In this document: positions 1-64,000 of the stretch, one piece after another
Layout: every line of letters starts with the position of its first letter
How positions within the stretch are numbered: position 1 is the stretch's first letter
Assembly: GCF_023055435.1 (NCBI RefSeq)
Contig: NW_025963813.1
Span: 20,274,001 to 20,338,000 of the forward strand
Reading direction: 5' to 3'
DNA: 64,000 nucleotides
Origin: Haliotis rufescens
Lineage: Eukaryota
Made by a program: the position numbers and the translations under genes
The notes under the pieces: generated by a model
The model's database searches: none
The model's input: only the letters and a program-made list of their open reading frames with translations
Told to the model about the DNA's origin: nothing

Positions 1-2920
1 GTACCCGCCCTGCACACCACTCACTACATCAAGGTGATTGCTGTACCAGCCCTACACACCACTCACAACACCAAGATGATTGCAGTACCCGCCCTACACA
101 CCACTCAGTGCATCAAGGTAATTGCTGTACCCTCCCTACACACCACTGACTAAATCAAGGTGATTAATGTACCCTCCCTACACACCACTCACAACATCAA
201 GGTGATTGCTGTACACGCCCTTCACAGCACTCACAACACCAAGGTGATGGCTGTACACGCGCTACACACCACTCACTACATCTAGGTGATTGCAGTACCC
301 TCCCTACACACCACTCACAACATCTAGGTGATTGCTGTACCCTCCCTACACACCACTCACAACATCTAGGTGATTGCAGTACCCTCCCTACACACCACTC
401 ACTACATCAAGGTGATTGCTGTACCCTCCCTACACACCACTCACTACATCTAGGTGATTGCAGTACCCTCCCTACACACCACTCACAACATCTAGGTGAT
501 TGCTGTACCCTCCCTACACACCACTCACTACATCTAGGTGATTGCTGTACCCTCCCTACACACCACTCACTACATCTAGGTGATTGCTGTACCCGCCCTA
601 CACACCACTCACAACACCAAGGTGATTGCTGTACCCTCCCTACACACCACTCACAACACCAAGGTGATTGATGTACCCTCCCTACACACCACTCACAACA
701 CCAAGGTGATAGCTGTACCCTCCCTACACATCACTCACTACATCAAGATGATTGCTGTCCCAGCCCTGCACACCACTCACAACATCAAGGTGATTGCTGT
801 ACCCTCCCTACACACCACTCACTACATCAAGGTGATTGCAGTACCCGCCCTACACACCACTCATTACATCAAGGTGATTGTTGCACACGCCCTACACACC
901 ACTCACTACATCAAGGTGATTGCAGTGCCCGCCCTACACACCACTCACTACATCAAGGTGATTGCTGGACGCGCCCTACACACCACTCATAACATCAAGG
1001 TGATTGCTGTAACATCCCCACACCACTCACTACATCAAGGTGATTGCTAGACCCGCCCTACACACCACTCACAACAACAAGGTGATTGCTGTAACATCCC
1101 TACACACCACTCACTACATCAAGGTGATTGTTGTACCAGCCCTACACACCACTCACAACATCAAGGTGATTCTTGTACCCGCCCTACACACCACTCACTA
1201 CACCAAGGTGATTGCACTACCCGCCCTACACACTACTCACTACATCAAGGTGAATGCTGTACCCGCCCTACACACCACTCACTACACCAAGGTGATTCCT
1301 GTACCCGCCGAACACACCACTCACTACATCTAGGTGATTGCTGTACACGCCCTACACACCACTCATTACATCAAGGTGATTGCTGTACCCGCCCTACACA
1401 CCACTCACAACATCAAGGTGATTGCACTACCCGCCCTACACACCACTCAGTGCATCAAGGTAATTGCTGTACCCTCCCTACACACCACTCACTCCATCAA
1501 GGTGATTGCTGTACCCGCCCTACACACCACTCACTACAACAAGGTAATTGCTGTACCCTCCCTACACACCACTCACTGCATCAAAAGAATGGTGGACCCG
1601 CCCTTCACACCACTCTCTACATCAAGGTGATTGCTGTACCCGCCCTACACACCACTCACTACAACAAGGTAATTGCTGTACCCTCCCTACACACCACTCA
1701 CTGCATCAAGGTGATTGCTGTACACGCGCTACACACCACTCACTTCATCAAGGTGATTGCTGTACCCGCCCTGCACACAACTCACTACATCAAGATGATT
1801 GCACTACCCGCCCTACACACTACTCAGTGCATCAAGGTAATTGCTGTACCCTCCCTACACACCACTCACTCCATCAAGGTGATTAATGTACCCTCCCTAC
1901 ACACCACTCACAACATCAAGGTGATTGCTGTACACGCCCTTCACACCACTCACAACACCAAGGTGATTGCTGTACCAGCGCTACACACCACTCACTACAT
2001 CTAGGTGATTGCACTACCCTCCCTACACACCACTCACAACATCTAGGTGATTGCTGTACCCTCCCTACACACCACTCACAACATCTAGGTGATTGCAGTA
2101 CCCTCCCTACACACCACTCACTACATCAAGGTGATTGCTGTACCCTCCCTACACACCACTCACTACATCTAGGTGATTGCAGTACCCTCCCTACACACCA
2201 CTCACAACATCTAGGTTGATTGCTGTACCCTCCCTACACACGACTCACTACATCTAGGTGATTGCTGTACCCGCCCTACACACCACTCACAACACCAAGG
2301 TGATTGCTGTACCCTCCCTACACACCACTCACTACATCAAGGTGATTGCTGTCCCAGCCTTGCACACCACTCACAACATCAAGATGATTGCTGTACCCTC
2401 CCTACACACCACTCACTACATCAAGGTGATTGCAGTACCCTCCCTACACACCACTCACTACATCAAGGTGATTGCTGTACCCTCCCTACACACCACTCAA
2501 TACATCAAGGTGATTGCAGTACCCTCCCTACACACCACTCACTACATCAAGGTGATTGCAGTACCCTCCCTATACACCACTCACTACATCAAGGTGATTG
2601 CTGTACCCTCCCTACACACCACTCACTACATCAAGGTAATTGCTGGACGCGCCCTACACACCACTCATAACATCACGGTGATTGCTGTAACATCCCCACA
2701 CACCACTCACTACATCAAGGTGATTGCTGGACCCGCCCTACACACCACTCACAACAACAAGGTGATTGCTGTAACATCCCTACACACCACTCACTACATG
2801 AAGGTGATTGTTGTACCAGCCCTACACACCACTCACAACATCAAGGTGATTGCTTTACCCGCCCTACACACCACTCACTGCATCAAGGTGATTGCTGTAC
2901 CCGCCCTACATACCACTCAG
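1..2920. repeat. 42-bp minisatellite array (~70 units, runs off the left edge)
   Basis: Unit AAGGTGATTGCTGTACCCTCCCTACACACCACTCACTACATC in tandem with point variants; translates to the 14-aa period KVIAVPSLHTTHYI, broken by TAG variants and indels. Confidence 0.97.
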
Positions 2921-2935
2921 TACTCGTCGTATAAA

Positions 2936-3800
2936 GTAATAACATACATAGTTATAGTCTCTTACCAGGGAAATAACTCTCATCTACCCAATACACACTA
3001 TAGTTGACAACTTGCGGCGACAGGGGATAACTTACACAAATGGTGTGTCATTAATTATATTCATGCAGACATGTTGCTCTTCTTGAGTTGGAATCCCTGT
3101 CTAGATTCCATAAAAGAGTAATATACTATACTTCTATATACTGCCTGAAGCTGACATACCACAAGTCAACGCTGGCTTAGTGAAGGTAAACCAAACAAAA
3201 TCCGAAAATGCCCAAGCAAGTCCACAATATTTTTGCAAGTCTAGATTCCTTCAGTTCTGCAAAATGATAACATTCTCTTGGCTCCTTTTCGTAAACTAGT
3301 GAAATGTTGGTCCAATGAAATACCGCCCGTGTCTGTATGATGCAGACATCCTTCACTGTGTCAGACAGGAGATTGTAGGAGCGCTTCACAATACCCGTCT
3401 TTCTCAGTGCAGTTGTTCAACGTGAGTCAAAACATCTACTGACCTGTCACCAATTACAGCGAGTGGCTCTGATGGTTTATCAACGAATGGACACTTAAAC
3501 TGAACTCCCCGCAAACGTCACTGTATAGGGCGTCCTGCACCCACGTTCTTTGTGTTTTCATTATCTCTCCACCAGTGTTGCTGAACTAAACCACATTAGA
3601 AGTTCCGTGTTTCTACATGAGCGTACTTATGTACATCACAGTTTATTTTCAAGTCGTGTCCAGGCGATGACACCAGCATTGTTTGTGTTGACAAGGAAGG
3701 CATATCGAAGTTCTTGTGAATTGCATTTTTACATAATTTTGAGTACATGATAATACTTTTCAAAAGACCCATAAAAGCGGATACTATCAATGTTATCAGC
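2936..3800 (+). repeat. Local duplication, copy A (paralog of the CES-A 3' flank)
   Basis: 2936-3186 aligns with ~12250-12516 (e.g. ctctcatctacccaatacacactatagt...gacataccacaagtcaacgctgg), 3191-3540 with ~12975-13330, and 3670-3800 with ~15454-15575. Confidence 0.9.
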
Positions 3801-4644
3801 GGAAGTTGATTATTTGTTTCAAACACTGGGACAAATTTGGGACAACACCAACCAATTCAAACAGCGTAATGGTATCTTTCACATGACAATAGACCTTACT
3901 GAACGTCTGCGTGCTGATACCTGTGTGAGATCGAAATGGCCGCACATTTCTTCCTGTTGGGTTATATTTCAATATGACCAGAAACTTTTTGAATATATTG
4001 AATACTGTCTGCCCGTTATTATCAAACGATTTGCACTTGTGGGAGGAGAACTGATAGAACCCCAAAAGAAAGTTAATGTATTACAAAGTGAAAGTAAACA
4101 AAAACGCATTTTTAATTACATAAACTAATGCTAATACTACTAACACTAAATTAATACTAAACTAATACTTATGCAACTATTACACTACAACTAAAATACT
4201 ACACTTTTAATACTACTATTAAATCTCCACTGCTAATACTAAGACTAACCACTATTACTATCCACTAAACTACACACTAACCTCTACTCCAATACTACTG
4301 ATTATATATATATTACATATCTACACATACAAATTCCAGTACAATACAGGATACAGTTCAGGTATCACACATTAATCTGTCCACATAGACACATACAAAG
4401 TATTTTGCGTGAAAACAAAATGTAAGGGGGTCCATAATAGCGACATTAGCAGGTTCAGGACAATATGTACTCATTCACCTGTCTTTTCTGCCCAGCCATG
4501 GTTAACACAATTGTCCTCCGTGACAAAAGAGTTCACTGACGTAGGTGGTTAACGTCTATTACAGTTCATGTTGAGGAGATATAGTATTCCCCACAACACT
4601 TTTATACTCCACGTCGATTGGAGTTTCGCATTTGTCTCCCCCCA

Positions 4645-4680
<36 letters not shown>

Positions 4681-4683
<3 letters not shown>

Positions 4684-6147
4684 TGAACCGCAAAAGAAAG
4701 AAACGTCACCCAAAGTAACATTGCATGAAAAGTTAACATTTAAATACCTGGGTAATTTTTGTCAAAGTTTCTAAAATGTAACATTACCTTGTCCGGAAAA
4801 CTGAAATTTGATGATAAAAAACAAAGCAGATGACAATAAAACCGATCGCCCAAACGCTACACGGCAACGGCCATGATAACCGTGCAAAATGAAATGCACA
4901 TGCGTTCCCCCATTTCTTTCCCTATAAAAATCCAAACAGGTCGGATAACATTCATTCGTTATTGAATTGCTACCACATGCCAAGACTGACAAGAAATCAG
5001 CGACACCAAGCCCTTGGACGATTGCAAGCTGAAGAAACCGCCTGGCAAGTAGCCAATGCATTTCAAGTCCACGTGAGGACCATATACAGGCGCCTGATGA
5101 CCGACCACGTAATGGAAGACCAAGGGTCACCACCCGACGTCAGAATCGTCAGATTGTGCGACAGCATCTTCAAGATCGCTTTGTTATTGCTGCGGAAACT
5201 GCTCGACAGACCATGGGGACACACCATCGACACATTTGTGCGGACACCGTACGTCGACGATTGACGAGCAGACACCTCTACTGTCACAGGCCACACCGAG
5301 GACCCATTCCGACACCACGTCATCGCCGGGACCGTCTCCAGTGGGCTACACAGCACCAGCATTGGCGCCACCAGCAGTGGTGAAGAATCCTCTTCTCAGA
5401 CGAGAGCCGTTACTGTATCTCAACATCATATGGCAGAGAGAGCGTCTGGCGACGCCGTGGGGAACGTTATTTGGATGCTTGTGTTGTTGGGAGAGACTCG
5501 TGGGGTGGTCCGAGCATCACGGTGTAGGGTGGAATTGGTCTTGCACAGAGGGTCGGCCCTGTGGTCTTGAAGAACATCGGTCCAGGGAGAGACAATGGTG
5601 TCACAGCAGCTCGGTACATTGATCAAGTCTTGAGACCACACGCCATACCTCATTTGGCACATCGCCGCAACCACGAGTTTCAGCATGATGACGCCCATGC
5701 CCACACTGCGAGAGCAGCAAGAGACTTCCTCCAGTAGAATGGCATCAGAACCATGCAGTGGCCTGTCCTTAGTCCCGATTTAAATCCCACTGAGCACCTG
5801 TGGGACGAGATTCAAAGACGGCTGAATGACGTCCGACCAAGGCCGACAACTGCAGCTGAACTGCGTCAGGCGTTCCTCAGAGTGTGGACTCAAGTGCCTA
5901 TGGCCTGCATCAACCGCCTCATCCATTCCATGTATCGACGTTGTACGGCAGTCATCAATGCACATGGCGGACACACGAGATACTGACTTGTGATGTCATT
6001 TTCTCAGAGACACTTTAATTTCAACCTTGATGATCCGTTTTGCCAAGTTTCATCTTTTTAATATGTCTCAAACTATGTTTACAGTGTTTGGACAAATAAG
6101 GTTTCTCATATATCTATCCATGGTGACGTTTCTTTTGCGGTTCAGTA
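4681..6147 (+). mobile_element. Tc1-family DNA transposon #1, defective, inserted in a (TA)n microsatellite
   Basis: TIRs tactgaaccgcaaaagaaa(gaaa)cgtcacc / ggtgacgtttcttttgcggttcagta with TA on both sides. Transposase remnant runs from ATG 4977 (MPRLTRNQRHQALGRL) through LFSDES, FQHDDAHAH and SPDLNPTEHLWDE to GGHTRY* at 5986, with stops and frameshifts. Confidence 0.95.
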
Positions 6148-7200
6148 TACTATGTATATGTATATTATATATACAATACATTAATAGTAGTTTGTTTGTT
6201 TGTTGGTAAACGGTGCACCCAGCAATATCACAGCTATATGAAGGCGGTCTGTAAATAATCGAGTCTGGACTAGATAATATAAGTATTGTAATAGTACCAG
6301 TTGTGCTTTAGACGACGCATTAGGAATCCAGAAGGTATCCAAATGTATGGAAGTATTAGTGCCACGGTCTTATATTTTTATCATCTACGTATATAATATT
6401 TTCATCTACGTAGATGATAGTTAAATCTACGTAGATGCACTGTCTCCGTGTGTGATATTATAACCGTGCGTCTCGTTACTCAGACAGATATTGCCTTGTG
6501 AAGTTGCGACATTAGGTGGATACTAGTTTATACAAGCATTTATATTTTAAATAAATATGATTACTTAACTACTTTTAATTTAATTCAGTGTTTTGGCAAT
6601 GTTGGTTGTTTATTTTCATTTGGCCTTTTTTGCATTTGACAACACACTGAGATCATTTCAAATTTTCAAACTATCACCGCTAAAATATAACCACAAACTG
6701 AGAATTGTAAGTTCAGTGTTTCATAGGTTGGACGAGTGTTGGTTTGATGATTTTTTTTATAGTTTTATACTCTTTTTATAGAGTGATTCTCACCTTTTCA
6801 TATTCACATTTTTATGGAAGCTTATTAGAAGTATCATCTTGAAACTATAACCTACGAAGATGATACTACTCACGACTCACTTCTACATAGAAGATACTTT
6901 CATACTTTCATCTACGTACATACTATAATAATCTACGTTGAAAAAAGTATAATATACTTTCCAATGAGGTAACACTATTTTCTCAACACTGGTTCCGGGT
7001 CAGTGATGTATAACCGCTGGTTTAATTAATAATGACCGATGTGTTTGACGTTCTACCTTGTCATGACTTCATTGAGGTACCACCTGAACACTGCACGAAG
7101 TAAATCGTCATTTTAATTTGTTACTGGAGAATGTCGATGGTCGATACCTATTTGTGGCTAAAACTTTGAATAATGACCTAAAGTTGTTCATTTGTCTGTA

Positions 7201-8773
7201 TACTGAACAACAAAAGTTCCTGTGACATTGAATAAGATTTAATGCAAAGTTATGTTTTTTACCAAACTGAAACAATTTCGGTTTGCAACAGATAAAAGAC
7301 TCCTGTTAGTGTTCAAATGGTTTAATTTGCCATACTGACTTCAGAAAATGCGTGATTTCATAAAACACATTAACATGCCTAAATGTCAATTTACAAATCA
7401 ATAGCGCGTGTGTCCACCTCTGGTTGCGATGCAAGCAACACATCTTCGTCTCATGGAATGGACCAGGCGTCGCACAAAGTCCTGTGGGATATCTGTCCAT
7501 ATCTGCTGGAGCATGTTTCGAAGTTCCTGGGGTGTCTGTGGAACACGTGGTTGACGTCGAAGGCGCCGATCCATCTCATCCCACATGTGCTCGATTGGTG
7601 AGAGATCAGAGGAGCGAGCCGGGCAGGGGATGACATTCACGTTGTTTCGTTGAAGAGAATCCTGAACACGTCGAGCAATATGAGTGAGTGAGTGAGTTAA
7701 AGCTCAACGTCACATCGGCAATATTTCAGCCATATCGTGACGATCGAGCAACATGAGGGCAAGCGTTCTCATGTTGAAAGGTAATGTCTGGGCCATGACG
7801 ACGCAAAAACAACAGGGCCGTTGATCTCGTCGCGGTAGCGCTGTCCATTGAGATTTCCCTCTACCACTATCACATGGGTTCTCTGTCTTGCTGTAATCCC
7901 ACCCCATACCATAACGCTGCCGACCCCGAATCGATCTTCATCCATGACACAATGATTGACGTAACGTTCACCTCGACGTCGGAACACTCGAATCCGTCCA
8001 TCGCTGTGGCTGAGGTGAAAACGAGACTCGTCAGTGAATAGAACTTGTCCCCACTGCATGACCTTTCAGCGTAGACGCTGTCTGCACCACTGCAGACGTG
8101 CTTGACGGTGGTTTCCTCTCAAAATGGGACGTCTGACGAGTCTTCTGGCGACAATCCCTGCACATCTGAGGCGACGACGTACGGTTTGTGAAGATATTCG
8201 TCGAAGGCAAGGGATGCTTCTTGCAGTCACTGTTGCTGGCTGGAATCGATTTCGTAGGTGTGTTGCTCGAATCCAGTTGTCCTGTCGACTATTGATTATG
8301 TGTGGCCTGCCACTCCGAGGATGGTCTCTGACTGCATTCGTCTGTTGCCAACGTTGCCATAAACACCAAATGGTGTTTCTGTGGACGTTAAATTGTCTTG
8401 CAACATCACGTTGACTCGATCCTGCTTCGTCCCTGCCAATGCCTCGGAGACACTCATTTTCGGACAGGAGTGGCATTTCGTAATGTTGAATAATTGCGTC
8501 ATTTTGTTGTTTTTGTGAGTGGTTGTTGTCAGCTCGATGCTAAACAATGCACATGGAATCCCGTTAACCCACATGTTTTTATACCCATTCTTGGGTAGTG
8601 AAATGCATGGGGCTTGCATAAAAGTCAGCTTTTGCATGGAATGCATGCTTTTCTGTAGCAGTTGCTTTTTTGTGACTTGATTCCATACGTGTCTACAATA
8701 TTGAAAACCAAACTTTACTTGTTTGAAAAATACACTAAAATATTGGTGTCACAGGAACTTTTGTTGTTGAGTA
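7201..8773 (-). mobile_element. Tc1-family DNA transposon #2, defective
   Basis: 27-bp TIRs tactgaacaacaaaagttcctgtgaca / tgtcacaggaacttttgttgttgagta (1 mismatch) with TA TSD. Minus-strand transposase 8476-7398: MPLLSENE...SGRP, VLFTDESRF, QHENACPH, SSDLSPIEHMWDE, GGHTRY*. Confidence 0.95.
7685..7743 (-). mobile_element. Extremely 5'-truncated retroposon (SINE/LINE 3' tail) inserted in the Tc1 #2 transposase
   Basis: (GAGT)n tail plus ~45 nt similar to the 3' tails of the SINEs at 22832 and 45553; flanked by TSD tcgagcaa[t/c]atgag at 7671-7684 and 7744-7757. Confidence 0.85.
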
Positions 8774-9704
8774 TAGTTTAGAATATAGTATAGAACATTT
8801 TGTGCTCCACTCTCTTTAATACGGTTGTGACGAACTCAAAGGGACCACTAATTTTTGTTCGTAATAACCGTAGTTCGTTATAAGGTGAGAGGGGTATCTA
8901 TGTAGATGATACTTTCACCTACGTAGATGGTACTTTCTGTGGCATTAATAGGCTTCCAAATCAAAGGATACCGCACTGGGACTTAGTGCCAAAACGTCAA
9001 CAAAACTTATTCCACTAGTGGCAACACTTAAAATTACTCCCCCGTTGCGTTTATTGAAGCCAGTACAATGACATACAATATAAATAATTTGTGGAGTCAT
9101 TCTGAACAGAAATGATCACCTTTTTATGAAATTTGTTAAATCTACAAATATAGTTACTGGGGACTGAAAGGCATTTGAGCATACATACGTCCATGTTATC
9201 TCTCACTTAGGTCACTCGCACTTTATGTAACAGTGTTATAACGAAACATTCCTTGGGGTGTGAACCTTCCTACGTACGGACCTCGCTCTGTGAAGGTTAG
9301 CAGTGTAATGAGCTCACCCGTTGGAGTCAGTTTTTACATAAAGGCTGAATATGTTACGTCTATTATCTGAAATGAAAGAAGTATTGTTATTGCTATTTAA
9401 CATAATCTGGCCAAAGTATTGTAGACTTGCTTGGGCATTTTACGAAACGTTTGTTGCAGGTTCTGGATAAGAGACTTGTAGAAGTCTTATTGAAACGAGT
9501 GTTTCACAAGTGTATTTCACGAGCGGATCGTGCACACAATTAGTCCGACTACTATGCGAATACTCCTCCCCTAGATACATAGTCCGCTGAACTATGATTG
9601 AGCACATTCTGTTTTTAGAGAAAGATAAGAAACGTCACCGGTACTGATAGGTTATCAGCAGAGAGCGGTACCATTCAGGTGTGTGTCGTACAAGTATCTC
9701 GGGA

Positions 9705-11197
9705 ATGACACAGTGTATTCTATATCTTCTCCTCTTACTATGTTATGCAGAGGCTGCTCCTCTTATTTCAAGCCCCTGGGGTAAGATTCAAGGAGTCACC
9801 CAAACCTCACCGACCGGTAAGACGTACAACGCCTATTATGCCATACCATATGCTCTCCCTCCAACTGGAAAACTTCGGTTCCGACCGCCGAGTCCACATC
9901 CAGGTGTTACAGAAGTCTGGCAGGCCACACAGTATGGCCCGGTTTGTAGTCAGCAAGGTTTTGGCCTCGGCATTTTGACTATTCCTTCGAGCGAGGACTG
10001 TCTGACGTTAGGCGTCCATGTACCAACACCCGGAGGTTCTGGAAAGTCTGTTATGGTTTGGATCCATGGTGGATCGTTTAAGACAGGCGGTGCTCCACTG
10101 TATGAACCGTGGAAGCTGGTGACAGAGGAGGACGTCATCGTTGTGGTTGTCCAGTACAGACTGGGTGTGTTTGGATTCCTCTCCACAGGCAACGCTGAAG
10201 CTCCGGGTAACTTTGGGTTACTGGACCAGGTTCTGGCATTGGAATGGGTTCAGAAAAATATTGGATCATTTGGAGGAGATCCTGACAGTGTCACCATTGT
10301 CGGGGAATCTGCGGGGTCAGCTAGCGTGTCTCTCCATACCCTGTCTCCTGTGTCCAAGGGACTGTTCAAAAGAGCTATAATGCAGAGTGGAGCTGCCACA
10401 GCATATTGGGCGAATGACAAAAAATATAGAGAGAAGCTTGACCAAATTTCCTCAGCCGTGAATTGTTCTGGGATGGCGACAGACAAGCAGACCGTTGCCT
10501 GTCTAAGAGGCCTACCTGCTGGTGTTCTTCTCAAAGCGACGGATCCCATGGACTCGGGGCCTGTTGTTGATGGAAATTTCATGCGAGGAGATCCTGCTAC
10601 CTTGATCCAGAACGTAACGTACCTCACAGATCTTGGGTTTTATGACATGGACGCATTGGTTGGTGTCAATAACAACGAGGGCGGGCTACTGCTTGAGAAC
10701 GCTAGATCTTCTGATGCTCGTGATAACACGTCCACTGCTGAAACACTGAATTCCACATACGTCTATGACAAAACACTCATTCCCAACATCTTAAAGTCAA
10801 CTTATGGACAGTATGACGCCATTTTGGCTGCCGTCATATCATACGAGTACACGTCACCGCGAACAGAGAACCAGAAAACCCTCGATATCAATGATGTTCT
10901 CCACACTTACGGTGATGTCTCATTCGTCGCCCCTGCAGTCGCGTATGCCCGGCGACACTCCGACAACAGAAAACATGGCGGGAGGGGCAAAACCTATTTC
11001 TACTATTTCAATCATTACCCATCATTCTCTGCAGGAAGTGGCACACAGGGAATGTACCATGCATTCGACCTTCCATATATGTTTGGCCTCAGTTCAACAT
11101 CAGTATCCCTCTTCGGACTTTTCGGACCCATCACAAAGGATGAACAGACCCTGTCAAACACATTTGTAAACTTCCTGACGGCGTTTGCTAAAACCGG
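9705..11197 (+). CDS. Carboxylesterase type B (CES-A), coding exon 1
   Basis: ATG 9705 with signal peptide MTQCILYLLLLLCYAEA; motifs IPYAxPP, SEDCL, WIHGGSF (oxyanion hole), QYRLG, GESAG (catalytic Ser), NNNEG (Glu), GMYHAFD (His); ends FAKTG at phase-2 donor GG|GTAGGT. Confidence 0.95.
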
Positions 11198-11858
11198 GTA
11201 GGTACATGAAGAATTACACACAGTTATGCACTAGTTACACATTGATTGATCCTTTAATTATTTGTTCACATTTATTTCCTAAAATATATTTCAAACTGAT
11301 AATATACAAACTCTCTTCCCGTTTCACACGCAGTGACAATTTAGTAGCCAGTCAATACTGACAAGGGCTAAACATTTTACATCGATTTCTGAAATAGGGA
11401 GTCCAGCAAGATGTTTCGGAATGACTTTTTCGTGGAGTTAAGTGTTGACAGAAATGTGTCAGGAATACTGAACTCCTCTGTTTAGGAATCCCTAGAGTAT
11501 TTAAATATAGGACGGACATGGCGAACAAAATATTTGCGAAGCTTGAGGTTAATATTTCAGACAAAACCCACACAAGGCATGTAAGCCATGATGTGATTCT
11601 GCAGAAGGGACATCACTCACAGCTGTCATCAATAATATCTTATCACTGGTATTTTAGACATGTTTGTATTACCGGGTTCTTTCAGAAAATGTCAAGCTTT
11701 CTCAATATTCGGCAAAAGATAATGGTATCAATCGAAAATGTAATTCATTGACTCCGGTAATAAATTCGGCGATAAATAATCAACTTAACAAGAATCTTAC
11801 CAGTGATATATTATGACAGCGGATATATCCTGGTATACAGGGGGTGGTTTGGTTGTAG

Positions 11859-12087
11859 AAATCCCAGTTCAGCCGTGCAGCTTCCCCTGGGTGGTACATG
11901 GAAACAGTTTGACGTCCAGGATGAAGCCTACATCTCCTTCACCACCAACATGACCCTGGAGCATCACCTGCAGGCTAAACGTGTCTCCTTCTGGCTCCAT
12001 CTGATGCCGGAGCTCTTCCAGCTCGAGCGGGCTAAACTCACGGCTCCAGGCATCGGACACCAAGGCACAGACATGCTGGTGGGGTGA
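11859..12087 (+). CDS. CES-A coding exon 2 (soluble C-terminus; spliced protein ~573 aa)
   Basis: Acceptor tgtag|A restores G-NPSS...TWKQFD...YISF...RVSFWLHLMP...DMLVG*; no hydrophobic TM segment; ATTAAA at 12193. Confidence 0.9.
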
Positions 12088-12249
12088 CTGTAACCATTCA
12101 ATAATGAAACCGCTGAATGACTTCATGCCGTGTAGGTTTGTTAATGATCAATTTATATCCAAATCAGCATCTTGTAGTTCACGAGGAACTGTATTAAAAT
12201 TATAACGAAGGGCACGGTGTTTGGTCCATCTTGTGTGTGGTCATACATA

Positions 12250-13330
12250 GTAATAACATGCATAGTTAATACCTCTTAAAAGGTATGATTGTTAACACAA
12301 GGGACTTCTCTCATCTACCCAATACACACTATAGTCGACAACTTGTGACGACAGGGGATAACTTACACAAATGATGTCATTAATTATATTCATGCAGACA
12401 TGTTGCTCTTCGTGAGTTGGAATCCCTGTCTAGATTCCATAAAAGAGTAATATACTATACTTCTATATACTGCCTGAAGCTGACATACCACAAGTCAACG
12501 CTGGGTTAGTGGAGGTCTCTCATTTATAAATACATTCCGACGATATCCCCGCTGAGCATTAGACATGTTTCGGTTTCCTAAACTATCAGCAGAATTTACA
12601 TAATGTCTTTTTGGTATGTTATCCTTACCGTTGATTGCCAAGAACGTCCATGTTAATTGAACTACCCTATACTGAAAAAAAAAACAATAAAAAATCTCGA
12701 AAGTTTAAACGGCTTCAAACGAAGAGCAATGTCACCTTTCAGTTAGAATCAAATCGGAATTATGACGGTTATCCAGTCAAAGCGAATAAAACGAGGTCAG
12801 CCTTGACGCCACCTTTCTGACCTACCGATTGTGTATATCAACACCTGTCTTCACTCAGTGGGTAAGACAACAGCACAGACACATGCCCGCTCACAGTGAC
12901 AAAGAGGTTATGGATATGTAAACATTATCTAACTCTCTCTAAAACTCTGATCCAGTATTAGTTCATCAAATAAGCCAAACAAGATCCCAAAATCAGAAAT
13001 TCCGAAAATACCCAAGCAAGTCCACAATATTCGTGCAAGTCCAGATTTCATCAGTTCTGGAAAAGATGGGATTCTTTGGGCTCCTTTTAGTAAACTATTG
13101 AAATGTTAATCTTACGAAATACCGCCCGTGTCTGTATGATGCAGACATCCTTCACAGTGTCATACGGGAGATTGTAGGAGCGCTTCACAATACCCGTCTT
13201 TCTCAGTGCAGTTGTTCAACATGAGTTAAACCGTCTACTGGCCTGTCACTGAGCGAGTGGCTGTGATGTTAAACAACGTGTGTACACTTAAATTGACCCC
13301 CCTTAAATGTCAGTGTTTTGGGTGTCCTAG
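12250..13330 (+). repeat. Local duplication, copy B (CES-A 3' flank)
   Basis: Colinear with 2936-3540 but carries an extra ~460 bp (12517-12974); similarity resumes at ~15454-15575. Confidence 0.88.
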
Positions 13331-14539
13331 CTATACCCATGTACGTCTTCGCTTGCTCATGATCTTTCAACCCATGTTGCGAAACGAAACTGATAGAAGT
13401 TGCGTGTGACTGTCAGAAGACATATCAGAGGAACTAAAGCTGTATCCATTCCTGTGTCCACAGACATTCTGCACCTGTATAAGATATGATAAAATAAATG
13501 CGAGTGTACATATACATACACCCACTAGGGGTACAGAAGCAAATTAAACACATTATACATTATAACAGTCAGAAATATATGATACAGTAGTCAAAATTAG
13601 TAAAGCAATGTCAGAGTGTGTAGTAATGACACTGTGCTGGAACCCACAAAGTTAGGGATCTTACCGCATTTCAAACATACTGTGTTTTGAATGGGCTATG
13701 AGGGATGAACAAGATGGGCTTAGTGGGGATTCTAAAACAGTGATTCCTTTTGGAGTTATGAGCTGGAAATGATAACTTAAGCTTAAAGTAGTGTTGAGAG
13801 AGCAGTTAGGCAGAAGTGGTGTTCATCTCCAGCCTCTCCTGGGTGGCACAGTTTCCGCTTGCTGGGCACTGAGAGGCCATATGATCCAAGCCTACCCATG
13901 GTTCTTGTTTCTGACTGAACTAACATCAGATATTATTTCATAAATGTGCTACTATTTGTTCCCACAATTCTCAGCAAGTGTGTTTTGTCGTGTGCTGTAG
14001 ATTGCGATGTACCATTATAGTAGATGTCAATATATGTGTTGTGCAATAATTCATTTATCTTGAGTTTTAACATGCCATTCTTGTCAGACTGAAAATGAAT
14101 AATCGTTGTCATTTTATGCTGACACGAACGTTTTGAGTTGGTCCCCTGAAACGACACTTCCTCCGTCATAGCAGCATATACATGTTTGCTATTATCAAAT
14201 TGTTTCATCAGGATATAATATTTTAAACATTGTGGTGAAGATATTTATCGAAAGGGGGAAATAGTCCTTGTTCACTCAAAGTTGCTTGTTCATCTTGACA
14301 CTTTATGACGAGTCTTTGTAATCTTCATAAGGGTATTATTACATAGCAACTTGTTCCGTATGCCTGTATTAGTGGAGATCTGCTCTCCCCGTACTTCACA
14401 TTCATATGTGGCAGGTGGCATCACATAGGCCCTGTACATTAATAGTAAAGACTCTGCTTGTAATTAAGTATCTGTTGTCAAGCTATTTCGGCCAGTCAAC
14501 AAACCATGCCTGACGTCTCCTCTCACGTTAGCTTGTTTG

Positions 14540-15030
14540 AGGGATCCATTCCGGTGAAGTGATACCCCTAAAATGTGTAAGACTAAAACAAGTCAATACA
14601 ACAATTTAGGTTTGCTGAGGTTAATATTCAACTTCCTGTCATCACCGAAGATTAAAGGATTGTCAACACTAGTTTATTGACATTTTGTAGAATGTGATAA
14701 CAATACAAGATCACCAGCATATAGTAGGTAGGCAACATCTTTACCATTTAATTGAAGATTTGAAAAGGCACAGAAGGATAGATAATCTTTGAGGTGATTC
14801 ATATAAAGATGTGTGGGACTACACACACATTGCTATCCTCTTGTGTATGATGGGATGGATTCAATCACACCCTTCTTTTTTTGACAGAATAGCTAATTTC
14901 AGAGTGCATACTAAGACATTGAAGATATTTCCATTTAAACCATAATTAATTGATTTATGTCTAAACCATCTTTTCAATTTGAGCCAATAGCTTTGGAAAA
15001 GTCCACAAGAAGGGATTAAATTTCTTCGTA
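14540..15030 (-). mobile_element. Degenerate LINE reverse-transcriptase fragment
   Basis: Minus-strand motifs in the expected order: LVDFSKA (~15020), DVAYLLYAGDLVL (YADD-like, ~14740), DDRKLNINLSKPK (~14650), ILGVSL (YLG-like, ~14570); many stops. Confidence 0.75.
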
Positions 15031-17664
15031 GTTTCTTTGCGTCGACATCAGTGTATTGAGATTGAAGGGTTCATTCGTAGGACGGTGACAAGTGATCTTT
15101 TTCTAATCCCTCACTGCGACTTCTTGCGAATTTTTCTGAAAATCATGCAAAATTATTTACTATTTCCTTTCCCGGATTAAACAAATAAGTGCATTTAATT
15201 GTCAATACATATGCTTTTCTTTACGCTCTCAGTGGTCGGGTATTTCGATGTGCGTTGTTTCTGTTGTTGGATTATAAGCATACAATCAAACTGAGGGGTA
15301 GTCCACATTGAACGAACAATTTCAAGGGAACTTGCAAAGACATCACTGTCAGATATAAATCGTATTTCGATCATTCAAACGCCTCATTTTAAAACGCAGA
15401 ACATATTCCGAGTTGATTTGGTTTTTTTCAGTTAATTCGTGTTCGGCAATTACACCAGCATTGTTTGTGTTGACAAAGGAGAGCGTAAAGTTTGAAAAAG
15501 GAGCACGTTAACATCTTTTGCACATGCTAATATCATTCAAAAGATTAATAATAGTGGATATTAAAAAATATTAAGAGTTTTTAGTGAATCCGAAACAGAA
15601 TTATTCAGAGACTTAAAGTGATCTTCCCATTCACCTACTGGAATATCTTGTATATCTGTCACACCGGTGCTGGCTGCTGTACTTCACAACACAAATTCTA
15701 CATGTTAGAAGAAAACTTTAAGATAATGGAATTCTTTGATCACGAGTAACACGATACGTTTATATACAGAACAAAACTACATTGAAATAGGGCAATTCCG
15801 CAACACTGTCATATTGCATTGCAGGGTAATTATGAACACATGGGAAAACACATTTGTGGGCCGCCGGGGGGGCAGACAGACTAGCAACAGACAACCACGT
15901 GGGGAAGGTGGAATCAGACATATGTTCCAGATTCCAGAAATGTCTGACATATCGCACGTATGCTGTGCTTTGCTTGTAAATACGAAACAGCAATGTTGCA
16001 TCGCCGCGTAAGTAATGTAAAGCACTGAAACAGTATAAGTATCTGAGATCATCAGTTCGAATATTATGTCTGCCTTGTGCCACTTTATAAGAGAACATTA
16101 GTAGAGTAGGGGACCAACAACGCATTTCCCCCGTACTTTATGTCACAGGAACAGGTTTTAATCGGTTTGGACTACTGCTCACTCTGTGTAACGTGTTTCA
16201 AATTCATGTGTGGTATAATAACGGTCTTTTTGCAAGATGGCATCGTGTCTTTAGACTCTCTGAAATGATAATCCTTACAAAAAAAACAGCTGCTAAATGT
16301 TGTCAGTGAAATGTGAAAACAAGGAGCTCAGAGACTCTCTTCATTTTCAGAAGACTGCAGTGAGGGGAGGGGTGGGCGGGTTGGGAGAGAGAGAGAAGAG
16401 AGTAGCCAGCAACCTAAATGCCTTCAATCGTCTTCATTCCTCAAAACAGATATTATAAGATATTGTATGCAACTTCTAACACGGTCTTTATCTGCCTAGA
16501 TTTAAGTTTAGCAACATTCGGTGACAAGATAATGGAAACATAAATACGAATATGGGTATAAGGCACCCAAAACACTGACATTCCTCTTTGGTGGAGGGCC
16601 GCCCTACTAGAACCAACTGGGGTCTTTCATTCATGACAACCAAGTACATCATTATGTACAGCAACATCTGAGCGGCGTTAGCGGACAATCTTGATAAATG
16701 GGAACCATCCAAATATGTCGGATAGATAAAATAGTTCAAAGATAAGCACCGCGGCTACTGTGACGAGTCTTGTTTGAGAACATAACACCTCCCTCATTAA
16801 CGCCCGACCAACCTACAGAGGAACATTTTCACACACCGGGGTGCAATACATACCAGCCTTCTCTTGTGTACTGAGGTGTACCCAATGGCTGGCGCACGCG
16901 CTCACGTGCGAGGCAATCGCAGACTCTCCTTCCGGTTGCTGGTATGTTCTGAACTGGGCCAAAGTAATTGAGACGATTTTAGTGTGCGTGAAGCTTCGAA
17001 ACTGTGGCAGTATCAAGTACTTCACCTAATTTACCCTCTACCACAACGCTAGCCTTATGAGAGGGTTCTGACCAGTAACTAACCGCAGACAAAAGGTTCT
17101 AAAGCAGGACGCTTAAAGGAATTGTACATCAAAAGTTGGATCCGTAATTTGAGGAATTTATACAAGAAATGAGTGGTAAGACAAATATTCTTCTCACTAG
17201 TGGTTCAGTGCGTGCCCCCTGCCGACAGCGGACGTGTATTTCTATGCGGTGATGGGGCAGGATGTACACACGCACCGTTCTCAGTGATTCTACCACAGGG
17301 AGAGGGGCCAACATTTCGCACCCATGTGTGTTTCGCCTCGTTCATATGATGTGTGTTTTGACATTAACACAAATATGGTATGGTATATTGGACAGCTGTG
17401 TGTGTGCTGGCACTGCCTCGGGCCTGTCGTCGCCTGCACTTAGCGGCACCACAGAACGGCCTGATTTGGGGTTAAGAAGAAAGAATGTTGAGTTGGCAAG
17501 CCGTCCATATTCAGAAAGATAATACGACAATCGGTTGTATCAGTTTAATACTTTAATGAAGATGTTATTAAGATGTGTGTTTATTAGAGATGACGAAACG
17601 TGTCAACAACAAAAGAAATACACGAATGCTCTGTCAGTAAAACCAGTACTATTTACATACTGGT

Positions 17665-18370
17665 AAGATAAGATAAGATTCGATTTATTGCAGAAACATT
17701 CCATTACGGGACAGGTGCATTTTTTTAAAATGACAAAACATTATGATTCATATATACATATATACAGACATACATACATGTTTGATGATATTATACATAA
17801 ATGTCATCGGTTCATTACGATCAAGGGGTATTTATTGCTTGAAGTGATATACATGAAAACAAATGCAACTGATATTGATGGCTTCAATATTTTAGAGGAT
17901 GTAGTGAAATAATTTGTTTTCATGACTGTGGACATTTACATTTTGTGTGGATACTTTTCCAAAGAGTATATGTCTTGAGTGTGTTTGGTGCAGTGAAGTA
18001 TGTGGTGTGTTTCATCATCAATGGTTGAACATGTAGAGCATAGCCTCTGATGTAGTGGGGTTGGTGGCTTTGTATGTCTTCCACGTTCAATATTTAATTT
18101 ACGGTTACTTAATCCTAGCCTAGAAAACTGCTCTCGATATTTTCTTATTTCACAGTAACTGAGATAGGGTTCTTATTTTATTTCATTTTTAACTATCCTG
18201 TATGCCCTGTATGATATTATCTTTTCATCATGCTCTCTTATAAAGTATCTGGAATGAAGTTGAGTCTTCTTCTTTGCAAATGTGTTCGTTTGTGTATAAT
18301 TATGTATCTGCATTGCCACTGAAGAAAATGCACATTTCATGATATAACTGATCCAAATGCGGGAATACTT
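17665..18370 (-). mobile_element. LINE 3' fragment (ORF2 C-terminal Cys/His domain and tail, RTE-X-like)
   Basis: Minus strand reads EPYLSYCEIRKYREQFSRLGLSNRKLNIERG...CSTIDDETHHILHCTKH, followed by AATAAA and an (ATCTT)n tail near 17665-17690. The clade assignment is inferred. Confidence 0.75.
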
Positions 18371-21300
18371 TTATTTGTTTAATAGTTTACATTCAATTAT
18401 ATAATGATAGATATTTTCACATGGATTAACACATGCACAATATGTTTCTTTCTTCAAACAAACTTTAATCATAGTATAATGAAACCCAATTGTGTCGTAA
18501 ACTTAAATTTTATGGACTTATGTCCATCATCTTGTTTGATTCCTGACATGAAGAAGGCAGAGTGTGCAAGTTTATATACTATATACTATATTTATGACAA
18601 TGTAAATAGTAAAATAGGGTTTTTATGTTTGGTCGAATAATAATGCTTTAAAGTTTATTGAACGGGTGAATAAGTATGTAATAAGAATGTCAAATTACCT
18701 CAACACCAGGCGTCATTCACTGATCCCTGACGCTACTGTAGTGGACAGTGACGTCATTGCATCTCTTAGCACCACTCAGAACAGCGTACGCTATCAGTTT
18801 AACGCCCATCACCATGACCTCATGCAGAATATATACTAAATTACACTGTACACTATATCAATGCTGGTTTTGGAGCTGCTTCACGGGGATATGTGTCACT
18901 TTATGGATAGCGGTATGTGTTGGGATCAAACCACATCCTGCATGTCGTACAACTGGACAGAATCCCGACTGTTTTAGGGGCGTCATAACACACATGATAA
19001 ATGTCGGATTGTGTCCAATGTGAAGCTGATTCGGTCTGCCATGTGATCTTTCATAAAATGTCATGCATCCCTTCTTAAAGTTCAAAAATGGATTTAATCA
19101 TCAAATGATAGCCCATGACCTATGGTATAATAGTAGTTTCAGCAACGGTGAATATATTTGTTTCGTTTTGTCCGGTTCGACACTTCTCATTTAACAAAGT
19201 GATGTGTGTGCTTCTGGGTCATCGTCCCGAGCAACTGGAGTACTGTCGCCAGGGCAACCGGAATCGGTCAGTATTAAGCTAAGGGGGTCTTGGGGTATGT
19301 TATGGGGTTCATGTACACTTTTTGTAAATAGATAATGAATTACATGTGAGCAAACGTACGAACACGCGTGTGTTATTGATTGTTTTCTGTCACACAAAAG
19401 CTTAATCAATTCATTTCTGTTAATGGCAGTGTTATATTGTTACATACTGCGGTATGTTTATGTGTCCATTACTAGTACAAGAAATTGGAACAGTACCTTG
19501 TCACATTTATACCTCCGCGTTCCTGAAACAGATTCTACTACGCATGATCTGTGTGTGTGATGCCTTTACCACGCGCGTTGGCGAGAAGGTGCACGGTGAC
19601 TTAGCTCTCAGTACGGAATGTCAGACAAAATACCATGTTGAAAGTGTGTGCACACTCGGGAAAATAAGTTCTATTTCTTTGCTAGAGGCAGTTTCGCGTT
19701 GATGACGCAGAACAACAGTGAATAGCTTCGTCTTAAGATCTTATCTATGTAGTTGCCATAGAAACAGGTGTTTTTTATTTGCACTCGCTTCCATTCGTCC
19801 ATTGCTCATTTCCAATCAGTACTAATTTACCTCCTAGCCTCTAGCATCTCTGTATCCTAGCATTCATTCACCCAGTGAAGGAGTAAGTATACTCCGAAAC
19901 GTTGTGTTCCTCATAATAGAGAAGTTGACATCCATACAATTTCTCTTTTGTGTGTATCACTTCTAAATGCCATTTAAAGACTTGAAACAACATACATAAA
20001 CACTGAATCATAATGACTTTAACATCCTTGGTCGCCCCAGATCTGTATACTGAAAGATATTCAGCAACAATGTATTTCCGCATTATTTATCGAAATTTAA
20101 CATTTCTCTGCGAAATATTCGGAAGATGAGATTTTTTTTATTTCGTCCCAATTTTTAAAAGCGTTGGGGTTTGACTCCCAGCATGGCGTGAGACGGCGAT
20201 AAGCTTGCATCCGCCGCGCTCTCATGTAATATTGGGCAACAAGCACACTGAATGCTTTGAGGCAAGGATCAAAGGCCAAGTTGATTTTCAGATGACTTAC
20301 AGAGTATTGCCGGTGTCAGATGACTGTTAGCACCGTGGGTATTTATGGGTGATGAAGGCCGGTGCTTGTCGTTGTGGGAAGTTCAGTGAGAAGGAGGGGG
20401 CCATTTGTTGAATACAGCTGACAGGGAAGCGACATGCCAGGTGACGGTTGCACAGAAGTAGTTACGTCTCTGTTAAATACAGTAACTCACAAAAATATGT
20501 TACCTGCCATGACAACATGTTTATTTGGTCGTGAAAGTAAACGTTATGATAGTTTACATATCGTGTTTCAATTTTGGGGGTGGACTCTTCCACCCATCCC
20601 ACAACCCCACCCCACTGAAGGTACAAGTGCCCACCCCCTCCTTTTTTAAATCATGAATCCGCCCCTGGAATAGCAACACCTGTCTGTCCATTTGTCTGTT
20701 ATTAAGATTTTATAAACAAAATCATGACACTGAAATGAAAATATTTAAACTTTCCTTAGTTCCAGTGCCTTTTCGTACAAGACGCTCAAGGAATGTTAGT
20801 AGCGTGCTGTTTTCAAGAGGGTGGCTTTGAGTGTTTTTCGCAAACAAGTGACAGCTTTAACTCCTCTGGTGTGGGTTGGTAGCACATCCCGTAGGACGCC
20901 ATATGCTAAAGGTTTAGTGCTGTCCAAAATTAATACAGTAATAATCTCTTTTGAGCTGAGCATGCAGATTCATTGTTATCCATTAGTCGGAACTGTCCAG
21001 TAGCGTTATCTGCATCCCTGGTCGCGTCTTGGAGCACAAGTCTTCACTCCTCCTCACCTGCCTTGGGATTAGTCAACGTCCGCCGCACCCGGTATGCAGG
21101 TCGTGGATCATTTGCCTTCCAATGCATGCAGTATGAAAGTGCCTCATTGTTATATGTTATATGTGTCTTCACACAATACGTATATTGCATACACATCATA
21201 TTGTTAGGGTAATATTCATTTTAGGTGATATTCCTGAACTCCATACACTGGCTGGAACCTAGTCCTGCACCATGACTGTGAAATATATTTAATTTTTGAG

Positions 21301-21726
21301 AAAAAAACACAGTTTGAAAACGTATACAAAAGTCTAGCCAGCTCTAGCTAGCTCTATTCTACAATCAGCATAGGGAATTTTTTTTTATGTTTAGAGTCAA
21401 GAAGGGTTTTGTGTAATATAAGATTTCATAGACTAAATGTTAGTCCAGCTGGAACCATGAAAGCTCGATATCTGTCTGTCCCTGCTACCACCCAGAGAGC
21501 CATGAAAAACACATATCTTACATTCTGATGGAAGATATCAGACATACTCATCTTGATGTCAAATAAACAGTTGTGAAGTGTGTGACCGCGACCTCTGGAC
21601 TTCTGTCACTTTATCTCGTATCATGTGAACGTTTACCCAGCTGCGGCCTCATTCCTTTACAACAACTATTTTTATCGAGTTTTTACTAAATGTTTAATTT
21701 TCTATTTTTGGTGTTATTGTGTGCAG

Positions 21727-21972
21727 TGGATGGTCGAACTTCCCCAGAGGCCTGGAACCAGAGTCGAACCCCGACTGAAGTCGACAATGATCTGGACGAG
21801 AGGTCTACCGCTACTCCAACCACCCCCGACCAAACTTCCATTGTGACGTCACAACCCCGACCAACGCCGAAGAAACTGACCCGTGTCCAGTTGTTGATGC
21901 CCGCGGACGATTCCTGCAGTGAACGGGAATGGACGTCAGGGCTGTGCCAGTGCAGCAAAGGCAGACGGAACT
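21727..21972 (+). CDS. PLAC8/cornifelin-family Cys-rich protein, exon A (true 5' end unresolved)
   Basis: Pyrimidine tract and tgcag acceptor at 21726; encodes ...SIVTSQP...EREWTSGLCQCSKGRRN, matching the family N-terminal TxQP and WxxGLCxC motifs; phase-1 donor T|GTACGC. Confidence 0.8.
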
Positions 21973-22366
21973 GTACGCAGCCTTTCCACTTGTCTGTCTC
22001 TCAGTGCCTGAACCATATTATTTTCCCTTCCGCCCACCCCGTTCTGTAATGCAAAAGCCCTAAGTGAAGCATGTCGAGATTTTCTTCAGGTTCTGTATCA
22101 CCCTGGGGCTCCTTTTCAGTTTAAATGGGGTTATTTGTTTCTATCAAAATTATGTTTTCAGAGACCAAGCGTTTGTGTACCTTTCCACGTATCAGCAGTA
22201 GCTGTCAGAACTGCATCAAACAGTTGATCAAACAGAACTGCGTCAAACACTTTTCTGGATTTGGAACTTTTCTGGCCCGTGAAAAATGGCGAAGCACCAA
22301 ATAAATGTGGAATAATTAAAATGCTGTTCCTCATATCATAACAATGCATCTAAATATCACATTTAA

Positions 22367-22490
22367 GGGCGGAGGGCTACCCGAGTGGTTGGCCCGACAT
22401 GCCGAAGACCTGGGTTGGATTCCCCAAATGTAATAGTGATATTCCTTGGATATAGCTAAATGCGACGTAAACACATTACTGACTAACAAG
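22367..22490 (+). mobile_element. Degenerate, internally deleted copy of the tRNA-derived SINE seen at 22832
   Basis: gggcggagggctacccgagtggtt...gccgaagacctgggttggattccc...gtgatattccttggatatagctaaatgcgacgtaaac. Confidence 0.65.
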
Positions 22491-22517
22491 ACTGTACGAG
22501 CCTATGATCTGTTGCAG

Positions 22518-22654
22518 GCTGCATGATGAGCTGCTGCTGGGTGTATCACCGGTACATCATCGCCACCAGGGTCGGGGAGACCCCCTTCATGTCACTCATC
22601 CCTTGCGCAGCCTTCGCCCTTAGAGTCAAAGTCAGAACGCTCTTCAGCATCAAA
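22518..22654 (+). CDS. PLAC8/cornifelin-family exon B
   Basis: ttgcag|GC completes a Cys codon; reads CCMMSCCWVYHRYIIATRVGETPFMSLIPCAAFALRVKVRTLFSIK; donor |GTAAGC, phase 0. Confidence 0.88.
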
Positions 22655-22831
22655 GTAAGCACTAGTGCATATTGCTTTCCGTAGTATTCTATTCAGTAGC
22701 TGCTACTTGACTTACGCCACGTGCTTCTGTATTTAGCGTCGACCCCGGCGCGCGCTGTGGGATTGTCTGAGTCCTCAGCAAACTGTCTTGGTCGCACCAA
22801 GATTATGTCGCCAACAACGGTAGTCTAATGA

Positions 22832-23001
22832 GTGAGTGAGTGAGTGAGTTTGGTTTTACGCCGCTTTTAGCAATATTCCAGCAATATCACGGCGGGGGAC
22901 ACCAGAAATGGGCTTCACACATTGTACCCATGTCGGGATTCGAACCCGGGTCTTCGGCGTGACGAGCGAACGCTTTAACCACTAGGCTACCCGACCGCCC
23001 C
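22832..23001 (-). mobile_element. Full-length tRNA(Asp-like)-derived SINE in PLAC8 intron 2
   Basis: Minus-strand head GGGGCGGTCGGGTAGCCTAGTGGTTAAAGCG...GTCACGCCGAAGACCCGGGTTCGAATCCC (A and B boxes), (ACTC)n tail, and 11-bp TSD tagtctaatga at 22821-22831 and 23002-23012. Confidence 0.93.
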
Positions 23002-23226
23002 TAGTCTAATGAAACAATCTTAGTTATGCAAACAGTAAATATAAAAACAGATACACATCGGAACCGGAAGCAGAATAAATTACACACTGTCTGAAATCAA
23101 CAATAATGACCAGGGCCCTTTCACAAAGCGATCTTAGCGCTACGATGATTAAAACCAATGTTGAAGTATGGGAGTGTCGATCACCTTACGGCTTAGCTCG
23201 CTTTGTAGAATGGGATCAAGCTTTGG

Positions 23227-23475
23227 ATTTGTTTGTCGCCTTACGCCGCACTCAGCAACATTCCAGCTATTTGACGTCGGTCTGTAAATAATCAAGTCCA
23301 GTGGTTGACATAATGCGCATCGATCTAGGCAGTTGGGATACGATGACATGCGAGTCAGTGAACCTGACCACCCGATCTCGTTAGTCAACTCTTATGATAA
23401 GTTATGTCATAGTAGCCTTTTCAAGTGAGCATTGGTTGCTGAAGGCCCATTCAACCCCGGATCTTCAAGGGTTCA
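23227..23475 (-). mobile_element. Degenerate SINE-like element of a second family ((AAAC)n tail)
   Basis: Aligns with 26760-27017 (ggtctgtaaataatc...cctgaccac.cgatc.cgttagtc...ggttgc.gaag.cc.att..aacccggatcttca.ggg); fragments also at ~6190-6280 and ~31850-31965 (+). Confidence 0.75.
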
Positions 23476-23652
23476 AGCTTTAGAAGAGTGATTGAAATGT
23501 GTTTAGGTTCTCCACGTCACAGTTTTGTTTTGTCGGAAAGTTTTGTTTTATGGTATTGAAGTGAGTTAAAGAGAAAAAGGGTGATGTCAGTAACTGCCTC
23601 ACTCACTCCTCATGTTCATTAATTCATGCTCACATTGTCTCTCTATTCTCAG

Positions 23653-23745
23653 GGCTCAATTCTTCAGGATTTTTGGACAGCTTTATGTTGTGAACCGTGT
23701 GCAGTATGCCAGATGACGAGGGAGCTTGATGAAGTCGGACTATGA
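23653..23745 (+). CDS. PLAC8/cornifelin-family exon C (terminal)
   Basis: ctctattctcag|GSILQDFWTALCCEPCAVCQMTRELDEVGL*, the characteristic GSxxxD...CCxxCxxCQxxRE C-terminal motif. Confidence 0.9.
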   Translation, partial: GSILQDFWTALCCEPCAVCQMTRELDEVGL

Positions 23746-25595
23746 CGTCATCAACTAAGCATCCAATGAAAGTGTTTTTTTAAGATCACCCAATCACTTG
23801 TTAAGTATGCAATGCCAGCATGGAGCTTTCTGACAGAAGTGTGTACAGGGACTAACGTCAAGGGCACATATATGCCTGTTGCTGGCTTGGTACTTACACT
23901 GAGGCTATGCGACAGACTAACACCAGCGAGCGTCAAAATGTCGACAAGAAGACGACAGTACTCGAGAAATCCGTAATTCAACAGTGTCCGTCAATATCAC
24001 CGCATAGTTGGAGAGTAGTTATGTAAGCTCTCTCTCTCCCAAGAACATGTGACATTTTACTTCCATTTGCATTGTACATTCATTGTTAAAGATATACAAA
24101 TGTGACGTTTGAAACATACTTCACCTTATAGACAATTTAGAACCGTCACGTCATGACTTCCAGTTTTTCAATGGGATCAACGGTGCATCGGACTTCTTAA
24201 ATAGATCAAGTAGAAACAGAACTTGCTTAATTACCTTCGAATGAGATAACTGAAAAAGACCTGTGTGAGTGTCAGTAAGTTCGGCTAATGCTATGAAAGC
24301 AGCTCAGAGTTTTGCTTATCTTGTATGAGTGGTCAAACTTCGCTTGGTCTTTTACGGTTTCGAATAATTCGGGGACAGTTGATAACGCGTTAAGACATAA
24401 TCAGCGTCCGTGTCACCGATACCGCACATTACCGCTGTCATGTGACGAATGTAGCTATGGAACAGTTGTACGAGGAACAGTTTTCCACGCTACATTTACA
24501 CTGTCAGTATTTGTTCCGGGTGGAACTACTTCCACATGGAACTGATGATCGTTGACAGCTGCACCATGGAAGCTGTACGCATCGTCAGACTCGCCTCCTC
24601 TTGCATCTCCCTGTCATACGTCACACACGACAGATGTCACATGGCCAGTGGTGTATTTAATTTGTCATTGCTTCAAGTAGACATTATAAATATTATATGA
24701 TTATAATCAATTACTCTATGCAAATTTCAAACAATTAGCTCAATTTAAAACGTCATTCCCCATATTGTTCGATGTTATTATTTATTGTACAAGATCTCTT
24801 CAGTGTCTGTAGACAAACTTGTGAATGAAACGATTCATGTCCATTTAGATAATAAATATACACTTTTCAAATAAAGTGTGAAACAAATCAAGTATTGTCT
24901 GTTTTGTTAAACATATTCCATGCTGGGATCGTGAGTAACTTCCTGTACATTGTGTTCGCTGTGATGTCAGCAACGCAATCTGCGTACATAAGTATCCATC
25001 AGCTTTACGCCTAACCATGAGATTAAACTAGTCACATTCGATTGCTGTACAGTTATGTTTGTGTCAGTTATATTAAGAAGATGGCTTTCAGCTTCGAAAA
25101 TGATAGGGAAGGGAAGTAACTCCTTTGAGTCTGAGGCAGTTGAAGTCAGCAGCCATATAATGAGATATGTTGAGAAATGAAAAGTCGTCGGACCGCGTTC
25201 TGGTTTGTAAACATCATAGGGGACCACGTACGGGGTTGGCTGAATGTACCTGAGCCGAAGGATGGCTGGTACACCTTTAACAGCTCATATGTATTATAAG
25301 TACAGTTTTCTCCATGTTAACGTGCTGCATTTCAATCAAATACACAACTTGGCAGTATATTTCAGCAGGCTTCACAATTACTATGTATTTTCTATTGATG
25401 ATAGGGACACAGTTTTCAGCAGAAGTACCAGAATTAGTAAGTCATTACTGTTATTTCCATCGCTGTTTGGTATGAGTTCGTTTATTGTTATTTCTTCACG
25501 ATCAGTTTTCTCCTCACTGCATAGCCTTCTATAACTGTTTCCTAATTTGCAATTTGAGATAATTCGTTAATATCCCCACTTCTCGTTAAATTGTT

Positions 25596-25885
25596 CACTT
25601 GCCTCGTCACACCATACAGCTTGGTCATCCCGTGTAGCATTGCAATGATTAACATGTAGGCCACATGTCTCGTCACACCATACAGCTTGGTCATCCCGTG
25701 TAGCATTGCAATGATTAACTTGTATACCACTTGCCTCGTCACACCATACAGCTTGGTCATCCCGTGTAGCATTGCAATGATTAACTTGTATACAACTTGC
25801 CTCGTCACACCATACAGCTTGGTCATAACGTGTAGCATTGCAATGCTTAACTTGTAGGTCACTTGCCTAGTCACACCATACAGCC
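25596..25885. repeat. 66-bp tandem repeat, ~4.4 copies
   Basis: Unit cacttgcctcgtcacaccatacagcttggtcatcccgtgtagcattgcaatgattaacttgtatac recurs at 66-nt spacing. Confidence 0.93.
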
Positions 25886-26759
25886 ACATGCCGAAGCGCA
25901 GGTTTGTAATGTCTCGGTAATTGACAGCGAGATCGACGTTCGCTGTTAACAACTGAGAACACTGATCAAGGCTAAAGGCAGACAGCAAATCAAACATCTC
26001 AGCATTGAAAATAACACTAATGTGATTTTTCCATCTAAATCTTGGTATGTTCATAAACGTCTCTTCTTGACGGTCTTCAGTAACATTTCTGTCAACACTG
26101 TTGAACACTTTTTGGAAATTGTATCATTCGCAACGAGTATGGACGTTCAAAACCATGCACATTATTAACACAAAATAAAGTCAACCCCACTAGTACCATT
26201 TTCCTTAACACGTGTAATGTACCTTCCATATTTCCAGGGAATCTACCATATAGCATTTGAATTTCAAATATACAGCATAAGACTATGCGGTCCTTCACGT
26301 AGTCATTCCATACATCACCTCAAGAAATGTATCAGTGTTATAGTTCATATCTTCCAAACCTCAAATAAATCTATTGTTATCGTTCAAACTATAATCATAA
26401 GCGCCAATGATGAGCGCACTCCGACTGCCACGCCTCCTCTGCAGTTAAAATCTCGGGGACTCGAATAAATAGAGATACCCGGGAATGCAGACTCAATGTT
26501 CCCCTTTCGAACAGCTGCTTAGGATTTCGGGAAGTCCACAAAATGTCAAAACAATGGCAAATAATAAATCCATTATCAGGTGTCAATGCTTGGCTTGCAT
26601 CGAAACCGGGTCACCTTTCGGATTTTTGGGGTCTGTACTTGTCAGCTGTAGCTGTTGCTCTTCACCTCCAGCCCAGCTCGCAACAACAAGAATACGATAA
26701 ATACCGAGATACGTGTAGCCATGCTCGCCATGTGAGACATGGCAGCCCTCCGACTTATT

Positions 26760-27017
26760 TTATTTGTTTGTTTGATGTTCAACGTCACACTCCAACTATA
26801 TGACAGCGGTCTGTAAATAATCCAATCTGGACCAGAAAATCCAGTGATTGATATTATGAGCATGATCTACGCAAACTGGGATACCATGGTGTGCATCAAC
26901 CATGTCAGCTAGCCTGACCACTCGATCCCGTTAGTCTCCTATAATGACAAGCATAGTCGCCTATTACGGCAAGCATGGGTTGCCGAAGACCTATTGCAAC
27001 CCGGATCTTCACGGGTC
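26760..27017 (-). mobile_element. SINE-like element of the same family as 23227-23475
   Basis: (TTTG)n end plus the shared body; minus strand contains a CATGCTTG.CGTAA.AGGCGACTA core that resembles, from memory, the Meta/MESC SINE domain (unverified). Confidence 0.75.
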
Positions 27018-27265
27018 CCGACTTATTTGACACAATATCCACCACTAGTGCTGTGATGCTTCAAAACACCCAATCTTTGCACGAAACTGTTCCGTGCAAT
27101 TCCCACTGCACATTCGTTTGAAAGATAATACTTTAAACGTGTGAGGTGGGAAATCCACGGAGTAATTACATACCATGTCACCTCATCAAGGGAAGATATG
27201 ATAATGGACGATCGATGACTTACCACACGTCACATAGCCAACAAAGCATGTATCTCACGAAGAGC

Positions 27266-27730
27266 GGCTGGATATGACACGAGGCATATGACGTCGGTAG
27301 AACCACTGGGTATGACGCTAGGTATATGACGTCAGTAGAACTGCTGGGTATGACGCTCAGTATATAACGTCAGTAGAACTGCTGGGTATGACGCGAGGTA
27401 TATAACGTCAGTAGAACTGCTGGGTATGACGCTCAGTATATAACGTCAGTAGAACTGCTGGGTATGACGCTCAGTATATAACGTCAGTGGAACTGCTGGG
27501 TATGACGCGAGGTATATAACGTCAGTAGAACTGCTGGGTATGACGCTCAGTATATAACGTCAGTAGAACTGCTGGGTATGACGCTCAGTATATAACGTCA
27601 GTAGAACTACTGGGTATGACGCTCAGTATATAACGTCAGTAGAACTACTGGGTATGACGCTCAGTATATAACGTCAGTAGAACTGCTGGGTATGACGTAA
27701 GGCATGTGACGTCCGTAGAACGACTGGGTG
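27266..27730. repeat. 38-bp VNTR, ~12 copies, rich in CRE half-sites and TATA-like motifs
   Basis: Unit GTATATAACGTCAGTAGAACTGCTGGGTATGACGCTCA; full TGACGTCA at 27327-27334. Confidence 0.95.
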
Positions 27731-27740
27731 AGGCGTCACA

Positions 27741-27747
27741 TATAAAA
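27741..27747 (+). promoter_or_regulatory. Candidate TATA box upstream of CES-B
   Basis: TATAAAA immediately after the VNTR, ~490 nt upstream of the CES-B ATG; TSS not known. Confidence 0.35.
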
Positions 27748-28234
27748 CACCGGGAGGGCAGCCAACCCCAACCGGTATCAATCGACAGGCTGTGTTTATG
27801 ATAAAGATAACGATAAAAAGGTCAATATTTACAAATACTTTGGACTTCAGGCTGGAAAGGACGCTCCGCCCACCGTGTGTCCAGAGACGATATGTCACGT
27901 ACACTTTCTGCCAGATAACAAGTCACCTGACTCTCCCGTATACCCGCAAGGTACACACCACCCACGCACGCATGATACAGGGCCGTGAGAGTAGATTGTG
28001 CGGACTGTGTACATTGCGAGCATAGGTCGTTATATGAATACAAGTTTCACATCTAAATCCCTGCAACACCTTACTCTCGTATACGTTACATTGTAAATTT
28101 TCCGAACAGTGATTACAGAAAACGACATTTCGCAATAGTCAAGATCAGGGTCAAGAAGCACAGGCGAGGAGCGACGGGATAGTAACTGAAACTGATGAAA
28201 GTCAGTTTGTTGTTCGATCTACCAAACTTTTCAA

Positions 28235-29781
28235 ATGGATCAGCTGATTATTGTGGCCTTGTTGATCCTCCCTGTGATGGGGAGGGAGGCACCAGTGATA
28301 AATGCAACCTGGGGACGTATACAAGGCGTCACGAGAACCAGTAGAGACGGACTACCTTACTTTGGCTACTACGGAATCCCGTACGCGACACCTCCAGTGG
28401 GAGATCTCAGATTCAGAAAACCCAAAGCACATCCAGGAGTTTCCATATCCATATTTAATGCTTCCAGCTATGGACTGCCATGTCTTCAGCAATCACCAAT
28501 GCTCCCTCTAAACATCTCCTTTCCAGCCATGAGTGAAGACTGTCTCACCCTGAATGTGTTTCTGCCCAACACAACTGAGGTATCGTCCAGCGTGTCTGTG
28601 ATGGTCTGGATCCACGGGGGAGGGTTTGTGTATGGAGCCGCTTCTTTGTACGAGCCTTGGCAATTGGTGACAAAAGGTGACGTCATCGTCGTCACCATCC
28701 AGTACAGGCTGGGGATATTCGGATTTTTCAGTACCGAAAATGACGTCGCACCTGGTAACTACGGATTATGGGATCAGCACCTGGCACTGCAGTGGGTCAA
28801 GAACAATATTGAAGCTTTTGGTGGTGACAGTAGCAACATCACCATCATTGGAGAATCTGCAGGGGCGGCGAGTGTCGCGTATCACGTGCTGTACCCAGAG
28901 TCAAAGGGGTTGTTCCAGAGAGCAGTTCTACAGAGCGGAGCTGCCACGTCTCTCTGGGCGATCAACAGACATGTCACGTTTTTGTCAATGTTTGTTGGAA
29001 GCAGTTTAGGTTGCCTCGGTGATGGCCCTGATATAATGAGTAGACAACAGGCAATGGTAGACTGTATGAGGAAGAACGATAGTATGAGAGTGTTAGCCTT
29101 TTCGTATGTTGGAGGGACACCAGCCTACGAGCTAATGCAGTACACTTGGGTCCCGACCATTGATGGAACCTTTGTCAAAGACGATCCACAGGTATTAATG
29201 AGTGACATCACTTTCTTAAATACCACGTGTATCAAGGACATCGACGTAATGGTAGGGGCTAACAACAACGAAGGGGGACTTCTGCTGACGACAGCTCTAG
29301 CATTCGACAAGGCGTATGGCTACACATACGCAACCGATATCTTCAAGCAGAAGGAGTTTGATACAGATATTCTTCCAACAGTTACATCATTGGCATTAGC
29401 AGCTATCCCTCCATCCATCAATGATATCGTCAGTGTGGAGTACACATACCCGCGACCACCATCTGACGAGCCCCTACCTCAACAACAGGTGCTTTCAACC
29501 TACGGTGACCCCAGCTTTTTGATACCGGGACTGCTCTTTGCCAGGACGCACGCATTGTTAAACACCAGCAGGAGGTGTTATTTCTACCTGTTTAATCACT
29601 ACCCATCTTTCGCCAGAGAGAGCCCTGTGAAAGGTATGAGCCATGGAACGGACACCTTGTATCTGTTTGACCTGGACCCGGCCACAGTCAAGATACTTGG
29701 CTACACAGGGAACCTGACGTCAGAGGAGTATGAGCTGGCAGATACATTTGTCTCTTTCATTGCTGACTTTGCCAAGACAGG
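28235..29781 (+). CDS. Carboxylesterase type B (CES-B), coding exon 1
   Basis: Signal peptide MDQLIIVALLILPVMG; motifs GIPYATPP, SEDCLTLN, WIHGGGF, GESAG, NNNEG, GMSHGTD; ends FAKTG at phase-2 donor GG|GTAAAT. Confidence 0.96.
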
Positions 29782-30013
29782 GTAAATAACTCGCCTTATG
29801 ATGACGTCATCGTTTCATTTCCATAATCGTCATGTAGGATATGTCATCAGCCGACACTTATTAAGTAAAACATGAACTGTTTTTTCCATCACAATGGAAT
29901 AACAAATGACCTTGTATTTATAAATACCGCAATATTTTTACATTCCCTCAATTGCGAGGAATAAACAGGCCTTTATTCATCTGTATTTCAAAGTATTGAC
30001 TTTATTTTCACAG

Positions 30014-30395
30014 TGACCCCAGTCCTACTGTTGAAGAAAAGCTTGGTCAGGCATGGCCCGAGTACAAGATGTACGACCAGCGTTACCTGTCCTTCACAAC
30101 AAACATGTCAGTAGGTGACCACGTGTACCCCAGGCGAGTGACCCTGTGGCTGGACATCATCCCGAACCTCGTGAACATCCCGACTACATCTACAGCTTCC
30201 ACGTCATCTACATCCACTTCAAAAGCAACTACATCTGCCCCTACATGGTTCGGGCTAGACCCTCACACGGCCGAAGTGACTATCCTGGCCCTCATCGTAA
30301 CTCTGTGTGTCGTCGGCATGTTGCTGGTTACATTATCAGTGTGCTGCTGTTTGAAGCGGAGGAAACACGGACTGGAAGGATATACAGTAAAATGA
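30014..30395 (+). CDS. CES-B coding exon 2: end of esterase fold, Ser/Thr stalk, TM helix, short tail (spliced protein ~642 aa)
   Basis: ttttcacag|T gives G-DPSPT...WPEYKMYDQRYLSF...LWLDIIP, then PTTSTASTSSTSTSKATTSAPT, VTILALIVTLCVVGMLLVTLSVCCCL and KRRKHGLEGYTVK*; AATAAA at 30590. Confidence 0.92.
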
Positions 30396-30818
30396 GACCA
30401 ACAGATCTCAGGGGTATTTACAACTGAGCTTCAAGTTTTTATCACAGCCAAATAATCAGTTGACGATCATGCTTATGGTGATAATAATGCACTCCATCAC
30501 CTATATATCCCACTGAACTATGCTACCCCAGATGAAAGTACACGATTTTTGTGTACATCAAATTGATTTCTTTAATCACATACCAACACAATAAAAACTC
30601 ATATTAGTGAAAAACTTAATATATTTGTCGAAAACGTCAAGCACCACTGGGTCTAAAGATGTATGGATCGACAACAGAATGATAGGCATTGCTTCCATGC
30701 ATCAGTAGCTGTGACATCCCAGATACAGTCGTCGGTCGCAGCATCGGGTGAGACATCGGATGGACCATGTGGGAGCCTATTGAATGACTCGAAGTTCGTT
30801 GTATTGTTCTTTGGGGTT

Positions 30819-30826
30819 GGGTGTGT

Positions 30827-30857
<31 letters not shown>

Positions 30858-30866
30858 GGGGGGGGA
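30819..30866. repeat. (GT)n microsatellite fused to a poly-G tract
   Basis: gtgtgt...gt followed by ~25 G; the same architecture occurs at 61257-61295. Confidence 0.9.
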
Positions 30867-33800
30867 GTATTTGAAGAGAATGCGCAGTTAATTTCCATCT
30901 CTACGTAAGCTATAGCTCAGGGCCTGTTTTCGGAAGGTTCGAGATAATCAGCAAGAATAATACCGGCATGTCATCGGTAGACAACTTGGTAAAATCATAC
31001 AGTAATCAGAAGATTAACGAATAAACTTAATCGTCCCCTTGATGTGGATTTACCGTTATCTGGAGAGCGTGACATCCGTTCTGGGTACAACGTTTGCCAG
31101 GGCGCTGTGTCCATTGATGATGCGACCGTGGTGATCACGGAATGTTTCCAACGGTGCAAGTCAACCTCACCGGCGAACTTCTTCAAAGACATGGGGATCA
31201 TAGTCGTCACTCATGTTGACAAATACTTGAATATATCGACCTGTTTGTGTATCTCAATGCTTGTCTTTATCGGGAACGTGTTGTGGTTGAATTTCTGAAG
31301 CTCTATACGCACTCTTTATGTCCCACTGAAGCGCATCTACATTTTCTTATAATAAATACCCTTGACACATTTGTATTTTTCACTGTGGAATGTCGTGAAA
31401 CAGGCATCTCTCTGTTTATGAGTTCGGAATAGTGTTGGAACCTGGAAGGAATTCGGGTTTTAGGTAAGTATCCCATCCGCAAGTCAGGATGTAAAATGCA
31501 TCGAATCGCCGTCGTGGTGCTTTTGTATAGGTACAGGCAGCCTTCTAGAAACTGCCCCATCCCGAAACTTCTAGAACGTCAAGAAGTCAGGCATGTTAAG
31601 TTTACACAAAGGCGGTATAATATTCATTAAATATTCCTTCGCTGACAAAGTTATCTATCACGAGGTACATTGTTGTCACGCAGTCCTTCAGCTACATATA
31701 CTGCACAGTAAACAAGACAGTGAGGTGCATACACAAAAAAGATTCAAGGACTGAAAACTACCTCACATAATTGACAATTTGAAATGATCCATCTACACTC
31801 ATCAATCGATCATTAATAAAATCTACTGCATACCCTCTTTTCACAAATGCGTATATCGATGCTCACGAGGTCAGTCACTGGAGTGTCTGGTCTAGACTCG
31901 ATTATTAACTGACCTCCGTCATGAAGCTGGAATATTGCTAAGTGTGACTTAAACAACAAACAAACATCATGGTTCGACCTTTATAGTCTTTTCAGAACAC
32001 CAGTGCAAAAATATAGAGAGTACCAATCACTTTCAAGCTACTCACTGTAACCATTTCACACAAAAGATTTAGCATGTACATACCATACTTGTTGTCGCCA
32101 TTGGAATCTGTTGAAAATGATCCACAGATGATGCTGGAGTAGCTGGTAGTTTGGAGAAAACATTGAACATATCTATATCTATTTCACGTGTTATCTTGAT
32201 GAACAATATGCATTCGAATGAAGTCAGTGGAGCATAGGGGTTGTTGACTCCGTAGATTTGTTCATGTACATTATGATCAAATGTATAATAAAGTGCAAAG
32301 ACCATGTTATCATATCACTTGATTACATGCATCTGCCTTTATTCTTGGCTGTTTCCGAGCATTTTCCACATGTTTATTTTTGTGCCAGGAACTGCTGCCA
32401 TTTCATACGATTTACTTTCCTTAAACTACAGCTATCATATGCAACTGGGGCTTATAATAAATATTGTTTACTATTTATGCAAGCCTTGTCTTATTTGTGG
32501 TAAATATAATCATTCAGCTTCATGCCTTTTACTTCTGCCATGCAGGAGCTCCGTGTGTCAGGTACATTTTCTCCCGTTAACTTTGCCATGCATTAAATAG
32601 TAACGTCATAATTATGCATTTCTGTGTCATCACATATGGATGGGGAATATTGACGATCTGCGTCAATGTTTTCTTGTAATCCTAAAGGTTAATCTATCTG
32701 CATATTGTTATGAGGACGCCATGTTCATGCGTCTGTATGTCTGGGAATGACTTGGGACGTTGCTCGTTATATCCAGCACTGGTGTGTCCTGTCCAGACTC
32801 GATTACAGTCAAACACCGTTGTGTCTAAATTACGGTTGTCTCGAAATAAAAGTTTGGTCCCTACGAATTCCTTCTTTATTCATCATTTTCGGTTGTGCCG
32901 AACCTCGGATAACTCGAAGTATTTACGTCGGTGTTTAGCTGTATGTGCAGGCCTCAGTATAGAACAACAAACATAATAAATAAAACTTTCATAATCTTGT
33001 TGACACACGTTAACCTCTCGTTGTACATGATGTTACCTCTTGAATGTCTCTTACAGGGGAGGGAGAACCAACCCGTCGTTCTTACAAGCCTGACTTAATA
33101 GTCGCCCTGGCCCAGATCATTGGTGACCTGAGGATGAAGGGAGGGTCATGATTGTTATTTCATACAAATAACAAGAAGTGCCTCATTGTCAGTCCTAGAG
33201 AAGTTTAAAAGAATAAAACACTGAGGGAGAGCAGCATCTCAGGGTTTATTCTCCCTGCAGTGTTTTATTGTACGATAAACAACTCGTCGTTTATTTCTTA
33301 AATGAGATATTAACATTAGGTACAGGCTGTTTAAGGATCTTAGTAAAACGTACACGGTTGAAACATATTTACCCGTATTTAAATAATGATGACTCCCTGA
33401 ATAGAGTCCAATAGACAAGTCCAATTTATAAACAGGGGGAGTAAATTTGGTTTTCCCCGCATATTCTTACATGTTTCACGTCGATTATCTGCACCTTTTC
33501 TCCCAATACCGATTATCATATCTTTCCTACTTTTGGATGCAATCGTTCGGTCACTGCGTTCATCTGCACTGTCCAGCTACCCCTATGGGAAGCAACATTT
33601 CCCTCTCAACAATAGCGTCGTCTATTTTACGACGTGATCAAGTTGCGAGCGCATGTTCGAATCTCCAGAAATGACGGCAAGATTGAACAATGTTTTATCG
33701 TGAAATAAACCACGCTTCGTTCTTCATTGTTCTTTGCGATTTGCCGCTAAGCTATCATATATGATACAATAAAAAATATTTAACATCAACTCAGCCCAAT

Positions 33801-34539
33801 AATATAATTCATATTTTAATGCATATTAACACATGTTCTACATTGTATGTGCCGTTATCCAGGCACTCACAGACTCGTCATATCTGAAAATCCTCTTGGT
33901 TTTTACTGCGATGTAAGTTACAACGGTATGATGAACAGCCAACTTATTCAATATACAAGCCACTGTATTGAGGCGACACCTCACCTATGCAGACATTCTC
34001 CAGGCGCCCAGGAGTTCGGTCTCTTGAAACAATTACTGTTCCCTGGTCGGCCAGGTGGATCCCCGTGTAGACATGGGCTAAATCAAGACCTGCTGGGGAT
34101 GCTCGTTAACTCTGTGACATCACTGACACAGACACCTGAGCTGGATATACTGCTAGAAGAGTTGCCCAGCGCAGGAATGTTCGCTCACTCTTGTACGACA
34201 TGTTTTGTGATATGCATGTATCCATTTTACCAAAATCCTACAGCTACTCCCCACTCTCTTATCGACTCTTACATTCCACCTACGGTCAAAATCATTTGAC
34301 ATACATAAAACTTTTAGTGGTTTTAATTACCTTCATAAATATTCAGTGCATTTGCCTATGCTTGAATACTTTACTGTACTTCAATTTACCGTTAGAGCAC
34401 AATATCCACGTTAATTATATCAGAGATTGTATCATGCATGGGCCATTAAAGAAAGTTTTACAAGGATAGTCTCTAAGGTTTCAAAGGGAAATGCTAGTTT
34501 TAGTTCCACAATATCCACGGCTGCTGGCGATATGTTCAT

Positions 34540-34912
34540 TCAGTAGAGAGAGAAGCTCTGTTGGTCGTGAGAGGAACGACTCTTGATGCAAAAGCACGTT
34601 ACAGTTACAACCAGTACAACGGTCAACGCGCCGAGTGAGGAGCCCATCGCTATGACTGCAACTCTTGAGTTGTCAGGGCACCCTGGTGACGGTGGTGACG
34701 ATGTTGGGGCGGATGAATGCGTTGTTGGTTGCAAAACTGGCGATGGCCCTTCATTCAGCCTTGGGACAAGATCAAGCCAAAGCGAGGCTCTTTTGGAGTA
34801 AAGGTGACGTCCGATTGACATATTGACGTTGAAAGACAGATAGTATTCATTTGAGACGTCAAACTCAGGCCATGGCATAGCTAACTGTGTCTCCAGCACT
34901 GAATTAGGATCA
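34540..34912 (-). pseudogene. CES-C exon 2 (end of fold, Pro/Ser/Thr stalk, TM helix, tail)
   Basis: tgtttcag|T gives G-DPNSVLETQLAMPWPEFDVSNEYYLSF...LWLDLVP...PTTHSSAPTSSPPSP...VAVIAMGSSLGALTVVLVVTVTCFCIKSRSSHDQQSFSLY*. Confidence 0.88.
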
Positions 34913-35193
34913 CTGAAACAAAAACAACTTTCAAAGTAAGAGAGTAATTATTCACTGCACAAATATACAAACATGTCACAAATAATGATTAAAGAGGTTT
35001 GTTTCATTATCAGCCACCACAAAACATGGTGTATTCTTTTATTGCCCGGGAGGTTAGATAGATAGATACGTTCTATAATTCCCGGATTCTGTATCTTACA
35101 TGCCTATCTGAATTATTTAGGAAGTGTATACAAACAAATACACATCTCAAGCAATAATCATTTCAGGACATTAGCAAAGCGGCACACACTCAC

Positions 35194-36700
35194 CCCGATT
35201 TTGCAAAGGCCCCGATGAATGCTGTGAACTTGTCCGCCAGCTGATACTCCTCACTTGTGATGTTTGTATTGTTGGAGTCCAGCTGACCAAACAGATACCG
35301 GATGTCCATACCGTGCATCATCCCTTTCACTGGAGAGTCTCTTGTGAACGACGGGTAATGGTCAAATAAATACAAGTAGGTTTTCTTGTCTGTCTTGAAC
35401 ATGTCATGAACTCTGGAAAACAATATGGCTGGCACGTAAAATGCCGGATCTCCGTAGGTCTCGAAGACCTGGTACTGTGGTAGACTCATAGTAGCATTAG
35501 GGCGTAGATAGGTGTATGTAAATCCAATGACATCATCGACGTGTGGGTCGTGATGTCCTAACGTCAGATTAGTTACCATTGGCAGGACGTCTGTGTCGTA
35601 TGGCGCTGGTTGGAATAGCTGTTTGACATATGTTGTGTTCAGTAACCTGTCAAACATAACAGCAAGATCATACAGGATCCCCCCTTCGTTGTTATTGACG
35701 CCTACTAGGACGTCAACGTCTTTCAGGACGGTACTGGACAGAAACGTGTGGTTCAACATGAGTTTCGCTGGTTCATCGTGTATAAACTTTCCATCCTTTG
35801 TTGGCAGCCATGACAGGACCAACAGGTTATGTGCCATTGAACTGTTTATCACAGAAGAACGAAGAAGTTTGTCCACGGATTGTGTTCGCAGACATGTCAT
35901 TATGTCGCTCGGCTTAGCAAAGGAATCGGTCATACAATCAGCAGCCTTGGCGACAAGCATCAGCGTCGCCATTGGGTTTCTTTTGTACGCCCAGACAGGC
36001 GTGGCAGCTCCACTCTGTAGAACTGCTCTCTGGAACAGTCCCCTTGACTCCGGGTGCAGCACGTGATACGCAACACTCGCCGCCCCTGCAGATTCTCCAA
36101 TGATGGTGATGTTGCTACTGTCACCACCAAAAGCTTCAATATTGGTTTTGACTCACTGGAGTGCCAGATGCTGATCCCATAATCCGTAGTTACCAGGTGC
36201 GACGTCATTTCCGGTACTGATGAACCCGAATATTCCCAGCCTGTACTGGATGGTGACGACGATGACTCCGGTCTCAGTCACCAGTTTCCATGGCTCATAC
36301 TCTACAGCAGCGCCAGACATAAACCCCCCTCCGTGTATCCACACCATCACGGGCGTTTGAGTCGACCACACAGTGGAATCGGGCAGGAATACATTCAACG
36401 TGAGACAGTCCTCATCTGAGAGGTTTAAGTTCATATATTTGAATGATGGACACGCATAACCATACGCTGTTGCATTGAACACATCGTTTACTCCAGTGTG
36501 ACGTTCCGGTTTGTTGAACCTCAGATTGCCTGTTGGGGTTTCGCGTATGGTATTCCATAGTAACCAAAGTACGGAAGTCCATCTTTGCTAACTTTATCCA
36601 CACCTTGTATCTGTCCCCACGTAGCGTTGACCTCTGGCGCGGACAGCACAGACCACGGGACGCAGCCTAGAACCTGAAGCCAGAGAACTGAGAGTCTCAT
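35194..36700 (-). pseudogene. Carboxylesterase CES-C exon 1, disabled (frameshift and nonsense)
   Basis: CCACC-ATG at 36700 with signal peptide. One C is missing at 36535-36538 (restoring it gives PYAKPPTGNLRF). TGA at 36155-36153 where CES-B has TGG (ALQ*VK). GESAG, NNNEG and GMMHGMD are retained; donor GG|GTGAGT at 35193. Confidence 0.88.
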
Positions 36701-37245
36701 GGTGGAACCTGGACAACTGTTGACTAAAACTTGTACGCTGTCCTCACACACGTCTATCTAATTTGTGAAACATTTTGCGTTAAACATTACAAAAGACCTG
36801 AATGTAGAATCCGTAAGCGGTAGGTGTGGATAACAGCGGTCTATACCTTTCACGTATCGCTAGTGCAATGTAACGTGGCGCACCTACAACCATGTGACGG
36901 TTATCAGAAATGTGATACAGCCTCCTCGGAGGTATCGTCTTACTGAAATGATTGTGGCTGAGGTCACCTTATTAACTGCTATAGTATCTATACCCAACAC
37001 TTATAAAGAGAACCGAAGGCGTTTGTGAAGAAAAAATACAAAATATTACTGCAATGTGAGTGTCTAAAGAATATCATATTAGGCATCAGTTTAGTTCTCA
37101 GTACATACGGCGATATCGTTTATCAGTAGATAATATAAGGCCAAGACAAAGTGATTGCTTGATCGTTGAAACTGTTACTTTTCTTTAAAGACAAATATCA
37201 TAGTATTGTTCTGTATGATATTCGTTGATCTACAAAACTACCTCA

Positions 37246-40200
37246 GAAGGAAGGAGTTTACTGAACCAAGGGGGAAGGAATCCATTGAACCAAGGTGGAA
37301 GGAACCCACTGAACCAAGGTGGAACGAACCCACTGAACCAAGGAGGAAGGAATCCACCGAACCAAGGTGGAAGGAACCAACTGAACCAAGGGGGAAGGAA
37401 TCCACAGAACCAAGGGGGAAGGAACCCACAGAACCAAGGGGTAAGGAACCCACTGAACAAAGGTGGAAGGAATACACCGAACCAAGGTGGAAGGAATACA
37501 CTGAACCAAGGTGGAAGGAACCCACTGAACCAAGGTGGAAGGAACCCACTGAACCAAGGTGGAAGGAATCCACCGAACCAAGGTGGAAGGAACCCACTGA
37601 ACCAAGGTGGAAGGAATCCACCGAACCAAGGTGGAAGGAACCCACTGAACCAAGGGGGAAGGAATCCAAAGAACCAATGGGGAAGAAACCCACATAGCCA
37701 AGGGGGAAGGAATACACTGAACCAAAGGGGAAGGAACCCACTGAACCAAGGTGGAAGGAACCCACTGAACCATGGTGGAAGCAACCCACTGAACCAAAGT
37801 GGAAGGAATCCACTGAACCAAAGTGAAAGGAATCCACTGAACCAAGGTGAAAGGAACCAACTGAACCAAGGTGGAAGGAATCCACTGAACCAAGATGGAA
37901 GGAATCCACTGAACCAAGGTGGAAGGAATCCACTGACCCAAGGTGGAAGGAATACACAGAACCAAGGTGGAAGGAATACACTGAAACAAGGTGGAAGGAA
38001 TACACTGAAACAAGGTGGAAGGAATACACTGAACCAAGGTGGAAGGAATACACTGAAACAAGGTGGAAGGAACCCACTGTAACAAGGGGGAAGGAATCCA
38101 TTGAACCAAGGTGGAAGGAATACACTGAAACAAGGGGAAAGGAATCCACTGAACCAAGGGGGAAGGAATACACTGAACCAAGGGGGAAGGAATACACTGA
38201 TCCAAAAGGAAAGGAATCCACTGAACCAAGGTGGAAGGAATCCACTCAAATCAAAAGGGGAAGGAATACACTGAACCATGGTGGAAGGAACCCACTGAAA
38301 CAAGGGGAAAGGAATCCACTGAACCAAGGTGGAAGGAATACACTGAACCAAGGGGGGAAGGAATACACTGAACCAAGGGGGAAGGAATACACTGAACCAA
38401 GGTGGAAGGAATACACTGAACCAAGTTGGAAGGAATCCACTGAACCAAGGGGGAAGGTACCCACTGAACCAAGGTGGAAGGAATCCACAGAAACAAGGTG
38501 GAAGGAATACACTGAAACAAGGTGGAAGGAATACACTGAACCAAGGTGGAAGGAATGCACTGATCCAAAGGGGAAGGAATCCACTGAACCAGTGGGGAAG
38601 GAATCCACTGAACCAAGGTGGAAGGAATCCACTGAACCAATGGGGAGGGAATCCACTGAACCAAGGGGGAAGGAATCCACTGAACCAATGGAGTGGGAAT
38701 CCACTGAACCAAGGTGGAAGGAATCCACTCAACCAAGGGGGAAAGAATCCACTCAACCAAGGTGGAAGGAATACACTCAACCAAGTGGGAAGAAATCCAT
38801 AGAACCAAGGTGGAAGGAATCCACTGAACCAAAGTGGAAGGAATCCACTGAACCAAGATGGAAGGAATCCACTGAACCAAGGTGAAAGGAACCAACTGAA
38901 CCAAGGTGGAAGGAATCCACTGAACCAAGATGAAAGGAATCCACTGAACCAAGGTGGAAGGAACCCACTGATCCAAAGTGGAAGGAATACACAGAACCAA
39001 GGTGGAAGGAATACACTGAACCAAGGTGGAAGGAATCCACTGAACCAAGGGGGAAGGAACCCACTGAACCAAGGTGGAAGGAATACACTGAAACAAGGTG
39101 GAAGGAATCCACTGAACCAAGGTGGAAGGAATCCACTGAACCAAGATGGAAGGAATCCACTGAACCAAGGTGAAAGGAACCAACTGAACCAAGGTGGAAG
39201 GAATCCACTTCACCAAGATGGAAGCAATCCACTCAACCAAGGTGGAAGGAACCCACTGAACCAAGGTGGAAAGAATACACAGAACCAAGGTGGAAGGAAT
39301 ACACTGAACCAAGATGGAAGGAATCCACTGAACCAAGGTGGAAGGAACCCACTGAACCAAGGTGGAAAGAATACACAGAACCAAGGTGGAAGGATAACAC
39401 TGAACCAAGGTGGAAGGAATACACTGAACCAAGGTGGAAGGAACCCACCGAAACAAGGTGGAAGGAATACACTGAACCAAGGTGGAAGGAACACACTAAA
39501 ACAAGGTGGAAGGAACCCACTGAAACAAGGTGGAAGGAATCCACTGAACCAAGGTGGAAGGAATACACTGAAACAAGGTGGAAGGAATCCACTGAACCAA
39601 GGTGGAAGGAATGCACTGAACCAAGGGGGAAGGAATACACTGATCCAAAGGGGAAGGAATCCACAGAACCAAGGTGGAAGGAATACACTCAAACCAAAAA
39701 GGGAAGGAATACACAGAACCAAGGTGGAAGGAACCCACTGAACTAAGGTGGAAGGAATCCACTGAACCAAGGTGGAAGGAACCCACTGAACCAAGGGGGA
39801 AGGAATCCACTGAACCAAGGTGGAAGGAACCAACTGAACCAAGGTGGAAGGAATACACTGAACCAAGGGGGGAGGAATCCACTGAACCAAGGTGGAAGGA
39901 ATACACTGAACCAAGGTGGAAGGAATCCACTGAACCAAGGTGGAAGGAATCCACTGCACCAAGGGGGAAGGAATCCACTGAACCAAGGTGGAAGGAACCC
40001 ACTGAACCAAGGGGGAAGGAATACACTGAACCAAGGTGGAAGGAATACACTGAAACAAGGTGGAAGGAATCCACTGAACCAAGGTGGAAGGAATCAACTG
40101 AACCAAGGTGGAAGGAACCCACTGAACCAAGGGGGAAGGAATACACTGAACCAAGGTGGAAGGAATACACAGAACCAAGGTGGAAGGAATACACTGAACC

Positions 40201-43200
40201 AAGATGGAAGGAATCCACTGAACCAAGGTGGAAGGAACCCACTGAACCAAGGTGGAAAGAATACACAGAACCAAGGTGGAAGGAATACACTGAACCAAGG
40301 TGGAAGGAATCCACTGAACCAAGGTGGAAGGAACCCACCGAAACAAGATGGAAGGAATACACTGAACCAAGGTGGAAGGAACACACTGAAACAAGGTAGA
40401 AGGAATCCACTGAACCAAGGGGGAAGGAATACACTGAACCAAGGAGGGAGGAATCCACTGAACCAAGGGGGAAGGAATACACTGATCCAAAGGGGAAGGA
40501 ATCCATTGAACCAAGGTGGAAGGAATCCACTGAACCAATGGGGAAGGAATCCACTGAACCAAGATGGAAGGAATCCACTGAACCAATGGGGAAGGAATAC
40601 ACTGAACCAAGGTGGAAGGAACCCACTGAACCAAGGTGGAAGGAATACACCGAACCAAGGGGGAAGGAATACACTGATCCAAAGGGGAAGGAATCCACTG
40701 AACCAAGGTGGAAGGAATCCACTGAACCAAGGGGGAAGGAACCCACTGAACCAAGTTGGAAGGAATACACTGAAACAAGGTAGACTGAACCCACTGAAAC
40801 AAGGTGGAAGGAATACACTGAACCAAGGTGGAAGGAACACACTGAAACAAGGGGGAAGGAACCCACTGAAACAAGGGGGAAGGAATCCACTGAACCAAGG
40901 TGGAAGGAATACACTGAACCAAGGTGGAAGGAATCCACTGAACCAAGGGGGAAGGAATACACTGAACCAAGGGGGAAGGAATACACTGATCCAAAGGGTA
41001 AGGAATCCACTGAACCAAGGTGGAAGGAATCCACTGAACCAATGGGGAGGGAACCCACTGAACCAAGGTGGAAGGAATCCACTGAACCAATGGGGAAGGA
41101 ATACACTGAACCAAGGTGGAAGGAATACACTGATCCAAAGGGGAAGGAACCCACTGAACCAAGGTGGAAGGAATACACTGAAACAAGGTGGAAGGAACCC
41201 ACTGAAACAAGGTGGAAGGAATACACTGAAACAAGGTGGAAGGAACACACTGAACCAAGGTGGAAGGAACACACTGAAACAAGGGGGAAGGAATCCACTG
41301 AACCAAGGTGGAAGGAATACACTGAAACAAGGTGGAAGGAATCCACTGAACCAAGGGGGAAGCAATACACTGAACCAAGGGGGAAGGAAGACACTGATCC
41401 AAAGGGGAAGGAATCCACTGAACCAAGGTGGAAGGAATCCACTCAAACCAAAAAGGGAAGGAATACACTGAACCAAGGTGGAAGGAACCCACTGAACCAA
41501 GGTGGAAGGAATCCACTGAACCAAGGTGGAAGGAACCCACTGAACCAAGGGGGAAGGAATCCACTGAACCAAGGTGGAAGGAACCCACTGAACCAAGGTG
41601 GAAGGAATACACTGAACCAAGGGGGGAGGAATACACTGAACCAAGGTGGAAGGAATACACTGAACCAAGGTGGAAGGAATCCACTGAACCAAGGTGGAAG
41701 GAATCCACTGCACCAAGGGGGAAGGAATCCACTGAACCAAGGTGGAAGGAACCCACTGAACCAAGGGGGAACGAATACACTGAACCAAGGTTGAAGGAAT
41801 ACACTGAAACAAGGTGGAAGGAATCCACTGAACCAAGGGGGAAGGAATACACTGATGCAAAGGGGAAGGAATCCACTGAACCAGTGGGGAAGGAATCCAC
41901 TGAACCAAGGTGGAAGGAATCCACTGAACAAATGGGGAGGGAATCCACTGAACCAAGGGGGAAGGAATCCACTGAACCAATGGGGAGGGAATCCACTGAA
42001 CCAAGGTGGAAGGAATCCACTCAACCAAGGGGGAAGGAATCCACTCAACCAAGGTGGAAGGAATACACTCAACCAAGTGGGAAGAAATCCACAGAACCAA
42101 GGTGGAAGGAATCCACTGAACCAAGATGGAAGGAATCCACTGAACCAAGGTGAAAGGAACCAACTGAACCAAGGTGGAAGGAATCCACTTCACCAAGATG
42201 GAAGGAATCCACTCAACCAAGGTGGAAGGAACCCACTGAACCAAGGTGGAAGGAATACACTGAAACAAGGTGGAAGGAACCCACCGAAACAAGGTGGAAG
42301 GAATACACAGAACCAAGGTGGAAGGAATACACTGAACCAAGGTGGAAGGAATCCACTGAACCAAGGGGGAAGGAACCCACTGAACCAAGGTGGAAGGAAT
42401 ACACTGAAACAAGGTGGAAGGAACCCACCGAAACAAGGTGGAAGGAATACACTGAACCAAGGGGGAAGGAATCCACTGATCCAATGGGGAAGGAATCCAC
42501 TGAATCAGTGGGGAAGGAATCCACTGAACCAAGGTGGAAGGAATCCACTGAACCAATGGGGAGGGAATCCACTGAACCAATGGGGAGGGAATCCACTGAA
42601 CCAAGGGGGAAGGAATCCACTGAACCAATGGGGAGGGAATCCACTGAACCAAGGTGGAAGGAATCCACTCAACCAAGGTGGAAGGAATACACTCAACCAA
42701 GTGGGAAGAAATCCACAGAACCAAGGTGGAAGGAATCCACTGAACCAAAGTGGAAGGAATCCACTGAACCAAGATGGAAGGAATACACTGAACAAAGGTG
42801 AAAGGAACCAACTGAACCAAGGCGGAAGGAATCCACTTCACCAAGATGGAAGGAATCCACTTCACCAAGGTGGAAGGAACCCACTGAACCAAGGTGGAAA
42901 GAATACACAGAACCAAGGTGGAAGGAATACACTGAACCAAGATGGAAGGAATCCACTGAACCAAGGTGGAAGGAACCCACTGATCCAAGGTGGAAAGAAT
43001 ACACAGAACCAAGGTGGAAGGAATACACTGAACCAAGGTGGAAGGAATCCACTGAACCAAGGTGGAAGGAACCCACCGAAATAAGGTGGAAGGAATACAC
43101 TGAACCAAGGTGGAAGGAACACACTGAAACAAGGTGGAAGGAATACACTGAACCAAGGTGGAAGGAACACACTGAAACAAGGTGGAAGGAACCCACTGAA

Positions 43201-45353
43201 ACAAGGTGGAAGGAATCCACTGAACCAAGGTGGAAGGAATACACTGAAACAAGGTAGAAGGAATCCACTGAACCAAGGGGGAAGGAATACACTGAACCAA
43301 GGGGGGAGGAATCCACTGAACCAAGGGGGAAGGAATACACTGATCCAAAGGGGAAGGAATCCACTGAACCAAGGTAGAAGGAATCCACTGAACCAATGGG
43401 GAGGGAATCCACTGAACCAAGATGGAAGGAATCCACTGAACCAATGGGGAAGGAATACACTGAACCAAGGTGGAAGGAACCCACTGAACCAAGGTGGAAG
43501 GAATACACCGAACCAAGGGGGAAGGAATACACTGATCCAAAGGGGAAGGAATCCACTGAACCAAGGTGGAAGGAATCCACTGAACCAAGGGGGAAGGAAC
43601 CCACTGAACCAAGGTGGAAGGAATACACTGAAACAAGGTAGACGGAACCCACTGAAACAAGGTGGAAGGAATACACTTGAACCAAGGTGGAAGGAACACA
43701 CTGAAACAAGGGGGAAGGAACCCACTGAAACAAGGGGGAAGGAATCCACTGAACCAAGGTGGAAGGAATACACTGAACCAAGGTGGAAGGAATCCAAAGA
43801 ACCAATGGGGAAGGAATACACTGAACCAAGGGGGAAGAAATACACTGATCCAAAGGGGAGGGAACCCACTGAAACAAGGTGGAAGGAACCCACTGAACCA
43901 AGATGGAAGGAATCCACTGAACCAATGGGGAAGGAATACACTGAACCAAGGTGGAAGGAACCCACTGAACCAAGGTGGAAGGAATACACCGAACCAAGGG
44001 GGAAGGAATACACTGATCCAAAGGGGAAGGAATCCACTGAACCAAGGGGGAAGGAATCCACTGAACCAAGGGGGAAGGAACCCACTGAACCAAGGTGGAA
44101 GGAATACACTGAAACAAGGTAGACGGAACCCACTGAAACAAGGTGGAAGGAATACACTGAACCAAGGTGGAAGGAACACACTGAAACAAGGTGGAAGGAA
44201 TCCACTTCACCAAGATGGAAGGAATTCACTGAACCAAGGTGGAAGGAATCCACTGACCCAAGGTGGAAGGAATACACTGAAACAAGGTGGAAGGAATACA
44301 CTGAACCAAGGTGGAAGGAATCCACTGAACCAAGGGGGAAGGAACCCACTGAACCAAGGTGGAAGGAATACACTGAAACAAGGTAGACGGAACCCACTGA
44401 AACAAGGTGGAAGGAATACACTGAACCAAGGTGGAAGGAACACACTGAAACAAGGGGGAAGGAACCCACTGAACCAAGGGGGAAGGAATCCACTGAACCA
44501 AGGTGGAAGGAATACACTGAACCAAGGTGGAAGGAATCCACTGAACCAAGGGGGAAGGAATACACTGAACAAAGGTGGAAGGAATACACTGATCCAAAGG
44601 GTAAGGAATCCACTGAACCAAGGTGGAAGGAATCTACTGAACCAATGGGGAGGGAACCCACTGAACCAAGGTGGAAGGAATCCACTGAACCAATGGGGAA
44701 GGAATACACTGAACCAAGGTGGAAGGAACCCACTGAACCAAGGGGGAAGGAATCCACTGAACCAAGGGGGAAGGAATACACTGATCCAAAGGGGAAAGAA
44801 TCCACTGAACCAAGGGGGAAGGAATCCACTGAACCAATGGGGAGGGAATCCACTGAACCAATGGGGAAGGAATCCACTCAACCAAGGGGGAATGAATCCA
44901 CTCAACCAAGGGGGAAGGAATCCACTCAACCAAGGGGGAAGGAATACACTCAACCAAGGGGGAAGGAATACACTCAACCAAGGGGGAAGGAATCCATTGA
45001 ACCAAGGTGGAAGGAACCCACTGAACCAAGGTGGAAGGAATCCACTGAACCAAGGTGGAAGGAACCCACTGATCCAAGGTCTAAGGAATCCATTGAACCA
45101 AGGTGAAAGGAACCAACTGAACCAAGATGGAAGGAATCCACTGAACCAAGGGGGAAGGAATCCACTCAACCAAGGGTGAAGGAATCAACTGAACCAATGG
45201 GGAAGGAATACACTGAACCAAGGTGGAAGGTATACACTCAACCAAAGTGGGAGGAATACACTGAACCAAGGTGGAAGGAATCCACTCAACCAAGGTGGAA
45301 GGAATCCACTCAACCAAAGTGGGAGGAATCCTCGGGGAAGGAAGGGGGAAGGA
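37246..45353. repeat. 24-bp purine-rich satellite, ~8.1 kb (~335 units), with higher-order structure
   Basis: Unit GAACCAAGGTGGAAGGAATCCACT with variants; source of all the NQGGRNPL / EPRWKEST / PPWFSGFL ORFs. Confidence 0.98.
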
Positions 45354-45552
45354 ATGAGGCCAGATTCGTCGCTATCCGATATGAACATTTCACTGATAGC
45401 GGGTTCCAACTAGCCCTGATTATGACGCTTGTTCTTGTCAGCACTACAAATGTGCTCAACCGTACATATTCAAGTGATTATGGTTTATTCTGGCCTAAAG
45501 TATGTCTCTGCGCCACGGTAACATGTGATCCTCTTCAAATAAGAAGTTCAAG

Positions 45553-45827
45553 TGAGTGAGTTGGGTTTAACGCCGCTTTTAACAGTATTCCAGTTATATC
45601 ACAGCGTGTCAGCTTAATGTGGGAGGAAAGCCCGATGTGATGCAGGTCTCAGACGTTTACCACTTCGGTGAAACCCACGAGCACGGGTATGGTGCTGACA
45701 AACCTAGAAACATAATCGGGGCGAACCGGGATTCGAACCCACAATCATGGGTTTCTGGCGTGCCCAAGGGACGCAACTCTGCACAGCGCATCGTGGCGCC
45801 TTAGACGACTGGGCCACCCATGCGCCC
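45553..45827 (-). mobile_element. tRNA(Leu-like)-derived SINE, family 3
   Basis: Minus-strand head GGTGGCCCAGTCGTCTAAGGCGCC...GTGGGTTCGAATCCC, (ACTC)n tail, 12-bp TSD aagaagttcaag (45541-45552 and 45828-45839); near-identical to 56222-56501. Confidence 0.92.
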
Positions 45828-46143
45828 AAGAAGTTCAAGGTTCAGATATAGTCCCTCATTGTGACACGATGATCAACACTGTATTGTACCATGTCACGCA
45901 CACGTCAGGTCGACACTGAATGTGATTGTGTGTACCCCGCAGCAAAGAACGCCGTGAATCACATACCAGATACATTTATACATGCCCGGGTAACAATAAG
46001 GTAGTCTTCAGAAAACATCTGATAAAAAAACAAGTCAATTGGAAAAGATTCTAGATGGGATCTTAGACAATAACGAAATGGTCAAATGTGAAACTCTGAC
46101 CACATCAATCACAGCTCGTACAGCAAACACTGAATGTAGGAGC

Positions 46144-46441
46144 AATGGGACTACTCAGACACCAAACTGTAGGTGTATCGGTTGTTGGGGCAATGGGACT
46201 ACTCAGACACCAAACTGTAGGTGTATCGGTTGTTGGGGCAATGGGACTACTCAGACACCAAACTGTAGGTGTATCGGTTGTTGGGGCAATGGGACTACTC
46301 AGACACCAAACTGTAGGTGTATCGGTTGTTGGGGCAATGGGACTACTCAGACACCAAACTGTAGGTGTATCGGTTGTTGGGGCAATGGGACTACTCAGAC
46401 ACCAAACTGTAGGTGTATCGGTTGTTGGGGCAATGGGACTA
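46144..46441. repeat. Perfect 48-bp tandem repeat, ~6.2 copies
   Basis: Unit AATGGGACTACTCAGACACCAAACTGTAGGTGTATCGGTTGTTGGGGC with no variants seen. Confidence 0.96.
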
Positions 46442-46644
46442 CGAAGTTAACCCGACTGTTGGGGAAATGAGAGTGTATGGGTATTAGCCGTGATGGTAAT
46501 GAGACTGCTCAGTTAACTGTAGGGCTATTGTCTGTAGGAGCAATGATTCTGCTTATAGTCCGTTTGCTGCAATATCATACCGATGAAATGCAAAATAGAC
46601 ATAAATCCAAAAGCAACAATTCGTCTTAAATAACATGAAAGTTG

Positions 46645-47368
46645 TTTATTTGTTTAGTTTAAACATATTTTATTCTCTTGAAAAGGATTGGGCACAAGTT
46701 ATCACAACTCAGAACGCCCTCTCCCATAGATTTACATGTATTCTTATTTACAATTAAAAAATTAAATGACAGAACGGAAAGAAAAGAAATAAAGAAACGT
46801 TTGTACATTCGCATTGCTCACTCAAACCTTTATGTTTTCTTTATATATGTTTGTACATTCCTAAAAATGCTTCCGTTCACATGATGAGGTAAAATTGAAT
46901 TGCAAACTAGCATCAGGTCAATATATATATCACAAGTATCTTTCGCAATTAACATCAGTGAGTGCATCACTCCGTTTCTAGCTGATTTAAATAAAGGGCA
47001 TTCAATGAACAAATGATATGAATTTTCACATGGGCTATCATATCGGCATTTTGGATCCTCGTTTAAACCCTTTCTAAATAAGTCAATTTTTAATTCATTG
47101 CCATCATATCTTAATTGTGTATGCATTATGTAAGACCATAGGAGAAATATGATGGAACTGTAGATTTATCTATACTTAAACTGGATTTAAAACGAGAGAA
47201 GGTTTCAATATGCCTTTGCTGTATGGGTGATGTATTCCACAATTTGATAGCGGATGGTATAAACGAGGATTCAGGTAACTTACTACTAATAAAGGCATAG
47301 TTATATTGTGAGCGGTTCTAAGGTTGTATGTTACGTTTGTCCCGAAAGAGTGAGGAACTAGATCAGGG
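46645..47368 (-). mobile_element. CR1/L2-group LINE 3' fragment
   Basis: Minus strand reads TYNLRTAHN, SSFIPSAIKLWNT, HTQLR...DLFRKGL..DPKC...CENSYHLFIECPLF, then AATAAA and an aaactaaacaaataaac tail. Confidence 0.8.
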
Positions 47369-49750
47369 GCAGTATGTGGGTAATGACAGTGTAGGGGTAG
47401 TGGGTGTGTTGGTAATGACAGTGTAGGGGTAGCGGGTGTGTGGGTGATGACAGTGTAGGGGTAATGAGTGTGTGGGTAATGAGGGTGTAGGGGTAGTTGG
47501 TGTGTGGGTGATGGCAGTGTAGGGGTAGTGGGTGTATGGGTTATGACAGTGTAGGGGTAGTGGGTGCGTGGGTGATGACAGTGTAGGGGTAGTGGGTGTG
47601 TGGGTAATGACAGTGTAGGGGTAATGAGTGTGTGGGTAATGACAGTGTAGGGGTAATGAATGTGTGGGTAATGAGGGTGTAGGGATAGTGGGTGTGTGGG
47701 TAATGACAGTGTAGGGGTAGTTGGTGTGTGGGTAATGACAGTGTAGGGGTAGTGGGTGTGTGGGTAATGAGGGTGTAGGGGTAGCGGGTGTGTGGTTGAT
47801 GAGGGTGTAGGGGTAGTTGGTGTGTGGGTAATGACAGTGTAGGGGTAGTGGGTGTGTGGGTAATGAGGGTGTAGGGGTAGCGGGTGTGTGGTTGATGAGG
47901 GTGTAGGGGTAGCGGGTGTGTGGTTGATGAGGGTGTAGGGGTAGTTGGTGTGTGGGTGATGGCAGTGTAGGGGTAGTGGGAGTGTGGGTGATGAGGGTGT
48001 AGGGGTAGTGGGTGTGTGGGTAATGACAGTGTAGGGGTAGTGGGTGTGTGGGTAATGACAGTGTAGGGGTAGTTGGTGTGTGGGTGATGGCAGTGTAGGG
48101 GTAGTGGGTGTGTGGGTAATGACAGTGTAGGGGTAATGAGTGTGTGGGTAATGACAGTGTAGGGGTAGTTGGTGTGTGGGTGATGGCAGTGTAGGGGTAG
48201 TGGGTGTGTGGGTAATGACAGTGTAGGGGTAGTGGGTGTGTGGGTAATGACAGTGTAGGGGTAGTTGGTGTGTGGGTGATGGCAGTGTAGGGGTAGTTGG
48301 TGTGTGGGTAATGACAGTGTAGGGGTAGTGGGTGTGTGGGTAATGAGGGTGTAGGGGTAGCGGGTGTGTGGTTGATGAGGGTGTAGGGGTAGTTGGTGTG
48401 TGGGTGATGGCAGTGTAGGGGTAGTGGGCGTGTGGGTGATGAGGGTGTAGGGGTAGTGGGTGTGTGGGTAATAACAGTGTAGGGGTAGTGGGTGTGTGGG
48501 TAATGACAGTGAAGGGGTAGTTGGTGTGTGGGTGATGGCAGTGTAGGGGTAGTGGGTGTGTGGTTGATGAGGGTGTAGGGGTAGTTGGTGTGTGGGTGAT
48601 GGCAGTGTAGGGGTAGTGGGTGTGTGGGTGGTGAGGGTGTAGGGGTAGTGTGTGTGTGGGTGATGAGGGTGTAGGGGTAGTGGGTGTGATGGTAATGACA
48701 GTGTAGGGGTAGTGGGTGTGTGGGTGATGAGGGTGTAGGGGTAGTGTGTGTGTGGGTGGTGAGGGTGTAGGGGTAGCGGGTGTGTGGGTGATGACAGTGT
48801 AGGGGTAGCGGGTGTGTGGGTAATGACAGTGTAGGGGTAGCGGGTGTGTGGGTGATGGCAGTGTAGGGGTAGTGGGTGTGTGGGTGATGACAGTGTAGGG
48901 GTAGTGGGTGTGTGGGTAATGACAGTGTAGGGGTAGTGGGTGTGTGGGTGATGAGGGTGTAGGGGTAGTGGGTGTGTTGGTAATGACAGTGTAGGGGTAG
49001 TGGGTGTGTGGGTGATGAGGGTGTAGGGTAGTGGGTGCGTGGGTGATGAGGGTGTAGTGGTAGTGGGGGTGTGGGTGATGAGGGTGTAGGGGTAGTAGGG
49101 GTGTGGATGTGTAGGGTGTAGGGGTAGTGGAGGTGTGGGCGATGAGGGTTTATGGGTAGTGGGGGTGGGGATGATGAGGGTGTAGGGGTAGTAGGGGTGT
49201 GGATGTGTAGGGTGTAGGGGTAGTGGAGGTGTGGGCGATGAGGGTTTATGGGTAGTGGGGGTGGGGATGATGAGGGTGTAGGGGTAGTGGGTGTATGGGT
49301 GATGAGGGTGTAGGGGTAGTTGGTGTATGGGTAATGACAGTGTAGGGGTAGGGGTAGCGGGTGTGTGGGTAATCAGAGTGTAGGGTAGTGGGGGTGTGGG
49401 TAATGAGAGTGTAGGGGTAGTTGGTGTGTTGATAGTGAGAGTGTAGGGGTAGTGGGTGTGTGGGTAATGAGAGTGTAGGGGTAGTGTGTATGTGGGTAAT
49501 GAGGGTGTAGGGTAATGGGTGTGTGGGTAATGAGAGCGTAGGGGTAGTGGGTGTGTTTATAATGAGAATAAAGGGATAGTGGGAGTGTTGATAATGAGAG
49601 TGTAGGGGTAGTGGGTGTGGGGGTAATGAGGGTTAAGGGGTAGTGGGTGTTTGGGTAATGAGGGTAAAGGGGTAGTGGGTGTGGGGGTGTGGGTAATGAG
49701 AGTGTAGAGTTGTCGGGATGTGAGTAATGAGAGTGTAGGGGTAATGGGTG
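47369..49750. repeat. 32-bp G-rich minisatellite (~74 units), predicted G-quadruplex array
   Basis: Unit GTGTAGGGGTAGTGGGTGTGTGGGTAATGACA; GAGGG variants supply four G3+ tracts with 4-5 nt loops. Confidence 0.96.
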
Positions 49751-51450
49751 TACCTGCTAATGTTTACATGCTTTTAACCAAGGCTCCTTTGTCTTTTAAC
49801 CTGCATTAACTGACCGAATTGTTCGTTTCACACCACTTGGCAATGTCAGAACTATATTTACCCATTATCATTTACGTTGATGATAGAACAATTTTATGAA
49901 ACAAGTGGGATTCGAACTGACACTGCAACATAGAATATATAATGTGGAATAAACAATGACATATTTACTGTCAAGATTATTAGTAAATCCGCTTGTGAAC
50001 GGGGCTATGTGTGATTTACTCTGAATGTTTTTACAATGAACGTACGGGAGATTTGGTAGTTCTCCGATATAATTACTATGTTCTGGGTCATGTACTTGAT
50101 CTTCTTCATGTTTACTCAGAACTGGGCAATTAATAATTACGTGATTGATAAAGTGGTTGTGTTGATGCTCTGTGAATTGTATACGTTCCCCGGCACGTGC
50201 ATTTCATAACCAGAGTCGCCAAAAAGCGAGGTGCACGCGCAGAGAGTTCAGGGAACGTATTTCACGTGCATCACGCAGGACTGACTCACGCAGTGTCCTG
50301 GGAAGCACAAATGTCTTGAATATCTATGTAAATGCAGTTAGGTTGGACACATTCTATCCAAGGGGAGGAGACAGGTAGGGCTTTTTGTTGAAAACGTTAT
50401 GGGGGAGGATCATTAATTTGTTTCTCACCAAGAAAACAAACAAAATGTTGTTTTAGAAGTTACGGCTCTTTGAAAGTTAATAACACGCATGTAATGTGTT
50501 TTTACTGGCAATGTTCAGTGTACATGTAGATGTCATTGATTTTACAGTCGCTTCGACTACTAAATCAGGCGACAGCTTTGTCCAATACATACGAATTGTA
50601 CTGGTTTCTCTGAGACTTGACGCGCTATACGTTCAGCATCATGATGCATGGAGGTGGTCATGTGGTTTGAGTTGTATTTATACTTTACAATCTACAATGT
50701 GATGTAATTTCCATTTGTATATAAACGTGAAACTGACAAACGTAAAGCGAGCACCACTGCACACATCTATCCAATGGGTGTAGGTATACTTCGTGTACAT
50801 TACGGCTGATTTTACCAGGGATCCTCTACAGTTAAAGCAAACAACAAAGAAAGCCTTCTAGAAATCTATATAACTGGCAACTCGTTAATCTATGTATGTG
50901 TTGGATAGGTAGTTTTACCTGTAGGTATTGAAACCGTTTGAAAATTTAAGAACATGTATCGATTATCAAAGTATTATTCTACTCATTTGTTTAACTTGTG
51001 TAGTAGCGGGTATGGGGAAGATGTTGGTTGGGCACACACAACACGAAGCTACTTGTAGGTTCAGATGACAGCCATGTTTATTCAAAGTGCATGATAATAA
51101 TTAATAAGCCCAGAAAATATAATAATAACGTAAATCTTTTGTCAAAAAAGCATAATGTAGCTTTCGTATAGATTACACACAATTACATGACTTCGTATTA
51201 TTAGCTAGCACATTAGCACTAGCATGAATAAATATTTCAATATAAATAGCAGGTTGTAAACTATTTCTGAATAATTATATGAAAATTGCCATATGTGAAT
51301 ACTATGTGAATTCACAACATTAGTTTAGAAGGATAACTATATACTAGTTATTAGTTTGACCAAAATGTATATATATAAGCATGAAGATACATATAAATCA
51401 ATTCCATGATTACACATAAGTATCTCAATACCAAGATAACGAGTAGATAC

Positions 51451-51965
51451 AGATAGCAGCCATGATGTATGAATAATTATAATTTATGATTCACGTCAAC
51501 AAGTCTTTCCGTAAAGAAATATTAATGAATATAAATAATAAAATATGTAACGATACATATAAACAAATATATTCCCCACTTTCCACCGTGTGGCAATGAG
51601 CTCACTAGGTGCGCATGCGCAGTCAAGTTCAGGGGTAAAGGTCACATGACGTCATTCTACAAAAGTTGAAATAAGACCTTGACAATACTAATAATGGTCA
51701 TATAAAATAAGTAATTATAAAAACAACAGATGTCCCATACATACGTTCTTATTCCATACCGCATTCATACAGTTATAGGTTTAGGAAATGTTTAAATATT
51801 AATTTAGTTTAGTTAAGTTTATACTGGTATTACCGTATTTAACTAGATACCATACTGTATTGATGCTATACGATACAGTTTAGATTTAAATGGATCAAAT
51901 ACTTCCGCAAACAAACAACTGTACTGGTGTTTTAAATACGTACTTTACTTTAACCACCAGTTAAA
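51451..51965 (+). repeat. Local duplication, uninterrupted copy (empty sites for Tc1 #4 and #5)
   Basis: Colinear with 54244-54350 + 55817-56161 + 57854-57880. Confidence 0.92.
51610..51654. promoter_or_regulatory. Dense TF-motif cassette: NRF1 palindrome, nuclear-receptor half-sites/DR1, E-box, CRE
   Basis: TGCGCATGCGCA 51610-21; AGTTCA 51626-31; GGGGTAAAGGTCA 51632-44; GTCACATGAC 51641-50; TGACGTCA 51647-54. Confidence 0.5.
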
Positions 51966-53319
51966 GGGGCACTGATCTAAAACAATTCCCCTGGACTGGT
52001 TGTTGCCTTTGTTATTGTTTTTTCCCGTGAGTACCCGGATGATATAGCAGAAACCTAGACTAGTTCGCAACCTGTGCTGCGCAATTCGTAAGCGGATTTG
52101 TCACTTTTATTGATAGTATAAGGGCGTATGGTCACATGGTAACAAAATGAAATACAGTTTTGGAAATAATAAGGAAATGTAGGTATCTTTGTGGTGACGA
52201 AGTTTTGATAAGTCACTTGCTTGGTAATTGTGCGATTTTCGTTAACACTATTTTGACTTACAACACAAAGTAAATATTTCTCCTGAGCATTGCTTATTTT
52301 ATCGTTTTTATATTTTTACAATCAAAATGTGCAAAATTTTCACTTATGTAATTTATTAAACGCCTGAATATTCAGTTATTTTACAATTGACTGAAAAATA
52401 TGTCCATCTGTATTATTATGACAACGAATTCAAAACATTTTTATGTTTAATATCATCACCAAGAGACTGAAAATGTTACGATGAAAAGTACATTTCTATA
52501 TTGTTTGGCTTCTAATCCTACATAATAATCTATTGTGATGTTTTTAGGCCCTATTGATCGTCTTAATCAATTTTGGTCAATCTGTTAAAGAAATGGACTG
52601 AAATATTTACACGTTTTATAACTGAGAGAACACATTTTACAAATTGACTGTAATATACAAAGGAAACGACTTGTGAAAACAACGTCTATCGCGCATCGAA
52701 GAATTTCCCAACCAAGATGTAGAGGAACCAGAATGAATCTGTCCAATGATACCGCAAATGAAGGAAAACAAAATGCGAATATCATAATTACAACCTACCA
52801 AATGTATGTGTATAATTTTAGGCAGCTTCCTTGTTCGAGTAATGTATCCGTGAATATCCACACACAGGAACAATATCCCAAACGACTGCAGCTGTACAAA
52901 GAAACGTATTCTATGTCACGTGTCTCTGTAACAATCAAATATTTTAAAATATATCGTTTCGGGATATTATAACCCGTGTTCGTTTCTCAACTGATCACTT
53001 AGATTGTTTCAGGTGTTTCACATAGGTGTCAAGTCTCAAAGGTCGGCTGAGAAAGCCTACGTGACAACTATTTTCATAACGTCCACGGTTCCTAAAAAAA
53101 TCCATTGAGTTAGATAACAATGAGCAATTAATCAACGCATTATCGGTTAACCCTATGAACAAAGTATGTTGTTTTTACATCGGCAATTCACGCAAGGATG
53201 TGAGTGTATTCCCTTTGTTTTAGTAAACCTAGACATGTAATTAACATCTGATTAATCTATCTCTACATCTTACCGATATTGTATATATTTTCATGTTCAT
53301 ATATGGAACAGTTTTACTA

Positions 53320-54250
53320 TACTCACACGCAAAAGAAACGCAAGTCGAATATGCAGTATACATGTTATTTATTTTCAACAGTAAGGACAAGAAATACTAA
53401 TAGGGCAAGATTGACAAAAATTTGACTGAAGACAGTTTAATGGATTAAAAGGCAGATGACATAATTGGGTTTTTTCAAATGTCAAGGGCTTACAATGTCA
53501 GTCAATACCTGGTGTGACCACCATTAGTATTGATCACTGCCACACATCTGTACATTGAGTGGATCAGACGATTTGTGAAGGCCCTAGGGATCCTCCTGCA
53601 CACATCCAGAGCAGTTGTGCGTAGTTCATCGGCAGTTGTAGGGACTGGGCGCACAATGTGCAGACGCCTTTGAACCTCATCCCACAAGTGTTCGGTGGGA
53701 TTCAGATCAGGGCTGAGGGCTGGCCACGGTAGAACACGGATGTTGTGTTGTTGCAGAAAGGCCATGGTAGCTCTGGCAACTTGGGGACAAGCGTTGTCCT
53801 GCTGGAAAATATGTTGGTGATGTTGTGCAAAAAATGGAACAACGTGGGGTCTGATCACTTGGTCGATATACCGCTGAGCAGTGACGCCGTGCCCCCGACC
53901 GTGACCAACATTCAGAAAGCACATGGGTCCAAGTCTCGCATTAAGTCCATACCCATATCATGACGCTAGGTCCACCCAATGGATCCCTTTCCACAACGTT
54001 TCTGTCAGCGAAACGATCACCTCGACGCCGCCAAATTCTGACTCTTCCGTCTGCATGGGAGACACAAAAGCGACTTTCATCAGGGAAGGTGACACGCCTC
54101 CACTCACGATGACCCCAATTGCGATGACCCTGTGCCCACTGAAGTCGTGCTTGTCGATGCCGTGGTTGGAGAACAGGACGACGTGCTGGTCGGCGACATC
54201 TGAGGTTGTTGGAACGGAACTAATGTGTCGATTATGTGTTCCTAGATGGT
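53320..54250 (-). mobile_element. Tc1 element #3, truncated (transposase 5' part and one TIR missing)
   Basis: TA|tactcacacgcaaaagaaacgca terminus; minus strand DES...QQDNACPQ...SPDLNPTEHLWDE...GGHTRY* ending at 53502; breaks at ~54250 into the duplicated block. Confidence 0.9.
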
Positions 54251-54350
54251 AGTCATAATATGTGAATACATTTATGATTCATGTCAATATTTCTTTCTGT
54301 TAAGAAATATTACCAATATAAATGATAAAATATGTAGCGATCCATATATA

Positions 54351-55816
54351 TACTAGCCACATAAAGAAACTGTGCACGGAGAAAATATAGATATAAGGGC
54401 ACACCGTCCATATATGAAATATAGGTTTGAACACAGCAATTATTGGAGACATTCAAACGCTCATGCACGTGCCATGCGATGTGACGTCATTGAAGGGGGC
54501 CTATGGACGTGCAATGTGTTACTGCACGTGCATCCTGTGCAGCTGTACACAGCATGTGCAACTCAAAATTCGCTGTCACTTTGGAAAAATTCAAAAATTC
54601 AAAACTTCTCAGGCGCAGACACAAGCAAATCATGCCAAGATTGACAGCTGCACAGCGTCATGAAGCCATTGGAATGATCCGAGCGGGAATGAGGCAACAA
54701 CAGGTGGCAACACATTTCCAATGCCATCGTAACACGATATCGGCATTGGTGAGGCGTTATCAGAACACAAATGACGTTGCCGACCACCCACGTTCAGGAC
54801 GTCCCCGAGTAACGACGCCAAGACGGGACAGATGGATTCGAGTGACACATCTCCGACACAGGTTTCAAACGGTAGTAACGATGTCCCAGACAATTCCTGG
54901 ACTGCGCCGTATCCATCCCAACACTGTCAGGAATCGTTTACGTCAGTACGGGATTCGACCACGACGCCCTGCCATACGTCCCATCCTGACACACCGTCAT
55001 CGAGGCAACCGTCTAAGATGGTGTCGAAATCATGTTCGCCAACCTCGAATATGGTGGAGAAATGTTGTCTTTACAGATGAATCGAGGTTCAACATTTCCC
55101 ACAGTGACGGGCGCCAACGTGTCTACCGGCGTTTTGGGAGAACGTTATTGGGAGAGTTATATGGGAGAACTATTGTGGAGAGGAATCGTTTTGGAGGTGG
55201 CTCTGTGATGATTTGGGGTGGGATAACAGCACGGCACCGAACCCCTTTTGTGGTTGTTCAGGGCAATCTCACCGGTGTTGGCTACAGAGATCAGATTCTG
55301 AGGCCTGTGGTCATTCCTTTCCTGCAACGTCATGGCCCGGGATTGACATTTCAACAGGACAACGCTCGTCCTCACACGGCTAGGGTCGCAATGGATTTCC
55401 TTCACCATAACAATGTCATGTTACTGCCATGGCCTGCAATTTCTCCAGATTTCTCCCCAATAGAGCATGTGTGGGATGAAATGGAGCGCCGTCTGCGTCG
55501 TCTTCCACATCCTCCAAATAACGTCCGTGACTTGGCACAGGATTTGAGGAGGATATGGCAGGCCATTCCCCGGGCCTTCCATGCCCATTTGGTGGACTCC
55601 ATGCGTCGCCGATGCACTGCTGTGATTCACGCACAGGGTGGTCATACCCGTTATTGACTTTGTGACTTTGTCGTTTGACCCCCTACTCCATTTTGATCTT
55701 CTGACGTCATCGTAACAGATGTTGTTCAGGTCCCGTTGCATCATTTTGTTCTTGCTGTGTTGTATTTCAATCCAGAATATATTTTCTCCGTGCACAGTTT
55801 CTTTATGTGGCTAGTA
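54351..55816 (+). mobile_element. Tc1 element #4, young and full length
   Basis: Perfect 39-bp TIRs tactagccacataaagaaactgtgcacggagaaaatata, TA TSD, and an empty site visible at ~51555. Confidence 0.97.
54632..55657 (+). CDS. Tc1-like DD34E transposase, open 341-aa ORF
   Basis: MPRLTAAQRHEAIG (paired-like HTH), SGRPR, VFTDES, QQDNARPH, 34 aa to SPIE, GGHTRY*; locally scrambled at 55135-55175. Confidence 0.9.
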   Translation: MPRLTAAQRHEAIGMIRAGMRQQQVATHFQCHRNTISALVRRYQNTNDVADHPRSGRPRVTTPRRDRWIRVTHLRHRFQTVVTMSQTIPGLRRIHPNTVRNRLRQYGIRPRRPAIRPILTHRHRGNRLRWCRNHVRQPRIWWRNVVFTDESRFNISHSDGRQRVYRRFGRTLLGELYGRTIVERNRFGGGSVMIWGGITARHRTPFVVVQGNLTGVGYRDQILRPVVIPFLQRHGPGLTFQQDNARPHTARVAMDFLHHNNVMLLPWPAISPDFSPIEHVWDEMERRLRRLPHPPNNVRDLAQDLRRIWQAIPRAFHAHLVDSMRRRCTAVIHAQGGHTRY

Positions 55817-56161
55817 TACAAATATATTCCACACTTTCCACCGTGTGGCAATGAGCTCACTAGGTGCACATGCGCAGTCAAGTTCAAGGGTAAAGGTCAC
55901 GTCATTCTTTCAAAGTTGAAATAATACCTTGACAATACTAATAATGACCATACAAAATAAGTTATAATAAAAACAGATGTCCCGTGCATAGGTTCCTATT
56001 CCATACCACATTCATACAGTTATACGTTTAGGAAATGTTTAAATATTGATTTAATTTAGTTTATACCGGTATTACCGTATTTAACTAGAAAACATATGAT
56101 AGAGTATAGATTTAAATTAATTAAAATTCACAAACAACCAACTGCACTGATGGTTGAAATA

Positions 56162-57853
56162 TACTGAGGCATAAATAACGCACACTCAAATTTAAGTGTC
56201 AATAATTTTTTACTGAAATGAGTGAGTGAGTGAGTTGGGTTTAACGCCGCTTTTAACAGTATTCCAGTTATATCACGGCGTGTCAGCTAAATGTGGGAGG
56301 AAAGCCCGAAGTGATGCAGGTCTCAGACGTTTACCACTTTGGTGAAACCCACGAGCACGGGTATGGTGCTGACAAACCTAGAAACATAATAGGGGCGAAC
56401 CGGGATTCGAACCCACAATCATAGGTTTCTGGCGTGCCCAAGGGACGCGACTCTGCACAGCGAATCGCGGCGCCTTAGACGACTGGGCCACCCGTGCCCC
56501 CTTTTACTGAAATGAAATCTACAAATGACAATCAATACAAATGACTAATTAAAGATTACACTGATGAATTTCATGAACAGTTACTGTGTGACAATGAATT
56601 AACGTCTATGAAAATGACGTCAAAGGCGAGTGGTGTCAATAACGAGTGTCCTTGTGCAGCAATGCACGCTTGAAGCCGGCGAGGCATTGAGAGACACAGT
56701 CGACGAGTTGCAGCCTGAGGAATACGTCTCCAATGATGCAGGGGAGCTTGAGTCAGTTGTGGAACCATCTGTGGAGGATTTTGTTGACGTCTGGCACGGC
56801 GGCCAAGTTCATCCCACAAATGTTCTATAGGGTTCAGATCTGGGGACCTTGAAGGCCACTTCAACACATTAACGTTGTTCTGTTGCAAGAAGGCATTTTT
56901 TATCCTGGCAGTGTGAGGCCTTGCATTGTCATGTTGAAAGACATGGCAACGTAAACCTCGTTGAGTCAGTAATGGCAGCAGAACAGGCTGTAGAACGTTG
57001 TCGATGTAACGTCTGGCATTAAGGTTCCCCTGAATAACAACAAGATCCGAGCGGAAATTTGCATTGATTGCTCCCCAAACCATAACACCTCCAGTAACAC
57101 ATGGTTGTGTAAATCGTTCATGTTGGCGTCGGTATACACGTAAACGTCCATCAGCTGACTGTGAAACGTGATTCATCAGAAAAAACAACTTTTCTCCAAT
57201 CTCTACTACCGAGATTACCTCCACCAGCTGCCCATCGCTGCCGTGCTAGCCTGTGTGCCTGAGTCAAGATTTGTCCACGGTAGGGTCGTCGACACCTCAA
57301 ATTCCTGGCAGCAAGACGACGACGCACTGTATGGTCACTGATGTGTCTTCCACGGAGACCAGTGGTTGCATTTGCCGTTGACCTGGCAGACGTGAAGCGA
57401 TTTCTGAGGTGGCTGTTGTTCTCAACCGCTCATGTAATCTCGATATTGTCGTTTGATGGCAGTGTAAATGAGCAGCAACATGTTCTTGGGTACGACCAGC
57501 ATTTAACATACCCATTGCTTCATTACGCTGATCTTGCGTTAACCGTGGCATTGTGTAGGCAAGTGATGGCAAAATGTCATGGTGTGCATTTATAGGGCCT
57601 ACCTTTTGAGGTTTGCACGTGCATCATGCCTTTCACAAAATGTGCATCGATAGCAGCATTCCCAGTGGTGTGTTGCGTTTTGGTGATTGGCTTCGTTTCC
57701 AGAACCAGTTTTTGTTTGCAACCCATATGACATGTTTACAGTTATAACCAACAATGGACAGTGTCAACAAGGTAAAATGTAAACGGACCTCAAATATGTT
57801 TCTTAAAAAATTATATCTTAAAATTGAGTATGCGTTTCTAATGCCTCTCAGTA
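56162..57853 (-). mobile_element. Tc1 element #5, defective, carries a SINE
   Basis: Imperfect ~35-bp TIRs tactgaggcataaataacgcacactcaaatttaag / cttaaaattgagtatgcgtttctaatgcctctcagta with TA TSD; transposase from ATG 57551 (MPRLTQDQR) through QHDNARPH and SPDLNPIEHLWDE, with deletions and frameshifts. Confidence 0.93.
56222..56501 (-). mobile_element. Family-3 SINE nested in Tc1 #5
   Basis: Near-identical to 45553-45827; 14-bp TSD ttttactgaaatga at 56208-56221 and 56502-56515. Confidence 0.93.
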
Positions 57854-58409
57854 TACATACTTTACTTTAACCACCAGTTATAAGTTTAATTATACACCGA
57901 TGCATTAATCTAACACATCTTAAGAAATATAATACATATACAAGTTCATATACAATATATGAAATACACAAATCAAATAAACTAAACTGGATAATGAAAT
58001 CCTAAAAACACAATCACTGACTTCCAAGAATACACACAATATTCCAAATCCAAAATCAGCAAGGGGCTGATTTAAAAAAGAAAATGATCATTTAATGTGA
58101 CCTCGTGAAACACGTGTAAGACTGCCAACGAGATATGCCTGACAGAAGTTCTTTAATACTAAATACACAATGGATAGTAAGCTGACCGGAGAAACTAAAG
58201 CAGAAAGACAGAAGACACTTGTGCAGAGTGCAAGCGCGTGGGTCAGAACCTGGCGTGACCCAGTCAGGTGGCTAGTATTAAGTGCAGGGTGCAGGGCTAA
58301 GGGCTATAGGCTTATTGTATTGGGGGCTTGTATAACTCAAAGGGTTTGTAGTGTACTGTATGTAAAGTTAAAAGCTGAAATGAAACATCTAAAATATCTA
58401 ATTAATATA

Positions 58410-59850
58410 TACTCTTCAAAAAACTTGACACTGACTTTCAAAATGTAATATAATGCGATTGTTTCAAAATAGGACACAGAAACCATAATTGAAACACTGT
58501 TTGAAGATCAATGTACACAATGTTCAAAACATTAATCGTGTCACCTAGACGGACACACGTACACGATGCAGTTAGTGTCACAGGGGTACAGAAAATGTCA
58601 GTATCGGTTGTGCCCACCACGTGCAACAATCACCGCTTGACACCGACGACCCATAGATGCAATCAAGTTGTCAATAACACGCTGTTGGATGTGCTGCCAT
58701 TCATGCTGAAGTGCATCAAGAAGCGCCGGAAGTGTTTGGGGCGGTGGATTCCTTCTGCGAACGCGTCAATCCAACTCGTCCCACAGACTTGTGCTGTAAG
58801 AAGTCCTGACAAACACGTGCAATATGCGGTCGAGCGTTGTCCTGCTGGAACTGTCCGCCATGAACGTTGACGTGAGGAAGAACGTAAGGCTGTAGGATCA
58901 AGTCTCTGTAACGCACACCTGTCAATTCACCTGCCACATGCACGAGAGGCGTCCTACCACCGTGATGAATTCCGGCCCATACCATGACACTCCCGCCGAA
59001 AAATGGGACAACCTGCTGCACACAGTTGGGGGCGTAACGTTCACCCCGACGTCTATGGACACGTGCACGCCCATCAGCACGTGAGTAGAAAACGGGACTC
59101 GTCAGTAAACAGTACATTTCTGCACCTTGCACGTGCCCATCTAACCCTCTGTTGGCACCAAAGCAGACGGTCCGCCAGATGACGTGGTGTCAATACATGA
59201 CGTCGAACAGGTCTTCGTGCAAAAAGTCCAGCCTCCCTCAGTCTGTTGCGTTCCGTTTGATCTGATATTCTGCGTACCCCAGGGATCTGTGTGGTTGTAG
59301 ACGTGGCTGTGGTAGTGCGGTGTCGCAGCCGGATGTATCGATCTTGTGCTTGGGTTGTCACCCTGGGTCTTCCTGACCTTGGTCTGTCGTCAACTCTGTT
59401 GGTGTTGTTGTATCGGGTCCACAGTGCGGAGATTGTCTGTCTGGATAAGTGCCTGGCCACTTCTTGCTGAGTTGCTCCAGCTTGTAATCTCCCAATGGCG
59501 TTGTTCCGTTGAGCTGCATTCAGTCTTGGCATTCTGTCACCTCCTCTACTGCCGTTATAAGGAATGTATGAACAGCCGTTGATGTGGATTTTTATACCCA
59601 CTCAGCAGGGGAGCCTGCATGCCTAAATGTAGGATCCTGTGCTGCACGTTTTTTACAGGCGGTTGCGTTTGGATGAAGCTGTAAAATTGATCCCCAAACG
59701 CTACGTTTATGTGCTTTGCATGTGTTTTCGCGAATTATAGACACATCATCTTTCTGTTTGACTTATTTGGTTCTCATTTAATGTAATTATTTTAGATATT
59801 TGGCAAAAAGTGGTTTTACATCTATGTCAAGTTTCTTTTTTTCAAGAGTA
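58410..59850 (-). mobile_element. Tc1 element #6, defective
   Basis: TIRs tactcttcaaaaaacttgaca / tgtcaagtttctttttttcaagagta with TA TSD; ATG 59532 MPRLNAAQR, LFTDESRF, QQDNARPH; the WPxxSPDLNPIE segment is deleted; ends GGHNRY* at 58598. Confidence 0.93.
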
Positions 59851-60098
59851 TATATGAATACGTAAAACTTGACTTGGCCACACTTGAATAAAGAGAATGT
59901 GTGATGTGTAAGTGTAATGTGATAATTACATATCCGGAAATTCGTTTATCCGGGCGATTCTTTGAAAAGTTCAAGTGTCCGGATAAGTAGGGTTCGACTG
60001 TACAAATGAATCGCGTTCCTCTGGAGTTTGTATTGAGTTTTCACAGTTTTACATCACAACGTCACGAAGGATGTTCACCTGAGTGGCGTCGAGTGCCT

Positions 60099-60335
60099 CC
60101 GGTGTCTGGTGGTCGAGCGTCTGCCCGGGAAGCGGAGGGTCGGGGACACGATCACCGGCCGCGTCATACTAATGGACGTTTAACGATGGTACGTTTTGTT
60201 TCCCTGGCGCTCGACTATTAGGGGATAAAACAAGGACTGGTCGGCTCGGAGGTGGTATGCTGTGTCTGAGTGGGGTATTCATGTTAAACTGCGTATTTTC
60301 AGTGGGCTTATAGCACTGTAAACTCGGCATTAGTT
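60099..60335 (+). mobile_element. Degenerate V-domain SINE
   Basis: tRNA-like head (tggtggtcgagcgtctgcccgggaagcggagggtcgggg..cgatcaccggccg) followed by gtcatactaatggacgtttaacgatggtac...ttccctggcgctc, which resembles the V-SINE core (recalled, not searched). Confidence 0.6.
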
Positions 60336-61256
60336 GTTCAGTCCCATTTCATTCACAGCCACCTTGCTAACATAACTAGTTACTGCACTATATAACACGA
60401 TATGCATGTAGTAATGCTAACAGTCCAGTTTTGAACGACAGCAGAATTTGGCATTAAATTGGAAATTTTCATCCAAGTGAAGATAAATTTGTACCGAGAA
60501 ACAGATGAGGTTACGTTGAACCCTTAACACGGAACAGAGTGGGCATGAAAAAACGACACAATTCTATTTTCTTTTCAAATAAAAAAGATAAATTTGGACA
60601 TTATTTAGGGATTGGTAATTTACTATAGGTGAGCGGAATCATTAAAAAATATTTCATGTAATTGGGAGGCCGTGAAAAAATGTTATATAAAATAGGGGGG
60701 TGCAAAATATGATACAGTCCTAAGACCAATCTCAACACGCCCCAACTCCCACCTACAACCCACTCCCACCTTCCATAATAAATGACCAGTCGCTAAAAGT
60801 ACCGATCTCATGATGACATCCCGTGGATAGAGCGGGTAATGAGGCGATATTATACGTCATAGTGTCAGCAATATATATACATTGATGTACTTGGATTTTG
60901 AATTGTTTGCCAGTGGATGGTTTAAACGCTCACAGTTACAGGGTGAATTTAGTTAGGGCACTGCACCTTGCGAACTGTGTTAAACTGTAGTTCCACGCAT
61001 ATCAAATTGTATCTAATGACATATATCAAACAACAGGCAACTCTGTGGATAGTTGATGACATATTATGACATAATTGTCCGGTCAGCCCGAAACTCATAA
61101 ATCTGCCACAGATGTCTCCTAGGCGGCATGGATGAAGGGGGGCTTAAACTAGTCACGTGTTAAACGGCAGTCATGATTCCAAATACAGTTATATCGCCAG
61201 GGGTAGTCTGCACATTGTATTTGATAGGGAAAGTGGGAGGGGTAGCAGTAGAGTCT

Positions 61257-61295
61257 GTGTGTGTGTGTGGGGGGGGGGGGGGGGGGGGGGGGGGG
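61257..61295. repeat. (GT)n plus poly-G tract
   Basis: tgtgtgtgtgtgt followed by ~27 G. Confidence 0.9.
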
Positions 61296-62479
61296 CTGCA
61301 GCACTAATTAAGTCAGACTGTCACCTCCCTGCCTTAGGCAAAATGGATGTAGACGTGTACACACTACGTACTACGTACACTTGCCTCCAGACATGTTCCA
61401 CGAAAATATTGTCTTTTGTTTCACAATCCCTCCATTGTTATGAGTTTATTTCCATCATGGTCGGTGACGATATCAAAACTAATAACATACATTCTCCTTT
61501 GAGCAAGGATCTGTGTAGTAAAAGATGACAGTTTATTTAGACAATTAGAAACGTATCGCTGTAGTGTTGCAAGCATATCACTAAATGTGTTGTTAGTAAT
61601 AATTGAACCAGAGACCATAAAATAAAGTGTCAGCCTTTGTCGGCCAATTTTCTCTCATCAGAAACTGATATTAATTCGGGTAATATCTAGGATATCCATG
61701 CAATGAAAGTCAGAAATAACTTTATGTATGTTTCTTGATAGAACATACACTTTTGAACATATCAGATACGGATTGGGTATATGCATTACTGTATAATATA
61801 ATATACTGCAAACTTTTGAACACATCAAATCTGACCAGAAGAACTTAGTTTCAATACAACGCACAGTCCCAGTTTATAAATGTGTCGAAGAAGTTCATTC
61901 TCATAATAATGCACTCAATGATTTTACGCTCAAAACCATTCAAAACAATTGAATACAATGCAATGTTATTTTCCGGCGAAGATCTGAAGTTTAACTGCCA
62001 CAGAATTGACTTCCTCCTGCATGTCTGCACGTGGAAAATGGGCGTGGCATGTTTTAACGGAGCGGAGGCCGAATACGTGGTACATGACTGAGATAGGTTC
62101 CTACACATGTTAATTTATACATACTGTCAAGACGACAGTGAAAATTTCACACGATTTAAGATTTTAGATTTTTTTAGTGTCATTCTCAAATGTCCAGTCG
62201 TGCTATTTTGATAAGAGTTTTGCGTCAAAGTGACCTACTACATGTATGAATGTGAACTTTGAACCCATGTCATTCATTTGTTTATGATGATAAAATAGTG
62301 CGCCGATCAGAATAAAATATGGATGATGTCATTTGGTCACGCTTCATTATCACAACACATTGCATTGTTTGTGTGTGGAACAACTGACACTATTAGATAA
62401 TTCTAAATGAACAGCCTACTTCTCATGCGTGTCAGTGACGCCACTTGCTGCGCTAATATGAAAGCTTAGTTGCGATTCG

Positions 62480-62771
62480 TTGAAAATACCGGAAGTACAG
62501 GTGCCCGATGACAACCGACCAATCACAACAACTGTCTGATGGTGCATCAATCGGCGTATGAATACCTCCGCAGGTCACATAAGGCATAGATCCTCTCTCT
62601 ACGTGGTTGGTAAGTGTGGCATCAGTCTATAAGAATTTCTCGCGAAATGGTTTTCTGAGGCTTCAAGTAATTATCTCATTTGGTAATTTCAGATTAAAAC
62701 GCAGCCACATTGGAGCCAGACGAAGGTTACCCTAAACACTAGGACGGATAAACGGACGCAGTACGGTAAGA
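62480..62771 (+). promoter_or_regulatory. Candidate housekeeping-type promoter and first (non-coding) exon of a gene continuing beyond the window
   Basis: ETS CCGGAAGT 62489-96, CCAAT 62519-23, TCTCGCGAAA 62638-47, locally CpG-rich, strong donor ACG|GTAAGA at 62766. Confidence 0.45.
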
Positions 62772-64000
62772 AAGCTCTAACAAATGCGACACGTCGACCC
62801 GTCTGTCAAGATGGGTGCAAAGTGTTTACGTGGACAAGGACATCGGACACATTTTGCCATATTTTCACTAATCTACCAAAATATCAAGCAGCCTGTCTCT
62901 TATTTACAATCAGATCGTATTTATGGTTGAACTACAGTGCTGTTTGATAGCAATGCGGTTCAATTATTCATGAGTTTGTTTCGTGGGCATACGTGTCAGG
63001 TACGGGGGTATATCAATATAGGCTAAGCTTTGGTTGGAAAAGCCGGTAGGTGATGGTATGCGTGTACTCAAGCTAAGGCTTTTCAGTCCAGAACTCTATA
63101 TACTTAAAACAGAACTGACATTTTCATACCTTGTTACAACATATGTTGGGTTTAATTTTTTACCCGTTCTGCACCGAAACTACAGGTTGACGAATGGCTT
63201 GTAATGCATACTGATACACATCATTCTTTGGTTATCGGTCCCTGTCGTTCACTTGTTGAACTCTAGATCACGTGAATCCTACAGAATTTGTCATAGTAAA
63301 TCAGATTCCTGATAGTATAGGTTACACTAATTTTACTAGAGGAATGTAAAATTTAAGGGAAAGGGGTGTTTTAGCGTTCAATATTTGTTAGTGATCTTTA
63401 TGCTTGCCAGATTTTGTTTTATCGAACTGAAAAGTATGTCGTGTGATCACATACTTTTTAAGTATGGATATCAAAATCAAAGATACTCAAATGCCTCGTA
63501 TTGACAGCACAAGGAATATATTGTACCAAGTCTTTTAAGGCAGTGGCATGCATATGTAACTACAACACGTACAGGGGAAATGTCAAGCCCAAAGACATCT
63601 TTCTGGTGTATCGACCAATCATTTGTATAAAATCATTCTTTAAAGTAGTTTTAACTACAATTTATCAGGGAAATATTGAAACTAATTTGTTCCAGTCAAC
63701 ATGGGAAATAACATGTAGTGGGCAAGTTACCCGGAGCTTGACCAGAATTATTTAATTTCTTCTCCAATCCTGTATGCTTGTGGCCTTACATATTAGCAGC
63801 CAAGACATTTACCTGAAAGTTGTTAGTCTGAATAGTGATTGAAATATATGGACACCCATGTTATTACGGCTTTGCAGGGGTGACATGCATTGCAGAACCT
63901 GACCAATGAACAAAAACAGACTTCAATAGTTTTACATGTTTGTATTAATCAAACTGATAAAATACCCATGAATTTAAGAAATTACAGGTTTTAAAGAACA

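Follow-up and report, generated by a model that had tools for sequence, protein, structure and literature searches.

The window, by which we mean the whole 64,000-nucleotide stretch of Haliotis rufescens DNA that was analyzed, contains three two-exon carboxyl/cholinesterases (PF00135), here called CES-A, CES-B and CES-C. The genes are real, and their exons lie as follows:

9705..11197, plus strand: CES-A exon 1, encoding a signal-like N-terminus and the bulk of the esterase domain; the product equals P0011
11859..12087, plus strand: CES-A exon 2, last part of the esterase fold and a soluble -MLVG terminus
28235..29781, plus strand: CES-B exon 1, type-2 version (RefSeq P0121)
30014..30395, plus strand: CES-B exon 2, end of the fold, stalk, predicted helix, Cys cluster and 13-residue tail
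35194..36700, minus strand: CES-C exon 1, pseudogene, interrupted by a frameshift of one base at 36538-36535 and by an in-frame TGA at 36155-36153
34540..34912, minus strand: CES-C exon 2, open frame running through a Pro/Ser/Thr stalk and a hydrophobic helix to a 14-residue tail

Gene models and family placement

A preliminary description of this DNA had proposed three paralogs with complete catalytic motifs, each with nearly the whole domain in one open exon and a second exon that serves as a localization tail. Much of this structure stands. The oxyanion-hole motif and the Ser, Glu and His motifs of the triad, as assigned by alignment, are present in A, B and C, as in Carboxylesterase type B (PF00135), and a phase-2 intron falls within the Gly of FAK[TS]G in all three. 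A ends in -MLVG, and B and C end in a stalk, a hydrophobic helix, Cys residues and a short tail; the maximum 19-residue hydropathy of the C-terminal end is 0.37 for A, 2.77 for B and 2.38 for C. None of the three ends in an xDEL/xEL ER-retention motif. Two parts of the proposal fail: the exon of C is not open, being interrupted by the frameshift and the TGA, and exon 2 is more than a tail, as it also encodes about 45 residues of PF00135.

The spliced CES-A frame (9705-11197 joined to 11859-12087) translates to a protein identical to the RefSeq entry P0011. It covers most of the PF00135 model at 449 bits (curated cut-off 27), with a triad of Ser202 (codon 10308), Glu325 (10677) and His452 (11058), and it likely encodes a secreted esterase.

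CES-B (28235-29781 joined to 30014-30395) encodes 642 amino acids, both exons matching RefSeq P0121. It aligns to nearly the full length of PF00135 (437 bits against a cut-off of 27, E 1.8e-130), and its triad is Ser208 (codon 28856), Glu346 (29270) and His470 (29642). In exon 2 the Ser/Thr stalk begins at 30177, and a membrane helix, predicted from hydropathy and an AlphaFold model, spans approximately 30276-30341. The model is that of the orthologue P0001 (mean pLDDT 90.7) and consists of an esterase, a disordered stalk (pLDDT below 50 at 581-594) and a membrane helix (599-636). B-type proteins with a C-terminal helix occur in four Haliotis species, and the triad region is kept in all B copies.

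The splice 29781^30014, put forward for checking in the preliminary description, is joined at GT..AG in contigs of both RNA-like runs, which come from one study and were assigned to the RNA class by guess, and in neither of two DNA runs. Both RNA-like contigs carry the type-1 version (see below) of the first half of a variable patch, unlike the B of the window, so these spliced contigs are not of the window's exact B version. One unbroken contig spans the B acceptor in each of the two runs. This argues against a cross-gene splice 11197^30014, but weakly, because contigs lose rare forms.

In a domain tree whose supports are SH-aLRT values only, B and C form a clade (100) that leaves A outside. 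A is 44-46% identical to B and C, much as paralogs 15 Mb away are, and is thus not the sister enzyme of B and C that had been suggested. The B and C clade lies inside a larger clade of 29 rows (99-100), in which the species-named rows are all gastropods and which also includes proteins with xEL and -IIG ends; xEL or other ER-retention-like ends are found in 13 of 58 full-length homologues. A, B and C do not group with AChE genes. The C-terminal tails of Haliotis and Gigantopelta are alike (0/1000 local shuffles score as high); the domain tree separates the helix-bearing genes of the two (SH-aLRT 97), and an AU test did not reject a single Haliotis and Gigantopelta helix clade (p 0.126). A derivation of the B/C helix from neuroligin helices was considered and rejected, as 498/1000 local shuffles score as high against the helix of the abalone neuroligin-like gene.

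The shared intron had been taken for part of a modular design and was thought to be old. It is indeed ancient, occurring at the same site in the neuroligin-like gene of this genome (FAKTG^NP) and in AChE-like genes: L015 has a donor at the same Gly and L029 an acceptor at the same place, and the exon following the L015 donor was not found within about 40 kb. Since 27 of 30 loci across the family have it, an AChE-like gene included, it marks no special modular design. The same position in vertebrate BCHE, ACHE and NLGN genes, which the preliminary description had put forward, was not found in a literature search; a silkworm paper describes a phase-2 intron in 45 CCEs that may or may not be the abalone FAK[TS]G intron. 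The differences in tail type among the paralogs reflect a family-wide variability in how the last exon ends, and no switch specific to the cluster.

Probable sequence exchange and the divergence patch

Three intervals within the first exons of B and C bear on how the copies have evolved:

28682..28948, plus strand: B side of a putative B/C conversion tract, residues 150-238, with the catalytic Ser within it
36000..36266, minus strand: C side of the same tract, limits approximate
28977..29108, plus strand: divergence patch of B, residues 248-292 (about 45), with two old sequence types

B and C are inverted neighbors. They are identical at 250 of 267 bp in the tract, as compared with 243/374 and 425/805 in the flanks. 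At third codon positions of the tract, B matches C at 78 of 89 sites and A at 39 of 89, and several columns across B and C sort by species group. This pattern suggests that gene conversion has passed the 267-bp segment with the catalytic Ser codon between B and C.

A second pattern concerns B by itself. At the protein level, B in Haliotis exists as two types that have been homogenized except at residues 248-292. Types 1 and 2 are both present in H. cracherodii, H. rubra and H. asinina, and the B of the window is type 2. In the protein models of those three species, B sorts by species outside the patch and by type inside it. Quartet-informative columns outside the patch favor species at 64, 57 and 21 sites and type at 1, 0 and 0; inside it they favor type at 5, 2 and 7 and species at 0, 1 and 0, with the reservation that sites are not independent and that the type labels were taken from the patch itself. 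The type split has an SH-aLRT of 94 in a tree of the patch. Grouping of paralogs by species outside a short region and by type within it is the signature of a divergence peak, here seen in proteins.

Two explanations of the patch deserve weight. The first is that it sets substrate preference and has been held apart by selection, for which we would give about even odds. The patch presumably lies at the active-site entrance, a placement that we base on alignment to AChE and on the roles of its residues. The fuller form of this idea, by analogy with other divergence peaks, is that gene conversion keeps two B versions nearly identical save for 45 residues at the entrance, and that selection has kept these residues distinct across distant Haliotis species because the versions act on different substrates, with the two halves of the patch recombining into mixed haplotypes in Haliotis rufescens; we hold it tentatively, at slightly less than even odds. 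The second explanation, a serious contender that we nonetheless doubt, treats the patch as neutral: conversion may have been blocked locally by an indel or by divergence early on, or the types may be functionally equivalent haplotypes, either alleles of long standing or introgressed.

A 5-residue deletion within the patch of H. cracherodii type 1 fits the neutral explanation, but the types of H. rubra and H. asinina differ without any indel. The two H. cracherodii copies, identical at 584/592 residues outside the patch and 26/44 inside, could be alleles assembled twice. The H. asinina pair, however, is 88% identical outside the patch and is therefore not an allele pair, and the presence of both types, on contigs of equal length, in three species likewise speaks against neutrality. 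So does the type-2 patch itself, which is identical at 49/49 residues between Haliotis rufescens and H. cracherodii as against 97% for the remainder. In favor of neutrality, reads of Haliotis rufescens carry the other type, type 1, in either half of the patch, in mixed combinations, and the assembly contains a single B. Neither the window, nor about 20 kb to either side of it, nor the genome yielded another copy or remnant of B, and P0008 was the sole result of a search for extra patch types in shorter proteins. Contig depth is higher over parts of B than over C; it gives no measure of copy number and was not used.

If selection does maintain the patch, it would amount to an opsin-like specificity switch within a surface esterase, present in Haliotis rufescens as mixed single-copy or copy-variable haplotypes. 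The patch is a natural experiment, as the enzymes are 96-99% identical outside one short region. Should it set specificity, it would single out the residues involved and also a trait, linked to diet or to metabolites, in which a farmed species is variable.

Probable activity of CES-B and loss of CES-C

The preliminary description had envisaged active surface esterases alongside a secreted enzyme. This survives for B, which has an intact triad and a predicted type-I anchor and lies beside a soluble paralog, and not for C, which is broken. CES-B is predicted to be membrane-anchored and is likely an active esterase facing the outside or a lumen. It would carry out ester hydrolysis or acyl transfer through Ser208, Glu346 and His470, with the domain probably held some 30 residues from the membrane by the disordered Ser/Thr stalk.

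Which of these two reactions B performs leads to another explanation. By analogy with nematode CEST/UAR proteins, B might be a luminal acyltransferase of gut granules, with metabolites joined by ester or amide bonds as its products, and not a hydrolase of dietary esters. Some B copies have a Tyr four residues before the end of the tail, which would suit such a location. Lysosomal tail motifs have a Tyr followed by a hydrophobic end residue; the B tails lack that residue, and P0004, P0126 and P0127 lack the Tyr. B also sits within a gastropod clade. The CEST-like layout is a point in favor, but we consider this role for B unlikely.

CES-C is a B-lineage copy that has been broken, and in this species it is a pseudogene. 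The frameshift, a single base in the C-run near 36536, ends the frame from the ATG at 36700 after 59 codons, and the in-frame TGA, seen in the assembly only, lies upstream of the catalytic Ser codon. That both are assembly errors in a working gene is highly improbable: although the frameshift involves a single base within a short homopolymer, none of the listed contig pieces bridges the TGA and both H. rubra and H. asinina have an intact C, the lesions are two and separate, contigs of both DNA runs (from two studies) agree with every base of 36237-36800 without a gap, and the H. cracherodii C model also ends early, at another place. CES-C exon 1 has no contig cover from the RNA-like runs, an observation that we do not count as evidence. 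The death of CES-C in Haliotis rufescens is a correction of relevance to annotation.

Equally hard to credit is a neuroligin-like adhesion or signaling role for B with the triad retained, for although the topology is alike and neuroligins lead narrowly in the fold and exon-2 profile searches, B falls in a separate clade, its triad region is conserved throughout the B copies, its helix resembles the abalone neuroligin-like helix no better than shuffled sequence does, and its tail is variable and about 13 amino acids long, against about 150. Judged by sequence comparison, the B anchor is not detectably neuroligin-derived.

Discussion

We consider the cluster to be a local product of a gastropod carboxylesterase expansion, in which A is likely secreted, B is predicted to be anchored and C is broken, with a probability of roughly 0.7 for this explanation as a whole. 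CES-B belongs with neither the cholinesterases nor the neuroligins. In literature searches, no earlier abalone study came up on an esterase that is membrane-anchored and has its triad intact.

Neuroligin and gliotactin share with B an esterase fold, a stalk and a single helix, and the abalone neuroligin-like gene shares the intron as well. The catalytic Ser is missing from these proteins (the abalone gene has GHGHG, in contrast to GESAG in A, B and C) and their tail is long; the abalone gene also has one extra intron ahead of the last exon. AChE and BChE resemble A, B and C in fold, triad and large first coding exon. The choline-binding Trp, present as WNPN in L015 and L029, is absent from A, B and C, and the cholinesterases form a separate clade. 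The choice of AChE tails is made among exons further downstream. By fold and motifs, the closest enzyme class to the three genes is that of vertebrate CES1/CES2 and the mollusc xEL esterases, whose ER-retention-like end A, B and C lack. A fold search with P0001 matched neuroligins, CES enzymes and cholinesterases about equally (TM-score 0.68-0.72, identity 28-33%).

The anchored, triad-intact architecture, which had been offered as new, is already known from nematodes. According to the published work, CEST of C. elegans and UAR of Pristionchus have a signal peptide, Ser-Glu-His, an unstructured linker and one C-terminal helix, and the family includes soluble and anchored members together (PMC7641594, PMC12931606, PMC12350714). 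CES-B has the same predicted layout, but belongs to a mollusc clade, and its linker is a Ser/Thr-rich stalk. In that work a truncated CEST-9.2 showed no hydrolysis, so a triad is no proof of activity.

The nearest parallels to the B patch are the red/green opsins and copepod GOT1, described as divergence peaks under gene conversion (PMC3924837, PMC3728101). As with the two B types, the paralogs are alike within a species save for a small region that is shared between species, and mixed haplotypes occur. The B pattern differs from those cases in being known from protein models and contigs.

Results

The window, at G000:C35:20274001-20338000 in the Haliotis rufescens genome, holds the following features.

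9705-11197 joined to 11859-12087, plus strand: CES-A (A), C-terminal end -MLVG
28235-29781 joined to 30014-30395, plus strand: CES-B (B); its Ser/Thr stalk starts at residue 571 and is followed by a hydrophobic helix (about 604-625), a cluster of Cys residues and a tail of 13 residues
28977-29108, plus strand: divergence patch of B, residues 248-292
From ATG 36700, minus strand: CES-C (C), frame shift at the C-run 36538-36535, in-frame TGA at 36155-36153

Spliced A is identical to P0011, an H. rufescens protein named cholinesterase 2-like, and B matches P0121 (XP_046352081.2) in both exons; both genes are therefore already annotated, with automatic names. Each matches almost the whole PF00135 profile. 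The B intron is skipped GT..AG within single contigs in 2/2 RNA-like runs, both from one study, and in 0/2 DNA runs (4 of 24 listed runs used). An AlphaFold model of P0001, the H. cracherodii B orthologue, built with an 81-row alignment, has a mean pLDDT of 90.7, with a low-confidence stalk at 581-594 and a long helix at 599-636. The gene structures, triad residues and B splicing of the preliminary description thus stand; its intact esterase C does not, as the frame shift and TGA break that gene in H. rufescens. The frame shift is not unique to the assembly, since two DNA runs, each from a different study, have contigs that agree with 36237-36800 at every base and show no gap. No piece listed from the run contigs bridges the TGA. 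C orthologues are intact in H. rubra and H. asinina (630 aa, with the helix). The H. cracherodii C model reads through both lesion sites but terminates prematurely within exon 2, pointing to an independent loss, although this could be an artefact of the model.

B and C are identical at 250/267 positions in a tract around the catalytic Ser, versus 243/374 and 425/805 in its flanks. Protein constraint alone does not explain this probable gene conversion tract, because third codon positions agree at 78/89 between B and C and at 39/89 between B and A. Within the tract, several protein columns sort B and C together by species group.

In the genome there are at least 32 matches. A donor (26 GT, 1 GC) splits the Gly of the FAKTG-like motif in 27 of the 30 loci read; two of the others end in Arg, which the pattern missed, and the third is a fragment belonging to a different locus. 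For most loci we located a phase-2 acceptor in front of [DN]PN. The intron also occurs in AChE-like genes with the WNPN Trp (donor in L015, acceptor for L029) and in a neuroligin-like gene without the catalytic Ser. Two genes on C79 (L060, L061; 16.20 Mb) lack it, with 6/18 pattern matches examined. No published paper that we found confirmed it in vertebrate BCHE, ACHE or NLGN. Exon 2 had been proposed as a modular tail that sets localisation, but with about 45 residues of the esterase domain inside it, the exon is no free tail module.

The neuroligin-like gene (L068-L072, C605, about 8.864-8.909 Mb) has an intron of about 20 kb at FAKTG^NPN and another before the stalk exon; stalk, helix and a tail of about 150 residues follow. 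L015 lies at C605:2.868 Mb and L029 at C46:31.24 Mb; their Trp-less relatives are grouped on C46 and C257.

Of the last exons that were read in H. rufescens, only those of B and C combine stalk, helix and tail, a count limited by several genes that appear to have a third exon outside those read. In quick trees (61 and 39 rows), B and C form a clade (SH-aLRT 100) inside a 29-row clade (SH-aLRT 99-100) in which every row with a species name is a gastropod. A falls outside the B and C clade, and all three separate from AChE-like and neuroligin-like rows. The helix of a Gigantopelta esterase resembles that of B. A triad-Ser motif with a C-terminal helix also occurs in a Saccoglossus protein and one further protein, whose shuffle scores are biased because both were chosen by similarity to B exon 2. 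A juxtamembrane motif like that of B appears in P0038, P0139 and P0150 (Gigantopelta and two further proteins), which hints at an ancient anchor or at one passed between paralogs.

The C-terminal ends of 58 full-length homologues, drawn from the 120 listed, comprise 25 hydrophobic-hydrophobic-Gly, 13 ER-retention-like and 20 other ends, the last including membrane and GPI-like ones. The first type (-IIG, -IVG, -LLG) spans distant branches of gastropods and bivalves (P0010-P0114), and is seen in A (12073-12087), L004, L006-L008 and L010; it may be a sorting or amidation signal that has gone unrecognised. Esterases ending in -IIG form a tandem cluster at C35:4.52-4.55 Mb (L004-L007, L009). There L006 and L007 look like twins, each with an internal TGA, from either a recent duplication or an assembly duplicate. 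Last exons with a hydrophobic, GPI-signal-like end and no tail occur in L012 and L050/L062 (C124).

Read differences from B cluster at 28977-29043 (runs X15, X16) and 29084-29108 (X1, X16). Translated, the second cluster equals P0001; the first, with 13/15 gap letters listed, agrees with P0001 to the extent that the listed differences show. A second H. cracherodii B, P0122, is identical to our B across the patch. H. rubra and H. asinina likewise carry both types, and in each species the contigs that hold them are equally long. Outside the patch, quartet-informative columns follow species (64, 57, 21) rather than type (1, 0, 0), whereas inside they follow type (5, 2, 7) rather than species (0, 1, 0); these sites are non-independent and the type labels were read from the patch itself. 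Of the distinct by-type columns, 10/11 lie within 45 alignment columns.

Elsewhere in the window, long strand-skewed tandem satellites (1-3000, 37200-45200, 47200-49800) produce spurious open frames, and very high-copy repeats lie between B and C (31650-32200, 32800-33900; contig depth in thousands). Open frames at 4900-5600, 8070-8540 and 53500-59600 resemble Tc1/mariner transposase copies.

Discussion

A is probably secreted, and B is probably a membrane-anchored, active enzyme. The short, variable tail of B speaks for a simple anchor and against a role in adhesion or signalling.

The novelty proposed for the cluster is mostly gone, as a triad with a C-terminal helix has been published for nematodes. 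In C. elegans, CEST enzymes combine a triad with a membrane helix predicted at the C-terminus, and the Ser of CEST-1.1 is required in vivo (PMC7641594); CEST-9.2 has a signal peptide, unstructured linker and helix (PMC12931606); and Pristionchus UAR proteins resemble CEST in layout (PMC12350714). B shares with them the triad, the linker or stalk and the predicted helix, and the anchored triad topology is thus already known. Truncated CEST-9.2 protein showed no activity (PMC12931606), so a triad is no proof of hydrolysis. Our literature searches, mainly in papers outside subscription access, found no study of the anchored clade. The cluster also offers a testable divergence patch.

Aligned to AChE, the patch covers a helix, a disulfide loop and the segment directly before the acyl-pocket loop, a region that presumably forms the gorge rim. 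The patch may well have a role in specificity. Given the single B of the assembly and the mixed patch halves in run contigs, the two B types of H. rufescens could be alleles, or a second copy could be missing or variable. The change from species to type grouping inside the patch is the peak of divergence also described for opsins (PMC3924837) and copepod GOT1 (PMC3728101).
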